A DNA stretch of 64,000 nt from an uncultured Acidobacteriota bacterium. Lineage in GTDB: Bacteria; Acidobacteriota; Thermoanaerobaculia; Multivoradales; JAHEKO01. Shown here in pieces: positions 1 to 64,000 of the stretch. Numbering within the stretch: position 1 is the stretch's first letter; the number at the start of each line of letters is the position of its first letter. The position numbers and the translations under genes are program-made. Below the pieces are notes generated by a model. It made no database searches. It had not been told where the DNA came from and worked only from the letters and a program-made list of their open reading frames with translations. The stretch is taken from assembly GCA_963713825.1 (NCBI GenBank), contig CAVQNG010000003.1, positions 1,344,001 through 1,408,000 of the forward strand, read 5' to 3'.

Positions 1-1118
1 GCGATTACCACTATGGCTGCGAGCAAGAGGGTCGAGAGGATCCAGCGGATCCTGAGTCTGCCGGACCTCGGTGCGGGCTCGCCGACAGGGACTCCTGCTG
101 ATGGAGTGCCCATGGCGGCCGGATGAGTACCCGAGATGGCAGGATGCGAGCCTGAATAGGCCGGTACCGCTGCGGTGACGGAACCGCTGGTCAGTGTGGC
201 TTCCCTCGCCGTTTCGGGAGCCGCAACGACGGCGGAAGAGTGCCCCGATTCCATGTCGCGACGCAGGCGACGTAGGTCGGTGTGGAGCTCGAGTGCACTT
301 TGATAACGCAGCACCGCGTTCTTCTCCAGCGCCTTGTCCAGGACCTGCTGGAGCTCCCAAGGGGTTTCGATACCCAGATGGGAAGGCGGTGCGGGCGCCC
401 GATTCAGGATCTTGTCGAAGACGGCCGCCTGGGTGACACCGGAAAAGGACTGTTTGCCGGTGATCATCTCGTAGAGAACAGCTCCCAAGGAGAAGAGGTC
501 CGAGCGGGCATCCACTTCCTTACCGAGAGCCTGTTCCGGCGACATGTAGGCCACCGTTCCCATGGCCTTGCCCGATCCGGTCAGGTCGGCCGTTTGGGTT
601 GGCGCATCGGCGACGATGGTCTCCTCTTCACTCGCCGGGGTGACTTGCGGCGCCAACTTGGCCAGCCCGAAGTCGACGACCTTGGCTTGTCCGCCCATGG
701 AGAGGAAGATGTTGGAGGGCTTGATGTCGCGATGGGTGATGCCCTTGGCATGGGCCGCGGCCAGTGCCTCCGCGACCTGGATGCCGATCTCGATGACGAT
801 CTCGAGAGGCATCGGTTGGCCGCCGATGGCGAACTTGAGATTCTGGCCCTCGAGGTACTCCATGGCGATAAACGGCACGCCCTCGAACTCGTCGATTTCG
901 TGGATCGTGCAGATATGAGGATGGCTGAGCGCGGCGGCGGCGCGAGCCTCGAGCATGAACCGCTCGACGGCCTGTTCATCTTCAGCGACGGAGTCTGGGA
1001 GGAACTTGAGGGCTACAAATCGACCGAGCTTGGTGTCCTCGGCTTTGTACACCACGCCCATCCCGCCCCCTCCGAGCTTCTCGACGATTCGGTAATGCGA
1101 GACGGTCTTGCCGATCAT
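1..1118 (-). CDS. Hanks-type Ser/Thr protein kinase, membrane-anchored; 3' end runs off the window
   Basis: Absent from the ORF track (no stop in window). Minus-strand translation from ATG 1118 gives MIGKTVSHYRIVEKLGGGGMGVVYKAED, HRDIKPSNIF, DFGLAK, GTVAYMSPEQ, and a TM helix (WILSTLLLAAIVVI) at the window edge. Confidence 0.93.
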   Translation of the reverse strand, partial: MIGKTVSHYRIVEKLGGGGMGVVYKAEDTKLGRFVALKFLPDSVAEDEQAVERFMLEARAAAALSHPHICTIHEIDEFEGVPFIAMEYLEGQNLKFAIGGQPMPLEIVIEIGIQVAEALAAAHAKGITHRDIKPSNIFLSMGGQAKVVDFGLAKLAPQVTPASEEETIVADAPTQTADLTGSGKAMGTVAYMSPEQALGKEVDARSDLFSLGAVLYEMITGKQSFSGVTQAAVFDKILNRAPAPPSHLGIETPWELQQVLDKALEKNAVLRYQSALELHTDLRRLRRDMESGHSSAVVAAPETAREATLTSGSVTAAVPAYSGSHPAISGTHPAAMGTPSAGVPVGEPAPRSGRLRIRWILSTLLLAAIVVI

Positions 1119-1228
1119 GGCCAAGTCCCGCGGCAGAGTAATTTCTGCTGACAGGCTGACGCTATTGTACCTTTGGGTGCCCGGACCGCAAGCGACCCCG
1201 GAGCATTGCAGCGTGTAGGATCGTCAGA

Positions 1229-1921
1229 ATGGAAGACTTTGCCGTACCCATCGAGTTCGAGCTCGCCGGCTGGGCACTGTTCATGGCGGAGCTCGAGGTG
1301 GCTCACGAGGGGGCGAATCAGCTGTCGAGCCTACGTCAGGCAGTGACAGCGAAGGTCAGAGAGAACCGAACGTTGGAAACGCTCTCTACTGACCCCACGG
1401 TGGCGGGTCTTCGCCGGCTGTTTCGAGCCGCCGGCTGCGATCCGACTCGCTACAGGCCTTCCTCGGAGGCTTTGCTGCGTCGGCTCCTCAAGGGCTCCGA
1501 GATGCCGGAGATCCACCCGCTCGTGGACTTGAACAACTGCCTGTCAGCCAAGCTGGCGGTGCCGTGCTGCGTGATGGCTGAAGGGACCTTCGAGCCGCCG
1601 TTCGTTCTGCGTGCCGGCCGGCCGGGTGAAAGTTACGATTCTCTGCGTGGCCCGTTCAACCTGGAGGGCAAGCCCCTTCTGGTCGATGCCCAGGGCCCCT
1701 GTGATGCGCCCATCACCGGCAGCCAGCGTGTCAAGGTGACTGCCGAAACGGAGCGGGCCACCCTGGTGGCCTATCTGCCCGCCGAAGTGCTGACATGGGA
1801 AATGGTGCTGGCAAGTCTCGAGGACCTCCTTGCGGGCGGCCCGGTGGCTCACATCTACGCGGCCGGCGGGGCTGGGGCCCCGACAACACGGGCGTCTACC
1901 GCTCGCGACCAGGACCGCTAG
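1229..1921 (+). CDS. Stand-alone B3/B4 (PheRS beta editing-like) domain protein
   Basis: DPTRYRPSSEALLRR, IHPLVDLNN and LxDxxGP motifs typical of free-standing B3/4 proteins. Confidence 0.85.
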   Translation: MEDFAVPIEFELAGWALFMAELEVAHEGANQLSSLRQAVTAKVRENRTLETLSTDPTVAGLRRLFRAAGCDPTRYRPSSEALLRRLLKGSEMPEIHPLVDLNNCLSAKLAVPCCVMAEGTFEPPFVLRAGRPGESYDSLRGPFNLEGKPLLVDAQGPCDAPITGSQRVKVTAETERATLVAYLPAEVLTWEMVLASLEDLLAGGPVAHIYAAGGAGAPTTRASTARDQDR

Positions 1922-3297
1922 TCCTTCTTGATCAGTCCGCCGATCCCCTTCTTGATTCCTTTCTTCAAGCCAGACTTGGCGGCTTCCTCGAAGATCGTCG
2001 TATCCAAGGCGACATCGGGTTCTCCGAGGGTGCCACCGACGTCGAAGGACACGGTGAGCCATCCGTTCTCGTCGGTTAGCGCGTCGAGAACATCTGCCGT
2101 GAAACCGCCGATGCTCATCAAATCGCGGGGAGCAAAGACATCTAGCCGAAGAGAGATAGGTCCCTGCATATCGACCCAACCAGCAGATCCCAGCTTGAAC
2201 GCCTCCGAAACCAGTTCGAACGGCGAGATGTTGAGGCGACCATCGGCGACGTCGAGGGCAATCTCGGTACCCTGATAGGCCGCGCCGTTGATGAAGGCCG
2301 CTCCGAGGAGCTTCTCGACGATTGCCAGCCAGGGACTCGAGGGGATCTTCCCGGATTCGAGTCGGAGGGTGCCGTCGGCGACAAAGTCATTCATGTCGGG
2401 TCCTGCACCGGAACCCTGAAGGGAAAGACTGGCCGGGCCGAAGCCGTCGCTGGTTGCGTTCATCATGCTGTTGACGTCGACGCCACCCGCCACCTCTAGT
2501 GTGTAGGTGAATGGAGAAGCGGTGAAGTCGGCTTCGAAGCTCGGCAGGCTCAGCTGGGCATTGAGTGTGACAAGGCCCAGATCGCTCAGGGCGATCTTCG
2601 AGTCACCGATAGCGATGCCGCCTCGAGCATCGGTGGCAGTGACTCCCTCTGTCCGGATCTCGGCTGCTGTCAGGGAGCCACTGGCTTTGATCTGCTCGAG
2701 AGGTGAGCTTCCCGAAGGAGTCAGAACGATGTCGTTGAAGTCCACATCGAGATCGATGATCTCCAGCGAGGGTTGATCGGAGCCTTCCGTTCGCATCGCC
2801 AGCCTGCCATCCACGATGCGAAGAGACTGGATATCGACGACAAGACCGCCACTGTCGACTTCGTCGACCGCGCCTGAGCTCGTAGCCTCGTCTTCGCCTT
2901 TCCCTCCTCCACCTCCCGAGGGCTTCGCCCCGCTCTCGCCTTGGGGCTGTGCAGGCGCAGTGACCAACTCGATCTGCGGCGACTCCAGAACGATCTGATG
3001 CACCTCGAAACGACCCTGCAGCAGCGGCAGTATCTCGTGCTCCAACAAGAGGCGATCGAGCTCGAGATTGACGGTCCCTGACTCCTCGGTCAAGGTGGCT
3101 CGGGCTGACTGCAACTCGAGCCCCTTGAAGGGAGATAGAGCAAAGCTCTCGGCGGTGATATCGACGCCTTCGTTCTGGTTGAGACGGTGGATCACAGCTG
3201 CCCCGAGAGTCTCGGGGTCGAATCGCCATAGCAAGAACGCGATGCCGAGGATGACGATGAGAACGATGATTCCGAGGATCTTCAAGAGTGTCTTCAT
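1918..3297 (-). CDS. AsmA-family protein
   Basis: N-terminal TM anchor MKTLLKILGIIVLIVILG, beta-rich body, C-terminal V-G-G-T-L-x-x-P-x-V element. Confidence 0.75.
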   Translation of the reverse strand: MKTLLKILGIIVLIVILGIAFLLWRFDPETLGAAVIHRLNQNEGVDITAESFALSPFKGLELQSARATLTEESGTVNLELDRLLLEHEILPLLQGRFEVHQIVLESPQIELVTAPAQPQGESGAKPSGGGGGKGEDEATSSGAVDEVDSGGLVVDIQSLRIVDGRLAMRTEGSDQPSLEIIDLDVDFNDIVLTPSGSSPLEQIKASGSLTAAEIRTEGVTATDARGGIAIGDSKIALSDLGLVTLNAQLSLPSFEADFTASPFTYTLEVAGGVDVNSMMNATSDGFGPASLSLQGSGAGPDMNDFVADGTLRLESGKIPSSPWLAIVEKLLGAAFINGAAYQGTEIALDVADGRLNISPFELVSEAFKLGSAGWVDMQGPISLRLDVFAPRDLMSIGGFTADVLDALTDENGWLTVSFDVGGTLGEPDVALDTTIFEEAAKSGLKKGIKKGIGGLIKKD

Positions 3298-3337
3298 GGC
3301 GGAAGCTCCCTCCCGTGTTGGCTCGATAGGTCCAGGC

Positions 3338-4471
3338 TCAATGCTGACTCGCCTGAAATCGTTTCATGAAAGCGCGGTCGATGCGATCTTTGAGCCGCAT
3401 CACCCACCTGCCCTCGAAAGACCGACCCCATTTGGCTCCCAGGGCAGACCCGTCGCCGAGGTTGAGTAGGGTCAGGAAATCGGTCTGCGGCCGATAGTTC
3501 TCCAGTGTCCTGCCCGCCGCCATGGCTCGCAGGTTGTCCGTTAGAACGGGTCCCTGTCGGACGGCGTAGACGCCCGCTTTCGGAGTCTGAGGAAAGTCGA
3601 TCAGATGGGCGCAATCACCGACTGCAAACAGAGAACTCTCTCCTTCGACCTGGAGGGTCGAGCCGATGCGAGCGAAGCCCCTCGGATCGATAGGGAGACC
3701 GGAGTCTCGAAACAGGGGATGGCTGGCAGCGCCGACGACCCAGACCAGGGCGTCGAAGGGAAGCGGATCTCCAGTCTCGAATCGAACCGTGCCTGCATCG
3801 GCACCGACGACTCTCCGATTGGGCTGGATCTGGATGCCTCGCGCCACTGCGTGACGGTGGATCCGGCGCGCCAATCCCGCTGGGTATCCGTCCATCAAGC
3901 GCCCCCCAGAATGGACCAGTTGAACCGCCGCCGGCCGGTCGTTCTCCGCAGAGAGCCTGGCCTGGAGGGTGAAAGCCAATTCGACCCCGCCCGCCCCTCC
4001 TCCGACGACGACGACCCGAAAGGTGGAACGGTTCGTGTCGCCCTGAAGCTCAGTGATCAACTCGTCAACGCGTCGAACCAGCTCGGCTATGGGCCGGGTC
4101 GGAAGAGCGAACTCCCGAACACCAGGCAGGTCCAGACCGGCTACCGTGGAGCCGATGTTGGCCGAAGCGAGATCGAACGAGATCGGGGGGTGATCCGCCA
4201 CGACGATCTGTCGATTCTCTGGATCGATCTTCAAAGCGCGGGCCACGACGACCTGTGCTCCGGCTCGTTCGGCGAGTGCTGGGATGTCAATCTCGAGATC
4301 GGCGAGCTCGTATTGGCCAGCCACGAATCCGGGCACCATGCCGGAGTAGATGGCAATCGGAGAGTCCACCACCACAGTGACTTGGAAACCCGGGATCGGC
4401 TCGTCAGCCAGGCTCTCCAGCACCTGGACGTGCGAGTGCCCGCCACCAATCAAGACCAGATCACGTGCCAT
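3338..4471 (-). CDS. FAD-dependent pyridine nucleotide-disulfide oxidoreductase (SelD N-terminal-domain-like)
   Basis: LVLIGGGHSH, YSGMVPG, VVGGGAGGVE, FAVGDCA, KAGVYAVRQGP, KDRIDRAFM. Confidence 0.88.
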   Translation of the reverse strand: MARDLVLIGGGHSHVQVLESLADEPIPGFQVTVVVDSPIAIYSGMVPGFVAGQYELADLEIDIPALAERAGAQVVVARALKIDPENRQIVVADHPPISFDLASANIGSTVAGLDLPGVREFALPTRPIAELVRRVDELITELQGDTNRSTFRVVVVGGGAGGVELAFTLQARLSAENDRPAAVQLVHSGGRLMDGYPAGLARRIHRHAVARGIQIQPNRRVVGADAGTVRFETGDPLPFDALVWVVGAASHPLFRDSGLPIDPRGFARIGSTLQVEGESSLFAVGDCAHLIDFPQTPKAGVYAVRQGPVLTDNLRAMAAGRTLENYRPQTDFLTLLNLGDGSALGAKWGRSFEGRWVMRLKDRIDRAFMKRFQASQH

Positions 4472-4501
4472 GGTCCAAGGATATCCCCTCTCCCACCCTG
4501 A

Positions 4502-4623
4502 GGGTTGAGGCGGTCGCGTCCTATCTCGCGACCGATCTTTGAGGGCTTGAGGGTTGAGCCAGCTGTCGTGCCTCCAGCTGGCCTTTGAGGGCTCGGGTCC
4601 TGGGTCATGAACAGATGACTGCG
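4502..4623 (-). repeat. Mosaic repeat locus 1: two hairpin units plus the GTCCTGGGTC flank
   Basis: Perfect 8-bp stems cggtcgcg/cgcgaccg (4511-4534) and gccagctg/cagctggc (4558-4582), each flanked on the minus strand by AGCCCTCAAAG and TCAACCC. Confidence 0.8.
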
Positions 4624-4707
4624 TGGTAACGCCGGACCCTGGACATCCGTCGTCCCGCTTGCCATAGCGGCCTTGAGCCGTTGTTCCCCCCTAGGCCCTA
4701 GGGGCCC

Positions 4708-6417
4708 CTAGAGGCGTGACGAGGTGAGCTTCAGATCGGCATGCTGCCAGGCTTTGGCATAGAGCTGCGCTACTTCTTTGGCTTGCAGATTCTTGCCTTG
4801 TGCTTCGAGGCTCTGCTGCAGACCGATCAGGGCCCAGCCATTGTCAGGGTAGATCTCCAGATCCTCACGATAGACGCGCTCGGCCTCGGCTGGCCGGTTG
4901 GCCTGGAGCAGCACTGCACCCAGGTTGAGCCTCACAGGGGCGTGCCATGTCGGCGGCTCGTCATAGTTCAGCTTGCTCTCGAGCTCGACGCCTGCTTCCA
5001 AGTGTCTGATTCCAATCTCGAGGTCTCCCCTCGCTGTCGCCAACTCTCCCACCACCACCTCCTTGGCAATGGCCAGCAAGCTGGCCGCATCGTTCAGGTC
5101 CCACACGGTGATCGAGGCCAACGAAGGGTCCGCCAAGACCTTGGTGAGGCTTGCCAGTTCCCGAGCTGCGGCGTCGAGGTCTTGGGTGCGAATCAGTGCC
5201 ATTGCCCGGGCGTAGTGCCAGACTCCAATCGGGTAAATGAGATCCGGGTCGGGTGATGAAACTTGCAGGATCTCCTGCCACCGGCCGAAGCGAACCATGG
5301 CATACAGCGGCGTGATCCAGTAGTGCTGCACTGTCGAGTACCCAGGTTGGCGCATCTTGTCGGCATCCTGGCGCGAGGCCATTTCGCGCGCTGTTTCGAT
5401 GGCCAGTTGGCTGCGTCCCTCCAGGGAGGCGGCCGCCCACAGGAAGTGATGGTTGTGGGGCATGTACATGACGGGGTACATCCCCTGCCTCCGGCAAGCG
5501 GTGACGTACTCGTCGTCGGCTTCGATGGCCGCCAGATTGGCCTCGGAGGCGTCGTGATAGCGACCGACACGCAGGTAGATGTGCGAGGGCATATGAACCA
5601 GGTGACCGGCACCGGGAACCACCGCTCCCAGGCGGTCGGCGGCTTCGATTCCCCGCTCGGGGTACCAGACTTCGACAGCGTGGATCAGAAAGTGATTCGC
5701 GCCGGGATGGTTGGGAACCTCTTCGAGGACGGCATCCAGGGTGGCCAGGATCTCGACAGTCTCCGGCTTGGGATCGCCGTTCTCCAGCCAGTAATCCCAC
5801 GGGGTGGTGTCCATGAGGGCTTCCGCGTGCAGGGTAGCGGCATCGGTATCTGCAGGGAATCGTCGGGCGACATCACCCATGGCCTCGGCGTAGGCCCAAT
5901 CGAGATGAGAACGGTCCTCGGGAGCGTCGGCCGTGTAGCGCTTGCTGAGCGCCTCGATGAAAGCCTGCTCCTTCGGGCTGGCCCGATCCTTGTGCTCGAG
6001 AGCCTTTTGCAGGGCGTTCCAGGCCTCCGGTAGGTCACTGGCATCCATCATCGAGTTGATGTTGGGTCCCAGCACGTAGGAGAGACCCCAGTAGCAGGAG
6101 GCGCAATCGGGATCCAGCCGAATGGCTTCGCGGAACGAGCGCGCCGCTTCAGCGTGGTTGAAGCCATAGGCCAGCACCAAGCCCTGGTCGAAGAACCGCT
6201 GGACCATCGGGTTGTCGGTGGTGATCGGGTGATGGTGCTCACCCATTCCTTCCAGTAGTGGCGCCACCCGCTGCGAGTCATCGGCCGCCAGGAGCGCGAG
6301 TTGGCCTACGAGCAGGAGCACGAGAGCTGCGGTTGCCACCAAGAGTGGTCGCGCCGAAATACCGAGCGAGTTGCTCTCGGGAAGCGAAAACCCGGTTGGG
6401 ATTCTTCGATTCTGCAT
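4708..6417 (-). CDS. Secreted TPR-repeat protein
   Basis: FFDQGLVLAYGFNHAEA, HPGANHFLIH, GHLVHMPSHIY, YPDNGWAL. Start set at ATG 6417 (AGGAG RBS) rather than ORF-track 6534. Confidence 0.85.
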   Translation of the reverse strand: MQNRRIPTGFSLPESNSLGISARPLLVATAALVLLLVGQLALLAADDSQRVAPLLEGMGEHHHPITTDNPMVQRFFDQGLVLAYGFNHAEAARSFREAIRLDPDCASCYWGLSYVLGPNINSMMDASDLPEAWNALQKALEHKDRASPKEQAFIEALSKRYTADAPEDRSHLDWAYAEAMGDVARRFPADTDAATLHAEALMDTTPWDYWLENGDPKPETVEILATLDAVLEEVPNHPGANHFLIHAVEVWYPERGIEAADRLGAVVPGAGHLVHMPSHIYLRVGRYHDASEANLAAIEADDEYVTACRRQGMYPVMYMPHNHHFLWAAASLEGRSQLAIETAREMASRQDADKMRQPGYSTVQHYWITPLYAMVRFGRWQEILQVSSPDPDLIYPIGVWHYARAMALIRTQDLDAAARELASLTKVLADPSLASITVWDLNDAASLLAIAKEVVVGELATARGDLEIGIRHLEAGVELESKLNYDEPPTWHAPVRLNLGAVLLQANRPAEAERVYREDLEIYPDNGWALIGLQQSLEAQGKNLQAKEVAQLYAKAWQHADLKLTSSRL

Positions 6418-6814
6418 GGGTCGATCTCCTCCTTCGCCCCGCTGGCGCAACGCCGTCGGACTGGGTCCGACCGATTCGTCCGTGCCTCGACGAGGCCGGT
6501 CTTCCTTGCTCCTGGCAGGGACTGATTGCCCCAAGCGTATCGCGATTCAGGAGACGGTGTCAGGCGGAAGTCAGTGCCGCTGCTCGTGGTATCACGGTCT
6601 GTTGATTCGACCCACCCTCCTGGGCAGGAGTGATGCCCGCCTGCAAGGGTGTTGGGGCACTCGAGCGCTCCTGCTACAAACCATGGTGAAGGGGTGTCGG
6701 ATCCCCCTTCGGACTCGGACCGAAGTTCGGGGCCTGGGTTGGTCTGTCATCTTGGCCTCGCCGTCAGTGATCCGCAACTATCCATCCTCGAAGACCACCG
6801 TAGGAGGATCGAGA

Positions 6815-7948
6815 ATGAGCGTCATGGACAAGAAAGCCGATCTGGCTGGCCCTGGAATCAGCACCTATGAAGAAGTGGAGAAGATTCTCCCGAATGACTA
6901 CGAGTCGTTGCTCACCCCCATGGAGACCATGGAGGCGGTCTACGCCGTCAAGCGGTACATCGAAGACAACCTGTGCAAAGAGCTCAACCTGACGATGGTG
7001 CAGGTACCGCTCATCGTCGATATCGAGAGCGGCGTCAACGACATGCTCGACCGGGACGGCTCGAGGACCCCGGTGGAGTTTCCGTGCGGTCTGGGACTGG
7101 AGAAGCCGATCACGGCTCAAGTCGTACAAGCGGCAACGAAATGGAAGCGGGTGGCCCTGAAGCAGTTCGGCTGCCAGGTCGGTGAGGGCATCAACACCGA
7201 CATGCACGCCGTGCGCAAGGACTACTTTCTGGATCATGACCACAGCGCCTACGTCGATCAGTGGGATTGGGAGCGTGTCATCTCGAGGGACCAGCGCAAT
7301 CTGGACTTTCTCACCGAGGTCGTGGCGAAGATCTGGAAGGTCCTCAAAGGCGCGGAGCTTCACGCCCAGGATCTCTTTCCGCAGCTCGTGGATGACAAGT
7401 ATCCGAGCCTGCCCGACGAGCTCACCTTCCTCCACGCCGAAGAGATTCTCGAGATGTACCCCGACCTGCCTCGCAAGGCGCGTGAGACGCGGATACTGCA
7501 GGACTATCCTGCGGTCTTCATCTACGGCATCGGCTGGCCGCTGGCGGATGGATACCCGCATGAAATGCGGGCTGCGGACTATGACGACTGGGTGACCGAG
7601 ACGACCTCGAAGAAGGGTGTCCCCATGCATGGTCTCAACGGCGACATTCTGGTTTGGAATCCCGTGACCCGCCGCCGGCACGAACTGACTTCCATGGGCA
7701 TTCGGGTCGATGCCGAGACCTTGAAGACGCAGCTGGAGATGAGCGACCTGCTCCACTACATGGAGTTTCCTTATCACCAGGCGATTCTCAAGGACGAGAT
7801 TCCTCTGTCCATCGGAGGCGGAATCGGTCAGTCCCGCACCTACATGCTCTTGCTCAAGAAGGCACACCTGGGCGAGGTGAGTGTCACCGTCTGGCCTCAG
7901 GAGCTCAAGGACATCTGCGCCAAGAAGAACATCTTCGTCCTCGAATGA
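6815..7948 (+). CDS. asnA: Aspartate-ammonia ligase (asparagine synthetase A)
   Basis: QAATKWKR, HSAYVDQWDWE, RAADYDDW, LNGDILVWN, ELTSMGIRV, SIGGGIGQSR, HLGEV. ATG 6815 follows an AGGAGG RBS. Confidence 0.95.
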   Translation: MSVMDKKADLAGPGISTYEEVEKILPNDYESLLTPMETMEAVYAVKRYIEDNLCKELNLTMVQVPLIVDIESGVNDMLDRDGSRTPVEFPCGLGLEKPITAQVVQAATKWKRVALKQFGCQVGEGINTDMHAVRKDYFLDHDHSAYVDQWDWERVISRDQRNLDFLTEVVAKIWKVLKGAELHAQDLFPQLVDDKYPSLPDELTFLHAEEILEMYPDLPRKARETRILQDYPAVFIYGIGWPLADGYPHEMRAADYDDWVTETTSKKGVPMHGLNGDILVWNPVTRRRHELTSMGIRVDAETLKTQLEMSDLLHYMEFPYHQAILKDEIPLSIGGGIGQSRTYMLLLKKAHLGEVSVTVWPQELKDICAKKNIFVLE

Positions 7949-7963
7949 GGATTGATAATCGTG

Positions 7964-7991
7964 GGGGCTTAGGGGCTTAGGGGCTTGGGGG
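7964..7991. repeat. Octamer tandem repeat (GGGGCTTR)x3.5
   Basis: ggggctta ggggctta ggggcttg gggg, at the junction of two convergent genes. Confidence 0.7.
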
Positions 7992-8823
7992 TGAGAGCTT
8001 CGGCAACGAGCCCCATGACCTCTGGCTCGGTGAGCAACCCCAGATGTCCGACGCCATTCAGGGTGACCTGTCGCGAGCCCTTCAGGTAGCAGGTTGCCAC
8101 CGGGTAGACGATCAGGTCCTGCTCGGTCGCTACGGTGGTGACCTCCGCACTGGGAGCGGAAGTCTGGAAGTCAGGGAGCTCCTTGATGAAGTCCGAATCG
8201 AGGCTCATCATCTCGTAGACGGGCCCAAAACGAATCCAGCTCAGCAGTCCGGTGCCGTGATGAGGCGACCCCAGGGTGACGATGCGGCCCACGTCGTCTG
8301 CTAGTGCCGGGTCGTCTGCTAGCACTTTCCTGGTGATCAGGCCGCCCATGGAGTGCGCGACGACATCGATCCCCTTACCTTTGAACTGCAGCTGTAGATC
8401 CCTCATGGCTCGGGTCAGGGACTTGGCGTAAACCCCGGCGCTGCGGTACGGCTCACCCAGAAACACCGAGCGAGTTGGTCGACCCCGGGCTTCCAGGTAG
8501 CGACGGATGCCCCACATGCAGCTGCCCGTCATGTGGAACCCATGGACGCAGAGCACCGGGGGCCCCGTTGTCTTGCCAGCCGGGGGCCGCAGACCGTTCT
8601 GGAACGGGTGCAGGAACAGCCACCAGAGGAGCACGACCGAGGCTCTCATGGTACGGAGGTAGAACCGTGGCCAGCCTTGTCCGTCCAGGGGAGGCGGCTC
8701 TTCACCGATTCGGTGGTAGAAGTGCGTCCACCGGAGGTGCGTGAAGGTAGTCCAGGAGAGGATCCAGCCCAGGACCGCCAGAGCAGCTAGGGGAGGGACC
8801 AGAAGTAGTAGGAGGGGGTTCAT
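7969..8823 (-). CDS. Alpha/beta-hydrolase (lipase/esterase), membrane-anchored
   Basis: PVLCVHG, VAHSMGGL nucleophile elbow, TLGSPHHGT, DLIV, GHLGLL. Start could also be TTG 8829. Confidence 0.88.
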   Translation of the reverse strand: MNPLLLLLVPPLAALAVLGWILSWTTFTHLRWTHFYHRIGEEPPPLDGQGWPRFYLRTMRASVVLLWWLFLHPFQNGLRPPAGKTTGPPVLCVHGFHMTGSCMWGIRRYLEARGRPTRSVFLGEPYRSAGVYAKSLTRAMRDLQLQFKGKGIDVVAHSMGGLITRKVLADDPALADDVGRIVTLGSPHHGTGLLSWIRFGPVYEMMSLDSDFIKELPDFQTSAPSAEVTTVATEQDLIVYPVATCYLKGSRQVTLNGVGHLGLLTEPEVMGLVAEALTPKPLSP

Positions 8824-8859
8824 CGTCAAGGACTGATTCTATGAGAGTCGAGATCCAGC

Positions 8860-10773
8860 GTGGACCATGTACTATTCAGGAATCCACTGCCCGAAAGGAG
8901 TTGTGTCGTGGGACAAGAAGAATCGAGGCTCTCCAGGATTCTGCATAGCCTGCAGGCTACCTGGCCGCAGTTGGCGATCACCGACATTCTCTACAAGATC
9001 CTCGCCTTCGTGATTCTTACGCCCTTGACGGCTGTCTTGGTACGAATGGTAGTTGCGATGTCCGGGCGGACGGTGCTGGCGGACGAGGACCTGCTGTTTT
9101 TCTTCCTGCGGCCGGTTGGCTGGTTGAGTCTCATTCTCCTGGGCGGAATCACTCTGGCCATCATCGCGCTCGAGCAGGCGGCCCTGATGAGCATTGTCTT
9201 CGGCGAGAGAAAGGGCATGCAGGTGGACTTCTGGCGCGCTCTGGTGTTCGTGGCTGGGAGAGCGTGGTCCGTGCTGCAGGTCACGGCCTCGATCGTGGCA
9301 CGTGTGCTCTTGATTGCGGCGCCATTCCTGCTGGGAGCGGGCTTGACCTATAGGTTGCTACTCACCCGGCACGACATCAACTTCTATCTGGCAGAGAAAC
9401 CCCCTGAGTTCCTGTGGGCCATGGGCATCGCGGCCGTGCTGGTGGTGGTACTCGTCTTCCTTCTGGCCCGACGCTTGATCGGTTGGGCTTTCTCGCTTCC
9501 CCTGGTGATCTTCGGCGGAGTGCGACCGCAAGCGGCTCTCGAGGAGAGCCGCACCATGGTCAGTGGCAACCAAACGATGATCGCCAAGTGGTTGATTGGA
9601 TGGGCGGTCGCGGGCTTCGTCCTGTCAACCGTCCTGACCTGGATCGTCCTGGCGGTTGGCCGCGAGGTGATCCCGCGACTAACAGGAGCCCTGCCGCTCT
9701 TCGTCATCGCCCTGGGACTCATGCTCCTCGCATGGGGCCTGGTCAATCTCGTTGCGACCCTCGTTTCGGCTGCGGCGTTCGCGGTGCTGATCGTCGATCT
9801 CTACGAGACGATGGGAGGGGGCTCGACGGCTCTCGGCAAGGCTCAACAGGCTTCGAGCACAGAAGCTCGGATGAGGGCCCTGAGTCTCTCCCGCGGATTC
9901 GTCATTTCTCTGGCGGTGATGGCACTGATCGCTTCGGTCGGGTTTTCTTTCCTCCTCCTGAAGCAGGCGAGCATCGAGGATCAGGTCGAGGTTACGGCGC
10001 ACCGAGGTGCCGCGATGCACGCGCCCGAGAACACGATCGCCGCCGTTGAGGCGGCGCTCGCGGCGGGAACCGACTGGGTGGAGATCGATGTTCAGGAGAC
10101 TGCCGACGGCGAAGTCGTGGTCCTGCATGACAGCGATCTGAAGAAAGTCGGCGGCGTCGATCTCAAGATCTGGGACGCGACCTGGGAAGACCTCCAGGAG
10201 ATCGACGTCGGGAGCTTTTTCTCACCAGAGTTCAGCGACCAGAGAGTGCCGAAGCTGGCGCAGGTGCTGGAGCTCTGCCGGGGGAGAGCCGGAGTTGTCA
10301 TCGAGCTCAAGTACTACGGTCACCAGGACCGCCTCGAGGAGAGGGTCGCCGAGATCGTCGATGGATTGGGCATGGCGTCGACTATCAAAGTGATGTCCCT
10401 GAACTCCGATGGCCTAGACAGGATGAAAGCCGTGCGACCCGATTGGACGACCGGAATCCTGACGTCCGTGGTCGTTGGCGACCTGACCCGGATGGATGTG
10501 GATTTCCTGGCCGTCAACTCGGGAATGGCGACGCGTCGATTTGTGAAGGCTACCCACAACTCCGGCAAGAAGATCTTCGCCTGGACAGTGAATGACGTGC
10601 TGGGTATGTCGGCGATGATGGACCTCGGCGTCGACAGCATCATCACCGACGATCCGCAGCTGGCGCGGGACGTGCTGCAATACCGTGCCGACCTCAACCC
10701 GGTCGAGCGGTTGATGATCGGACTGGCGGTCTACTTCGGCGGGGTGAAGGAGACGTCCGAGGACAACGCCTGA
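8860..10773 (+). CDS. Glycerophosphodiester phosphodiesterase with N-terminal multi-TM domain
   Basis: About 7 TM segments followed by AHRGA, PENT, EIDVQETADG..HD, IELK, WTVND, IITDDP. Confidence 0.92.
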   Translation: MDHVLFRNPLPERSCVVGQEESRLSRILHSLQATWPQLAITDILYKILAFVILTPLTAVLVRMVVAMSGRTVLADEDLLFFFLRPVGWLSLILLGGITLAIIALEQAALMSIVFGERKGMQVDFWRALVFVAGRAWSVLQVTASIVARVLLIAAPFLLGAGLTYRLLLTRHDINFYLAEKPPEFLWAMGIAAVLVVVLVFLLARRLIGWAFSLPLVIFGGVRPQAALEESRTMVSGNQTMIAKWLIGWAVAGFVLSTVLTWIVLAVGREVIPRLTGALPLFVIALGLMLLAWGLVNLVATLVSAAAFAVLIVDLYETMGGGSTALGKAQQASSTEARMRALSLSRGFVISLAVMALIASVGFSFLLLKQASIEDQVEVTAHRGAAMHAPENTIAAVEAALAAGTDWVEIDVQETADGEVVVLHDSDLKKVGGVDLKIWDATWEDLQEIDVGSFFSPEFSDQRVPKLAQVLELCRGRAGVVIELKYYGHQDRLEERVAEIVDGLGMASTIKVMSLNSDGLDRMKAVRPDWTTGILTSVVVGDLTRMDVDFLAVNSGMATRRFVKATHNSGKKIFAWTVNDVLGMSAMMDLGVDSIITDDPQLARDVLQYRADLNPVERLMIGLAVYFGGVKETSEDNA

Positions 10774-10860
10774 TCCGGCCCCGGGTAGCTCGCGGGCTGA
10801 GAAGGGTCTGGGCAGCGTCGCAGAAAGAACAGGAGTGAGGACGATGCGAGGTGAAGGACG

Positions 10861-11268
10861 ATGAACCAAAATCGAGAGGCGAAGTGTGCGATAGCCCTTG
10901 TTTGGGCAATCGGCGGTTTGGTGGCCGGGACAGCTCTTGCTGAGCTCGACCACAGCGGCTCGGAGATGCCTGCCGACTGCTGCTTCGAGAACACGGGGTA
11001 CACCGGTGTGTGTGTCGTGCAGCCGGCAGAGGGAGAGACTTGCGCCAGTATCCTGGACTATCTCAACAATCCGTCCAGTAGCGGCAAGAGCTACTGTGGA
11101 TTTACGGAGATTCGAGGTGGCTGGAAAGAAATCTCCTGTCAGGAGGAGACAACGAGCCCGCGATCTTCGGTTCCGACACGGATCCCGGATAGAGTAGGAC
11201 CTGGTCCATACTGGGACTCCCCGTCGGACCCGACTCACGAGGAGGCTGATCCAAAATGCTGGAATTGA
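10861..11268 (+). CDS. Small secreted Cys-rich hypothetical protein
   Basis: Signal peptide ending ALA; core CC-x10-C-x9-C-x17-C-x13-C; upstream GAAGGA RBS. Confidence 0.7.
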   Translation: MNQNREAKCAIALVWAIGGLVAGTALAELDHSGSEMPADCCFENTGYTGVCVVQPAEGETCASILDYLNNPSSSGKSYCGFTEIRGGWKEISCQEETTSPRSSVPTRIPDRVGPGPYWDSPSDPTHEEADPKCWN

Positions 11269-12002
11269 ACAGAAGCGCTCGAATCCCGTCTTCGACCTGT
11301 CGGTCATCGTGGCTTCTCACCACGGTAATGCTGGTCGTCATTGCACTTTCATTGGGCCTGGTGGGGACGGCAGACGCTCAGAGCAAGGAGCAGAAGGCCC
11401 GTCAGACGGTGGAGAAGTCGAGGCTCACGGTAGAGACCTTTCAGTCGGATGAGGTCTTCACGCGAAACTACGATGGATATCTCAAGACTGCGAAGGGTTT
11501 CCTGATCGTTCCTCAAATGGTGAAAGGCGCTTTCATCTTCGGTGGCTCTGGAGGGACAGGACTGCTGGTGGCGCGCAACGAGGAGGGAGGGTGGAGCCAA
11601 CCAGCTTTCTACACGATTGGAGGGGTGAGCTTTGGACTCCAGGCTGGGGGTCAGGCGTCGGAGACCCTGATCATCGTCACCAATGAGCGCGGTCTGAACC
11701 GGCTTCTGAACTCAGGAGCCAAGCTCGGTGCCGACATCAGCATGGCGGTGGGGCCGATCGGCGAGGGTGTTGGGACCGCCAACATCACAGCTGACCTGAT
11801 CGTCTTCACCCGGAACAAAGGACTGTATGGTGGCGCCTCTGTGGAGGGCTCTGTGGTGGATGTCCGACAGTCCTGGAATCGGGCCTACTTCGGCGAGGAC
11901 CTCCGGCCGTCAGACATTCTGGTCCAAGGCAAGGGCGAAAACCTTCACTCCATTCCTCTTCTGGAGGCGGTTGCCAAGCTGTCGGGTACCGCACCCGAAT
12001 AG
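11256..12002 (+). CDS. Ysc84/SYLF lipid-binding domain protein
   Basis: GAFIFGGSGGTG, WSQPAF, SFGLQAG, KGLYGGASVEG, N-x-x-YFG. True start may be downstream. Confidence 0.88.
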   Translation: MLELNRSARIPSSTCRSSWLLTTVMLVVIALSLGLVGTADAQSKEQKARQTVEKSRLTVETFQSDEVFTRNYDGYLKTAKGFLIVPQMVKGAFIFGGSGGTGLLVARNEEGGWSQPAFYTIGGVSFGLQAGGQASETLIIVTNERGLNRLLNSGAKLGADISMAVGPIGEGVGTANITADLIVFTRNKGLYGGASVEGSVVDVRQSWNRAYFGEDLRPSDILVQGKGENLHSIPLLEAVAKLSGTAPE

Positions 12003-12029
12003 AGCTCCTGCTCTGCCTCGATTCAGGAG

Positions 12030-13892
12030 TCAGTACTCCTGACTGAAGTCCAATAGGCCGAATTTGGTTGGCGTCATTGGGATCTCTGCTTTGACGAGTT
12101 GCCGCTGCGCGAGGAGGTAGCTCGCAATGACCAGCGAGGTGCATACGATGGCGAGAGTCAGGGCCGCTGGCGCCGAGTTGGTTGCCTGTCGTAGCAAGAC
12201 CTCCAGAGTTCCTCTCAAGACATCGGGTCTGGCGATACCGGTCGCGGCCATGCCGATCTGGCCGAGCATGAGAAGCATGGGCAGGCCGAGAAGGCAACCG
12301 AAGGTCACCTGACGGGTTCTGTCGCCCAAATTGGCCCGGAATGTCCTGAGAAAGACTCCCAGAAGTAGGAACCATGGAACGAGAACAAGGGTCATCAAGG
12401 CGAGGAACTGGTGCTGACCAGCTGCCGTGCCGAGGTTCGGGTAATCCTCTGTCAGCGTCAGACCTCCTCTTTTGAGCCCCACAAGACGGTTACCATCCAC
12501 TTCGAAGTAGCGCTCCTGAACCTCCTCCGGAGGAATCGATATCCCGTGAACGCTCTCGATTGCGCGACTGGTCAGGAGAGCTTCAAAGGCGGCTGAGCCT
12601 TCATCGGGAGTATTGAAGGGTGAGTAGAGAGCGGCCTTGCTGCCGCGGAACAAAGGAGAGCTCGAAGCAGGGTGATGCTCTCCCCATGGAGACGTCAGCT
12701 CGGGAACCTCTCCGTCCCAGGCGATCTCCAGGTTGGCATAGGGCACGCTGACCCAATAGTGCGGCATCTCGACACGGTATTGGACGGTCCTCGTGGGGTT
12801 TCCCAGGTGTCGCTGAACGAGCCATCCTCCCGCATACCCGAGAGTCAGACTGAAGATAGCCGGCAGGACTATCAAAGCGAAGAGGAGACGGCGTGAGACC
12901 GGCAGCGGGTCCAGCGCGGGCAGGCGAAAGGTGACTGGGGCGAAGAATGCGAGCAGCATGTAGACGGCCATGGCTGCGACCCAGAGTCGAACATTGGCTT
13001 CCGGGTACCAGGTCCGGAGCACCCCACTCATGAGAAATCCCAGGCCAGCGATGAATAGGATCGCGATCCATCCAGTCGCCGCCCCCCACGGGGGGGTGTG
13101 GAACAGGGTGCGGGCTATGAGCGATCGCGAAGTGAGGCGAGAGGGCACTCCGGTGGCAGGTTGTTGAGACTCCGAGCGTTGTGTCGGCACTTCTATGGTA
13201 CCCGTGGTGTTCTGGTCCGAGACCTCCAGCGGCCACAGACTGAACGTCTTCGGAAGGTCATGAAGGGTGCGGTAGCCAAGGATCATGCCTACTGCGGTCG
13301 CCACCGAGGCGATAGCCAAGGAGTGCTCTCCCAAGAACGCGGCGGAAGCCAGAATCCCGACAGCCGTAGTGAGGCTGATCAGGATCGCCCTTCGGCCGGT
13401 CGGTTTCTTCAGATCCGTGCGGTAGCTCTGCATCACCATGACCGCCAGGAACCAGATTGCCGCCAGCTGGGCGCAGAGGCCAACGAGTACATCCGTACCT
13501 GCCGAGAAGGCCGCGACGCTCGACAGGATCGTCAGGTGGACCGCCAGCACGCCAGCCGAGGCGACAATGATCAGGAATCCGGCCAGGAGTGTCGCAACGG
13601 AATGGACCGTCCACAGGTTCCTTGTCGACAAGGGTAGGGTCATGTCGATCTGGCGACAGCGGTCGCGAACCCCGGCCGCGAGCAGGTAGACGGCAAGGGC
13701 CAGACCCAGGACGAGAGTCAGCTCCCGGGTCGGAAAGACCGCGGATTCTTGACGTGCGTTCCGTAGGGCGATAACTCCCATCAAGACGTTGGTGTTCAGA
13801 GCCGTTACAACGATCCACAAAGGTGCCGAGCGCAGGGCCCTGTCGCGTCCGATCTGTGATAGCCAGAAGCCAACACCATGTGCAGTTCTCAT
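12030..13892 (-). CDS. Polytopic membrane protein, probable ABC permease partner
   Basis: About 12 hydrophobic segments, duplicated (T/P)LP(L/V)S-x-R motif, ATGA overlap with the upstream ATPase. Confidence 0.7.
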   Translation of the reverse strand: MRTAHGVGFWLSQIGRDRALRSAPLWIVVTALNTNVLMGVIALRNARQESAVFPTRELTLVLGLALAVYLLAAGVRDRCRQIDMTLPLSTRNLWTVHSVATLLAGFLIIVASAGVLAVHLTILSSVAAFSAGTDVLVGLCAQLAAIWFLAVMVMQSYRTDLKKPTGRRAILISLTTAVGILASAAFLGEHSLAIASVATAVGMILGYRTLHDLPKTFSLWPLEVSDQNTTGTIEVPTQRSESQQPATGVPSRLTSRSLIARTLFHTPPWGAATGWIAILFIAGLGFLMSGVLRTWYPEANVRLWVAAMAVYMLLAFFAPVTFRLPALDPLPVSRRLLFALIVLPAIFSLTLGYAGGWLVQRHLGNPTRTVQYRVEMPHYWVSVPYANLEIAWDGEVPELTSPWGEHHPASSSPLFRGSKAALYSPFNTPDEGSAAFEALLTSRAIESVHGISIPPEEVQERYFEVDGNRLVGLKRGGLTLTEDYPNLGTAAGQHQFLALMTLVLVPWFLLLGVFLRTFRANLGDRTRQVTFGCLLGLPMLLMLGQIGMAATGIARPDVLRGTLEVLLRQATNSAPAALTLAIVCTSLVIASYLLAQRQLVKAEIPMTPTKFGLLDFSQEY

Positions 13893-14782
13893 TGCTGTCC
13901 TCCTGCGAGCTCCACGAACATGTCTTCGAGGGCGATGCGATCGCAGAGACTGTCGGTGATCCCCAACTCAGCCTCCAAGAGTCGGACGGTCGACTCCGGC
14001 TCAAGGCTGAAGACGGCGTGCAGTGCATCACTGCGGTCCCGCACCCCCAGGCACCCCTCCAGGGAGACCAGCGTCGACCTGGAGGTACCACCGGTGTGTG
14101 GGACCAGGGCCAGCGAGTAATGCTCACGAAGCTCGTCCAGTTCGGAGTCAATGAGAACCCGGCCCTCATGGAGCATCACGATTCGGTCAGCCAGCCGTTC
14201 GACGTCGCTCATGTAGTGCGAAGAGAACAGGATCGTCGAGCCGGTCCGGTTGAGCAGCTGGATTGAAGTCTCGAGAAACTCGCGCCGTGAAGCCGGGTCG
14301 AGCCCGGCAGCTGGCTCGTCGAGCAGCAAGAGATCGGGCTTGTGGGACACCGCGCAGAGCAGCGCCACCTGGCGTGCCTGGCCCTTGCTGAGAGCCTTGA
14401 TCTTCTTCCGGGTGGGTATTCCGAAGCGGTCGATCAGATCTCGGGTGATGGCCTCGTCCCAGGTCGGAAACAGACCTCGATGCAGATCGAGCACCTCGTC
14501 GACCTTCAAGAACGGGGGCAGAATCTGGTCTTCAGAGACGAAGCCCACACGCCGCTTGACCTCCAGAGGCTCGCGGCGGGGATCCAGGCCGAAGAGACGC
14601 ACCGTCCCGTGCTGAGCTTCGAGCATCCCCATGGCGATGCGAAGTAGGGTGGTCTTGCCGGCGCCGTTCTTACCCACGAGGCCTACGACCCGGCCAGGCT
14701 CGATGTCGAACGTCACTCCGTTGAGGACGTCGGAACCCCGTTGGTAGGCGCGGTGGATGTTTTCGAAGTCGACGACGTTCAT
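13889..14782 (-). CDS. ABC transporter ATP-binding protein (YtrB-like)
   Basis: GKNGAGKTT, LSKGQ, LLLLDEP, SSH. Start MNVVDF at 14782 with a GGAGG RBS. Confidence 0.92.
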   Translation of the reverse strand: MNVVDFENIHRAYQRGSDVLNGVTFDIEPGRVVGLVGKNGAGKTTLLRIAMGMLEAQHGTVRLFGLDPRREPLEVKRRVGFVSEDQILPPFLKVDEVLDLHRGLFPTWDEAITRDLIDRFGIPTRKKIKALSKGQARQVALLCAVSHKPDLLLLDEPAAGLDPASRREFLETSIQLLNRTGSTILFSSHYMSDVERLADRIVMLHEGRVLIDSELDELREHYSLALVPHTGGTSRSTLVSLEGCLGVRDRSDALHAVFSLEPESTVRLLEAELGITDSLCDRIALEDMFVELAGGQQ

Positions 14783-14801
14783 GATGAATCCTCCACAGTC
14801 T

Positions 14802-15200
14802 CTATGACTGACGATCTCGTTCCGTGTTCCAGTGTTGGTTTTCTTCGTGGAGCAGCTTCGCCACAGCCTCGACCGTGACGCCCGACAGGCGCGCTCGGGA
14901 CAGCAGTTGGCGCACCATGGGGCGCAGCCGCTCTCTCTGTTCACGAGGATCGGTGGTGGCGGCCGCGGTGGTGACGAAGGTGCCCCGACCACGCTCGGTG
15001 GCGATGAGTCCTTCACGCTCGAGCTCGTCATAGGCCTTCTTGACGGTGAGCGGCGAGACAATGAGCTGCTCGGCCAGCTCCCGCTGCGACGTGAGCTTGT
15101 CGCCGGGTCGGAGACGTCCCCCAGTCAGGGCGTCGGTGACCTGTCGCATGATCTGACGGTAGATGGGAAGCTCGCTGCCTGGGACGATGACGAAGTGCAC
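14802..15200 (-). CDS. GntR-family (YtrA subfamily) transcriptional regulator
   Basis: PIYRQI, LRPGDKL.S.RELA, TVKKAYDELEREG, RGRGTFV; short C-terminal domain; heads an ABC operon. GTG start at 15200. Confidence 0.92.
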   Translation of the reverse strand: MHFVIVPGSELPIYRQIMRQVTDALTGGRLRPGDKLTSQRELAEQLIVSPLTVKKAYDELEREGLIATERGRGTFVTTAAATTDPREQRERLRPMVRQLLSRARLSGVTVEAVAKLLHEENQHWNTERDRQS

Positions 15201-15218
15201 GGTGGTGGGCTCCTCTCT

Positions 15219-15244
15219 TAGTGCTATGCAAGTATATAGCACTA
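15219..15244. promoter_or_regulatory. Probable YtrA-type operator palindrome
   Basis: Perfect AT-rich inverted repeat TAGTGCTAT-N8-ATAGCACTA, 18 bp upstream of the GntR start. Confidence 0.75.
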
Positions 15245-15275
15245 TAGGAGTAGAGCGCAAGCCGTCGTGGCTCGG

Positions 15276-15320
15276 GGGTTGAAGCGTCCGGCGTTCCTGC
15301 AGCCGATCTTTGGGGCTTGG
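15276..15320 (-). repeat. Mosaic repeat locus 2: single left hairpin unit with degenerate stem
   Basis: Minus strand reads CCAAGCCCCAAAGAT-cggctgc-AGGAACG-ccggacg-CTTCAACCC. Confidence 0.7.
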
Positions 15321-15350
15321 GTCCTGGGTCCTGAACAAACAATCATGTCC

Positions 15351-15530
15351 GTGTGGAGGCCCGTCCGGGTGGTCCGCAGGGGGACGGCGACGGCTACTCG
15401 GACTGCAACGGGGGGCCGCCGCCTCGTCTCGTCATCGCGCCTCATCTCCTGTGCCCTATCAAGGCTCTTGCGCCGCGCTCGACTCGGCGCCCCCTGTCGA
15501 ACCACCCGAACGACCCTTTGGCACCAACAG
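15351..15530 (-). repeat. ~180-nt structured repeat core, copy A (candidate ncRNA or non-autonomous element)
   Basis: Gap-free match to 37781-37960 (153/180 identical by hand count). Long terminal inverted repeat whose mismatches are mostly G-U pairs on the minus strand. Confidence 0.85.
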
Positions 15531-15586
15531 AGGGACATAAGGGCCTAGAGCAGTAGGGGAGTAAGGGGTGTCGATCGGCTGTTCCT

Positions 15587-15677
15587 CCAAGCCCCAAAGG
15601 CCGGCCGACACGGAGTGCGGCCGGTTCAACCCCCAGGTCCTCAAAATCGTCCGGAGGTACGACCGGACGCCTCAACC
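15587..15677 (+). repeat. Mosaic repeat locus 2: two right hairpin units
   Basis: CCAAGCCCCAAAG-gccggccg..cggccggt-TCAACCC, then cgtccgg-AGGTACGA-ccggacg-CCTCAACC. Confidence 0.8.
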
Positions 15678-15730
15678 TCCAAAGACCCAAGCCCCAGGAC
15701 AATAGGTCTGGGCCGTCGTATACTCCGCCG

Positions 15731-16273
15731 ATGCGCTTGAAGAACGCCACCGTCGTTTCTGGAAGCACCTGCGCCGTCATGGCGCTGATGCTCGTCGCCT
15801 GTCAGGCGGGAAGCCAGGAAGAGCGACTCACCGATGCCCAGAAGAAGGAGCGTCTCGAGGCCCTCTACCAGGGATATCAGAAGTCCTTCCCTTCCATCGA
15901 CAGCATTTCAGTCGAGGAGTTCTTGGAGCTTCAGCAGGGGACGAAACAAGTCGTGCTCGTTGATGTGCGCGAGCCCAAAGAGATGGAAGTCTCTATGATC
16001 CCGGGCGCCATCGACACTGCGACTTTTCAGCGGGAGGCACAGTCCTATCGTGAAGCCATCGTAGTGCCGTACTGCACCGCGGGCTACCGGTCGGGTCTCT
16101 TCACTCAGGAGCTGCAGAAAGCAGGTTGGGATGTACGCAATCTCGAGGGCAGTATCCTGGCCTGGACACTCGCGGGGTTACCGCTGGAGAACACCGAGGG
16201 GCCAACCAAGAGAATTCACGTCTACGGTCGTACCTGGGACCTGGCGGCCGAGGAGTTCTCGACAGTCTGGTAG
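15731..16273 (+). CDS. Rhodanese-like domain lipoprotein
   Basis: Lipobox LVAC; LVDVRE..E..VS.IPGA, active loop YCTAGYRS, NLEGSILAW. Confidence 0.88.
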   Translation: MRLKNATVVSGSTCAVMALMLVACQAGSQEERLTDAQKKERLEALYQGYQKSFPSIDSISVEEFLELQQGTKQVVLVDVREPKEMEVSMIPGAIDTATFQREAQSYREAIVVPYCTAGYRSGLFTQELQKAGWDVRNLEGSILAWTLAGLPLENTEGPTKRIHVYGRTWDLAAEEFSTVW

Positions 16274-16303
16274 CACCGGTCCCTCTCGAGACCCCCGCCG
16301 CAG

Positions 16304-17773
16304 TCAATTGAGATAGCCGAGGGCCCGCAGAGCATTGAGGGTCTCTTCGGAGTAGGCCTCCGATTCTGGATCGGCGACACCCGTTTCGGGCGTGCTCTCC
16401 ATCCACGTCGAAAGAGCCTGCCAGAGTCGATCGAACTCCTCTTCATGCTGGCCCGCGAGATTCTCGGCTTCCAGTGGGTCGGACTGTAGATCGTAGAGCT
16501 CGAAAGCTGGCGCCAACTGTCGGTCGTTTCTCTCGACAGCAGGATGGAAGACGAGCTTCCAACGGCCGTCTTGGACGGAGAAGTAGTGACGCCAGAGCAT
16601 CTGTCCACCGCCGGCCTCCGAGAAGGCGTACCGAAACGGCTCTAGTGCCGCTGTTTCGACGGCTCCCATCGGGCCGAGGAACGGTGTCAGGCTGGATCCC
16701 TCGAGCCCTTCTGGTCCTGCCGTGATCTGCAGGAGATCGCGAAGGGTCGGGTACAGATCCAGCAACTCGGCCGGGTGATCGACCCGCCGGCCTGCACGGG
16801 CCACCCCAGGGTAGGTGATGAAGAGCGGCACATGGGCCGTCGTGTTGTACGGCTCGCGCCCATGTTCGAACAGCTCGTCGTGCTCTCCCAGGCCCTCACC
16901 GTGATCGGAGGTGAAGATCACCAGGGCTCCTTCGAGCAGGCCGAGCCCTTCGAGATGGTCGAGGATGGCGCCGATGTGGGAGTCCGTTACCAGGATGTTG
17001 GCATCGTACTTGGCGATGTAGGAGCCGAGCCGGCGTTCGTCGCCCAGAGCTCTTGCCGGGGGCAGGTCGGCCCCGATCGACTGATCTTGGGTGTCGAAGG
17101 AGTCGCCGAGAAACGGGTCGGAGGCACCCTCCGGTAGCAGATAGGGAGCGTGGGGATCGGAGTAGTGAAGCCAGACGAACAACCGCTCCGAGTCGGCGTG
17201 GCGCTCGAGAGCGGGAATGGCCAGCTGATTGACCAGGGGGGCACCGACCCATTTGCGGTGCTCGACCGGATCGTCACTGACAGCACCTCCCAGCCTCCAG
17301 GTTTCCAGAAACTCGTCGAAGCCCCGATTCCAACCCAGCTCTGCCGAGAGGACGGCATTGGAGACCACGCCCAGGGTGCTGTAGCCAGCAGACTGGAAGA
17401 GCTCGGGCAGGGTCAGGTACTCGTCCGGAATCTGCTGGGCCGCCCTGTGGGTCAAACCCGTTGTCTTGGGATAGCGGCCCGTAAAGATGGAGGCCAAAGA
17501 AGGTCCGGTCTTCGGCCATTGTGCGACTGCGCGGGCAAACGTCACTCCCTGCTCTGCCAACTTGTCGAGGGCCGGAGAAGTCTGTCGGGGATAGCCGTAG
17601 ATTCCCATGTGGTCGGCACGCAGTGTGTCGACCGTGATCAGGAAGACTCTCTTTGGAGGTTCTGGCTCGGAGGGCTGCCGGTTGCAAGCCGCGAGGCCGA
17701 GGAGCAGGATCGCGGTGAGGCATCCGGCGACCCTCGAGTAGGCGCGCTTTGTTGGGGTTCTGGTGAGTCTCAT
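16304..17773 (-). CDS. Sulfatase-like alkaline phosphatase-superfamily lipoprotein (Thr at nucleophile site)
   Basis: Lipobox LAAC; ITVDTLRADH, KTGPSLASIFTG, HYSDPHAPY, TSDHGE, ELYDL..DP.E, C-terminal LRALGYLN. Confidence 0.9.
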   Translation of the reverse strand: MRLTRTPTKRAYSRVAGCLTAILLLGLAACNRQPSEPEPPKRVFLITVDTLRADHMGIYGYPRQTSPALDKLAEQGVTFARAVAQWPKTGPSLASIFTGRYPKTTGLTHRAAQQIPDEYLTLPELFQSAGYSTLGVVSNAVLSAELGWNRGFDEFLETWRLGGAVSDDPVEHRKWVGAPLVNQLAIPALERHADSERLFVWLHYSDPHAPYLLPEGASDPFLGDSFDTQDQSIGADLPPARALGDERRLGSYIAKYDANILVTDSHIGAILDHLEGLGLLEGALVIFTSDHGEGLGEHDELFEHGREPYNTTAHVPLFITYPGVARAGRRVDHPAELLDLYPTLRDLLQITAGPEGLEGSSLTPFLGPMGAVETAALEPFRYAFSEAGGGQMLWRHYFSVQDGRWKLVFHPAVERNDRQLAPAFELYDLQSDPLEAENLAGQHEEEFDRLWQALSTWMESTPETGVADPESEAYSEETLNALRALGYLN

Positions 17774-19170
17774 AGATAACCGAGGCTCCTCAGCTCCTCG
17801 AGCTCATCTTCATCCAAGATGGCGGTCTCGCCGTCCTGACCCGACTGTCGCAGCTCACTCATGGCCCTCTGGTGCCCGACGAGCTGCTCGGCCATCTGTC
17901 CGCAGAGATCGACGCAGGCTGCCGTTCGAGGTGTTTGCTCCTCGGGGTCGGTGCCGAGGTCGTAGAACTCCAGGTGGCCATCGTGAAAACGAATCAGCTT
18001 GTGGGTACTGCTCCGCACTGCGACTGCGTCGGCGCTCTCGGCGAAGATCCAACGCTCGGCTGCGGGCTCACCCAGCATGAGCGGGACCAGGCTTTGGCCT
18101 TGCGCCTGTGGCACCGGGGGAAGGTTGGCGAGCTCCAACAGGGTCGGCATCAAATCGACGAGCCCAGCGGGAGCATCGACCTTTGGGATCGGGGTGCGGC
18201 GGCTCTCCGGCAGACGGAACACCAGGGGAACCCGGATCACCTCGTCGTAGGGAGCGAAACTGTGCAATAGCTTGTCGTGCTCGAGGAAGCCTTCGCCATG
18301 ATCGGACGTCACGACGACGATCGTGTTTTCGTAGAGATCCATTGCCTGAAGGGCACGCATGAGATCGTCGATGGCGGCATCGACGAAGGCCACTTCCTGG
18401 TCGTAGCGCGCGACGAGTGCGTCGAGGTCGGACTCTGACTTGAGGGTCTCGATCCAACCTGCAACACGGTTCCCTCGCTGGGGTGGCTCTGAAGTCATGC
18501 GCAGCGGGCCGAATGCTTCCTGCTTTCCCTCGAGTCGGTTGGTGTAGGGCCAGTGGACATCCAGGTAGTGCAGGTAGGCGAAGAAGGGAGCTGTGCTGGC
18601 GCCCTCGAGTTGCTTCAGGAGCTTTTGGTTCAACTTGCCGGCACCCAGGCCTCGAACAGCCTCGAAATGGTCGAACCCTTGAGCAAAGCCGAAACGGGAC
18701 TGGAGATGGACCTGGTTGAGAACACCGATGGTCGAGTAGCCGGCCGCCTGGAACCTCTCGGCCAGAGTGTCGTATCCCTCGTAGAGAATATCGGTCCTGT
18801 ATGAGTCACCCTCCTGAATACCGACGCGATCGATGCCGTGCTGACCTGGATAGAGCGACGTGAAAAGAGTGGCGATCGAAGGCTTGGTCCAGGTGGAGTG
18901 CGCGAAGGCGGACGTGAAGGTCACGCCCTCCTCTGCCAGTTGGTCGATCGCCGGGGAGGTCGGTAGACCGTAGCCACCGATTCCGAGGTGATCGGCTCGC
19001 AGGGCGTCGATCAGGATCACCAGAACATTGGGTGGTGGCCCCGGATCGATCTCCTGGGCGTCGCGGCCGCAGGCGAGCAGTGACAGTAGGACGAGCGCTG
19101 TGAGCCAGCCTGGGCGGATGTCGCCGATCGGCCAAAACGGACTTGGGAACCTCGACGTCTTGGAGGTCAT
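17770..19170 (-). CDS. Sulfatase-like alkaline phosphatase-superfamily lipoprotein (Thr at nucleophile site)
   Basis: Lipobox LLAC; ILIDALRADH, WTKPSIATLFTS, HYLDVHWPY, TSDHGE, C-terminal LRSLGYL. ATGA overlap with the next gene. Confidence 0.9.
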   Translation of the reverse strand: MTSKTSRFPSPFWPIGDIRPGWLTALVLLSLLACGRDAQEIDPGPPPNVLVILIDALRADHLGIGGYGLPTSPAIDQLAEEGVTFTSAFAHSTWTKPSIATLFTSLYPGQHGIDRVGIQEGDSYRTDILYEGYDTLAERFQAAGYSTIGVLNQVHLQSRFGFAQGFDHFEAVRGLGAGKLNQKLLKQLEGASTAPFFAYLHYLDVHWPYTNRLEGKQEAFGPLRMTSEPPQRGNRVAGWIETLKSESDLDALVARYDQEVAFVDAAIDDLMRALQAMDLYENTIVVVTSDHGEGFLEHDKLLHSFAPYDEVIRVPLVFRLPESRRTPIPKVDAPAGLVDLMPTLLELANLPPVPQAQGQSLVPLMLGEPAAERWIFAESADAVAVRSSTHKLIRFHDGHLEFYDLGTDPEEQTPRTAACVDLCGQMAEQLVGHQRAMSELRQSGQDGETAILDEDELEELRSLGYL

Positions 19171-19361
19171 TCGCCTGCCTGCTCCTGATCTGGGATGATC
19201 GTTTTGTGGTTGCGGGACGCTCGGCGTCCGAATTGATCCAAGCAGCCGTCAGCATATCACCGGGTCTCGAGGCGATGGTGGCGTCGAGGGCGGGCGGGGC
19301 ACCCGCCCGGTGGGGCCTTCCAATAGAATCGATGGTGCTCGACGGCGAGGCAAGCTAAGGA

Positions 19362-20750
19362 ATGCACAGGTCAGCACAAATCTTGGGATTGGTCATTGTG
19401 ACCCTGGTCGCCGGCTGTGGTCGCGAGGAAGTGACTCAGGGTCCACGCCTCCAGAGCTCGGCTGCGGGCTGGAACCTGATTCTGATCAGTGTAGATACCG
19501 TGCGGGCCGACCGCTTGGGCGCCTACGGATATGCCGAGCGCCCATCCAGTCCCAACATCGATGCGCTGCTGGCGTCAGGAGCCAAATTTCAACGTGCCAT
19601 GGCTCCCAGAGCCCTCACCTGGCCTTCGATGGCCTCGGTGCTCACGGGGCTCTATCCATCCGGCCACGGGCTGATCTCGAACGGGTACGAGTTCTCCGAC
19701 GCCACCCGCACGTTGCCGAAGATCTTGGGTGATGCCGGGTACCAGACGGGGGCTGTGCTCAGCAATATGTGCCAGGCGAACCACCAGGGATGGGAGAGCT
19801 TCAAGTGCACGGGAGGTAACGACACCCGCGTCAACCGGGTGGCGAAGCAGTGGATCGATGGGATCGAAGACGGGCGGCCATTCTTCCTCTGGGCGCACTA
19901 TTTTGGTGCCCACGCTCCGTACTACAACGGCGGCATCGTGGCCCGCCGGGTGCTGAATCAGTACTACGAAGGTCCGATCGCAGCTAAGAAGAACATGCTC
20001 AACCGGGTGATGCGTGAAGGCCTCGAGCTGAGCGAGGACGACTTGACTCAGTTGGATGCGGTCTATGACGCGGCGGTGATGGGAACCGATCAGTTTGTCG
20101 GTGAGCTGCTGGACTATCTGCGTGAGGCTGGCCGATTGGACAGCACACTGATTGTCTTCGTGGCGGATCACGGGGAGGACCTCTACCAGCACAACGGCTA
20201 CCTCTACCACGCCTGTTCCGTGTACCAGTCGTCCTTGCACGTGCCGCTGGGTTTCGTAGCCCCAGGCGTGCTTCCCGCAGGGGCGACTGTCTCCCAGACC
20301 GTCGAGTTGATCGATGTGCTGCCTACCATTCTGGAGCTGCTCGCACTGGACGAAGAGGGTGAGCTCCACGGCAGGTCCCTGATTCCCTATCTGGAGTGGC
20401 CCGACTCCAGTATTGAAGGTGAGCCGGCTTTCTCCGAATACGACGACACTCGGATTCACACCGTTCAAGTCGGTGACTGGAAGCTTGTAGACAACCCGGA
20501 TGCGGTCCTGCCGGTCTGTTTCGCGGGCGTCCCGGAGGACTTCTACCCGATTGCGGAGGTGGAGCTCTACGATCTCTCCGAGGATCCGGGCGAGACCGTC
20601 AATCTGGCTTCGAAGTACCCAGAGAAGGTGGCTGAGATGCGGGCATTGATTCGGCAGCGCTTTGCGTCGCTGCCCCGCAACATCGAGCATCAGGAGATCC
20701 CAGAGGAGCTGAAAGAGCAACTGGAGGCTCTTGGCTACGTGGCCAACTGA
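19362..20750 (+). CDS. Sulfatase-like alkaline phosphatase-superfamily lipoprotein (Thr at nucleophile site)
   Basis: Lipobox VAGC; ISVDTVRADR, LTWPSMASVLTG, HYFGAHAPY, VADHGE, C-terminal LEALGYVAN. Confidence 0.9.
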   Translation: MHRSAQILGLVIVTLVAGCGREEVTQGPRLQSSAAGWNLILISVDTVRADRLGAYGYAERPSSPNIDALLASGAKFQRAMAPRALTWPSMASVLTGLYPSGHGLISNGYEFSDATRTLPKILGDAGYQTGAVLSNMCQANHQGWESFKCTGGNDTRVNRVAKQWIDGIEDGRPFFLWAHYFGAHAPYYNGGIVARRVLNQYYEGPIAAKKNMLNRVMREGLELSEDDLTQLDAVYDAAVMGTDQFVGELLDYLREAGRLDSTLIVFVADHGEDLYQHNGYLYHACSVYQSSLHVPLGFVAPGVLPAGATVSQTVELIDVLPTILELLALDEEGELHGRSLIPYLEWPDSSIEGEPAFSEYDDTRIHTVQVGDWKLVDNPDAVLPVCFAGVPEDFYPIAEVELYDLSEDPGETVNLASKYPEKVAEMRALIRQRFASLPRNIEHQEIPEELKEQLEALGYVAN

Positions 20751-20776
20751 CCCCTAGACCCGATTTGGAGGCTGGC

Positions 20777-21895
20777 ATGACCGAGACAGATAGCGACAGG
20801 GTGAAGTTCTATCGATCGTTTCTGCTGCTAATGGTGGTAGCCATCTCGGCACTCTTCTTCACCATGATCCGGGATTTCTTGATGACCCTGTTGCTGGCGG
20901 CCATCTTCTCCGGCCTGGCCTATCCGCTCTACCGACGTCTGAACAAGAAGTCGGGAGATCGGAAGGTGTTGGCGTCCGCTACCACTATTCTCATTGCCAT
21001 TCTGGTTGTCGTTATTCCGCTGACGGCCCTGCTGGGTCTGATTGCCAATGAGGCGTTCCAGATCAGTCAGGTGGTCAAACCGTGGATCCAGGAACAGATC
21101 AGCCAGTCCAGCGGAGTGGCGGAGCGCTTGCCCGCTTGGGCTCAGCCCTGGCTCGAGAGGTTGAATCCCTTCAGGGATCAGATTCTCGAGAAGACGGGTG
21201 AGATCACCGGCATGGCTGGGAACTTTCTGTTCAAGAGTCTGTCGGCTACCACCCGAGGAACGGTGTCATTCTTCCTACACCTCTTCGTGATGCTCTATGC
21301 GATGTTCTTCTTCTTGATGGACGGCCCGACGTTGATTCAGAAGGTCCGTTCCTTTCTGCCGCTCCGGGAGTCCGACAAGGACCTCATGGAAGAGCGCTTC
21401 ATGTCGGTTACCAGGGCCACGATCAAGGGCACCTTTGCGATTGGTGCCATTCAGGGTCTTCTCGGTGGCGTCGGCTTTGCGGTGGCCGGCATCCAGGGAT
21501 CGATCTTCTGGGCCGCGCTCATGGGGGTGCTCTCCGTCATCCCCGGAGTCGGAGCAGCGATCATCTGGGCTCCGGTGGTGATCTATTTGTTGGCAACGGG
21601 AGATATCTTCGCGGGAGTCGCCTTGCTGGCATGGTGTGCGGGGGTAGTGGGGACCGTCGACAATGTTCTGCGACCGCGATTGGTGGGCAAGGACGCCAAG
21701 ATGCCTGATCTGCTGATCCTGTTGAGCACTCTCGGCGGCATCGTCATGTTCGGGGCGGTGGGCTTCATCATCGGGCCGATTGTGGCGGCCCTCTTTCTCA
21801 CCATCTGGGACATGTATGGTGCGGCCTTCCAGGATGTGCTACTGCCCGCGACCTATCGCAGTGGCCCGGAAGGTGATTCGGAAGCACCACTTTGA
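20777..21895 (+). CDS. AI-2E family transporter
   Basis: FFFLMDG, IPGVGAAIIWAP, DNVLRPRLVG, LGGI..FG..GFIIGP. ATG 20777 follows GGAGG. Confidence 0.92.
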   Translation: MTETDSDRVKFYRSFLLLMVVAISALFFTMIRDFLMTLLLAAIFSGLAYPLYRRLNKKSGDRKVLASATTILIAILVVVIPLTALLGLIANEAFQISQVVKPWIQEQISQSSGVAERLPAWAQPWLERLNPFRDQILEKTGEITGMAGNFLFKSLSATTRGTVSFFLHLFVMLYAMFFFLMDGPTLIQKVRSFLPLRESDKDLMEERFMSVTRATIKGTFAIGAIQGLLGGVGFAVAGIQGSIFWAALMGVLSVIPGVGAAIIWAPVVIYLLATGDIFAGVALLAWCAGVVGTVDNVLRPRLVGKDAKMPDLLILLSTLGGIVMFGAVGFIIGPIVAALFLTIWDMYGAAFQDVLLPATYRSGPEGDSEAPL

Positions 21896-21913
21896 GACTC
21901 GAGTCGAGCCCGG

Positions 21914-23092
21914 GTGCGGTGGATGGGAATGAAGACTTCTTCGAGGCAGCAGACGCTGGCTGGCATCAGGCCGGAAAGGCTTGAGCGGTGGTCCCTGGGA
22001 GCCTTGTGTCTACTGCTGGGAGCCTGGGCGGTGAGTCCCGCTTGGGGTCAGACTCCTATTGCAGAGGACGACACCATCTCGGAGGCGACCGACACCGAGC
22101 AGGTCGAAGAGCCCGTCGAGCCTCAGGCAGGTTTCGGCGGGGAGACTCTTCCGAATCCGTGCGCCCTGCCTCAGGATGACCCGGCGGCCTGGATCGATTG
22201 GGTCCAGCGCAGCATCTTCAAGAGTGTCTGTGCCTCGGCGCGGTGGTTCGACAACTTGTTCGGTAACGACGCTGCCTTTATCGAGGCCGAGCCCACCATC
22301 GGCTGGTTTCGGGGGGCTGTAGTCTGGAATGAAAGGGATGGATTCGATGTCGACGGCACGCTGAGGACCAAGTTCGATCTGCCCAATGTCGACAAGGTCG
22401 AAAATAGAGTGAGAGGATTCTTCGGCAGGGTCAGTAACGAGGAGTTCAGCCGCGAAACCGGTAGTCCGCTCCAGCGAAGGCCTGATGTGTTCCGAGCGAC
22501 CGAAGACGAGGAGTGGCTCCTGGGCCTGGGGTATAGCCCCGTCAAGAACTCCAAGCGGCGCCTGGACATCGGCGGTGGGGTCAACGTAGCTTGGCCCCCC
22601 GATGTCTGGGCTAGAGCCCGCTATCGCCGCCATGCCTTCTTTGGCGAAAGGACCTTGGGTCGTTACCGTCAGACCCTGTTCTGGAAACAGGAGGAGGGTG
22701 CCGGAGCCTCGACCATCTTCGACCTGGAGCACATGATACAGAAGCGTTTCCTGGTGGGTTGGAACGGGAGCGCGACGTTCTCCCAGGCGACCGAAGGGGT
22801 GGATTGGCTTACCTCGTTTATCCTCTATCAGGCGTTGACACCGGGCTCCGCCCTCGCCTATCGATTTGCCATCGACGGCGAAACCGGTGCCGATGTGCCG
22901 CTGAATGTCTACAGTATCCGGCTCACCTACAGAGGAAGAATCAGTCGCGAGTGGTTATTTGTCGAGGTGCGCCCAGAGGTGGCCTACCGGAAGTTCGAGC
23001 GAGGCGGCGATTGGGATGTGGTGCCAGGGCTGTATCTCGGCTTCGAACTGCACTTCGGTCAGGATGCCGGCAAGGCTCGCCGCCGCCTGTGA
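21914..23092 (+). CDS. Hypothetical exported protein, probable outer-membrane beta-barrel
   Basis: Signal peptide (AWG), WFDNLFG motif, amphipathic beta-strands, terminal strand LYLGFELHF. Confidence 0.65.
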   Translation: MRWMGMKTSSRQQTLAGIRPERLERWSLGALCLLLGAWAVSPAWGQTPIAEDDTISEATDTEQVEEPVEPQAGFGGETLPNPCALPQDDPAAWIDWVQRSIFKSVCASARWFDNLFGNDAAFIEAEPTIGWFRGAVVWNERDGFDVDGTLRTKFDLPNVDKVENRVRGFFGRVSNEEFSRETGSPLQRRPDVFRATEDEEWLLGLGYSPVKNSKRRLDIGGGVNVAWPPDVWARARYRRHAFFGERTLGRYRQTLFWKQEEGAGASTIFDLEHMIQKRFLVGWNGSATFSQATEGVDWLTSFILYQALTPGSALAYRFAIDGETGADVPLNVYSIRLTYRGRISREWLFVEVRPEVAYRKFERGGDWDVVPGLYLGFELHFGQDAGKARRRL

Positions 23093-23103
23093 GCAACGAA
23101 CCT

Positions 23104-23697
23104 CTATTCGATGGGTAGCCCCAGCTTTTCCCTTACCGTGGGCTCGAGACGCGTCATGCCCGCCGCCTTGCCCACTGCCAGTGCCTCTTCGGGGCTCATG
23201 CCGTCGATGTAGTAAGCCTTCATCGCGAACAGGCCTCCAACCCGATTGCCACTGGCGCAGTGCACCATCACGGGCGACTCCGCCTTGTCGAGGGCTTCAG
23301 CCAGAGCTCGGGCCTTGTCCTCGGTCATGTCGGCAGAGCCATCGATGGGAATCTCGATGTAGGCCATTCCCAAGCCCCGAACCTGTTCGGGGTCCGTATT
23401 GTCCTTCTCTTCAGGTTGTCGAAGGTTGATGACGGTCTTGTAGCCGTCCTCGTGAGCGCGTTCGAGCTGGGCCGGCGTGGGTTGACCGCCCGTCAGCAGC
23501 GCGTCACCCTCGAACGGAGTGCGTCCGTTTCGAAGTCGGTCTTCGGGCCGCAGGGTTTCGACGATGGCGCTCTCCTGCATCTCTGGTGCAGTGCTCTGCG
23601 TCTGCGAAGGCGTCGTCTGCTCGACGTCGGAGGTGCACGCGACGGTCAGCAGCGTCAGGCTTGTCAAGAAGATCTTCTGGGTCTTCATGCTGCTCAT
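23104..23697 (-). CDS. DUF442/Blh-like CX5R (PTP-fold) lipoprotein, putative sulfurtransferase or phosphatase
   Basis: Lipobox TVAC; GGQPT, GYKTVINLR, HCASGNRVG. ATGA overlap with the STT3 stop. Confidence 0.85.
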   Translation of the reverse strand: MSSMKTQKIFLTSLTLLTVACTSDVEQTTPSQTQSTAPEMQESAIVETLRPEDRLRNGRTPFEGDALLTGGQPTPAQLERAHEDGYKTVINLRQPEEKDNTDPEQVRGLGMAYIEIPIDGSADMTEDKARALAEALDKAESPVMVHCASGNRVGGLFAMKAYYIDGMSPEEALAVGKAAGMTRLEPTVREKLGLPIE

Positions 23698-25805
23698 GGG
23701 AGTCCTTTCTCTTCTGCGCGGGCTCCAAGAATAGTCGAATCGAGGCACAGGGAACAGCCTTTCCGCGCCACGGTCAAGCCACTTTCGGGCACTCGAGTCG
23801 CAGGTTGTCGAAGGCCCCTCAGAAGTCGGGTCCGGTCAACCTCGTAGACCCGCACCAGAGGCACGGGTCCGAATGGCCCCTGGCGCATCTGTGGGGTCCG
23901 GAAGACCTCGACGAAGCCGCGAGGCGGAGTGGGTGCCGCGGTGGAGCTCTGCCCAGATGCAACAGCTGCAAACGCGAGTCGGGCGCCCACGGTGGCCATG
24001 AGTCGATCCAGCTGGATCGGTCGCCTGCCGTCCGACTCCTCGGGTCCGAGAAAGATCTGAGGATCGATGGTTGCAATCCGAGCGGCATGCTCGAGTTTCA
24101 GAAGATCGGTCTCCACCACCACCCAGCGAACTCGACGGCGCTGCAGCAGGGAGGCGATCTCATCGTCGTCCTCCAGGAAGTAGAACCGCACTGCGTCGTG
24201 AAAGCTGGGTTGACCGTGCGAGCCGAACGGGCTGGCGATCGTTGCTTTCTGTCCAATCCACTCGATCCAGTGCCCAGCGCTCCAAGGCCCCAGAACCGAT
24301 TCTTCAGCCGGTTCTTCAGGGTGTTTCCACGCGCTGGGTGGTGGGGCGGCAGAACGGAGAAAGAGGCAGACGCTGTCCATGCTGGACGCCACGACGGGCG
24401 CGGGGCGTCCCAAGAAACGCAGCCCTGCAAAGCCCGGCACCGGAACATAGGCCGCCAGGCAGGGCAAGAAGATCAGGCCGACGAGAAGGTAGGCTCGCCG
24501 AGGGCGGAGATCCACAGCGGCCTGTGAAGACCAACGGAACATGGCGAAGGCGGTAACAGACGCAACCGCGAACGCCGCGCCATGACTGTAGCGGGCCTGA
24601 AAGAGAGCCAGTCCCAGCGAGTAGGTGGCCCAGGTCAGGAGAAACGCTGTTGCCATCCGCGTCCTGCTGTCTCGCAGGAGCCACAGACCAATGATCGGGA
24701 TGAGCAGTGGGATCAAGGACAGGCGCACCAGAAGAGGCCTGAGGTCGGGCTGGCCGAAGAGCGACAGTAGTGGCCGGGATTCCGCGATGGACTGAAGCCA
24801 GGGCTCGGAGCGACCGAGAAAGGTCAGACCCGCCAGAAGAGGCGGCACGCAGATAGGTAGAAGAACAGTGAGGGCAAGGGCACTGATGCAAGCCAGAGCC
24901 AATACCCGTGACCGGCCCTGCTGCGATCTGCCGGTGGCTAGGGCAAGCAGGCTACCGGCCAGTGACAATCCCAGGAGTGCAGCGATTTGTAGCCAGGACA
25001 GTCCTTCATAGGAAGCTCCGTCCGAGGCGGTCCAGACACTCCCCAGGACGAAAGGGAGGACGATGATGGAGGCGCCAAGTCCTCCGAGGGCGATGCTTGA
25101 CCCGAGGCGTGAGGTGGACTCGGAGCGCCACCCGGCAGCCGCCGCCGATGCGACTCCGACCACCAGGAAGAGCCCTATGTGGATGAGAGCCCCCGGCCAG
25201 GTCAGCATCAGGGCGCTCAGCCAGGCGGCAGCCTCGATGGAGGTCTGTCGGACCGGCACGGGGTCGGATTGAGGTCGGGCCAAGGCACCGGCTATTGCTG
25301 CGAGCACACCGAGAGCAGCCAACTCGATCAGTGGATCGTGGTCCGAGGCACCCAGGAGGGTGTAGCGCACCACTCCGGGAAGCAACGCTGCCAGCGCCGC
25401 GCCGAGAACGGCTGTCCGGCGTCCAGCGATCCGTCTGAGCAGCATCGCCAGGATGAGAATCTGCAGGACGCCGAGGGCCGGGGGCAGGATGGCACTCGCT
25501 AATTCGACAGCCGACTCAGCACCTCCGGGCAGTACCTTGGCCAGCGTGGCCAGAAGGAAGTCGTACAGGGGTGCCCACACCAGGGGCGCCCCGTCAGGGA
25601 CATTCATGAGATGGTCGAAGTCAGGTACCCGTGGCCAGTCCAGCATGGTCAGCCAAGCACGGCGCAGATGGTAGTAGGCGTCTGTGCCGTCCAGAGTAAT
25701 TCCACCCGCCGTGAAGACCGAGCCCCAGGTTCCGAGACGGAGAACGGTTGCGACCAGTGACACCAGAATGAGGCTGATTGCGTAGCGCTGGCGACTCATC
25801 TCCAT
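23694..25805 (-). CDS. STT3/AglB-like oligosaccharyltransferase
   Basis: GTDAYYHLRR, DHD, SIAE, QARY, about 13 TMs, and a soluble domain with PWSAGHWI and ASPFG. Confidence 0.82.
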   Translation of the reverse strand: MEMSRQRYAISLILVSLVATVLRLGTWGSVFTAGGITLDGTDAYYHLRRAWLTMLDWPRVPDFDHLMNVPDGAPLVWAPLYDFLLATLAKVLPGGAESAVELASAILPPALGVLQILILAMLLRRIAGRRTAVLGAALAALLPGVVRYTLLGASDHDPLIELAALGVLAAIAGALARPQSDPVPVRQTSIEAAAWLSALMLTWPGALIHIGLFLVVGVASAAAAGWRSESTSRLGSSIALGGLGASIIVLPFVLGSVWTASDGASYEGLSWLQIAALLGLSLAGSLLALATGRSQQGRSRVLALACISALALTVLLPICVPPLLAGLTFLGRSEPWLQSIAESRPLLSLFGQPDLRPLLVRLSLIPLLIPIIGLWLLRDSRTRMATAFLLTWATYSLGLALFQARYSHGAAFAVASVTAFAMFRWSSQAAVDLRPRRAYLLVGLIFLPCLAAYVPVPGFAGLRFLGRPAPVVASSMDSVCLFLRSAAPPPSAWKHPEEPAEESVLGPWSAGHWIEWIGQKATIASPFGSHGQPSFHDAVRFYFLEDDDEIASLLQRRRVRWVVVETDLLKLEHAARIATIDPQIFLGPEESDGRRPIQLDRLMATVGARLAFAAVASGQSSTAAPTPPRGFVEVFRTPQMRQGPFGPVPLVRVYEVDRTRLLRGLRQPATRVPESGLTVARKGCSLCLDSTILGARAEEKGLP

Positions 25806-25912
25806 GTCTGAACCCAATCGGAATCGGCGAATGCAAGGCTACACCGTCCGAATCTCCTGGACCAACACGAACTTGCACCGTTAGAAGCAACAGAGGGGCA
25901 TAGGGCAGTTGT

Positions 25913-26037
25913 GGCTTAGGGGCCTAGGGGAATGGGAGGGGGCCCCACTGCCGCAAAGGTAGGCCGGAGGGACGACGGACTCCTCAACCCCCAAGCCCTC
26001 AAAGACCGGCCAAAGGTACGCCGGCCGCCTCATCCCC
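25913..26037 (+). repeat. Mosaic repeat locus 3: TAGGGG octamers plus two hairpin units
   Basis: ggcttaggggcctagggg, then CAAAG-gtaggccg-GAGGGACGA-cggactcc-TCAACCC and CCAAGCCCTCAAAGAC-cggcc..AGGTACG..ggccg-CCTCATCCC. Confidence 0.75.
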
Positions 26038-26040
26038 TTA

Positions 26041-27321
26041 CTAGGCGTAGCGAATCCAGCGCCAGAGCTCTCTGAGACTGGGCTTCTTGCCATACATCAG
26101 GATCCCGATCCGGTAGATGCGAGCACAGAGCCAGATCATTCCGCCGCACAGCGCTGTGGTGAGGAAGTAGCCAAGAAGGATCTGCCACGTGGGTGGCATC
26201 TTGACGGCGATCCTCAGCACCATCAGGAACGGTGTGAAGATCGGAATCAGGGAAGTGACGACGGCCAGGGTCGAATCGGGATCATTGAGAATCGGTAAGA
26301 AGAAAATCCATGGCAGAACCACAAAGATGACTGCGAGCGAGGCCATCTGCTGTGCTTCCTGGGGATTGTTGAAGGCCGATCCGATCATGGCGTAGAACGT
26401 GGCGTAGAAGAAGTAACCCAGGATGAACAGCAGGAAGAAATGGAGCACGAGAATCGGGGGCAGGGTGGGCAACTCGGTGCCGGCGGGCAGGAACGCCATC
26501 GCGGCAACGACCGCCGGCGCTGTGAGCACCGCCGCAAGAGAGAACCAGATGCCGAGTTGGGTCAGGCCAGCCAGCCCGATTCCGACAATCTTGCCCGCCA
26601 TCAGATCGAGCGGATCGACGGTCGAGAGAAGCACCTCCACTACCCTGGAGCTCTTCTCCTCCAAGACTCCGAGCATGACTTGTTGGCCGTAGATCAGGGT
26701 GGTGATGTAGAGCATCATGAAGACGGCGAAAGCCAGGGCGAAGCCTCCGAGGCCACCTTCCGCTCGGCTCCCCTCTGCCGAGATTCGTACGGTCTCCAGA
26801 TCGATCGAGCTGGACAGCTCGGCCACGATCTCCGGGTCGTAGCCTGATTCCACCAGTCGAACCTGTTGCACCGCTACTGACAGCGCTCCTGTCAGGGCCT
26901 GCTGGGTAATGAAGTTCGAGACGCTCTGGGCGTGGTATTCCACTCGGTTCTCAGCCAGCATCTCGGGGTCGATCCAGACCCAGGCCGCGATCTCTTCGTC
27001 GAGCACGCGTTGGTCGAGAGCCGCCCGTTGTGCCGCCGCATCGGTCTCGGGCTCGACGACCTCCAGGTCGAAGCTGACCTGCCCGGCCGTGCGCTTCGCC
27101 AAGTCATCGAGTGTCTCCCGGAGGAGGCCTGCGACCTCGTGGGTCCGGTCGACGACCGCCAGCTTCTGACTGGTCTTCGCCTTGGCCACCATAAGACTGG
27201 GAAGAACCGCCCAGGCCGCCATCATCACCGGCAGGGCGATGGTGCTGATCCAGAAACCCTTGCTCCGTAGGCGCGCCAGATACTCGCGCTTGGCGATGGT
27301 CCGAAAGTTACTCGGCCGCAT
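26041..27321 (-). CDS. ABC-2 transporter permease (NatB/YhaP-like)
   Basis: IAKREY, EEKSSRVVEVLLS, GKIVG, IYRIGILMYGKKPS. Start at 27321. Confidence 0.92.
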   Translation of the reverse strand: MRPSNFRTIAKREYLARLRSKGFWISTIALPVMMAAWAVLPSLMVAKAKTSQKLAVVDRTHEVAGLLRETLDDLAKRTAGQVSFDLEVVEPETDAAAQRAALDQRVLDEEIAAWVWIDPEMLAENRVEYHAQSVSNFITQQALTGALSVAVQQVRLVESGYDPEIVAELSSSIDLETVRISAEGSRAEGGLGGFALAFAVFMMLYITTLIYGQQVMLGVLEEKSSRVVEVLLSTVDPLDLMAGKIVGIGLAGLTQLGIWFSLAAVLTAPAVVAAMAFLPAGTELPTLPPILVLHFFLLFILGYFFYATFYAMIGSAFNNPQEAQQMASLAVIFVVLPWIFFLPILNDPDSTLAVVTSLIPIFTPFLMVLRIAVKMPPTWQILLGYFLTTALCGGMIWLCARIYRIGILMYGKKPSLRELWRWIRYA

Positions 27322-28213
27322 CTCGGACCGCCTTGATGAAGATCTCTTCGAGATCCGGTTCTTGCGATCGAAACTCATGGACCGTGAGAAAGCCGACCAA
27401 GTCGCTCAGCACATCGGCACCACGGGTGTCGGGAGCGAGGAGCAGCTTGGCCGTCCCATCGTGGAACAGGGCCTGCTCGACCCCATGCACATCGGCGAGG
27501 CGATCCAGGTCACCTTCGGCGACCAGGCGGTAGGAGTTGCCACCCAGTCGTCGCTTGATGGCCGAGAGCTCTCCTTCCAGAATCGTGCGTCCGCGGGAGA
27601 TGAGGCAGATGTGGTCGCACAGCTTCTCGGCCTGCTCCATGATGTGGGTGGAGAAGATGATCGTCTTGCCTTGCTGCTTGTAGTCGGCGAGGAGATCTTT
27701 GAACAGTCCTTGATTGATGGGGTCGAGGCCAGAAAAGGGCTCATCGAGGATGACCAGGTCCGGGTCGTGGAGAATCGTGCCAATGAGCTGGATCTTCTGC
27801 TGCATCCCTTTGGAGAGCTCTTCGACCTTCTTCTTTCCCCATGCAGCGAGATCGACGCGCTCGAGCCAGCTGTCGATGGTCGGCAGCGCCTCACGCCGTC
27901 GAATTCCGTGCAGCTCAGCCAGAAAGGCCAGTTGGTCGATGACGGTCATCTTGCGATAGAGGCCCCGCTCCTCGGGCAGATATCCGACGCCGGCGAGGTC
28001 GGTTCGATATCTCGGATGGCCGTTGAGAAGCACCAGTCCGGCATCTGGGGCGATGATGTCCATGATCATGCGCAGGGTCGTCGTCTTGCCGGCCCCATTC
28101 GGCCCCAGAAGGCCGTAGATCGTCCCCTGAGGAACGGCGAAGGAGACCCCGTTCACGGCAGTGAAATCGCCGAAAGACTTGGAGACCGCTTGCAGCTCGA
28201 GTGTAGGCGTCAT
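27308..28213 (-). CDS. ABC transporter ATP-binding protein (NatA/YhaQ-like)
   Basis: GPNGAGKTT, GYLPEERGLY, LSKGMQQK, ILDEPFSGLDP, PDLEEIF. Confidence 0.93.
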   Translation of the reverse strand: MTPTLELQAVSKSFGDFTAVNGVSFAVPQGTIYGLLGPNGAGKTTTLRMIMDIIAPDAGLVLLNGHPRYRTDLAGVGYLPEERGLYRKMTVIDQLAFLAELHGIRRREALPTIDSWLERVDLAAWGKKKVEELSKGMQQKIQLIGTILHDPDLVILDEPFSGLDPINQGLFKDLLADYKQQGKTIIFSTHIMEQAEKLCDHICLISRGRTILEGELSAIKRRLGGNSYRLVAEGDLDRLADVHGVEQALFHDGTAKLLLAPDTRGADVLSDLVGFLTVHEFRSQEPDLEEIFIKAVRDAAE

Positions 28214-28387
28214 GGGCGATGGTGGCAACGAACTAGTTCTGGGATCCAGAGTTGATTCTACCCGGCAGCGAAGCGGTGGAAACAACCAGTACCTCGACAC
28301 GTAGGTGGCAAGGTGGTAGAAAGTGCGGACCTCTAGGAGAGGGCAAGGCTCGGTCGAGCTGCCCTCTGGAAACTTCCCCAGACTCGA

Positions 28388-30487
28388 ATGCGTTCGTTCT
28401 GCTTGCTGATCGCCTCTCTATCCATACCGCTGCCAGTACTGGCAGCGGTTGATGGTCTTGTTACGACGGATACCGGAACCCCGGTCGAGCATGCACGCGT
28501 GGAGGTCGCGGACTCCTCTCGTGTGGCTTTCTCGGAGATGGGCGGGCAGTTCCGCCTCGAGGATGTGGAACCGCCGCTGCTGCTGCTGATCACCCATCCG
28601 CGCTTCGTGACTCAGGCCCTCTCCATCGAGGCCGGAGATCCGATGCCGATTGAAGTCAGGCTGGCGGCGAAACAGGAGATCTACGAAGAGATCGCCGTAT
28701 CCGCCAACCGTGGGGAGGTCAACTTCTCACCCATCACGGTGGCGAGCAGCGTCGTCGAGGTGCAGGATGCGGCGACTCCGCCTGGCACCGTGACCGAGAT
28801 GATCGCAACGGTACCGACCGTTTCGGAGAACGGCCAGGGGGGGCTCCTCCAGACCTACTCGATTCGCGGTATGTCTCGCCAACGTGTCATGACGCTGGTG
28901 TCAGGGATGCGTATCATGGCCGAGCGGCGCGCCGGCGTCTCCGCGTCGTTCCTCGACCCTCTGCTCGTAAGCGCCGTGGACGTCGTGCGGGGACCCTCCT
29001 CGACCTACTATGGATCCGGCGCCATCGGCGGTGTCGTCCAACTGTTTCCCCGCTCGTTCGATTCCTGGGCTGTCGAAGCCGGCTATTCGGGTCAGGGTAA
29101 CGAGACCTTTGGTACCGCGGGTTGGGGAGGCCGGGGCTGGTCCGGTGGACTGGCCTATCGCACCGCGTCGGACAGCGAGACCCCGGAGGGTGAGACCCTC
29201 AATTCCGCTTTCACGCAGACCTCGGGCACCATGAAGAAAGAGTGGGGCTCCGGGCGGTACAGCTACGAGCTCTTGGGGATCGGTTCACTGGCCAGCGATA
29301 TTGGCAAGTCGAGCACGGATTTTCCAGAGCGCACGACGATCTATCCTGAGGAGCGCCATCTGCTGCTGCGATTCGCCATGACGGCCGAGAGCGGCTGGGG
29401 TCTGGAAGCGTGGGCCCATCCCAACGACCTGGAGACGGAAGTGCTCGAGGAGAACGTGTCGTTCTCCCAGGTCGACAACGAGGCGTTCGACCTGGGGCTC
29501 ACCTGGCAGCGACAGAAGACGCTGAAAGGTTCCAAATCGGTGCGTTTTGGTCTCGACTGGGTCGGCCGGCGCAATGTCAGTGCCCTCGAGAGCACGTTCG
29601 ACCTGGTCGACAACGAACAGACAGTACAGAAGACCCTCGACGACGGTGAGGAAGACGAGATCGGAGCGTATGGGGCTCTGGAGTGGAATTGGGGACGCGC
29701 GACGCTGGTGGCCGGCGGCCGACTGACCTATCAGAGGCAGTCCAACTCCGGCGATCCGAGCACCGATGATTCGGCAGCCAGCGGCTTCGCTGGTCTCGTT
29801 GTGCCACTGGGAGCTGGGTTCGAGCTGGTTGGGAACGTCGGATCCGGCCTGCGCTTCCCGACTCTGAGCGAGCGCTACTTCAGCGGCGTGACGGGCCGCG
29901 GCGAAGTCGTCGGAAACCCGAGCCTCGATCCGGAGCGCTCCGTCAATCTGGAGACCGGGTTGCGCTGGTACGGCACCAAGCTGTTTCTGTCGGGCTACCT
30001 CTTTCGCAACGACATCGACGACTACATCGAGCGCATCGAGGTCGAGCCGAACCTGCTCACCTTCGTCAATCTGACATCGGGCACCATCCAGGGGATCGAG
30101 GCCGAAGGGCACTATCAGATCGACGAGCACTGGAGCTTCGAGTTCGGCGCCCACCTGATGGAGGGCGACAACGATCAGGGTGAGCCCCTCGCCGACATCC
30201 CCGCCAACCGGTTCTTCCTGGGTGGCAGGTGGAGTCAGGGGGCCTGGATGGGTCGGCTGCGCTGGGAGGAGCGGGCTGAGAAGGACGATCCGGGAAGTGG
30301 CGAGAAGGTGATTCCCTCGGCCAGCCTCCTGTCGGCGGCGCTCGACTACGAGCTGCAAGAGGGACTGGTGCTGTCCTTGAACGGCCGCAACCTACTGGAC
30401 ACTTCGTACTTCAACTCGCCGGATCGCAAGGTGCCCTGCTCACCTGGTCGCTCGATCGGTGTCACACTACGCTGGCGACCTCAGTAG
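28388..30487 (+). CDS. TonB-dependent outer-membrane receptor
   Basis: Signal peptide, N-terminal carboxypeptidase-regulatory-like domain, EEIAVSA TonB box, SIRG, VVRGPSS..YGSGAIGGVV, GNPSLDPE, NLLD. Confidence 0.92.
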   Translation: MRSFCLLIASLSIPLPVLAAVDGLVTTDTGTPVEHARVEVADSSRVAFSEMGGQFRLEDVEPPLLLLITHPRFVTQALSIEAGDPMPIEVRLAAKQEIYEEIAVSANRGEVNFSPITVASSVVEVQDAATPPGTVTEMIATVPTVSENGQGGLLQTYSIRGMSRQRVMTLVSGMRIMAERRAGVSASFLDPLLVSAVDVVRGPSSTYYGSGAIGGVVQLFPRSFDSWAVEAGYSGQGNETFGTAGWGGRGWSGGLAYRTASDSETPEGETLNSAFTQTSGTMKKEWGSGRYSYELLGIGSLASDIGKSSTDFPERTTIYPEERHLLLRFAMTAESGWGLEAWAHPNDLETEVLEENVSFSQVDNEAFDLGLTWQRQKTLKGSKSVRFGLDWVGRRNVSALESTFDLVDNEQTVQKTLDDGEEDEIGAYGALEWNWGRATLVAGGRLTYQRQSNSGDPSTDDSAASGFAGLVVPLGAGFELVGNVGSGLRFPTLSERYFSGVTGRGEVVGNPSLDPERSVNLETGLRWYGTKLFLSGYLFRNDIDDYIERIEVEPNLLTFVNLTSGTIQGIEAEGHYQIDEHWSFEFGAHLMEGDNDQGEPLADIPANRFFLGGRWSQGAWMGRLRWEERAEKDDPGSGEKVIPSASLLSAALDYELQEGLVLSLNGRNLLDTSYFNSPDRKVPCSPGRSIGVTLRWRPQ

Positions 30488-30508
30488 TCACTGCCCCGCA
30501 AAGCTGGT

Positions 30509-31264
30509 TCAGGCCTGGTTGGCCTCCTCCACGTGCTTCTTGTAGAGCTTCAGAGGCTTGCGCCGAGTCTTTCGTAGCCGCAGATTCAGGACTTCCACGA
30601 AGACCGAGAAGCCCATGGCGAAGTAGATGTAGCCCTTGGGGATGTGGAATCCGAGCCCATCGGCGACCAGCGCCATGCCGACGAGCAGCAGGAAGCTCAA
30701 AGCCAGCATCTTGACGGTCGGGTGATCTTCCACGAAGTCGCCAATCGGTTTGGCGAACGCCATCATGAAGAGCACCGCCACGACGACAGCGGTCACCATG
30801 ACCGGGATCTGCTGCACCATGCCGATGGCGGTGATGACCGAATCGAGAGAGAACACGATGTCCAGCAGCATGATCTGAACCAGAACGCTGCCGAATCTGG
30901 CGGTCCCTGCCGAGACCGTGATGTCCTCTTCTCCCTCCAACTTGTCGTGGATCTCGTGCGTGCTCTTGGCGAGCAGGAACAAGCCTCCCACGATGAGTAT
31001 CAGGTCCCGGCCGGAGACGCCGTGACCGAAGACCGTGAACATGGGCGAGGTGAGCCGAACGATCCAGGCAAGCGACAGCAGGAGCAGGATGCGCATGATC
31101 ATGGCGAGTGCCAACCCGATCATCCGGCCCTTCTGGCGCTGCTCTTCGGGCAGCTTGCCCGCCAGTATGGAGATGAAGATGATGTTGTCGATCCCCAGAA
31201 CGATCTCGAGGGACGTCAACGTGATCAGCGCGATCCATGCTTGGGGGTCACTCAGCCATTCCAT
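30509..31264 (-). CDS. TerC-family membrane protein
   Basis: LEIVLGIDN, LDIVFSLDSVITA, HPTVKMLALSFL, IPKGYIYFAM. Start MEWLSDP at 31264. Confidence 0.93.
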   Translation of the reverse strand: MEWLSDPQAWIALITLTSLEIVLGIDNIIFISILAGKLPEEQRQKGRMIGLALAMIMRILLLLSLAWIVRLTSPMFTVFGHGVSGRDLILIVGGLFLLAKSTHEIHDKLEGEEDITVSAGTARFGSVLVQIMLLDIVFSLDSVITAIGMVQQIPVMVTAVVVAVLFMMAFAKPIGDFVEDHPTVKMLALSFLLLVGMALVADGLGFHIPKGYIYFAMGFSVFVEVLNLRLRKTRRKPLKLYKKHVEEANQA

Positions 31265-31803
31265 TCTTCTTCTCCTTCCAAATCGTCCGGCAGCAGGGCA
31301 TAGAGGAACAAGTCCATCAGCCGGCCATTCTTGAAGACACCCTTCCGGAGGCGACCTTCCAGGCTGAAGCCAGCCTTCTCCAGGACTCGACAAGAAGCCG
31401 GATTGATCTCGTAGACATGGGCTTGGATGCGCGCAAAATCCAACTCCCGAAAAGCCCAGCGGGTGAAGACCTGAAGAGCGCGGGTCGCAACGCCCTGTCC
31501 CCAGAAAGGTTCACCGAGCCAATACCCCACCTCGGCGGTGCGACGAAAAACGTCGTCGCGCAGCAGCAATCCGATGCCGCCGATCAGCTCGTCGGGAGTG
31601 GCGAGTGCGAAGCTGATTTCTGGATCCTGTTCGTGGGCTGCCTGTAGCCACTCGTGGGCCGCTTCTTCGGTGTAGGGGTGCGGAAAGTGGTCCAGGAGTT
31701 GGCCTGCAATGGCCGCGTTGTTGGCGTACTTCATGAGCGCTGCCACGTCACCGTCGTCGTAGCTGCGGATGAGGACGTCCCCTTTTCCGATGGGCAGTCT
31801 CAT
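31252..31803 (-). CDS. GNAT N-acetyltransferase (RimJ/RimL-like)
   Basis: FPHPYT, EVGYWLGEPFWGQG, NPAS.RVLEKAGF..EG. Confidence 0.92.
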   Translation of the reverse strand: MRLPIGKGDVLIRSYDDGDVAALMKYANNAAIAGQLLDHFPHPYTEEAAHEWLQAAHEQDPEISFALATPDELIGGIGLLLRDDVFRRTAEVGYWLGEPFWGQGVATRALQVFTRWAFRELDFARIQAHVYEINPASCRVLEKAGFSLEGRLRKGVFKNGRLMDLFLYALLPDDLEGEEEWNG

Positions 31804-32864
31804 GAGGTTGTGGGGGTGCCCTGCGCGGCGGACGGATCGAGAACGGCGGCACCTTCGATGGTGCCGGATCGCAGTCGCTCGAGCGCCAGGTTGGCCTGGG
31901 TCAGTGGGAAGACCTCGATCTGGGACTGCACGGGCACACGAGGCGCGACTTCGAGGAACTCCTCTCCGTCTTCGCGGGTCAGATTGGCGACGGAGCGAAC
32001 GACCCGCTCCCCCCAGAGGAGGTCGTAGGAGAAGGCCGGTATCTCACTCATGTGAATGCCGGCGCAGACTACGATGCCCGCCTTGCGTACCGCCCGAAGC
32101 GACAGGGGGAGCAAGGCTCCGACCGGGGCGAAGAGAATTGCGGCATCAAGCTCTTCCGGGGGAAGCTCGTCGGAAGCCCCTGCCCAGATTGCACCGAGCC
32201 GTCTGGCGAAAGCTTGACCCTCTTTGTCGCCCGGTCGGGTGAAGGCATAGACCTCCCTTCCCTGGTGTCGAGCGACCTGCGCGATGATGTGGGCGGCCGC
32301 GCCGAATCCGTAGAGACCGACTCTGTGAGCCTCGCCGGTCATGCGAAGAGATCGAAAGCCGATCAGTCCTGCACAGAGCAGGGGAGCGGCCTCGAAATCC
32401 GAGAAGCTCTCGGGGATGGGGAAGCAATACCGTGCATCGGCGAGTGTGTACTCGGCATATCCACCGTCGATTTGGTAGCCGGTGAAGCGGGCCTGGTCAC
32501 AGAGGTTCTCCCGACCTCCGGTGCAGTAATCGCATTTGCCGCAGGTCCAGCCCAGCCACGGTATGCCGACTCGCTGCCCTGTCTCGAGGCCGTCGACGTT
32601 GGGACCGAGCGCCGCCACCGTGCCGACGATCTCATGGCCCAGGACGAGCGGCAGCTTGGGCTCGTCGAGGTCTCCGTCCACGACATGCAGGTCGGTGCGG
32701 CAGACCCCGCAGGCCGTCACACGAATAAGCACCTGGCCGGGGCCACACCGGGGTGTCTCAATCTCCACCAAGCGGAGTGGGTCCCCGACTCGCTCGAAGA
32801 GCATAGCCCTCATGGTCGCTGGTGGGGCTGGGCTTTCCGGTTTTGTAGCGATATTGGTCATCAA
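31800..32864 (-). CDS. Zinc-dependent alcohol dehydrogenase
   Basis: GVCRTDLH, LGHEIVG, CGKCDYC..GRENLC, APLLCAG, GLYGFGAAAH. Confidence 0.95.
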   Translation of the reverse strand: MMTNIATKPESPAPPATMRAMLFERVGDPLRLVEIETPRCGPGQVLIRVTACGVCRTDLHVVDGDLDEPKLPLVLGHEIVGTVAALGPNVDGLETGQRVGIPWLGWTCGKCDYCTGGRENLCDQARFTGYQIDGGYAEYTLADARYCFPIPESFSDFEAAPLLCAGLIGFRSLRMTGEAHRVGLYGFGAAAHIIAQVARHQGREVYAFTRPGDKEGQAFARRLGAIWAGASDELPPEELDAAILFAPVGALLPLSLRAVRKAGIVVCAGIHMSEIPAFSYDLLWGERVVRSVANLTREDGEEFLEVAPRVPVQSQIEVFPLTQANLALERLRSGTIEGAAVLDPSAAQGTPTTS

Positions 32865-33226
32865 TCGTCGAGCGGCCCGCTGACCATCGCTTCGATGAAA
32901 TCTGCGATCTGCAGCAGTTGATCCACGCTCATCGAGCCTACTGTGCTACGCACGACCGAGGGAAGCACCCTCCCGGCAGTTCCAAGTGCCACTTCCACTC
33001 CTTTGCGCCGGATGGTGCCCACACCGACCAGCTCCAAGGGGTGGAGAAAGAAATAGGTCAGCCCGGTGTGGGTCAAATCGATAACCAGGTCGATCAAGTC
33101 GGCCACGACCTTGCGGTCGGCGGGATCCTTCCGCAATGCAGACACAACCTCCGAGATCCTGGTGTACTGGACCGGGTCGATCTCGAAGGCGACTCTGCCG
33201 CCACTGCCGGTCTTACTCGTCGTCAT
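32861..33226 (-). CDS. Hypothetical helical protein
   Basis: 121-aa ORF tightly packed in the operon (13 bp after the amidohydrolase stop, 4-bp overlap with ADH). Confidence 0.7.
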   Translation of the reverse strand: MTTSKTGSGGRVAFEIDPVQYTRISEVVSALRKDPADRKVVADLIDLVIDLTHTGLTYFFLHPLELVGVGTIRRKGVEVALGTAGRVLPSVVRSTVGSMSVDQLLQIADFIEAMVSGPLDD

Positions 33227-33238
33227 GATCGAATCAGC

Positions 33239-35245
33239 TCACTGGCCAACGCCGATGGCCTGGTACATTTCGGTTGGGCGAAAAATCGTGCCGTCCTTCA
33301 CCGTCAGCGTCACCTTGCGGATATCCGACATGTCTGCGATGGGATCTCCATCGATGAGGACGAAATCAGCCAACTTGCCGACCTCGATGCTGCCCAGCCG
33401 TTCGGCTCGACCTGCGATCTTGGCTGAGCCCAGTGTCGCCAGGCCCAACACTTCGGCTGGCGGAATTCCCGCTTCCACATAGAGCTCCAGCTCACGGTGC
33501 AGCCCGAAGCCGGCCAGGGTGTCGGTTCCGGCCACGATCGGAATCCCTGCTCGGTAGACTTCTCCGACCATCCTGACCATCACTCTGAAGGAGCGCTCGT
33601 AGCGCTCCTCCTCGCCAGCGGGTGGTTCCAGGCCACCGCCCATCATGCCTCGGCGAACCTGCGGCGGCAGCCGATGGATGATGGGCTTCCAGGTGACCGG
33701 CACGATGCCGGGACGAGCCGTGAACATGCCTTCGAAAATGGCGATCGTCGGATCCACGATGATGGCCTTCTGACGCAGGAACTCGAAGAAGGCGAGGGTC
33801 TCGGGGGCCTCGAAATCGAAGTCCGCGGCGCGTTGGGCCACCTCGGTGAAGCGGGCCGGTGTGCGCGTATCGATCCCTTCGTCGCCCCAGAAGGTCAGGA
33901 ACAGCATGTTGGCGTGTTGAATCTCGTCGAAGCCGTCCTTGATCGCCTGCTCGGCCGTCATGCCATTGGGTATGTGACCACTCACCCGCATGCCCCGATG
34001 GTGTGCTCGCTCGGCCATGTAAGGCACCAGCTCGGGCAGGACCGAGCTGTAGATTTTGATCTGCTCGAAGCCCAGGTCGCCGTAGCGATCGATGGCCACC
34101 CTGGCCTCTTCCTCGGTGTCGACCAGAATCTTGGTGGGTCCGGCATAGGGTCCAGGGCCATCGATGAAGCCGGACAAGATGAGTCGTGGGCCGACGGCTG
34201 TACCCTCCTGCCATGCGAGCCTGAGGGCCAGGGCTTTGTCGATGTCATTGGCCATGTCCCGCACCGTCGTCACTCCGGCGGCGAGATTGAGAATTCCATC
34301 GAGGTCGCCGACGTGGGTGTGCATGTCCCAGAGGCCTGGCATGAGAAGCTTGCCGCCAGCATCGATGACCTCGACCTCCTTCGGCAGCTCCAGGGTGCCA
34401 TCCTCTCCGACAGCCCGGATGGTGTTGCCGACCACGAGGACCGTCTGGCCGTCGACGGGCTTCTCTCGGGTGGCGTCCCAAACGCGAGCGTTTTCGAAAG
34501 CCACTCCGTGCTCGGGTTGATGCGCGAGGCGCCCAACCAGCCCTGCTGTCCAGGCGGTGTTGGCGGCATCGTCGATCCGCGCCATCTCCTCACCGATCGA
34601 CTCCCAGCCCTCCGGCAGGAACGAGAACCACATGCTGGTAGCGCCGAAGAACTCATTCTTCTCGTCGAGCCAGATAAACGTCGGGGAGAAGCCGAGGCCG
34701 GTAAGGGAGACATGGCGGAGGTTCTTCGTCCGACCTTCGGTCGAGAAAGTCCTTTCTCCCACGATTTCGAGGTGTGCTTCGCCATCCGGTAGAAGGTCGA
34801 TAAGCTGATCGGGCGAGGTGAGCAGTGCCCTGGCGAGAAGCCCCAGCTCGGGGCAAGCGCTCTCCCGGCTGAGGTAGAACGCGGCCCCCGCGAGGGGTCT
34901 GTCGTCCTTCTCCTGACTGTTCTGCCAGCGTACCGCCCCCCCACTCCAACTGAAGCTCTCATCGACCGCGGCCTTCATGTAGTCGTTACCCGTGGTGGCG
35001 ATCTCTCTTGGCAGTCCGTCGTCACCGAGGACGACACGGGTGTCGAGATTCGGTCCACGGCCGCGGTCGTTGAACTCGAAGTGACACTGCAGCTCTCCGG
35101 GCTCAGGAGTCTCGATCTCCATGAAACCGGCCGGATTGCCCTGGATCAGCACTACCCATTTTTCGGCCGAAGCCGGGGCAGTGGCGATCATCAGAACGGT
35201 CGCGAGCAGAGGTGGCAGCCGGAGCCAGGGCCAGGATTGGTTCAT
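33239..35245 (-). CDS. Secreted metal-dependent amidohydrolase
   Basis: Signal peptide; LMPGLWDMHTH, GVTTVRD, IKIY, SGH, IQH, AGTD, GKLADFVL. Confidence 0.92.
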   Translation of the reverse strand: MNQSWPWLRLPPLLATVLMIATAPASAEKWVVLIQGNPAGFMEIETPEPGELQCHFEFNDRGRGPNLDTRVVLGDDGLPREIATTGNDYMKAAVDESFSWSGGAVRWQNSQEKDDRPLAGAAFYLSRESACPELGLLARALLTSPDQLIDLLPDGEAHLEIVGERTFSTEGRTKNLRHVSLTGLGFSPTFIWLDEKNEFFGATSMWFSFLPEGWESIGEEMARIDDAANTAWTAGLVGRLAHQPEHGVAFENARVWDATREKPVDGQTVLVVGNTIRAVGEDGTLELPKEVEVIDAGGKLLMPGLWDMHTHVGDLDGILNLAAGVTTVRDMANDIDKALALRLAWQEGTAVGPRLILSGFIDGPGPYAGPTKILVDTEEEARVAIDRYGDLGFEQIKIYSSVLPELVPYMAERAHHRGMRVSGHIPNGMTAEQAIKDGFDEIQHANMLFLTFWGDEGIDTRTPARFTEVAQRAADFDFEAPETLAFFEFLRQKAIIVDPTIAIFEGMFTARPGIVPVTWKPIIHRLPPQVRRGMMGGGLEPPAGEEERYERSFRVMVRMVGEVYRAGIPIVAGTDTLAGFGLHRELELYVEAGIPPAEVLGLATLGSAKIAGRAERLGSIEVGKLADFVLIDGDPIADMSDIRKVTLTVKDGTIFRPTEMYQAIGVGQ

Positions 35246-35359
35246 GAATCCTCCAAGAAGATCGGGAGAAGCTGGTGCCTCGAAAGAACTGCTGGGAACG
35301 GTTCGACTCTAGCACGGGGGTTGAAGGCCCCCGGCGAGCCGCCATCGTCGTCCAGGTCT

Positions 35360-36385
35360 CTATGCGGCACACCAGAAGTCGACCGTCTCGAGCAGGTCCA
35401 GAGACTCGAGTCGTTGACGAATTAGAGCCCGGGCTCCCCTCGAGGAGACCGCCGCCACCAGGACTCGACTGGTCGTTTCCTCCAGCAGTTGGGGAAGATC
35501 CTCTGGCGAATGGACAGGCCTGTTTCGCAATGTGCCACCGATCTTGGCGGTGTCGATGTCGATGAATGTCGTGACCGAAGCACCCTCCCGGATCAGATGC
35601 TTCGACAGGCGTCGGCCGGTCTGACCGGCGCCCCAGACGATGACACTGTCCACGCCCTTCAGAGGCCCGTGGGTCAGATGATGGGCCTTGCACGCGAGAA
35701 AACGCTCGACGGCGTAGCGGGGATCTGTGAAGGTCAGCCTCCCTTCGTGGTGTCGCCAGAAGTACAGCTCCTCGGGCACCTTGCCGAACCGCTTGCCGGC
35801 CGCAGCCAGCCGGAGCCAGAGATCGTAGTCCTCGGGGAATCCCACTTCACGATAGCCTCTCGCCTCTTCCAGCACGGATCGACGCACCATCGCCGCTGGG
35901 TGCGGGATGGGGCTCTCGATGAACCGCTCGCGGAGGATCTGGTCGTGGGTCACCAGGCTGTTGAGCCAGCCCTCGTAGATTCGCAGGCCTTCGCGAAGGG
36001 TCTCGTCCGGGAAGTGGGTCACCAGGCTGGCGACCACGTCCAGGTCGGGAGAGTCCTCGAACGCCTGCGCTTGGAGCTCCAGCCGCCTGGGGTGCACCTT
36101 GTCGTCAGCATCCATCCGTGCGATGAGCTCTCCTCGGCAGGCGGAAAGACCCGCGTTTAGAGTTTCCACCAGCCCCGAATGAGGTCGGGTCAAGACTCGG
36201 ATGCGGGAATCTCGGGAGCACCAGACTTTCAGGATCTCTGCCGACCCGTCGCTGGACCCATCGTCCACAGCCACGATCTCGAAGTCCTCGAAGCTCTGCT
36301 CGAGGAGGCTGGCGAGGCACTCATCGAGAAATTTCTCGCCGTTGAAGATCGGCAGAAGAACGGAGATGGTGGGCGAGGGAGGCAC
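35360..36385 (-). CDS. Glycosyltransferase family 2
   Basis: ISVLLP.FN, VDDGSSD, ARMDADD, EDYDLWLR, C-terminal WGAG.TG Rossmann-like domain. GTG start inferred. Confidence 0.9.
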   Translation of the reverse strand: MPPSPTISVLLPIFNGEKFLDECLASLLEQSFEDFEIVAVDDGSSDGSAEILKVWCSRDSRIRVLTRPHSGLVETLNAGLSACRGELIARMDADDKVHPRRLELQAQAFEDSPDLDVVASLVTHFPDETLREGLRIYEGWLNSLVTHDQILRERFIESPIPHPAAMVRRSVLEEARGYREVGFPEDYDLWLRLAAAGKRFGKVPEELYFWRHHEGRLTFTDPRYAVERFLACKAHHLTHGPLKGVDSVIVWGAGQTGRRLSKHLIREGASVTTFIDIDTAKIGGTLRNRPVHSPEDLPQLLEETTSRVLVAAVSSRGARALIRQRLESLDLLETVDFWCAA

Positions 36386-36504
36386 GGTACCTGGAGCTCC
36401 GGTGGTTCGATAGGCGCGGGCAAGTGTAACCTTCCGGAAACGCCGTTCCGCCGGGCCTCGTCCAGCCGGCAGAGCCCGCCGCTTCCACAACGGGAGTCAA
36501 AGTC

Positions 36505-36930
36505 ATGTGCGATCACTATCGGAAGCTCGAGCGGATGTACCTTTCCGCACCGGTCAATCGGATCTACTCTCCAAAGATTCAGATCGACGAGGGCCGAGCC
36601 GTCGTCGAGATCAAAGTCGGCGAACAGTTCTTCCACGCGGCAAATGCGGTCCACGGTGCGGTCTACTTCAAGGCCCTCGATGACGCCGCATTCTTCGCGG
36701 CGAACTCCCTCGTCACGGACACCTTTGTTCTTACGGTCTCGTTCAATGTCTACTTCACACGTCCCGTGAGAGAAGGAACGCTGCGTGCGGAGGGTCGAGT
36801 TGTCAGCCGCTCGAAGAGCCTCATCATTGCCGAGGCCGTCCTTTTCAACGGCGACGTCGAAGTGGCTCGCGGCAGCGGGTCCTTCGTTCCGAGCAAGATC
36901 GAGCTGTCGGAGAAGCTCGGCTACTGCTGA
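36505..36930 (+). CDS. PaaI-family hotdog thioesterase
   Basis: HAANAVHGAVYFKALDDAAFFA. Confidence 0.88.
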   Translation: MCDHYRKLERMYLSAPVNRIYSPKIQIDEGRAVVEIKVGEQFFHAANAVHGAVYFKALDDAAFFAANSLVTDTFVLTVSFNVYFTRPVREGTLRAEGRVVSRSKSLIIAEAVLFNGDVEVARGSGSFVPSKIELSEKLGYC

Positions 36931-36934
36931 GTCC

Positions 36935-37720
36935 TCACTCGAGCTTCTCGACAGGCAGCTGGAGGTCGTCTGGAAGGCTGCCACGCAGCGCTGTCTCGTA
37001 GAAGCGTCGTCGCAGCTCCATTCCCTCCTCGGGAGTGAGGTCTCCCGGCTCGCCCCAGGCGCGGCGGCGGGACTCGACGGCCCAGGACAATGTGACGGCA
37101 GCTGCGACGGAGATATTCAGGGATTGAGAGAGCCCATAGAGGGGTATCACAAAGGTCCCGTCGCAGGCCTCGATGAGCTCCGCGGGAAGTCCCTTGGACT
37201 CGTTGCCGAAGAGGATCGCCATAGGCCTGGTGAAGTCCATCTCCGTGAGGGGTAGGGCGCCTTCGTTGAAGGCAGCCGCGTAGAAAGCCAGGCCCCGATC
37301 CCGCAGCTGGTTCTGGGCGCTGGCAAAGTCGGAGTGCTCGATGACATCGATCCAGCGGTGCGCATTCTGGGTGATTCGTGGGCTGGCATGGAGGGAGCGT
37401 CCCTCTGTGCTATGGATGAAGTGGAACTCTTGCAGGCCCAGGGCCTCGCAGCTGCGCATGACCGCCGCCTGGTTGTGCGGGTCGTGAACGCCGTGCAGCA
37501 CCGGCACCAGTGTGCGAGTTCGATGGCGGATGGCCTCTTCGAGACGGAAACGCCGCACAGGGTTGAGCAGGCCCCGGTCGCGAAAGGCTTGCAGCTCCGC
37601 GGGGAACTCGTCGGTGAGCCTCTCCAAGTCGGCCAACTGCTCCTCGGTCGGCGGCGGCTTGGGCGTGCGGCCGCCCCTCGGTGAGGGTGTCCCATCGGCT
37701 CGCAATCTGCGCTTGGTCAT
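36935..37720 (-). CDS. trmH: SpoU/TrmH-family tRNA 2'-O-methyltransferase
   Basis: DPHN.AAVMRSCEA.G, ILFGNE..G, IPLYG..QSLNISVAAA. Confidence 0.85.
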   Translation of the reverse strand: MTKRRLRADGTPSPRGGRTPKPPPTEEQLADLERLTDEFPAELQAFRDRGLLNPVRRFRLEEAIRHRTRTLVPVLHGVHDPHNQAAVMRSCEALGLQEFHFIHSTEGRSLHASPRITQNAHRWIDVIEHSDFASAQNQLRDRGLAFYAAAFNEGALPLTEMDFTRPMAILFGNESKGLPAELIEACDGTFVIPLYGLSQSLNISVAAAVTLSWAVESRRRAWGEPGDLTPEEGMELRRRFYETALRGSLPDDLQLPVEKLE

Positions 37721-37780
37721 GCCTGCTGTTCAGTATAAGGGCACCAGGAGGTCCTGGGTCCTAGGCAGATGACTACGATT

Positions 37781-37960
37781 GTGTGGAGGTTCGTCCGGGT
37801 GGTCCGCAGGCGGACGGCAGCGGCTACTCAAACTGCAACGGGGGGCCGCCACCTCGTCACGTCTTCGCGCCGGATCTCGCGTAGTCTTCGATGGCTCTTG
37901 CGCTGCGCTCGACGAGGCGCCCCCTGTCGAACCACCCGAACGAACCTCTGGCACCAACAA
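37781..37960 (-). repeat. ~180-nt structured repeat core, copy B
   Basis: Colinear with 15351-15530 at offset 22430. On the minus strand a 21-bp closing stem (two G-U) gaggttcgttcgggtggttcg/cggaccacccggacgaacctc. Confidence 0.85.
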
Positions 37961-37988
37961 GGGGCATAAGGGCCTAGGGCAGTAGGGG

Positions 37989-38028
37989 CGTAAGGGGCGG
38001 GTCAGAAACGTAAGGGGCGGGTCAGAAA
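37989..38028. repeat. Perfect 20-bp tandem duplication
   Basis: CGTAAGGGGCGGGTCAGAAA occurs twice in tandem. Confidence 0.9.
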
Positions 38029-38075
38029 TCAGAGTCTTGAGGTGTCTCGACGGTGGTAGATCGGGCCTCTCAGCT

Positions 38076-38168
38076 CCAAGCCCTCAAGGACCGGCTGGAG
38101 CAAGCGACAGCAGCCTCAACCCCAAGCCCTCAAAGATCGTCCGGAGGTACGACCGGACGCCTCAACCC
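38076..38168 (+). repeat. Mosaic repeat locus 4: two hairpin units
   Basis: CCAAGCCCTCAAGG..TCAACCC, then CCAAGCCCTCAAAGAT-cgtccgg-AGGTACGA-ccggacg-CCTCAACCC (32 nt identical to 15646-15677). Confidence 0.8.
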
Positions 38169-38198
38169 TCGAAGTCCCACGCCCATGGCGGGGGCGAG

Positions 38199-39641
38199 CT
38201 AAAACAGTCCGAGGATGCGGGGAAGATCCTCTTCGAGGGCGGCTTCGGCTTCCTGCTGGGTCTCGCCCATGGCGATCACGTCCAGCTTTCCGTGACTCTC
38301 GAGAGGACCGGTGTTGTAGAAGATGAATCGCCCGGTACCACTTTGGACGTCGTAGGCTTCGCTTCCAACCTGTTCGATCAGGTCGCTGAAGCTGGCTCCC
38401 ACGAGTCCGGGATGGATGAAATCCTGGGCGCGATAGGGCGGCCGGGGTCGACCCGCCATGAGGCGGTCCATGAAGGTCATGGGAATGCTCGTGCCGCCCC
38501 AGCGGCCGTTGCACTCGGTGAAGTGCAGTTGAAAGTCCCCGACCGGCTCGCCGACGAGGACGAAATCGAACGAGCAGCGGCCGACGTAGCCGAGAGCCTG
38601 GAGGGCGAGACCGACCGCGATGGATCCTTCTCCGGCGGCGGTGTTGACCGCTGGTGGCAACGTCGAGGGTCGGCTGCCAACGAAGACCTTCCTCTTGCCT
38701 TCGAGAAGTTGCTCGAAGACTCCATCCAGCCGAGGTGGGCCCAATTCCGGCGGCGGAATCCACAGTTGTGTCGAAGGCGAGTGGTCGACCTTTTCCCAAG
38801 CCACGACCTGCACGTCTTCGTCGCCTTGCCATTGCGTGCGGTCGAGAAATCGACGCACTCTAGTGGTGACGCGCTCCATACCTTGGCCCCGAATCTCGTC
38901 AGCGGCAAAGACCTTGTTGCCCATGGCAGAGGCACAGCGCAAGCGTTTCAAGCCGACCTGGGAGTGGCGCTTGGCCAGTGACAGAAGTTCCTTTGCCAGC
39001 GCTTCTGGCGATCGACCACTGCGTGTTTCCACGAGCCACTCGGGACCGAGGACCGACTCCACCAGTCGGCTGAAGGCCTGCTTGTCGTTGGCGATCCACG
39101 TCACAGGTGGTGGAGGTGCCGCCACGCTGACCGGAGATTTGGTTGACTGGGCCAGCGAACCCGCCAACTCCCACACTTCCTCGATTCCCATGAAGGGATC
39201 GATGGTCAAGCCGCCACTGGCTTCGATCCGCTTCAGGATTCGATGCCAGGCCGTGCCTTCGCCGCAGGCTCGTGCCAGAGCCAGCCGCGTCTCGACAGGC
39301 TTGGCTTGGACGAAATCGACTGGCGCCAAGTCGAGCTTGTCTCTGCAGTACGTCTCATAGCCAGGTGCGGTCGGAGTAACCGCGGCGTAGAGGTCGTTTG
39401 GTTTCGCCCTGAGCCGCGCTCGATGCTGGTACTCCTCGACGCCGGTGATGTCGACCAGGAAGGGAATCCCCGAGAAATCGTCCAAACGCAGCACGGGACC
39501 TCGAAGCTCCGGACCCGCCCACTGTAATTGGGCAAAGGGTGCGAGCCTGGCCTCGAGGTCCAATTCCTCGGTCAACTTCGCCGCCGCAGCATCAGCAGTG
39601 CGAGCGAGCGCCTCTGGGGTTCCTTGTCGAATCATGTTCAC
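38199..39641 (-). CDS. preATP-grasp/ATP-grasp protein (PGM1-like peptide ligase group)
   Basis: ANDK, SAMGN, SPSTQLWIP, FEQ, LGYVGRCSFDFV, ECNGRWGGTS. Confidence 0.75.
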   Translation of the reverse strand: MNMIRQGTPEALARTADAAAAKLTEELDLEARLAPFAQLQWAGPELRGPVLRLDDFSGIPFLVDITGVEEYQHRARLRAKPNDLYAAVTPTAPGYETYCRDKLDLAPVDFVQAKPVETRLALARACGEGTAWHRILKRIEASGGLTIDPFMGIEEVWELAGSLAQSTKSPVSVAAPPPPVTWIANDKQAFSRLVESVLGPEWLVETRSGRSPEALAKELLSLAKRHSQVGLKRLRCASAMGNKVFAADEIRGQGMERVTTRVRRFLDRTQWQGDEDVQVVAWEKVDHSPSTQLWIPPPELGPPRLDGVFEQLLEGKRKVFVGSRPSTLPPAVNTAAGEGSIAVGLALQALGYVGRCSFDFVLVGEPVGDFQLHFTECNGRWGGTSIPMTFMDRLMAGRPRPPYRAQDFIHPGLVGASFSDLIEQVGSEAYDVQSGTGRFIFYNTGPLESHGKLDVIAMGETQQEAEAALEEDLPRILGLF

Positions 39642-39697
39642 TACCCGAGTAAAGGGCCGTTGCTAGTCTAGCTGGGTCTCAAGCCTTCCAACGGCTA

Positions 39698-40843
39698 CTA
39701 ACCCTCGGGAAAGAGCGACGAGTCGATGCCTGGAACGACGCGCAGGGCGTTCTTGTAGTAGAGCTTTCTCAAGACATCGTCCGGCAGATCGAGACCGTAC
39801 ATCTTCCAGAAGGCGTGCCGGCGGCGGTAATAGTCGAAGTAGTCGTCGGCCGTCTCGAGGACGCGGAAGTAGACGTGATACTCCTCGGGTCGCCAGGAAT
39901 CCTTCCCGAACATCACCCGATCCTGGTAGCGGATCAGCCAGTCGCGGGCAAAGCGCGGCTGACGGCCCAACTCGGCGAGCACGGCGCCGATCTCGGTGTA
40001 CATGTTGGGCAGCTCGTCCATCAGCGCACCCAGTCTCTCGAGGTCGTTACCCATCCAGCCGAGATGGGCGTTGATGAAGTTGGTTCCCGGGTGCTGGCGA
40101 AAGATGTCGTGCTGCTCACCCATGACCTCCTCCCAGGAGGGGTAGATCGCGGGGTCGCGATAGCGGTCCGGCTTCTCGATGAGCTCGAGCAGCCGCTCGT
40201 TGTTGCCGTCCTTGTCCATCCAGAAAGGGGCCGGCTCACCGGTGTGGATCAGAACGGGTATCCCCAGCTCGCCACACTTGGCCCATATCGGGTCGAGGCG
40301 CGGATCGTTGACCGGGATTCTCTCGCCTTTCCCGTCTTTGGCGGTGAGCCCGAGATTCTTGTAGATCTTCAGGCCGTTGGCGCCGTTGCCGACGTCAGCC
40401 GCCAGTTGACGCACGGTGCGCTCGCTCCAGCCTGGCTCATCGATGCCGAAGAAGTCGATGTTGGTGAAGACGATGAAGCGCCCGGGAGCATTGGTCGTGG
40501 CGTTGGTCACCGCCCCAGCGAGATAGTCACTCTCCCGCAGTGCGTAGCGGGTCGAGCCGTCGGCTTCCTCGACGCGGCGAAAACCGCGCCCGCTCAAATT
40601 CACCATCACCGCCATGTTGAGCTTGTCCATCTCCGCTGTCAGCACGCCGAGATCCTGATCGGGCATGCCGAACTGGTGATTGTGGACATCGATGAAGGGG
40701 TACTTGGCCCGCGTCACCGGATGTTCGGACACCACGAGGGTGGAAGGTGGGTCGTACTTGTGAAAGGGCAGGTTCTCGGCATCCTGGGCCCAGGTACCTG
40801 CTGCAATGGACAACGCGATCACGATCGTCATCGCTCGACGCAT
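39698..40843 (-). CDS. Secreted amidohydrolase (family 2)
   Basis: Signal peptide; IDVHNH, GLKIYK, PVLIHT, AHLGW, ELGRQP, FGKD. Confidence 0.92.
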   Translation of the reverse strand: MRRAMTIVIALSIAAGTWAQDAENLPFHKYDPPSTLVVSEHPVTRAKYPFIDVHNHQFGMPDQDLGVLTAEMDKLNMAVMVNLSGRGFRRVEEADGSTRYALRESDYLAGAVTNATTNAPGRFIVFTNIDFFGIDEPGWSERTVRQLAADVGNGANGLKIYKNLGLTAKDGKGERIPVNDPRLDPIWAKCGELGIPVLIHTGEPAPFWMDKDGNNERLLELIEKPDRYRDPAIYPSWEEVMGEQHDIFRQHPGTNFINAHLGWMGNDLERLGALMDELPNMYTEIGAVLAELGRQPRFARDWLIRYQDRVMFGKDSWRPEEYHVYFRVLETADDYFDYYRRRHAFWKMYGLDLPDDVLRKLYYKNALRVVPGIDSSLFPEG

Positions 40844-40915
40844 GGTTTCGACTCCCTTGAGTGGGCTTTCTCTGGCGAACTCGTTGGAGGAGGATATCGC
40901 CAAAAAGGGGGATTG

Positions 40916-42301
40916 CTACCGAGAAATCCAACGAGATCGGCGACGATCCACGGGCAGCTCCGACGTGAACCGCTGCAACTCCGCCAGCAGGGGGTCGTCT
41001 TCGGCCTTGTCTCCGATGATGAGAACGAAGGGCTCGACCTCCAGGTGGGCCGGCTCCGTGGAGAGCTTCCAATAGAGAATACCGGCGAGAAAGTCGCCTC
41101 CCATGGCCAGATTCGCTTCGTAGAGCCCCCTGACAGCCTCTGCCCGCTCGGATGGTTCGTCAGGCTGCTCTTCCCAGATCATCAAGCGGGAGCCCGACGG
41201 TGACGACAGCACCGAGAAGCCGTTGGCCGCCCAGGGCTCGATCGTCGAGTTGGCTCGACGCGTGTACCCGAGCTCAGTGAACAGGACTCTGTGAGCTGGA
41301 ATGCCCTGACGGACCCGCAAGGCATCGACGGTCTGGAGGATATTCGTCCAGCGAGTCTTGAAGAGGGAGGTTCGTGACCGAACGCTCGTATCTGGCAGGT
41401 CGCGTTTCCGAAGAGGAAAGTAGGCGTTGATGCTGATCAGATCGAGCTTGTTCCAGAAGCTCACCGATTCGAACTGATCGAAGTTGGCGGCGTAGGTCAG
41501 CGGACCTCTGTAGACCTCTCGAACCCTCTCGATGAGCTCGGTCCATCGTCCTGCAGCCAGTTGTCGCCGCGCGTTGACTCTCGCCACCGGATCTGTCGCG
41601 TCGAGGAACGAGACCTCTTCGGCCCAATGGGCGTGGGCTGTGGCCCGATCGTCGAGATAGGGCTCGATGCCCTCGTATCCTTCGTTGCCACGGACCCAGA
41701 TCTGCTTGCCCTCGATTGCCTCGCGGTGCTCGAGGACTCTGGCGTTCTCGCGCTCTACCTTCTCCTCGTTGGACCAGTACTCCTCGAGGGCTGGCAGCTC
41801 GTCGACCGATACCGTATTGGTCAGCGAGTTGAGCTCACTGCCGATCGCCAGCACGTCGATCCCCTCTTCTTCAGCGATGCGGGCCCATTTCAGAACGTAG
41901 TCGCTGTAGCGATCGAACCATTCGTTCAGGGCGTCGTCGGAGTCCGGCATGATCATGCCGTGCCAGAAGAACTTGTTGCGCTCGAAGGCATGGTCGAGAG
42001 CGACGCGGAGCACCAGGGCGACGTCCAGACCTCTCCTTCTGGCGGCACGGGCCTCCGCGATGACCCAGGGCTCCTCTTCCTCCCACCAGAGGTTGGTGGA
42101 ATCCCAGTCCCCCTGCTTGGCATAGACGGTCACCGCTACCGTGTTCATGCCACTCTCCGCCAGGGCGCGCACCCAGGCATCGTGATCGGGCTCGTTGACC
42201 TGAATGCCGCCCAGATAGAAGACGGGGCCGGTCGATCGGAGGGCCAGGAAGAGCCCGATTCCCGCCAGCAGGACTGCAAAAATGGTCAGGAGGCTTCGCA
42301 A
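40916..42301 (-). CDS. GH113-like glycoside hydrolase with a large insertion
   Basis: N-terminal anchor; WHG, IGSEL, LTYAANFD, INAYFPL, LFTELGY. Confidence 0.75.
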   Translation of the reverse strand: MRSLLTIFAVLLAGIGLFLALRSTGPVFYLGGIQVNEPDHDAWVRALAESGMNTVAVTVYAKQGDWDSTNLWWEEEEPWVIAEARAARRRGLDVALVLRVALDHAFERNKFFWHGMIMPDSDDALNEWFDRYSDYVLKWARIAEEEGIDVLAIGSELNSLTNTVSVDELPALEEYWSNEEKVERENARVLEHREAIEGKQIWVRGNEGYEGIEPYLDDRATAHAHWAEEVSFLDATDPVARVNARRQLAAGRWTELIERVREVYRGPLTYAANFDQFESVSFWNKLDLISINAYFPLRKRDLPDTSVRSRTSLFKTRWTNILQTVDALRVRQGIPAHRVLFTELGYTRRANSTIEPWAANGFSVLSSPSGSRLMIWEEQPDEPSERAEAVRGLYEANLAMGGDFLAGILYWKLSTEPAHLEVEPFVLIIGDKAEDDPLLAELQRFTSELPVDRRRSRWISR

Positions 42302-42395
42302 AAGGCTGTCCAGGTGTCTTGGTGATCTGTGCCATAGACCAGCTGTGACACTGAGCCGAGAATTCTATAGGTTCGAAAGGAGATCGAGCTCACCA

Positions 42396-43151
42396 GTGTC
42401 TTTCTATCGGATTCGCCGCCTGATCGGGCCTCTGTTGCTGGCCGCTGTCGCCTTGACCACGATTGCGTGGTTCATGCAGGGACGGCTCGTGACCTCGGCC
42501 GAGGTCGAGTCGGCGCTGCTCCAGGAGCCGGCGCAGGGAGACACCACACGAGAGCCCTTCGAGTTCGAGTACAAGGGGCAGCAGTGCAGGGTGAAGCCGG
42601 TCGCGACCTACGACTTGTGGGGCCTCGTTGTCAGCCACAACAACATCGAGAGTTTCGCCGACATCTACCATGACAGCACCTCGGTCGATACGAAAGACCT
42701 CTGCGTCATCTGGGGAAGCAACCTCGAAGGTGACGACTTCAGAGAAGTCGAGTTCAAGAGCGGCTCGTGGACCTGCTATTTCCGCTACCCGATGGGCGTG
42801 AAGTTCGCCCACCACGAGCTGGGAAACAACCACCTGATCACCGATGACCCCGAGATTCGGGAACAGATCGCCCAGGTCAAGATCGGCGACCAGATCCATC
42901 TGCAGGGGCTGCTGGTCGACTATCAGATGGACGACTGGGAGAGCTTCTGGAGACGCTCCAGCACCGTACGAACCGACAGCGGGTGTGAGGTGATCTTTGT
43001 GGAAGGCCTCGAGGTTCTCGAACGGGGAACCCCAGGGTGGTACACGGCCTACCGCCTCGGGAAGGTACTGATCGTGGCGCTGCCGATCCTTTACCTTGTG
43101 GTCTTCTGGCTCGAGTCGGGTAGCTCCAGCAGTCAACTCGGAAGACTCTAG
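42396..43151 (+). CDS. Hypothetical membrane protein (N- and C-terminal TM)
   Basis: Coding-like composition; KDLCVIWG, NNHLI motifs. GTG start inferred. Confidence 0.7.
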   Translation: MSFYRIRRLIGPLLLAAVALTTIAWFMQGRLVTSAEVESALLQEPAQGDTTREPFEFEYKGQQCRVKPVATYDLWGLVVSHNNIESFADIYHDSTSVDTKDLCVIWGSNLEGDDFREVEFKSGSWTCYFRYPMGVKFAHHELGNNHLITDDPEIREQIAQVKIGDQIHLQGLLVDYQMDDWESFWRRSSTVRTDSGCEVIFVEGLEVLERGTPGWYTAYRLGKVLIVALPILYLVVFWLESGSSSSQLGRL

Positions 43152-43190
43152 CCTGCCGTTTCGAAACCCAGGCCCGAGTGCCCAGCCAAT

Positions 43191-44024
43191 CTACTGCCAG
43201 GTCAGCAGGAACAGGAGGGTGAACAGGATGCTGAGCGCCAATTGCCTGTAGCCGATCCTCGACGGCTTCCAACCGGTCGCGGGACGGGTGAAGCAGCACA
43301 TGGCCTCGAACCACTGCGGCAGGAAGGCTACGAAGAGCCACCGCGAAGTGATTCCGGCGACTCCCAGGGTCCCCGCCGTCAGAAGATTCAGACTGCAGAG
43401 GGTCAAGGCCGGCAGGGTCATTCTCAGCAGTTGTCGCGGCTCGGGGCGGACGGAAAGTGATCGCTGCTGCAGCCGCAGGAAGACGCAGATCACCGAGGCA
43501 GCAGATTGTGCCCACGCCAGGGCCCAAAGAAGCCAGCCGAAGGCGTCTGGCCTACCCATACCTATCCAGAAGCCTGCAGTAGCAGCCAGAGCCAGAACTG
43601 CGGTAGCCAGTAGCGCTACCAGGATTTTGCCTCGTTCCTCGCGTCGAGTTACCAGGTACAGGTGCCAGAAGAAGACCAGCAGTCCAGGAATCGCCAGACC
43701 CAGAACATAGGTGTAGCCGGTCAGGTGCAGACCCAGCATCATCAGGACAGCGACCGAGGAGTAGAGCACGGCCCAGAGCAGCGCTGGTGTCAGATCCTCT
43801 TCAGAGCGCCGACCACTCAGCGCCTTGACTGCGACGGTGGTGGGCTGACGGAGGAGAAAGCCGCAGAGAGTCGCAACGATCAGATAGAGGTGTGCCGTTT
43901 GCAATCTCCCCCCGGCCACCACTCCAATGAGGAGCGGGCTCAGCACGAAGACCCAGGACCCGTGGTCGCTGGGCCAGAAGATGCTGCGGCGCCAGAATCT
44001 CGCTTTTCCTCTGTTACGACTCAA
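43191..44024 (-). CDS. YwiC-like membrane protein
   Basis: P-x-x-HG-x-W...P N-terminal motif, about 8 TMs, IG-x-x-Q C-terminal motif. TTG start overlaps the upstream TGA. Confidence 0.75.
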   Translation of the reverse strand: MSRNRGKARFWRRSIFWPSDHGSWVFVLSPLLIGVVAGGRLQTAHLYLIVATLCGFLLRQPTTVAVKALSGRRSEEDLTPALLWAVLYSSVAVLMMLGLHLTGYTYVLGLAIPGLLVFFWHLYLVTRREERGKILVALLATAVLALAATAGFWIGMGRPDAFGWLLWALAWAQSAASVICVFLRLQQRSLSVRPEPRQLLRMTLPALTLCSLNLLTAGTLGVAGITSRWLFVAFLPQWFEAMCCFTRPATGWKPSRIGYRQLALSILFTLLFLLTWQ

Positions 44025-44824
44025 GGGATCAGGGCCTGCCAATCGACGGGCTCGGGACTCGAAAGGACCTCCGGAGGCAGCTCGTCCAGCACGGCAATGT
44101 CGGTGTGACCCCGTTCGCCGCGATTGTCCGAGAGGAGGATCCTGCCGTAGCGTTGCCAATTGTGCCAGGGTGACGAGAATCCGGGTTCTTCGTCTGTGGC
44201 CTCAGCATAGTAGTCCCACTGTTCCACCAGGCCGCTGTCTGCCGCGACATAGACCATGTACTTGTTCTGGGGTGTGCGTCCGACGGCCTCGAATGTGAGT
44301 TGCAGGATTTCGGCCGGGCGATCGTCCAGCATCTGGCCCGTCCCCAGGTACTTCAGAGTCACGCCGGAGTCCTTGAGCTTGTATGGCATGAACATCCAGT
44401 AGCTGTCGTTGATCCAGACGCTCTCGCCGTTCTCGAGCATCGCCGATAACTCGTCGGGGTCGTTTACAGCGGTCCCATCTTTCCAAGCCCGACCGTCTCC
44501 TGTGTGCAGATTCATGAGGATCAAGTAGGGGAGCTCCGTTTCGCGATCGACACCTTCGATCCGGATGTCACCGGTTTGCTTGTCCCAAAGATGACGCCGT
44601 CGGCCGAAGAAGCTCCATGTCAGGAAGCGACTTTCGTCCCAGGCCTGGCGCCCCCCGAGCTCGACCATGACCCGGTCGGCGATCTCGATGGCCTGCGGGT
44701 CGGAGCCCTGCAGATCGAAGCCTTCCGCTGGGGGGTTGGGTTCCGCGGCCTGTAGAGCCGCCCCAGCTGCGGCTAACAAGGTGCAAAGAACGAGCGTTGT
44801 CAGAGTCGTCGGGCGCATGGCCAT
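44021..44824 (-). CDS. Secreted hypothetical protein (LolA-like fold probable)
   Basis: Signal peptide; LGGRQAW, WINDSYWMFMPYKLKDSGV, VGRTPQNKY; GGAGG RBS. Confidence 0.75.
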   Translation of the reverse strand: MAMRPTTLTTLVLCTLLAAAGAALQAAEPNPPAEGFDLQGSDPQAIEIADRVMVELGGRQAWDESRFLTWSFFGRRRHLWDKQTGDIRIEGVDRETELPYLILMNLHTGDGRAWKDGTAVNDPDELSAMLENGESVWINDSYWMFMPYKLKDSGVTLKYLGTGQMLDDRPAEILQLTFEAVGRTPQNKYMVYVAADSGLVEQWDYYAEATDEEPGFSSPWHNWQRYGRILLSDNRGERGHTDIAVLDELPPEVLSSPEPVDWQALIP

Positions 44825-44895
44825 CTGGACCTCCTCTCGAGAAAGACCTCGAGTTCTACGAAGCGCGGTTCAGGTTTCCGAGACGTGCTTCTGAA

Positions 44896-45588
44896 TCAGA
44901 AGGGCACGTCCACAGCATCGCACAGAAATTCGACCAAAGGGCCGCCTTTTCGGCAGAGCTTCCAGTACTCCTTCAAGAATTCGGGATCTCCCGCGGTCTT
45001 CGCGTCGAAGTTGGCCACACCGATGAAATCCTTGCGCTTGAGATCGTCGATCATGGGATGGTCGGGATCGTAGCCCTTGGGCGCTCTCTTCAGAGAGTCG
45101 CCGGCAAGCTGGAATGTGTCCGAGAAGCCCTTCGAGCCCGAGATCTTCTGCCAACGCCGTGGCTGCTCATCGATCGCGCCGCGAATTCCCGCCAGGGCGT
45201 TGCTGTCCGGGTGCCAGATGCCGACGCCGGCAAAGCAGCCCTCAGGATCGAGGTGGAGGTAGAAACCAGGGGCGTGGACGTCCTTGCCTTGCTTGTGGCG
45301 GAACTGAATTCCGACATGGGTTTTGTAGGGAGTCTTGTCCTTGGCGAAGCGGGTGTCTTTGTAGATGCGAAACATCGAGCCACCGGAGGGTCGGGGGTCG
45401 GCGAGAAAGTGGGGACTGATCTTGCGCAATTGGGGCCCGAAGTCACTGATGAACTGCTGCGCAGGATGTCTCACGTCGTCTTCGTAGCGCTGCTTGTTGG
45501 CCTGAAACCACTCGCGTTGGTTGTTTTGCTTCAAGTCCTCGAGGAACCGGAAGAACGCGCGGTTGAAATAGGTCTGGTGAGAGGGCAT
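44896..45588 (-). CDS. DUF2461 / TIGR02453 family protein
   Basis: FLEDLKQNNQREWF, FRIYKDTRFAKDKTPYK, LKRAPKGY, LKRKDF. Confidence 0.92.
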   Translation of the reverse strand: MPSHQTYFNRAFFRFLEDLKQNNQREWFQANKQRYEDDVRHPAQQFISDFGPQLRKISPHFLADPRPSGGSMFRIYKDTRFAKDKTPYKTHVGIQFRHKQGKDVHAPGFYLHLDPEGCFAGVGIWHPDSNALAGIRGAIDEQPRRWQKISGSKGFSDTFQLAGDSLKRAPKGYDPDHPMIDDLKRKDFIGVANFDAKTAGDPEFLKEYWKLCRKGGPLVEFLCDAVDVPF

Positions 45589-45816
45589 GCTTGGTCTCCT
45601 TGTCAGTCCAGCTGTGGTTCTGAACGGCAGCTTTATCGTCTCATACGAACCTGGCAGGACTCGGGTTCTGGGCCTGGTGCGGAGCAGCGGAGACAGCGTT
45701 CTTCCGCCGGTGTAGACTACGGAACTGATCGGGGCTCTGGCCGACTCGACTGACAGTGGCTCCGATCATCGGGTCAGAAATATCCGTTCTCCACACAAGC
45801 TGACGACCGGAGGTCA

Positions 45817-46569
45817 ATGATGCGAAAGACAATTCTCTTGGGTGTTGTTGTTGCCCTTCTCGCTCTCCCGATGGTGGCCGAAGACCTGACGCTGGATCAG
45901 GTCCTGGCCAACCACTATGAGGCTCTTGGCGGCCTGGACGCGATCCGCGGCATGGACACGGCGACATTCGTCGGCCGGATGGCCATGGGCCCGGGGGCCG
46001 AGGCGCCGTTCAAGATGTACTTCAAGCGGCCGATGATGGCCCGCATGGAGTTCACCATGCAGGGCATGACCGGTATCCAGGCCTTTGACGGCGAGACTGC
46101 CTGGATGATCATGCCGTTCATGGGCAAATCCGACCCGGAAGTGATGGCCGACGATCAGGCCAAGAACATGAAGGAGCAGGCTGACATCGACGGACCCCTC
46201 ATCGATTGGCAGGAGAAGGGCCACACGGTCGAGCTCATCGGCCTGGAGGATGTCGATGGGACCGAGGCCTACAAGATCAAGGTGGATCTGGCCAACGGTG
46301 ACGTGCGGTACCACTTCCTGGACAGCGAGTACTTCATCACCATCAAGCAGGAAGGCAAGACCACAATGCAGGGCAACGAGGTGGAGTTCGAGACCATTCT
46401 CAGCGACTACAAAGAGGTTGGTGGTCTGATGTTTCCCCACTCCGTGGAGAGCAAGCCGAAGGGTGCGCCTGCTGGTCAGGTGATCACGATCGACGAAATC
46501 GAGGTCGGCATCGAGGTGTCCGACGATATGTTTGCCATGCCTGCACCGACCGCTGAGGCGGCCGAGTAG
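45817..46569 (+). CDS. Outer-membrane lipoprotein-sorting (LolA-like) periplasmic protein
   Basis: Signal peptide; EALGG, KRP, QAFDG..AW, SDYKEVGGLMFPH, terminal F.MP. Confidence 0.8.
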   Translation: MMRKTILLGVVVALLALPMVAEDLTLDQVLANHYEALGGLDAIRGMDTATFVGRMAMGPGAEAPFKMYFKRPMMARMEFTMQGMTGIQAFDGETAWMIMPFMGKSDPEVMADDQAKNMKEQADIDGPLIDWQEKGHTVELIGLEDVDGTEAYKIKVDLANGDVRYHFLDSEYFITIKQEGKTTMQGNEVEFETILSDYKEVGGLMFPHSVESKPKGAPAGQVITIDEIEVGIEVSDDMFAMPAPTAEAAE

Positions 46570-46584
46570 CCGGGGAGGGAAACC

Positions 46585-49500
46585 ATGAAGAGCATGCTCT
46601 TGAAGACAGGCATCCTGGTGGTTGCCTTGATCGGGCTGGGCCTGCCGGCTGCGGCCCAGGTCGAGATCGACTCGAGTACTTTTGGTGGCTTGTATGCCCG
46701 CTCTATCGGTCCGGCGATCATGAGCGGCAGAATCGCCGCCATCGACGCTGTGGCGGAGGATCCCCTGACCATCTACGCCGGTGCTGCGAGTGGCGGCGTC
46801 TGGAAGTCGAAGGACGGCGGCCTGACCTGGAATCCGATCTTCGATGACTACATTCAGTCCATCGGCGCCATCCGGATAGATCCTCAGGATTCGAACACAG
46901 TCTGGGTCGGCACCGGGGAGTCGTGGGTGCGCAATAGCGTCTCAGTGGGCGCTGGCGTCTACAAAACGACGGACGGAGGCGACTCCTGGACGTTCGTCGG
47001 ATTGAAAGAATCGGAGCGCATTGCCCGCATCGTTATCGACCCCGACAACACCGATACGGTCTTTGTCTGCGCCACGGGGCAGCTGTGGAGTGCCAACGAG
47101 GAGCGGGGCGTTTACAGGACCACGGACGGCGGTGAGAACTGGGAGCAGGTACTCGGGGTCGATGAGAACACCGGGTGCTCGGATATCGCGATCGATCCCC
47201 AGAGCCCCAACATTCTCTACGCCGGCATGTGGCAGTTTCGGCGCTACCCCGACTTCTTCGAGTCGGGTGGTCCTGGCAGCGCACTCTACAAGTCGACCGA
47301 TGGCGGCAAGAACTGGAAAGAGTTGACGACCGGTCTGCCCGAAGGCGAGAAGGGGCGAATCGCGGTCACTGTTGCGCCGAGTCGTCCGAGTCGCGTCTAT
47401 GCCGTCGTCGAGGCCGAAGAGACGGCCCTCTACAAATCGGACGATCTGGGAGAAAGCTGGGAGGAGATGAACAACTCTCTGTCGGTCAAGAGTCGTCCTT
47501 TCTACTTTGCCTATGTGGTGGTCGATCCGGAGGATTTCGAACGCGTCTACAAGCCCGGGTTCTACCTGGGAGTCTCGACGGATTCCGGCAAGTCCTTCAC
47601 CTCGATCTTGAGCGGCGGGTTCGACATGGCGGTGCACAGTGACCACCATGCGCTGTGGATCAACCCCGACAATACCCACGAACTGATTCTGGGGACAGAC
47701 GGTGGTGTCTATATGTCCTACGATCGGGCCGCTCACTTCCGGCTCATCAAGGCGCTGCCGATCTCGCAGTTCTACGAGGTGAGCTACGACTTCGACAGGC
47801 CTTACAACGTATTCGGGGGGTTGCAGGACAACGGTTCCTGGATGGGTCCCTCGCAGTCGGCCGGCGGCATCGAGAACAAGGACTGGACCCTGGTCGGGCA
47901 GGGAGATGGATTCCATACCTACCGAGACCCCGAAGAGACCGACATGATCTACGCCGAGTTCCAGGGTGGAAACCTGACTCGCTATCACCTGGCAACAGGA
48001 GAGTCCAAAGAGATTCGGCCGCTGCCTGGCGAGGGTGAGGAGGACTATCGATTCAATTGGAACACTGCGCTGCATCTGTCGCCGAGCACTCCGGGCACCC
48101 TCTACTACGGGGGGCAGTATTTGTTCCGGTCTCCAGATCGAGGCGAGTCTTGGCAGAAGATCTCTCCGGACTTGACGACCAACGACCCCCAACGGCAGCG
48201 TCAGATGGAGACCGGTGGGCTGACGTTGGACAACTCGACGGCCGAGAACAACGCCACGATCTACACGATCTCGGAATCGCCCAGAAACTCCAAGGTGCTG
48301 TGGGTTGGTACCGACGACGGCTTGGTGCAGGTGACCCGAGACGGCGGGGAGAGCTGGACCAACGTGACCGCGAACATCCCGGACTTGCCGCAGGGCCTCT
48401 GGGTTTCTCACGTCGAGGCCAGCTCACACGAGGAGGGTACGGCACATGTGTCCGTGGACGGGCACCGGTCGGGCGACATGGGCACCTACCTCTACCGAAC
48501 GACCGATTTCGGATCGACCTGGGAGTCCATCGTCAGTGAGGGGGTCGAGAGTTTCGCCCATGTCGTAGCACAGGACCCGGTGAATCCCGACCTTCTGTTC
48601 GCCGGTACCGAGTTCGGGTTGTACGTCACCTTGGATGGTGGCAACCGGTGGGCCCGTTTCAAGGGTGGTCTGCCGCCAGTGCCGGTGCGGGATCTGGATA
48701 TCCATCCACGCGATCACGACTTGATCGTCGGCACTCACGGTCGGGGCATCTACATCTTGGACGACCTGACTCCTCTTCGCGCTCTGACGGCGGAGACCCT
48801 CGAGGCCAATCTCGCCTTGCTGCCGGCTCGTGACGCCGTCATGGCAGTTTCGGGTGGCATGTCCTGGTTCACGGGCAGCGACGAGTTCTCGGGCAGGAAC
48901 CCCCCTGAGGCGGCGAGCATCTTCTTCTATCAGAAGAAGCGGCACATCTTCGGCGATCTCAAGGTCGAGATCTACGACTCCGCGGGCGAGCTGATCACTA
49001 CGATTCCCGCACCCAAGGTGAAGGGTCTGAATCGGGCAGACTGGCCGATGCGGCTTCCTCCACCCAAGCTACCTCCCGCTACGAACCTGGTCTTCGTCTT
49101 CCAGGGTCCGCGAGTGCCGGAAGGGACCTATACCTACAAGCTGATCAAAGGCAAGGACACCTTCGAAGGGACCGTAAATCTGGTGGCGGACCCCCGTTCG
49201 CCACACTCGGCAGAGGATCGGAAGTTACAGCAGGAGACTTCCCTCGAGCTCTACGCTGCTCTGGAGGGCCTGACCTACGTCATCGACACCCTGATCGATG
49301 TCCGGGACCAGGCCAAGGGTAGAGCGGAGGAGGCGGGCGGTAAGGGCGGGCTGGCCAAGAATCTCGAGACCTATGCCGACGAGTTGGAGACGTTTCGGGG
49401 CTCTCTGGTCTCCACGGCGGAGACCGGTTGGATTTCGGGTGACGAAAAGCTGCGGGAGAAAATGGGCAACCTGTTCGGCGGCATCGTCAACTACGACGGG

Positions 49501-49770
49501 CGTCCGACCCAATCGCAAATCGACCGGAAGGATGTGCTTATCGGTCAACTGACGACGGCCGAAGCCCGGTTTGGGGAGCTCACGACGAGTCGGGAGCTCA
49601 CGTCCCTGAACTCGCAACTGGAGGGTAAGGGCCTGGAGGCCATCACGGTCATGAGCCGCGAGGAGTGGGAGGAGAATCAGGAATCGAGCGGCGCTTCCTC
49701 GTCAGGAGTGAGTGCCAAGCGTCTGGCTGGAATCATGTCGAGCCGGGCACTGATGCCATTGGGCTTCTAG
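46585..49770 (+). CDS. VPS10/BNR Asp-box repeat protein (putative glycosyl hydrolase)
   Basis: RSIGP..MSGRI, many (S/T)xDGGxxW Asp-boxes, GGLQDNG, RFNWN, GTHGRG, C-terminal coiled coil. Confidence 0.9.
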   Translation: MKSMLLKTGILVVALIGLGLPAAAQVEIDSSTFGGLYARSIGPAIMSGRIAAIDAVAEDPLTIYAGAASGGVWKSKDGGLTWNPIFDDYIQSIGAIRIDPQDSNTVWVGTGESWVRNSVSVGAGVYKTTDGGDSWTFVGLKESERIARIVIDPDNTDTVFVCATGQLWSANEERGVYRTTDGGENWEQVLGVDENTGCSDIAIDPQSPNILYAGMWQFRRYPDFFESGGPGSALYKSTDGGKNWKELTTGLPEGEKGRIAVTVAPSRPSRVYAVVEAEETALYKSDDLGESWEEMNNSLSVKSRPFYFAYVVVDPEDFERVYKPGFYLGVSTDSGKSFTSILSGGFDMAVHSDHHALWINPDNTHELILGTDGGVYMSYDRAAHFRLIKALPISQFYEVSYDFDRPYNVFGGLQDNGSWMGPSQSAGGIENKDWTLVGQGDGFHTYRDPEETDMIYAEFQGGNLTRYHLATGESKEIRPLPGEGEEDYRFNWNTALHLSPSTPGTLYYGGQYLFRSPDRGESWQKISPDLTTNDPQRQRQMETGGLTLDNSTAENNATIYTISESPRNSKVLWVGTDDGLVQVTRDGGESWTNVTANIPDLPQGLWVSHVEASSHEEGTAHVSVDGHRSGDMGTYLYRTTDFGSTWESIVSEGVESFAHVVAQDPVNPDLLFAGTEFGLYVTLDGGNRWARFKGGLPPVPVRDLDIHPRDHDLIVGTHGRGIYILDDLTPLRALTAETLEANLALLPARDAVMAVSGGMSWFTGSDEFSGRNPPEAASIFFYQKKRHIFGDLKVEIYDSAGELITTIPAPKVKGLNRADWPMRLPPPKLPPATNLVFVFQGPRVPEGTYTYKLIKGKDTFEGTVNLVADPRSPHSAEDRKLQQETSLELYAALEGLTYVIDTLIDVRDQAKGRAEEAGGKGGLAKNLETYADELETFRGSLVSTAETGWISGDEKLREKMGNLFGGIVNYDGRPTQSQIDRKDVLIGQLTTAEARFGELTTSRELTSLNSQLEGKGLEAITVMSREEWEENQESSGASSSGVSAKRLAGIMSSRALMPLGF

Positions 49771-49801
49771 CAGCCGGCTCGAACTTGTTCGTAAGATGGT
49801 G

Positions 49802-49833
49802 GAAGCCCCCGGGTGTCCGGGGGCTTCTCTTTA
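49802..49833 (+). terminator. Intrinsic terminator after the VPS10 gene
   Basis: 11-bp stem gaagcccccgg-gtgt-ccgggggcttc followed by tcttta, between convergent genes. Confidence 0.75.
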
Positions 49834-51447
49834 TTGGGATGAGGGCGACTTCCGGCGAAAGATCAGGAAGTAGTCATCGATACGGCTGAAAGGCTCATAG
49901 TCGCGCTGCACGATGGGCAGCAGCTTCTGATCCTGGATCAGTCGCTGGAGAGAGGAGTCGGGCAGACCGAACCAGGGGAACGAATCGTTGGCCCTGACCA
50001 GGAGTAGCTCCGGCTGCTGGTCCCTTACCGTCTGAACGACTTCATCGTGCACCTTGTCGGCCAGCCCGTAGCCAGGCATGTAGGCGAAGGTCGTGACGAG
50101 ATGGCGGCCAGCGTTCGGACGATCTCCAAGCAGGTAGGTAACGCCCGCCAAACCCAAAACGTAGATGCTCTGGCCTTCGGGAACCAGGTCGCGTACAGCT
50201 TGCGCTGCCTCCAACTCCCTGGCGTAGCTGTAGTAGTGGGGCTCCTCCCCGCGACGCTCGTGAACGGTTGCGAGATCCTCTGGCCCTGTGAGCCAGCGGG
50301 ACAGGTCGGTCGCGTCGAGTCTGAAGCGCGGTGTCGCGACCATCCAGACGCTCAGTAGACCCAGCAGCATTCCAGAGGCGATGGCGCGCCACGGCGTGCC
50401 TTGCCCCCTGGAGACTATGGAGAGAACACCTTCCAAACCCCAAGCCGAGAGCGCAGCGATTCCCACCATCGCAGGCACCGCGTGGTAGCGAAAGCCCGCA
50501 ACGCCCGTAGCAAAGGCGACAAGACCCCAAACGAAGGTGCCGACAACGAGACTCCAGGATGCCCACCGGATCGTCCCGGTTCTGGCCAGTCGGGTGAGAC
50601 GAAAGAGCCCGAGCAGCACCAGTCCAGCGACGGCGTAGTTCCGAGGCGAGCTCAGGAAGTAGTAGGCGAACCGGACATGGAGATCGGGCGGGATCGGTCG
50701 CACCCCCGTCAGATAGGCCGGATGGTGCTCGAGGAAGAGTTGCAGAAGGCCGGCGAGGCTTCCTGAGAGCAGCACGAACGCCAGCACGATGGCTGAAACC
50801 GTGAAGGTGCCAAGAGCCAAATACCAGGCCCGCTGCTTACCTTCTGCCGTGCGGTTGCTTTCCCACAAAAGCACCAGAAAGAACCCGAAAATTAGGAGCG
50901 CGGCCTGAGGCTTCAGCCAGGCCGCCCAGGCCAAGGCAGCGCCAGACACCAATGCAGCCAGGTGCTGGCGAGGGTTCTCGATCGCAAATAGGCCCGCACT
51001 CAGGGCAATAGCAACAGCGGCCGCTTGGTAGAACTCGACCTGACCGCGCTCGGGCAGGCCCCAAAGGGAGGAGGAGGTCAGAGCGCAGAAGCTCAACGGC
51101 AACAGGAAGAGCAGCGCCAGCCGGGGCTCTCGTTGATTGCTGTTTCGCGGCGCCAGAGCTCCGAACCCGAGCCCCAGCCCGGCGACGAGTAGGGTGACGA
51201 GCTCGACGATCCGAGAAGCCAAGGCCGAAGGTCCGAGAATCGAGATCCGAACCATCTCCTGCAGATAGATCGCCGGAGCCTTGTGGTCGAAGACATCGAG
51301 GTAGAGCGTCTCGCCGTCCAATAGATAGCGGGCTACAGCCGCGAAGAGAGCGGCATCTTCGAAGTAAGGGTAGACGAGCGCAGGGGCCAACAGCACTGCG
51401 GACAGAAGTGCCGCAGCAACCACGACCAGAGTGCTTCGAGTTCTCAT
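49831..51447 (-). CDS. GT-C fold membrane glycosyltransferase (ArnT/PMT-like)
   Basis: EDAALF, LYLDVFDHKAPAIY, LKP, F.YH motifs; about 11 TMs and a C-terminal soluble domain. Confidence 0.75.
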   Translation of the reverse strand: MRTRSTLVVVAAALLSAVLLAPALVYPYFEDAALFAAVARYLLDGETLYLDVFDHKAPAIYLQEMVRISILGPSALASRIVELVTLLVAGLGLGFGALAPRNSNQREPRLALLFLLPLSFCALTSSSLWGLPERGQVEFYQAAAVAIALSAGLFAIENPRQHLAALVSGAALAWAAWLKPQAALLIFGFFLVLLWESNRTAEGKQRAWYLALGTFTVSAIVLAFVLLSGSLAGLLQLFLEHHPAYLTGVRPIPPDLHVRFAYYFLSSPRNYAVAGLVLLGLFRLTRLARTGTIRWASWSLVVGTFVWGLVAFATGVAGFRYHAVPAMVGIAALSAWGLEGVLSIVSRGQGTPWRAIASGMLLGLLSVWMVATPRFRLDATDLSRWLTGPEDLATVHERRGEEPHYYSYARELEAAQAVRDLVPEGQSIYVLGLAGVTYLLGDRPNAGRHLVTTFAYMPGYGLADKVHDEVVQTVRDQQPELLLVRANDSFPWFGLPDSSLQRLIQDQKLLPIVQRDYEPFSRIDDYFLIFRRKSPSSQ

Positions 51448-51501
51448 TGCCCGTTCGTACTTTGCGATTCGATGGAGACGCTCGAGTCCCTGAATCGGCT
51501 T

Positions 51502-53130
51502 CTACTCCTCCTCCTCTTCTTCATCCTCTTCGTCCCCTACTTCGCTCTCGGGTGGCTTCCTGGGAATCGGTTTTCGAGGCAGCAACTCATCGCGCATGGC
51601 GGCGTGATAGGCGAAGGAGGCCATGACCACCGAGGCCTGCACCAGGTCCTCGCGCTGAGCGTGATCGAAGACGTCCAAATTGGAGTGATGGGTGCGAGTG
51701 TAGTAGTCGAGGTCGTCCTGGATGAACTGGAAGCCGGGCAGACCGACAGCGTCGAAAGCGACGTGGTCGGTACCGCCGGTATTGCGGTTGGTCACGGTGT
51801 CGGCGCCCATGTCTCGGAAGGGTTTCAGCCACGCCTCGAAAACCTGAGCGACGGCCGCGTTGCCCTGCGTGTAGATGCCGCGGATCTTGCCACTGCCATT
51901 GTCGAGATTGAAGTACGCCGACAGCTTGGCATGATCCGGCTTGACAGTAATGGGCCAGCCCAGAGTTCGCAGGTGGGCCGGGAACTCCTGCTCCTCGGCA
52001 ATCTCGGAGTCGGGCCGGGACGCGTAGTGTTTCTCGACATGGGCGCGAGCTCCGAGAAGGCCTTGTTCCTCGCCAGCCCAGAGGCCAACCCGGATCGTGC
52101 GACGGGGTCTTACCTCGAGGGCCTGCAGAATGCGCACGGCCTCCATGACGACAGCCGTACCCGTGCCGTTGTCATTGGACCCTGTGCCGGCATGCCAGGA
52201 ATCGAGGTGGGCGCCCAGCAGCACGACTTCGTCGGCCTTGTCGGTGCCTGGGATCTCGGCAATCGTGTTGTAGACCACGAGGTCGTCGTAGAACTGAGAT
52301 TCGAAGTCGAGCTCGAGCTCGACTTCCTGGTCCTCCTCCAGCAGCCTCGAGATCCAGTTGTAGTGCTCCGCGGCCAACACAAATGAGGGCACACCGACGC
52401 TTTCGTCCGGCTGTCGCGAACCGGCGCTACCGAGTCGCAGCGTGCCGCCGTCCCGAGAACTGATGTCCGCGACGGCGATCGCGCCCTCCTTGACCAGGAA
52501 TTCGTTCAAGGCCCGGCGCAGCTTCAGGTGCTTGCGGGCTTCTTCGAGCCATTTGCCGACTTGGCCAGAGGGAAAGTCGAACGCCTCCATCTCTTGGAGG
52601 TCCTCGGGAGAGAGTCGAGCAAACTCGGCCAGCTCGGGAGGTTTGATCTCGCGCTTGTCGCTCATGAAGAGGACCTTGCCTTGCAGCCCTCCACGGTACT
52701 GATCGAGGTCGTCCTCGGATTCGATCTTCGCCTGGATCGCCTGGCCGCGAATGGGACCGTTCGTGCCGGGTGTCCAAGCCTTGGGCAGCGCCATCAGCGG
52801 CGTCTGGCGTGGCTGCAGCATGTGGACGGTGGACCGACTGAAGGACCAGCCCCGCCCGAAGGGCCCCCACTCCTCGAGGTGCCCGTTCTCCAGCCCCCAC
52901 TCCTGCAGTTTCTCGAGTGTCCATTCATTGGCCTCGACCAGAGCTGGCGAGCCGGTCAGCCGGGGACCGATCCGGTCGGTGAGGTGCTGCAGGGTATCCA
53001 TCACCTGCGAGTGGTGGATGCCTTCGTCTCGAATGCGGTTGACCATTTCCCAATGAACAGGCTCATCGGCCCACAGGGTGCAGGCGAACAGAAGGCAGGT
53101 GGCGGCGAGAAGAGTGAAGCTCCGTCGCAT
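51502..53130 (-). CDS. M28-family metallopeptidase (carboxypeptidase Q-like)
   Basis: IGPRLTGS, GAHLDSW, DNGTG, GEEQGLLG, NLD, GTDH, THH; acidic tail. Confidence 0.92.
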   Translation of the reverse strand: MRRSFTLLAATCLLFACTLWADEPVHWEMVNRIRDEGIHHSQVMDTLQHLTDRIGPRLTGSPALVEANEWTLEKLQEWGLENGHLEEWGPFGRGWSFSRSTVHMLQPRQTPLMALPKAWTPGTNGPIRGQAIQAKIESEDDLDQYRGGLQGKVLFMSDKREIKPPELAEFARLSPEDLQEMEAFDFPSGQVGKWLEEARKHLKLRRALNEFLVKEGAIAVADISSRDGGTLRLGSAGSRQPDESVGVPSFVLAAEHYNWISRLLEEDQEVELELDFESQFYDDLVVYNTIAEIPGTDKADEVVLLGAHLDSWHAGTGSNDNGTGTAVVMEAVRILQALEVRPRRTIRVGLWAGEEQGLLGARAHVEKHYASRPDSEIAEEQEFPAHLRTLGWPITVKPDHAKLSAYFNLDNGSGKIRGIYTQGNAAVAQVFEAWLKPFRDMGADTVTNRNTGGTDHVAFDAVGLPGFQFIQDDLDYYTRTHHSNLDVFDHAQREDLVQASVVMASFAYHAAMRDELLPRKPIPRKPPESEVGDEEDEEEEEE

Positions 53131-53349
53131 GGTGTTCTCCCAGTCTTGAGTGGCGGCGCGAGTGTGAGCAATCTCGAGAGGGTGACCGGTGGCAGTCTAT
53201 CCCACCGATCAAGGTTGAAACGGGTCTCTGGTCGGCTTCTCGACCCCGATTCGGAGAGCGGCTAAACCCTGGAATGACGGTAGAATGCTTCCCTCGGGCT
53301 AAGTCACGATCCAGGACAAGATTTCAGACTTCAAACAGAGAGGCGGACA

Positions 53350-54123
53350 ATGATCATTTCCCTGGTCAATGTGAAGGGTGGCGTTGGAAAGACCACGACG
53401 GCGGTCAATCTGGGGGCCGGCTTCGCGGGTAGTGGACTGCGAGTTCTGCTGGTCGATCTCGACCCACAGGGCTCGGCCAGCTATTCGCTCGGCATCGACA
53501 CCGATCAAGTGAAGGCCTCGAGCGTGGATCTCCTGGTCGGTGAGCAGCCGATCGAAGACGTGATCGTGGAGACCGCAGTCGAGGGTCTCGACTTGGTCCC
53601 CGGCAGCATGGAGTTGGCTGCAGCCGATCTCGCTCTGGCTCGCAAGAAGCACCCTGAGCGGAGAATGAAAAAGGCATTGAAGCCTGTGGCCCGCCGGTAC
53701 GACTTCATCCTCGTGGATTGCCCTCCCGGTCTGTCGATTCTGTCGGTCAACGGACTGGTCGCGGCGAATTTCTACATCCTTCCCGTGGTGCCCCACGACC
53801 TGGACATGGAGGCCATGAATCACTTCTTCAAGGCTCTCGAGAGCCTGGGCCGGAGCGTGCGCGGCCTGCCGGACTTACTGGGAGTTCTAATGACGATGGT
53901 AGATCACCGCACCGCGGTGACCAACGCCGTCGTCGAGGGCGTTCGCAGGGCCCTGGGCAGGGAAGTCTTCCAAACGGAGATTCCGATCAATGTCCGTCTC
54001 GCCGAGGCTCCGGGCTACGGGCTGTCGATCTTCGACTATGAGGCGTGGTCGCCGGGCGCCAGGGCGTATAGCCAACTGGGTGGGGAAGTCATCCGCCGTC
54101 TGCGGCAGAAGAACGCGATCTAG
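53350..54123 (+). CDS. ParA/Soj-family ATPase (orphan)
   Basis: KGGVGKTT, VDLDPQG, VDCPP, NVRLAEAPGYG. Confidence 0.93.
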   Translation: MIISLVNVKGGVGKTTTAVNLGAGFAGSGLRVLLVDLDPQGSASYSLGIDTDQVKASSVDLLVGEQPIEDVIVETAVEGLDLVPGSMELAAADLALARKKHPERRMKKALKPVARRYDFILVDCPPGLSILSVNGLVAANFYILPVVPHDLDMEAMNHFFKALESLGRSVRGLPDLLGVLMTMVDHRTAVTNAVVEGVRRALGREVFQTEIPINVRLAEAPGYGLSIFDYEAWSPGARAYSQLGGEVIRRLRQKNAI

Positions 54124-54142
54124 AAGGCAGGGGCTCTGGCAC

Positions 54143-54541
54143 TCAGGAGAGGAGTAGCTCCTGCCTCTCCAATTCTCGGACCCATTCGTCGATGGCCTCG
54201 GCCATGTCCTGCGGCAGATCGAGGAATCGAAGACCCATTCCCGGGTCGTAGCGGTGCTCACGAGAGTAGCGCCGCTGCCAGACGACTTCGCAGTGGCATG
54301 CAGCGATCCGATTCACCGGATCGGGCAGAGGGAACTCCACCCAGAACTGGCTGCCAGGCTCACGCGGGTTGATGGTGCCGATCATCATGCCGCTCTTGCT
54401 CAAGTTCTTCGCATAGCCGAAGAACGTCTTGTGACCATCGGTGCAGTCTGCCTGGACCACGGTAATGGGTACCCGCAGTGCTTGTCGCGAGTCGGCTTGG
54501 GGGGTTTCGTCAGCTTGGCGCTGGTGCTTTTCCAGAATCAT
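54143..54541 (-). CDS. PilZ-domain protein
   Basis: RxxxR (RQALR), NxSxxG (NLSKSG), EVVW, GMGLRF. Confidence 0.88.
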   Translation of the reverse strand: MILEKHQRQADETPQADSRQALRVPITVVQADCTDGHKTFFGYAKNLSKSGMMIGTINPREPGSQFWVEFPLPDPVNRIAACHCEVVWQRRYSREHRYDPGMGLRFLDLPQDMAEAIDEWVRELERQELLLS

Positions 54542-54668
54542 GAACCACCTCGTAGAGTCCGGCAGAACAGGATGTTGTCGCGCACACCCTAGTCTGAGCA
54601 GCAGCCCGATGCCGTGCTATGAAATAGCTCACTCGCGTCTTTGGGGGCAAATGAGGCAAACTGACTCC

Positions 54669-55040
54669 ATGGTGAGTTCATTTCGAGTGCTCTCGAGTCG
54701 TTCGGCGTCACTTCTCCTCGTCGGGGCTCTGCTATTCGTTTTCGGGTGTGGCGACCTGTTGGTGAAGAGGTCGGCCGGGGAGAAGCTCTATCGCAAGAAC
54801 TGCGCCGACTGCCACGGTCTCGACGGCAAGGGGCAAACCATTCGATACATGGGGAATCCCAACGCGAATCTCGCCGACAGCAGCTGGAAGTACGGTGGAG
54901 GCGACAGCGTTGCGATTCAGAATGTGCTGCTCCAGGGGCTGGTGGAGCGTCATCCTTCGTCGCTGCAAAGGTTGCGGCCGAACGAAGTCAAGGCGATAGC
55001 CGGCTGGGTTCTGGAGCTCCGAGGCGAAGTCAGTCGCTAG
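54669..55040 (+). CDS. Monoheme c-type cytochrome lipoprotein
   Basis: Lipobox VFGC; GEKLY..NCADCHG..GKG, W.YGG. Start at 54669 or 54651. Confidence 0.85.
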   Translation: MVSSFRVLSSRSASLLLVGALLFVFGCGDLLVKRSAGEKLYRKNCADCHGLDGKGQTIRYMGNPNANLADSSWKYGGGDSVAIQNVLLQGLVERHPSSLQRLRPNEVKAIAGWVLELRGEVSR

Positions 55041-55059
55041 AGTCCCAGTTGCTAGAGAC

Positions 55060-56331
55060 CTAGTCCCATTCGCTTGTTCCCCCCGATTCGAATCCGCCCG
55101 TGAAAACGGTGCTGGCGCTGACGAATCGGTAGATCGTGCCGCCGAGGTCTACCAGGTAGATCTCACCGGACTCGTCCTCCCCGAAACCGCTGATGGAGTG
55201 GGACGTGTCGCGCCACAAAGAGCGGGTCCAACTTCCGTCCGACTGCTCAATGCCAAGCCAGATGCGGCCGCTGCAGTAGTCGCCAAACACATAGGTGCCG
55301 ACCAGGCCGGCGATGAAGTGCCCGCCGTATCTGTAGCCGCCCGTCACGGAGCAGCCCAGCGTATGGGAGTACTGCAGAATCGGGAAGTCGTACAGCTGGG
55401 CAGCGCCGCACAGGGGCGAGGGATCGGTGGGGTTGGCAGTGTCGGCTTCGAAGCAATCCCAGCCCCAATTCATGCCGCCTTTACTCGACCAGGGTTCGAC
55501 GTCGATCTCCTCGATAGCATTCTGACCCACATCGCCGATGAACATGTCGCCCGAGTAGCGATCGAAACTCCAGCGCCAGGGGTTCCGCAGACCGAGCGCC
55601 CAGATCTCGTCGCAGTCACCTGTACCGCCGGCAAACGGGTTGTCGGGTGGAATACCGTAGGCCGCTTTCAGGCCGCAGAGGTCGTTCGGTTCAGCCGGAG
55701 GAAGACCATCGACGTCGATGCGCAGCATCTTGCCAAGCAGCGAGGTTGGATCCTGGGAGCGCTCGTTGGGGTCGTTCGAGGATCCACCATCACCCATGCC
55801 GATGTAGAGGTAGCCGTCGGGTCCGAAGAGAATGTTGCCACCGTTGTGGTTGCTGAAATCCTGTTCGATCTCCAGAAGGACCTTCGCCGAGGTGGGATCC
55901 GCCCGATCGGGGTCGCTGTCGGATACCGAGTAGCGAGCTATGACCGTGCGGTCTTTGCCCGACGCCGGGTTGTGTGTGTAGTTGACGAAGAAATAACCGT
56001 TGTCGGAAAACTGTGGATGAAAGTCGAGCCCGAGCAGTCCTTCCTCGTTGCCGGCATCCTGGACGAGGTCGACGATGTCCAGGAACGGAGCGGCTAGAAC
56101 CTGTCCATCCTTCAAGACTCGAATCCTGCCGGCTTGCTCGATGACAAAGAGGCGGCCGGTACCGTCGCCGGAGTGGCGGATGGCGACGGGCCGGACGAAG
56201 CCGGTGGCAATCGTCATGAGGTCTAGATCGTCTGGAGCCTCGGCTTGCAGCCTCTCTGGTGCGGCCAGCAGCGCCGCGGTCCACAGCAGGCTTCCAAGCG
56301 GGGCGAGAACTCTCGATAGTCGGTAGATCAT
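55060..56331 (-). CDS. PQQ-dependent glucose/sorbosone dehydrogenase family protein
   Basis: GLLGLDFHP, NHNGG, FGPDGYLYI..GDGG, GKMLRID, GLRNPWR, GDVGQ, SVTGG. Confidence 0.93.
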   Translation of the reverse strand: MIYRLSRVLAPLGSLLWTAALLAAPERLQAEAPDDLDLMTIATGFVRPVAIRHSGDGTGRLFVIEQAGRIRVLKDGQVLAAPFLDIVDLVQDAGNEEGLLGLDFHPQFSDNGYFFVNYTHNPASGKDRTVIARYSVSDSDPDRADPTSAKVLLEIEQDFSNHNGGNILFGPDGYLYIGMGDGGSSNDPNERSQDPTSLLGKMLRIDVDGLPPAEPNDLCGLKAAYGIPPDNPFAGGTGDCDEIWALGLRNPWRWSFDRYSGDMFIGDVGQNAIEEIDVEPWSSKGGMNWGWDCFEADTANPTDPSPLCGAAQLYDFPILQYSHTLGCSVTGGYRYGGHFIAGLVGTYVFGDYCSGRIWLGIEQSDGSWTRSLWRDTSHSISGFGEDESGEIYLVDLGGTIYRFVSASTVFTGGFESGGTSEWD

Positions 56332-56598
56332 CTTGCGACTCCTGCTAGCGGGTCTGACGATTGGACCTTTGGCTGGATGGCCGGCCGAGGCGGGACCTTA
56401 GCACCAGGGGGTAGGGGGTGTCAGTTAGAGGATTCTCGTAAGCGGGCAGACGCCTCCCACCCCTCGGAGTGGGCATCGGCCCGTCAGATCGGGTGTTGTA
56501 TCGAAGTCTCGTACCTTCGAGGATGGAGGGACCCACAGTGGGCCGGCGAGGCCGGGTGAGGGCGGTGGCTCCAGATCCCAATCCAAGAGGAGAGAAGA

Positions 56599-57693
56599 AT
56601 GAGGCGGTTCGACAAGTCCGGTATGTTCATGGTTGCAGCCTGGGCGGCACTCGTCTCCCTGGTTTGCAGCCCGGGACTGATGGCCGAATGGAAGATCGAG
56701 TCGGCCGATGGTGATACCTCCATCAAATTCGGTTTCCTGATGCAGGCGCGAGGTGAGATCCAGGATCAGATCGACGGCGATGGCACGAGCCAGGATCTCT
56801 ATTTCCGCCGTTTGCGAATTCTCTTCGGTGGCAACATTTCCAAGAAGTGGAGCTTCTTCTTCGAGACCGACAGCCCCAATCTCGGCAAGGGCACGCCATC
56901 GGGTGACAAGGTCGCGGCGGATATCTACATTCAGGATTTCTTCGTCACCTACAATCACAGCAACGCGTTCAAGGTGGATGTGGGCGCGATACTCATTCCC
57001 TTGTCGCACAACTCCCAACAGTCGGCGGCGACACTGCTGCCTGCCGACTATGCTGCGTACTCCTTCCTCAACTCCGGCCCAACGGACTCCAGGGTGGGCC
57101 GCGACTATGGATTTCAGCTGCGGGGCTTTCTTGCCAACGACCATTTCGAGTATCGCGCCGGCGTGTATCAGGGCGAGCGGGGTGAGTCATCGGAGTACGA
57201 GTTCCGCTACGTCGGTCGAGTGGTCTTCTACCCGTTCGAGGCCGACAAGGGCTTCTACTATGCCGGTACCACCCTGGGGAAGAAGCAGATCCTGGCCCTC
57301 GGAGCCGGTATCGACCACCAGGAAAGCTATGATGCCTACTCGCTGGACATGTTCTACGACCAGCCCGTCGGAAACGGCAACGGACTCACCCTGCAGCTTG
57401 GCGGCATCCGGTACGACGGAGGAGAGATTTTTCCCGAGCTGTCCATCAGAGATGTGCTCATGGCGGAAGCGGGGTTCTACTGGGATCGCTTCAAGGTCCA
57501 ACCCTTCGTCACGTACTACGCCCTGGACAGAGACGAAGAGGAGTTGGACGATCAAAGTCGTTTCGGCGTCGGGCTCGGCTACTACCTGAAGGGCTCCAAT
57601 CGAAATCTCAAGTTCTCCTATACGGACATCAGGACCGACAATCAGCCCAGTCGTAGCCAGTGGCTTCTGCAGCTCCAGATCTTCATGTTCTGA
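56599..57693 (+). CDS. OprO/OprP-like porin
   Basis: Signal peptide; FRRLR, GRDYG, beta-strand pattern, C-terminal QLQIFMF; GAGGAG RBS. Confidence 0.8.
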   Translation: MRRFDKSGMFMVAAWAALVSLVCSPGLMAEWKIESADGDTSIKFGFLMQARGEIQDQIDGDGTSQDLYFRRLRILFGGNISKKWSFFFETDSPNLGKGTPSGDKVAADIYIQDFFVTYNHSNAFKVDVGAILIPLSHNSQQSAATLLPADYAAYSFLNSGPTDSRVGRDYGFQLRGFLANDHFEYRAGVYQGERGESSEYEFRYVGRVVFYPFEADKGFYYAGTTLGKKQILALGAGIDHQESYDAYSLDMFYDQPVGNGNGLTLQLGGIRYDGGEIFPELSIRDVLMAEAGFYWDRFKVQPFVTYYALDRDEEELDDQSRFGVGLGYYLKGSNRNLKFSYTDIRTDNQPSRSQWLLQLQIFMF

Positions 57694-57817
57694 CCGGAGG
57701 ATCACGTCTGGAGAGTCCGAAGGACAGGTCTCCAGGGACCCGAGAAGGTAAACTAGCCCGCCGGGCGCTGAGCCTCTTCAGCCCCTGGCTGGGCTTGTGC
57801 GCGACCTGGACCCTTTG

Positions 57818-59098
57818 ATGCCGCAGCAACGAATCCGTCTGCCCTGGACAGACTCCGGAGAATCGCCTGCACCTGGTGCCGGCTACTGGTTCTACGCTCT
57901 CCACCTGGCCACGATCTGGGGTCTGGCGCTTTCGAATGCCTTCCAGGGTCTGGCGCTGCTGTGGGTCATGATCCGTTGGAAGAAGGTGCGCCCCTCCTCC
58001 GAAACGTTGTTTGCAACGGGCATGGATCGGCTGCTCAAGCCATTCGCGCTGTACGCGGTGGTCTTCGTGGTGTCGGTGCTGACTTCCTACAAGGTGCCCG
58101 AAAGCGCCGCCCATCTTCGCGGTCTGATCGGACTGACAACCTTGCCCCTGGCCTTCGTGCTGGTACGGGGTGAACGCCAGGTCCGGGTCCTGTTCGACAT
58201 CCTGATCTGGGTCACGTTCGGTCTGGCCATCCTGGGAATCGGTCAGTACCTGCTGACCGACTACGGTAGCCTGGACAACCGAATCCCAGGTGCGTTTTCC
58301 CACTACATGACCTACTCGGGCATCCTGCTGGTCGGCAGTTGCCTCGTGCTGGCCAGGATCGTGTCCGGCACCGAGACCAAGCAGTTGCGGAACTGGCTGA
58401 TCCTGGTGCCAATCCTGATCGCCATGGTTCTCACCCTGACTCGCCACGCGTGGTTGGCGGCCTTCGTGGTCATGACGATTGCCTGGCTGCTCAGGTTCCG
58501 ACGATTGCTTTGGGTCTACATCGCCGGTGTCCTGCTGCTCCTTGTGATCACCGCCAGCGTCGCTCCAGAGCATTGGTCACGCTTTCGATCGATCGCCAGC
58601 CTCGAAGATCCGTCGAACTACGATCGACTTTGCATGGCCTACGCCGGGATCCACATGATCGAGGATACGCCTCTCTTCGGCATCGGCCCAGGCATGGTCG
58701 AGTACTACTATCCGATCTACCGGCACCCCACCTCGACTCGCTCGCACGTCATGCATTTGCACAACACCCTCATGCAATTGGGAGCCGAGCGAGGTCTGTT
58801 GACGGTGATCGCGTACCTCTGGCTGATGATCGCGGCGGCACTCTTGAGCTATCGAGGCCTGAAGAGAGATGGGGGCCTCACAGGCCCCCGAGCGGATCTT
58901 TATCTAGGGACTCTGCTGACCCTGATCGCCTTCAACTTCGCAGGCATATTCGAGGCCAACTGGCGGGACACCGAGGTTCAACGGTGGATGCTCTTCCTAC
59001 TCGCCGTGCCTTGCTGCCTGCCGATTCTCGGTAGCGGCGAGCGTGCCGAGGTACTCGAAGACCCCACCGACCCGGTCAGCGATCCCTCTGAAGCCTGA
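57818..59098 (+). CDS. O-antigen ligase (Wzy_C) family protein
   Basis: RIPG.FSH, TLTR.AW, PLFGIGPG, HLHN...Q..AERG. Confidence 0.88.
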   Translation: MPQQRIRLPWTDSGESPAPGAGYWFYALHLATIWGLALSNAFQGLALLWVMIRWKKVRPSSETLFATGMDRLLKPFALYAVVFVVSVLTSYKVPESAAHLRGLIGLTTLPLAFVLVRGERQVRVLFDILIWVTFGLAILGIGQYLLTDYGSLDNRIPGAFSHYMTYSGILLVGSCLVLARIVSGTETKQLRNWLILVPILIAMVLTLTRHAWLAAFVVMTIAWLLRFRRLLWVYIAGVLLLLVITASVAPEHWSRFRSIASLEDPSNYDRLCMAYAGIHMIEDTPLFGIGPGMVEYYYPIYRHPTSTRSHVMHLHNTLMQLGAERGLLTVIAYLWLMIAAALLSYRGLKRDGGLTGPRADLYLGTLLTLIAFNFAGIFEANWRDTEVQRWMLFLLAVPCCLPILGSGERAEVLEDPTDPVSDPSEA

Positions 59099-59112
59099 GC
59101 CGGCCCTGGTCC

Positions 59113-60861
59113 TCAGAGCTCGGCGCCACTCTGTTCGAGCCAACGATCAAGAAACAGCAGCATCCAGGTCTGCTCGTTGGTGAAGCGGAATCTGCGCGGG
59201 CGCTGGATGATCTGGCGAGCCGCCAGGCGATCGAGCGCCGATGTCAGAAGATCGGGTTGGTGCCGCACCCAATCGGAGATGGGCAGGTTGAAGCCCCGCT
59301 TGGGTCGATCGAAGATGCCGGGAGGAATCCGATCCTCCATGAGTCGTCTCACGACGAGCTTGCCGCGGTTTCCTTCGACATCGCGGAGCAGCTTGGTATC
59401 CAGCGAAAGAGCGAACTCGACGAGCCGGTGGTCGAGGAGAGGGGGCCGAACCTCGAGGGAATGGGCCATGCTGGCGAGATCCACCTTGGTGAGTAGATCG
59501 CCGGGCAGGTAGGTATGGAGATCCGCCCATTGCATCCTCTTCAGGGGTTCCAGATCCTCCCTCCAGAATTGACGGTAGTGCCACAGGTCGTCGTAGTCGG
59601 CGATCTCGAGTGCGGGCCCGAGAAGAGCGTGGCGCTGCTGAGCGGTGAAGGGGCCCGCGAAGGCTGCGTAGCGGTCCAGGCCGCTGGCGGCGCGTCGCTG
59701 TGCGGACCGAGCTCCCCGTGACAACGGCGGCAAGAGGGTCGCAATCGCCCGGTTGACAACCGTCGAGCGGTCGGTGAACCACTTGCTGTACCACTGGTAC
59801 CCGCAGAAGAGCTCATCTCCGCCTTCGCCGCTGAGAGCCACGATGGCGTGCCGACGAGCCAGGCGCGAGACCAGATAGGAAGCCCAGGCGCCGGAGTCTC
59901 CGAAGGGCTCGTCGTAGACGCCAGGCATGATTTCCAGTGCCTCATCCAGATCGACGGAGGAGGCTACTTCCTCGTGATGCTGCGTTCCGAAGTGATTGGC
60001 GATGAGACGTGCGACGGGGGCCTCGTCCCGACGCTTGATATCCATTGCAAGTGTGACGGTCCTGGGCCTGTTCAGCTGGGCGACGACGGTGGTGGAGTCG
60101 ATGCCTCCGCTCAAGAACACCGCGACCGGAACATCCGAAATTGTGTGCTCGGGGACGATCTCGCTGAGTAGCTCGTCGAGGCGCGGAACGGCTTCGTCGA
60201 AGTCCGTGATGGCGATGTCGGTCGAGGGGCTCCAATACCTCTCGATTCGTAGAGCACCATCCCAGGTCAGTGTGTGACCGGGTGGCAATCTGCGAATGCC
60301 TGCGTAGATCGTCTTGGGCTGCGGGATGTATTTGTAAGTCAGGTAATCGCGCAAGGCGGTCTGGTCGATAGGCGGCTGACCCAGTTCGAGCAGTGCCTTG
60401 ATTTCGGACGCGAAAGCCAAGCCGCCAGGAATCTCTCTGTAGAAGAAGGGTTTGATGCCGAGTCGATCGCGGGCGGCGAACAGGCGCTGCCGCTGGGCAT
60501 CCCAGACTGCGAAGGAGTACATGCCGCGCAGCGGCTCGACGCAACGCCATCCATCCCGGGCGTACAGATGCAGCAGGACCTCGGTGTCTCCGTCGGAGCG
60601 GAACGGACCCTCCAGCTGGCGCCGCAATTCCCCGAAGTTGTAGATCTCGCCGTTGTAGGTGATCGTGAAGTCACCGTAGGTCATCGGCTGGTTCCCAGCC
60701 GTCGAGAGGTCGAGAATCGCCAGCCGTGTGTGGCCCAGGTGCACGCCGGGCGCCCTCCAGACCTCCTGGTGGTCTGGGCCCCTGTGTGTCAGACGCCGGG
60801 TCATCCGCTCGATGACCTCGGGGTCGGGAGTGCTGCCGACGATGCCTACGATGCCGCACAT
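59113..60861 (-). CDS. asnB: Glutamine-hydrolysing asparagine synthase family amidotransferase
   Basis: MCGIVG N-terminal nucleophile (start 60861), HRGPD, NGEIYN, RDRLGIKP, LSGGIDS, SGEGGDELF, SLEVR.P. Confidence 0.92.
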   Translation of the reverse strand: MCGIVGIVGSTPDPEVIERMTRRLTHRGPDHQEVWRAPGVHLGHTRLAILDLSTAGNQPMTYGDFTITYNGEIYNFGELRRQLEGPFRSDGDTEVLLHLYARDGWRCVEPLRGMYSFAVWDAQRQRLFAARDRLGIKPFFYREIPGGLAFASEIKALLELGQPPIDQTALRDYLTYKYIPQPKTIYAGIRRLPPGHTLTWDGALRIERYWSPSTDIAITDFDEAVPRLDELLSEIVPEHTISDVPVAVFLSGGIDSTTVVAQLNRPRTVTLAMDIKRRDEAPVARLIANHFGTQHHEEVASSVDLDEALEIMPGVYDEPFGDSGAWASYLVSRLARRHAIVALSGEGGDELFCGYQWYSKWFTDRSTVVNRAIATLLPPLSRGARSAQRRAASGLDRYAAFAGPFTAQQRHALLGPALEIADYDDLWHYRQFWREDLEPLKRMQWADLHTYLPGDLLTKVDLASMAHSLEVRPPLLDHRLVEFALSLDTKLLRDVEGNRGKLVVRRLMEDRIPPGIFDRPKRGFNLPISDWVRHQPDLLTSALDRLAARQIIQRPRRFRFTNEQTWMLLFLDRWLEQSGAEL

Positions 60862-60944
60862 ATCCGGGTCAGAGATGGTCAGAAATGAAAAATCCCTGTC
60901 GGGTTCATTAAACTGCAAAGTCGAAGCGAAGCCAAGGTCCCGAG

Positions 60945-61712
60945 ATGACCTCCTCCCCAGCAGCGAACGACAGAACCCCGTTCTTCTCGGTAGTTATTCC
61001 TTTCTATAACGAAGAGACGGCCATTCCTGATCTATTGACGGAGGTACTCGAGGTCATGGACGGAATCGGGCGTTCGTATGAATGTCTCTGCGTCGATGAT
61101 GGCAGCAGCGATGGTACCCCAGACAGGATCCGGTCCTTTGAGGACAGTCCGTCGTCGTCGGTTCGGATGATCCAGTTTGCCGAGAATCGGGGGCAGGGTG
61201 CTGCCCTCTACCGCGGGTTGCAGGAGGCAGCTGGCGAAGTTGTCATCACTCTCGACGGTGACGGCCAGAACTACCCGGCTGACATACCGCGGCTGTTCGA
61301 GCTCCTCGAATCGAGCGATCTGGTGTGTGGCATCCGAGCCGAACGCAAGGACTCCTGGCTGCGTCGCTCTATGTCGCGGTTGGCCAATGGGGTGCGCGGC
61401 TGGCTGTTACGGGACGGAGTCAGTGATGCCGGTTGTGCTTTGAAGGTCATGCGTCGCGAGGTCGTCTTCTCCCTGATCCCCTTGAAGACGCTCTATTCCT
61501 TCATCCCAGCGATGGCGGCGGCAGCAGGATTCCGCATCGTCGAGGCGCCGGTTCAACACCGGTCGCGCCACGGCGGGAAGACGAGCTACGGCCTATTGGT
61601 GTTTCTCTGGCGGCCGCTGGTGGACCTGATGGGTCTCGCCTGGTATAGGCGGCGCTGCACCCTGACACCGGACGACTGCCGAAGCGCTGCCGCGAGGGAT
61701 GGCGCGCGGTGA
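60945..61712 (+). CDS. GT2 polyprenyl-phosphate glycosyltransferase (ArnC/DPM1-like)
   Basis: SVVIPFYNEE, VDDGSSD, NRGQ, TLDGDGQN, DAGCALK, G.TSYG. Confidence 0.92.
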   Translation: MTSSPAANDRTPFFSVVIPFYNEETAIPDLLTEVLEVMDGIGRSYECLCVDDGSSDGTPDRIRSFEDSPSSSVRMIQFAENRGQGAALYRGLQEAAGEVVITLDGDGQNYPADIPRLFELLESSDLVCGIRAERKDSWLRRSMSRLANGVRGWLLRDGVSDAGCALKVMRREVVFSLIPLKTLYSFIPAMAAAAGFRIVEAPVQHRSRHGGKTSYGLLVFLWRPLVDLMGLAWYRRRCTLTPDDCRSAAARDGAR

Positions 61713-63358
61713 GCCGCCGTGTTCTCGCGCTGGCCCTGATCGTCGCCGCGCTGTATCTGCTCTTCCTGGGCCGGCATGGACTGCACGAGTCGGACGAGGG
61801 GCGCTACGCAGAGATAGCACGGGAGATGAAGGACTCCGGGGATCTGCTGATTCCCACCCTCAACGGCGTGCCGCATTTCCAGAAGCCGCCGGTGATCTAC
61901 TGGAGCACGGCTGCCAGCCTTGCTGTCCTCGGCGAAAACGAGTTGGCGGCACGCATGGTCTCTCTGCTGGCCGCCCTGGGTGTGTTGGTCCTGACCTACT
62001 GGATTGGAAGGTGGTGGTTCGACCGCACGACCGGGATCGCATCTGTCTGGATCCTGGCCGGCTCCTGGCAGTTCTTCATGCTGGGTCGGTCGCTGACCCC
62101 AGACATGATGATGACCTTCTGGTCGACGGCCGCCATTGCCGGGTTCGTCTGGGCCAGCCGATCGAAGGTCGCAACCAGGGCGCGCTTCCTACCTTACTTC
62201 GTCTGCATGGGGATCGCTTTTGCAACGAAAGGCCCGATGGGGGTGTTGGTGCCCTTATTCACGGGCATCGGATGGCAGTGGGGGAGCCGCAGGAGCGATC
62301 GCACCAGGCCGGATGTCCCTTGGCTTCCGGGGCTGATGTTGACTCTGGTTCTAGCTCTCGGTTGGTTTTTCGCCGCGAGCCTTCGTCACCCGGAACTGGG
62401 GCGGTATTTCTTTGAATTCGAGTTTCTGAATCGATTCCTCTCGAAAACCCATGGCCGTAGTCAACCGATCTGGTACTTCATTCCGGTGCTGTTGATAGGT
62501 TGGCTGCCTTGGACTCCCCTGTTGCCCCTCGCCATCTCTGGTCATCGGGAGAGACACCGATCAGGAGGCAGCCACCGAGCCCTCCACTGGGCTCTTGTTG
62601 GTTGGCTGGTCGTTCCTTTTGCGCTGCTCTCGCTGAGTGGCTCGAAGCTGATGACCTACGTCCTGCCTTTGTTTCCTGGCATTGCACTCTGGCTGGCGAA
62701 TGGTCTGCTGCACCGGGAAAGGGGTCGCACTCTATCGATCTCCGTTGGGGTTCAGGTACTTGTGCTGGTAGCCCTTTCCCTGTCGATTGGAGTGGTGGTG
62801 GTTCAGAACACTCTTCTTCCAGTCACGGTTGAGCTCGATGCCTGGTTCTTGCCGCTGCTGGGTCTGGCTGTCGCTTGTTTGGTCGTCGCTGGCTGGGCTT
62901 TGAGTCGGGGGGTCACCGAATCCCGACTCGCTGGGATGGCGCTGCCTGCTCTTTTGGCCTGGTCTGCTCTGGCCTCACAGCTCGTAAATCTGGGACCTGT
63001 CATGCGCATGCAGGCTTCGATGCGCCCGATTGCTGAGCGCCTGCGAGAGGAGCCTGATTGGGAGACGGCCCAGATCATCGTTGCCCACACTCGGGCCCAT
63101 GGATTGAAGTTCTATCTGGGTCGATTGACGGATGCCACTCTGGACAAATCGGACGTGGTCTTGGAGCCTACCCCCGAGATAGCGGCACGTCTTCATCCGT
63201 CGATCGAAGAGCTCCATATCCGGAACCAAGGCGGGACTTCGACCTTCCTGATAACTCGGGAGAGGGAATTGGAACGGCTGGATGCAGAGGAGTGGACCGT
63301 TCTCTTGCAGGAAGGCGCCTTCGTTTTACTCAGGCGAGAGGCGCATGGCTCACGGTAG
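61709..63358 (+). CDS. ArnT-like glycosyltransferase (GT83/GT39 type)
   Basis: DEGRYAEIAREM, KPP..YW, TKGP, GWLPW, SKL.TY.LP. GTGA overlap with the GT2 gene. Confidence 0.92.
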   Translation: MSRRVLALALIVAALYLLFLGRHGLHESDEGRYAEIAREMKDSGDLLIPTLNGVPHFQKPPVIYWSTAASLAVLGENELAARMVSLLAALGVLVLTYWIGRWWFDRTTGIASVWILAGSWQFFMLGRSLTPDMMMTFWSTAAIAGFVWASRSKVATRARFLPYFVCMGIAFATKGPMGVLVPLFTGIGWQWGSRRSDRTRPDVPWLPGLMLTLVLALGWFFAASLRHPELGRYFFEFEFLNRFLSKTHGRSQPIWYFIPVLLIGWLPWTPLLPLAISGHRERHRSGGSHRALHWALVGWLVVPFALLSLSGSKLMTYVLPLFPGIALWLANGLLHRERGRTLSISVGVQVLVLVALSLSIGVVVVQNTLLPVTVELDAWFLPLLGLAVACLVVAGWALSRGVTESRLAGMALPALLAWSALASQLVNLGPVMRMQASMRPIAERLREEPDWETAQIIVAHTRAHGLKFYLGRLTDATLDKSDVVLEPTPEIAARLHPSIEELHIRNQGGTSTFLITRERELERLDAEEWTVLLQEGAFVLLRREAHGSR

Positions 63359-63408
63359 GCGTGCCAGTGAGCGTTTTCGGCTGGCTCTGGCCTGCGGGCT
63401 GAGGAGGT

Positions 63409-63747
63409 TCAGCAGACGCCGCGAGCGGTAGATGCTCCGAGGGCCAGCTCGTTGTTGTCCGAGTCGGTCTCGACCAGGGTCCAGAGCTGAGGCTCCAGGC
63501 GCTTGAAGCGCAGGACACCGCGGGCTTTGAGGAGGGTGATTCCACCCCGATCGCAGGCCGCGACGAAGTAGATGCCGGAAGTGCGAGGCGTGTCGCGGAC
63601 CGGAAAGGCATCCTCGCCGAGTCGATGCGTCTCGCCACAGGCGCACCTGAACGGGGCATGAGCGTACTCCTCGTACTCATAAGCCGTTCCCGGCTCGTAT
63701 CCTCTCGCGGTCTGGCTGCCGAACTCCCTCGGTGGAACCGATCTCAT
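63409..63747 (-). CDS. Small hypothetical protein with a CxCxxxH motif
   Basis: ATG 63747 with a GGAGG RBS; FRCACGETH...AAC. Confidence 0.55.
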   Translation of the reverse strand: MRSVPPREFGSQTARGYEPGTAYEYEEYAHAPFRCACGETHRLGEDAFPVRDTPRTSGIYFVAACDRGGITLLKARGVLRFKRLEPQLWTLVETDSDNNELALGASTARGVC

Positions 63748-64000
63748 CTCGTGCCTCCCCTGCCGCTCTGTTGAAAGTCTCGCAAGTCTCAACAGACGTT
63801 ACGGGGAAGGGCCAGTGCGCGCAGTGGTCCTGCGCGCCAACATGCTTGCAAGGGGTGCCAGCAGGATCTGTGCCGGAAGTCACAGCTAGCCCAGAAACTT
63901 GGGGTCAGTGGGCGGTTCGAGATGGTCGTGCGATTCGGATTCAATCCGGCTCGAATCCGGGTGGCGCTGGGCTCCACTCGTAGCCGGCCTTGCCCATCTC

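Follow-up and report, generated by a model that had tools for sequence, protein, structure and literature searches.

A strand-specific three-way junction fold in a dispersed intergenic repeat family of uncultured Thermoanaerobaculia (Acidobacteriota)

Introduction

ERIC, pneumococcal BOX and Neisseria Correia elements are imperfect palindromes of 100-200 nt that are intergenic and often co-transcribed. These families are, to our knowledge, sequence-defined and limited to a genus or family; BOX elements are modular, and for several of the families no mobilising enzyme is known or has been proven. Compared with these families, the element described here keeps a branched, covarying fold across 12 or more genera of one family and in four other families, and the sequence of its long stem turns over while the fold stays.

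HEARO/IscB omega-RNAs, IS605-orfB/TnpB RNAs and IS110 bridge RNAs resemble the element in length (about 150-300 nt), strong structure, many copies per genome, and covariation that was seen before function was known. HEARO RNAs were in a similar position before IscB was understood, and partnerless structured multi-copy repeats with strong covariation formerly pointed to new RNA-guided or ssDNA-acting machinery. The element differs from these mobile-element RNAs in having no Rfam match, no TnpB domain, no copy at an IS110 end and no common adjacent ORF. Integron attC sites are likewise strand-specific folded imperfect palindromes, with structure kept more than sequence, variable terminal structures and large numbers in some chromosomes; element copies, in contrast, are dispersed in both orientations among housekeeping genes and not arranged in cassette arrays.

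REPINs are described as abundant non-coding repeats whose ssDNA or mRNA is predicted to fold into long hairpins, with compensatory changes across the hairpin (PMC3116915). Both REPINs and the element are abundant, intergenic and long-lived, and both occur in higher-order mosaics with other repeats. A REPIN, however, consists of two short inverted REPs and a spacer and is mobilised by a RAYT transposase, whereas the element folds into a three-way junction of 180 nt whose interior motifs are conserved, its arm sequence is not kept between genera, and no Y1/RAYT gene is flanked by it.

Two copies in the window and the wider family

The window is the whole 64,000-nt stretch of DNA that was analysed, and it holds two copies of the element, A and B (Table 1). 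Alignment confirmed the ungapped match reported in the first-pass annotation, and a repeat search of the window widened it to 215 nt at 81% identity. The likeness is not due to chance, given a BLAST E value of 4.5e-54 in the 5.4-Mb genome. Nearly half of the differences (13 of 27) lie at RNA positions 69-89, the P2 terminal loop, in agreement with the earlier remark that divergence is focused in one internal segment.

Table 1. Positions of the element copies, their structural parts and the adjoining repeat modules in the window
Feature	Position	Strand	Remarks
Copy B, ~180-nt element	37781..37960	- (functional sense)	Covariance model 192.1 bits minus vs 42.5 plus; MFE -96.1 kcal/mol (z -5.44) minus vs -86.2 (z -3.03) plus
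Copy B P1/P1b closing stem, 5' arm (GAGGUUCGUUCGGGUGGUUCGACAGGGGG)	37920..37948	-	Pairs with 37786-37814; 26 pairs
Copy B P1/P1b closing stem, 3' arm	37786..37814	-	Purine/U-C partner pattern
Copy B arm P2	37855..37919	-	Basal helix, GCGC/GCGC helix, variable terminal loop 37871-37904
Copy B arm P3, conserved loop AGUYUGAGUAG	37816..37853	-	Covariation; RNAalifold on MAFFT alignment
Copy A, same element	15351..15530	-	Covariance model 188.4 bits minus vs 20.9 plus; MFE -91.4 kcal/mol (z -2.98) minus vs -84.7 (z -2.17) plus; 153/180 positions identical to copy B
Copy A P1/P1b, 5' arm	15490..15518	-	Alignment A2, columns as copy B
Copy A P1/P1b, 3' arm	15356..15384	-	Alignment A2
Copy A arm P2	15425..15489	-	Tandem G.A present (majority form); loop 15441-15474 variable; family alignment
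Copy A arm P3	15386..15423	-	Family alignment
Module W beside copy B, degenerate 9-mer repeats (GGGGCNTAA-like, plus strand)	37961..38027		Adjoins RNA-5' side of most copies
Module Z, two hairpin-repeat units (CGTCCGG...CCGGACG core)	38074..38184		Repeat families D2 and D4
W and Z modules beside copy A	15531..15694		Repeat families D3 and D4
Heptamer-repeat module (GGTCCTGGGTCCT) with linker, RNA-3' side of copy B	37750..37780		Common to 13-28 of about 84 copies
Same GGTCCTGGGTCCT heptamer module beside copy A	15311..15350		Repeat of copy B module

The earlier description as a duplication holds inside the window but understates the genome, in which the proposed BLAST count returned 83 copies of at least 100 nt. 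These are spread over all large contigs, in both orientations and among housekeeping genes, and 81 of the 83 are intergenic by our own crude gene calls. Spacers between convergent genes are enriched: they make up 607 of the 3206 spacers in the genome but hold 41 of the 81 placed copies. The element was found by blastn in all five other species of the genus (5/5). Among the 45 genomes of the family (own genome, G000, included) a covariance model detected diverged relatives in 27, representing 12 of 20 genera, and it did so in 7 of 128 genomes from other families of the order, where four families are represented. Five genomes of other genera carry 13 to 35 covariance-model matches each. In this uncultured Thermoanaerobaculia (Acidobacteriota) lineage the family has amplified, reaching tens to about 100 copies in each genome.

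Seventeen of 26 testable loci in other species coincide with the position of a G000 copy. Nearest-neighbour identity among copies has a median of 0.885 and a maximum of 0.967; with no near-identical copies, recent mobility is not demonstrated. A 1-nt indel is polymorphic within the element at alignment column 123 (G 36, gap 18, C 1, A 1), which argues against coding.

Fold and strand sense

A 26-bp stem, P1/P1b, closes the three-way junction that the element forms on the minus strand; within the genus, 97.6-100% of the cells of this stem are paired. The long closing stem and the P3 helix of the first-pass annotation are both present. The same annotation had placed the structure within a separate repeat scaffold, a view that is abandoned here, as the closing stem is itself part of the conserved fold. 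The 5' arm of the stem in copy B carries three UUCG motifs with CGRR opposite each, and in the 3' arm A and G interchange freely opposite U while G opposite C is almost invariant.

In copy B the basal helix of P2 contains a C-A mismatch and a site for either a tandem G-A or two Watson-Crick pairs. The two sides of the previously proposed P2 register (cgcctcgtc/gacgaggtg) are truly complementary in that copy, but family-wide evidence favours a register offset by five. In the offset register the tandem G-A ascribed to copy A is the majority state of the family and not a peculiarity of that copy. The P2 loop keeps a common frame among copies, AAG..CC....AG..CAC...AGAU, and the P3 loop has the family consensus AGUYNGAGUAG. 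The unpaired gagta segment noted earlier belongs to this conserved P3 loop. One subfamily does without the loop and has a small GTAG-tagged palindromic repeat in its place; the roughly 10 copies of this nested form in the genome speak for amplification as a unit.

Both copies fold more stably and score far higher with the covariance model on the minus strand (Table 1), and the earlier observation of C-A mismatches on the plus strand that become G-U pairs on the minus strand of the closing stem was reproduced. Among 69 own copies read in the minus sense, G-U outnumbers A-C by 288 to 26 in P1, 64 to 7 in P2 and 117 to 1 in P3. The asymmetry recurs in 38 distant copies (P1 39 vs 8; P1b 27 vs 0), of which 30 are more stable on the sense strand. 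One G-U pair at the junction is almost invariant (68/69 copies).

Covariation and selection

The paired fraction within the genus is 94.9% of cells, a level reached by none of 500 shuffles. In a cross-genus alignment of 45 copies the paired fraction is 91.3% against 64.8% after shuffling, both-side changes occur at 49 of 50 modelled pairs against 34.9 in shuffles, and the covariation score is 0.622 against 0.158, falling to at most 0.086 when partners are slid; this alignment was fitted to the model, and kinship among copies inflates the shuffle tests. A structure-blind MAFFT alignment analysed with RNAalifold recovers the P2 base, P2b and P3, giving 15 pairs, 13 of them compensatory. The proximal stem of P3 has eight pairs, 96.8-97.8% paired, and seven of the eight have changed on both sides across genera. 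Alternative pairs also segregate in P2, at columns 45-110 (C-G 25, U-A 24, G-C 7), 46-109 (GC 49, CG 7) and 49-106 (G.A 36, UA 13, AU 5).

At the position of copy B, inspection by eye found five P1 changes between G000 and G003/G004 and two between G000 and G001, all pair-preserving, and one P1 change at this position in other species is a double change from U-A to C-G. Single-sequence MFE folds contain P1 in 45 of 45 copies, P3 in 26, P2b in 18 and P2a in 9; the interior helices therefore rest on comparative evidence. Between genera the arms of the closing stem are the least conserved part in sequence and free to vary, while the interior, including the junction, keeps conserved nucleotides.

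The earlier proposal of a single-stranded RNA or ssDNA structure under selection is supported by these data, and the refuting outcomes named with it did not occur: further copies keep their pairs within and across genera and match nothing in Rfam. It may well be that selection preserves a single-stranded fold of the window's minus strand and not the terminal sequence, a reading that we hold with moderate confidence.

An ordinary double-stranded MITE, in which the stem would serve as transposase-bound terminal inverted repeats and the structure would be a by-product with no single-stranded role, is decidedly improbable. The element does have the general build of one, being short (about 180 nt), non-coding, multi-copy (83 copies) and intergenic with 26-bp inverted arms, and it is enriched between convergent genes; inverted repeats co-varying between subfamilies would also be expected of transposase sites. 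However, the arms are least conserved between genera while the interior holds conserved nucleotides and covarying P2 and P3, and the P1 wobble asymmetry also speaks against this reading. Target sites point the same way. No direct repeat of at least 3 nt was found at any of 36 offset combinations, the right-hand boundary being imprecise in some copies, and the closest approach was a 2-mer, seen in 10 of 65 copies (permuted mean 6.1, maximum 12). Furthermore, no longer element bears the same arms: in the own genome all 97 of 97 core BLAST HSPs are short non-coding copies or fragments, and the lone kb-scale interruption, of 1.3 kb, is an insertion in P3 of an unrelated IS that has inverted repeats of its own.

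Search for a known family and a mobilising enzyme

The recommended Rfam search gave no match to the element, in line with the first-pass failure to recognise a known RNA class. There were no matches in the window at gathering scores and none in four own loci at E <= 1, while seven loci of other genera and families gave only a chance miRNA match (E 0.92) outside the element. No Rfam 15 family (6S, HEARO, IS605-orfB, ribozymes, riboswitches) gave a covariance-model match to the element at these loci. The suggested comparison with IS110 and IS200/605 was also carried out and revealed no IS110, IS200/605 or TnpB link. The non-coding ends of three IS110 elements contain no copy (best match 10.2 bits, E 0.071), and the TnpB zinc-ribbon PF07282 has no match in the genome, which is 96% complete; for the IS110 and TnpB genes covered, an IS110 bridge RNA or IS200-605 omega-RNA encoded beside its partner gene is not supported. 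Nor is an integron attC site, given dispersed copies and stem ends where no conserved GTTRRRY/RYYYAAC core sites were seen by eye. The branched fold matches no described family, whether RNA (Rfam) or mobile element (IS110, IS200/605, TnpB and Y1 links).

Tests of transposase, reverse transcriptase and TnpB links found no mobilising enzyme, and clustering of 307 flanking proteins with Pfam annotation of neighbours found no shared neighbouring ORF. PF00078 reverse transcriptase has no match in G000, G001, G004, G005, G051, G058 or G020, although each of these genomes is rich in copies (G004 is 100% complete), and this speaks against a retroelement-borne RNA such as a group II intron or retron. 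No clean empty site was found; the two aligned polymorphic loci hold differing repeat mosaics.

RNA or single-stranded DNA

Our preferred reading, to which we attach middling confidence, is a MITE/REPIN-like amplifying repeat with a single-stranded fold under selection, most likely as RNA. The two stretches would be members of an amplifying family of non-coding intergenic elements with a MITE/REPIN-like lifestyle, dispersed, patchy in distribution and divided into lineage-specific subfamilies. The predicted fold is a nearly perfect three-way junction combining a sequence-free closing stem with P2 (GCGC/GCGC helix and G.A/A.G site) and P3, and it would act as RNA, produced when the intergenic region is transcribed. 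This RNA could be what a trans-acting factor recognises when it copies the element, a module that the host keeps, or both. We infer that the element is mobile and that it may serve a function. RNA appears more likely than ssDNA, which is the main alternative.

Under that alternative, which is possible but doubtful, the fold would act as ssDNA, a REPIN- or attC-like substrate copied or recombined in trans by an HUH or tyrosine enzyme. Pairing is strand-specific regardless of the direction of flanking transcription: tandem-spacer copies are randomly oriented relative to flanking genes (14 sense, 15 antisense), and mean paired fractions of 0.956 to 0.978 are equal across orientation classes (Mann-Whitney p = 0.67), so read-through transcription cannot explain the strand-specific selection. 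These orientation results also weigh against our preferred reading. Copies are numerous, dispersed and patchy between families, those of other genera showed no conserved promoter by eye, and the genome encodes Y1 HUH genes; the cited account of REPINs as ssDNA or mRNA hairpins with common compensatory changes (PMC3116915) also fits. The Y1 genes, however, do not track the element. No covariance-model match at E <= 1 lies within about 1.5 kb of 17 Y1_Tnp loci (four in the own genome, six from a second search and seven of the ten from a third), and the window's repeat modules have no match near the four own-genome genes. A 313-aa Y1-like protein was not found in G023 and G058 (16 and 35 element copies) yet has 23 copies in G015, a genome without the element, and G146 has three element copies and no PF01797 match. 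The ssDNA reading is also disfavoured by the lack of bias toward the G-rich (leading) strand (39 vs 40), by GTT/AAC core sites not seen by eye at stem ends, by the lack of array organisation, and by the many conserved G-U pairs, the junction pair among them, together with a G-U/U-G pair in the P3 loop by our own reading. Conserved G-U pairs and G-U/U-G loop pairs are more usual in RNA.

A REP-RAYT system was rejected: no RAYT gene flanked by the repeats was found among the 17 Y1 loci, and the phyletic patterns of Y1 and element disagree. The arms are genus-variable and without a conserved tag, unlike a REPIN with two inverted 20-40-nt REPs and a GTAG or CGTC tag.

Transcription is weakly indicated by a 394-nt RNA-library contig that matches 37486-37879 exactly, the remainder of the 2.9-kb stretch being uncovered; strand is not readable in these contigs, and DNA carry-over is possible. 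In principle each copy could independently encode a small RNA that acts in trans, expressed from a promoter of its own and using the variable loop as guide or antisense segment. The element has one functional strand and one variable loop, copies are present in RNA-library contigs, and the P2 loop of copy B, although it varies among paralogs, is the same in G000, G003 and G004. Nevertheless, this is very improbable. Over eight position-matched pairs (four of 12 were left out where the G000 partner was not full length) 72 of 272 P2-loop sites differ (0.265), near the 0.30 of random paralogs, so the loop is not conserved locus by locus; it also shares the common frame described above, and neither a conserved promoter nor a U-tract terminator was seen by eye, including beside copies of other genera.

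More speculatively, and with rather low probability, the element may be the RNA (or ssDNA) component of an undescribed mobile or regulatory system, a conserved three-way-junction scaffold for a putative trans-acting protein. If true, both the variable P2 loop and the long stem of free sequence would serve a function and not be leftovers. If the element is merely a selfish repeat, it would show that in such repeats a branched single-stranded fold, and not the terminal sequence, can be the target of selection. The family offers hundreds of natural variants of one fold from a poorly studied phylum, with the strand assigned and a covariance model ready.

Companion modules and nested repeats

The core is accompanied by further repeat modules (Table 1). 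Module W is absent beside the position-matched copy in G001 and is therefore separable from the core, the module Z part of the query has about 117 BLAST matches in the genome, and the GGTCCTGGGTCCT heptamer repeat also occurs without the core. Even as a mere selfish repeat, the element would account for many of the contig breaks in these metagenome-assembled genomes and for many of their intergenic mosaics. Longer covariance-model matches of about 226 nt recur in G005 and may carry a nested palindromic insert too, and a separate GTAG-tagged REP-like family in the genome inserts into the element.

Family size and genomic placement

The element belongs to a three-way-junction repeat family that extends across a bacterial order and is larger than first reported. 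The first-pass annotation had described a duplicated element, and the window does hold two copies, A and B (exactly two by R1, the covariance model (CM) of the element), which a repeat search of the window returned as a 215-nt direct repeat of 81% identity. Their gapless 180-nt alignment (153/180 identical) was reproduced, as was the reported clustering of divergence in one segment, with 13 of the 27 differences falling within RNA positions 69-89. As a duplication, however, the description does not stand, since the source genome, G000, carries 83 copies of at least 100 nt.

The G000 assembly was searched whole (5.4 Mb, 38 contigs, 96% complete). A first search, in which 40 of 138 candidates were scored, gave at least 43 matches at E ≤ 0.001, and blastn, the copy-number search that the annotation had suggested, returned 97 HSPs, of which 83 are the copies of at least 100 nt and 71 reach 150 nt, two of these 71 being contig-end duplicates of a third. 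The 69 full-length copies share a median pairwise identity of 0.81; identity to the nearest neighbour is 0.885 at the median and 0.967 at most. An exact 29-mer of one arm recurs in 38 stretches from five further metagenome-assembled genomes whose titles read Thermoanaerobaculia or Acidobacteriota bacterium, and the taxon assignment is based on this. Small G000 contigs (C13, C14 and C16 at their ends, and C26/C27) repeat the ends of larger contigs, element copy included, and the repeats are probably the cause of these assembly breaks.

Gene calls from a crude codon-usage caller, which placed 3861 genes on 84% of bases, leave 81 of the 83 copies in intergenic positions. Convergent-gene spacers hold 41 copies (607 such spacers genome-wide) and divergent-gene spacers 11 (625), while tandem spacers hold 14 copies sense and 15 antisense to the genes (1974 spacers for both tandem classes together), and two copies lie at contig ends. 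Copies therefore favour gene 3' ends, without orientation preference relative to transcription. No replication-strand bias was found (G-rich strand, 39 versus 40).

A strand-specific three-way junction

The fold is strand-specific and under selection. Within the genus, 56 minus-strand copies were aligned, 30 from G000 and 26 from five other species, the latter chosen through the exact 29-mer in the 5' arm, so that this arm is biased. The closing stem, P3 and a GCGC/GCGC helix emerged from RNAalifold, and pair statistics resolved a three-way junction of P1 (21 pairs) with P1b (5 pairs), P2a, P2b and P3. In P2a, column i pairs with column 155 - i, a register fixed by columns 45-110 (C-G 25, U-A 24, G-C 7) and 46-109 (G-C 49, C-G 7). 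The P2 register proposed in the first-pass annotation can form in copy B, because GACGA is tandemly repeated there, but it is not the one fixed by these comparative statistics. Columns 49-50 and 105-106 form a tandem G.A/A.G in 35-36 copies and two Watson-Crick pairs otherwise, with A-U accompanied by U at column 106 in 5/5 cases. Overall, 94.9% of cells are paired, compared with 37-49% for slid partners, and 9 pairs show two-sided changes, where shuffles give 3.5. The observed values were reached by 0/500 shuffles on four of five measures; on the fifth, further standard pair types, the observed number was reached by 24/500. A coding reading of the element was rejected on account of an internal 1-nt indel polymorphism, and a hammerhead-like core was rejected by inspection, as the junction strands measure 0, 1 and 1 nt and the hammerhead motif CUGANGA/GAA is absent.

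By folding energy, both copies fold better on the minus strand, at -91.4 kcal/mol (z -2.98) versus -84.7 (z -2.17) on the plus strand for copy A and -96.1 kcal/mol (z -5.44) versus -86.2 (z -3.03) for copy B. Wobble pairs were counted on 69 G000 copies picked by whole-element BLAST, with P1 giving 1437 Watson-Crick, 288 G-U, 26 A-C and 40 other cells, P2 giving 709, 64, 7 and 116, and P3 giving 629, 117, 1 and 12, respectively; these cell counts overstate the asymmetry because the copies share ancestry. Counted by site, seven consensus pairs are G-U and one conserved mismatch is C.A. The 5' arm carries UUCG three times, with CGRR opposite each time, and the purines opposite U are polymorphic (U-A 40/U-G 21; U-G 51/U-A 10; U-A 46/U-G 20; U-G 37/U-A 26), while the G opposite C is replaced by A in no more than 4 of the 69. 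When the two sites of highest variability are left out, Watson-Crick pairs turn by transition into G-U 36 times and into A-C 23 times; since this excess is modest, the wobble asymmetry is real but carried by particular sites. In 38 distant copies, G-U outnumbers A-C by 39 to 8 in P1 and by 27 to 0 in P1b, and 30 of the 38 fold more stably as the sense strand, a comparison that is partly circular, as the CM itself prefers the pairing strand. Better structure in copies sense to the upstream gene was rejected, the mean paired fraction being alike across all four orientation classes (0.956 to 0.978; p = 0.67).

Distribution and fold beyond the genus

Outside the genus, blastn matched 0 of 35 genomes, whereas R1 matched 21 more genomes of the family, representing 11 further genera, with E between 1e-6 and 1e-14. 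Between 13 and 35 matches occur in each of five genomes of other genera. When other families of the order were sampled evenly, R1 matched 7 of 128 genomes, distributed over families f3 (2/8), f7 (1/21), f8 (1/21) and f10 (3/10), with none in seven families. The match in G146, a genome of another family, is among the best scores outside (79 bits). Element copies are also present in G023 and G016, which like G146 are complete genomes. The unpublished genome G006 is counted in tallies only, and no claim is based on it.

Distant copies retain the long stem with wholly different sequence and pairing kept, together with recurring motifs, namely (G/A)AGCGCA, CCGGCGCG, a junction A-GG, CCGU after P3 and an AGUYNGAGUAG-like P3 loop. 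Across genera, 45 copies were aligned to the CM, an alignment that hence leans towards the CM, with 91.3% of cells paired as against 64.8% after shuffling. Two-sided changes affect 49 of the 50 pairs (shuffles 34.9) and 509 cells (shuffles 131.7), and the covariation score is 0.622 (0.158 shuffled; slid partners at most 0.086). Pairing by helix was 96.5% for P1, 93.6% for P1b, 76.9% for P2a, 100% for P2b and 96.8% for P3; the three distal P3 pairs, only 56-67% paired, are unsupported. Because the alignment leans towards the CM, RNAalifold was run on a second alignment, made by MAFFT from 38 copies (three from other families). The prediction comprised 15 pairs, in the P2 base, P2b and P3 (nine pairs), and compensatory changes occur at 13 of the 15; P1 was missed because MAFFT cannot align its arms. 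Single-sequence folds recovered P1 in 45/45 copies, P3 in 26/45, P2b in 18/45 and P2a in 9/45.

Gene neighbours and repeat mosaic

Copy A is flanked by a GntR-family regulator with an ABC ATPase on one side and a rhodanese-domain gene on the other, and copy B by the genes of an unnamed 480-aa protein and a SpoU-family methylase, the latter gene lying at 36935-37720 of the window. Neighbours in other genera include an asparaginase, an acyl-CoA dehydrogenase, an H+-pyrophosphatase, endonuclease III and a sigma-70 factor, among others. A Pfam search of 23 proteins, in which the Y1 and IS110 controls also matched, assigned the neighbours to ordinary metabolic and regulatory families, and no recurrent partner gene was found among 307 clustered flanking proteins. 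The sole large flanking cluster (15 proteins), a sulfatase family, is not enriched, because the genome as a whole encodes 126 such proteins by the union of three BLAST queries; this large paralogous sulfatase-domain family is represented within the window as well. Upstream of the GntR-family gene, a near-perfect palindrome, TAGTGCTATGCAAGTATATAGCACTA, is conserved in the congeneric species G004 and, with changes, in G003, and is probably the operator of this regulator.

Most copies carry degenerate 9-mer repeats (W) on the RNA-5' side and, beyond W, either hairpin repeats (Z) or structured repeats X or Y of about 130 nt each; some also have a GGGTCCT heptamer run on the RNA-3' side. About 117 BLAST hits in G000 cover the Z hairpin part of the query. 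The core can occur apart from these companion modules, since the G001 copy at the position of copy B has the core and neither W nor Z. Other dispersed intergenic repeats occur in the window, where these repeat families have no Rfam match. Head-to-head pairs of copies, with the 5' ends facing and 27 to 257 nt between them, occur at five loci of other genera. Coordinates are collected in the table.

Coordinates of the element copies and associated features (C, contig of G000; L, locus in a comparison genome)
Feature	Location	Strand	Remark
Copy A	window 15351-15530	minus	
Copy B	window 37781-37960	minus	
Other dispersed intergenic repeats	window 4532-4590, 15626-15694, 25886-26020, 38074-38184		hairpin repeat and degenerate 9-mers included
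Sulfatase-domain family member	window 16304-17773		
GntR-family gene	window 14802-15200	minus	
Palindrome	window 15222-15247		just upstream of GntR-family gene
-10-like box at copy B	window 37732-37737	minus	conserved in four species; similar in several loci of other genera
RNA-library contig	window 37486-37879		
Head-to-head pair	L096:1501-1902		
Head-to-head pair	L098:1501-1935		
Head-to-head pair	L103:1297-1682		
Head-to-head pair	L107:535-982		
Head-to-head pair	L112:1066-1682		
Y1-like gene	G000:C3:1031156-1032094		three more loci in G000; family noted also in G015, G053
GTAG-tagged repeat in P3 loop	G000:C3:766479-767979		outside the window
GTAG-tagged repeat in P3 loop	L073:930-2250		
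GTAG-tagged repeat in P3 loop	L086		G005 locus matching copy A

Known families and mobilising enzymes

The family could be matched neither to a described RNA family nor to any mobilising enzyme tested. The earlier statement that the element resembles no known RNA class agrees with Rfam, which gave no match in the window at gathering scores or at four G000 loci at E ≤ 1, and a single hit, a chance miRNA match outside the element, at seven loci of other genera and families. Similar DNA was not found in plasmid and phage collections (blastn, 'distant' mode), nor the exact 29-mer in viral contigs. The literature searched contained no description of the element and none combining Thermoanaerobaculia, repeat and intergenic.

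A link to RAYT (Y1 HUH) transposases was rejected on flank, locus and phyletic results. A family of 313-363-aa proteins with an N-terminal Y1_Tnp (HUH) domain occurs in 35 of 45 genomes of the bacterial family, with four genes in G000, none of which has the repeat modules of the window beside it, and 17 Y1 loci gave no CM match at E ≤ 1. The Y1-like protein was not found in G023 (16 element copies) and G058 (35 copies) and is abundant (23 genes) in G015, which has no copies; in G146 element copies are present and the Y1_Tnp model PF01797 is unmatched. PF01797 matches 28 times in G143, which belongs to a different family of the order. A reverse transcriptase link was rejected, none being present in G000, G001, G004, G005, G051, G058 or G020, as was a TnpB link, none being found in G000. 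Three IS110 elements contain no element copy; one adjoins a truncated core and is read as inserted into it. No target-site duplication was found at the copies, nor a longer element with the same arms among the 97 BLAST HSPs of G000. None of the tested candidates is thus linked to the element. In lifestyle the element is like REPINs and structured MITE-like repeats; it is unlike them in enzyme link, end sequences and target-site duplication. It is conceivable, if rather improbable, that the element is the nucleic-acid part of an undescribed system.

Signs of amplification, and conservation after insertion

Indirect signs of amplification are provided by the separate subfamilies of each genus, the patchy distribution between families, the positions of loci and a P3-insert subfamily. 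Loci in other species with a unique G000 flank number 26, of which 17 have a G000 copy within 700 nt and the other 9 have none at that distance. About 10 G000 copies have a nested GTAG-tagged palindromic doublet in place of the P3 loop, and the longer CM matches of about 226 nt that recur in G005 may carry the same insert. Clean empty sites were not found, the two aligned polymorphic loci carrying other repeat mosaics. The GTAG-tagged palindromic repeat in the P3 loop, TGTAGGGGAGCCCC, is REP/REPIN-like, and a 1.3-kb IS with a 343-aa ORF, inserted at this point, has that sequence as its inverted ends. On contig C26 an IS110-family element abuts the GTAG-tagged repeat; IS110 relatives target REPs.

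The copy A locus holds a truncated remnant in G003 and G004, and copy B is present at the same position in G001, G003 and G004. Between G000 and G003/G004, the element differs by about 7%. Identity is 83% over a 597-nt HSP that takes in the element, the spacer and the 5' portion of the SpoU-family gene, compared with 77-79% for the flanking genes. By eye, all five P1 changes between G000 and G003/G004 keep the pair, one converting U-A to C-G, as do both P1 changes in G001. A guide-like, locus-specific P2 loop was rejected, since eight position-matched pairs diverge nearly as paralogs do (0.265 differences per site versus 0.30 for random paralogs). In the P2 stems, matched pairs are even further apart than paralogs, since a different P2 subtype occupies the matching position in other species, which suggests conversion between copies or re-insertion.

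RNA or single-stranded DNA

Action as RNA is favoured because of the many conserved wobble pairs, the almost invariant junction G-U and the tandem G.A site, which are weighed here as RNA motifs. Action as single-stranded DNA would accord with the lack of orientation bias to genes and with the lack of a visible promoter, no conserved one being seen upstream of copies in other genera. For the favoured RNA reading, a metatranscriptome library offers a weak hint of transcription, namely a 394-nt contig identical to the window that bridges the SpoU-family gene start, the spacer and 99 nt of copy B, such contigs being strandless and DNA carry-over possible. The rest of the 2.9-kb stretch is uncovered, library X19 having nothing in 37964-39700 or below 37479, and missing cover proves nothing; in the sister libraries X20 and X21, cover is limited to repeat parts of other copies. 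Many copies precede a gene with a -10-like TATACT or TACAAT box 6-13 nt before its start codon, which places the element just upstream of a promoter and suggests leaderless or near-leaderless mRNAs in this lineage.
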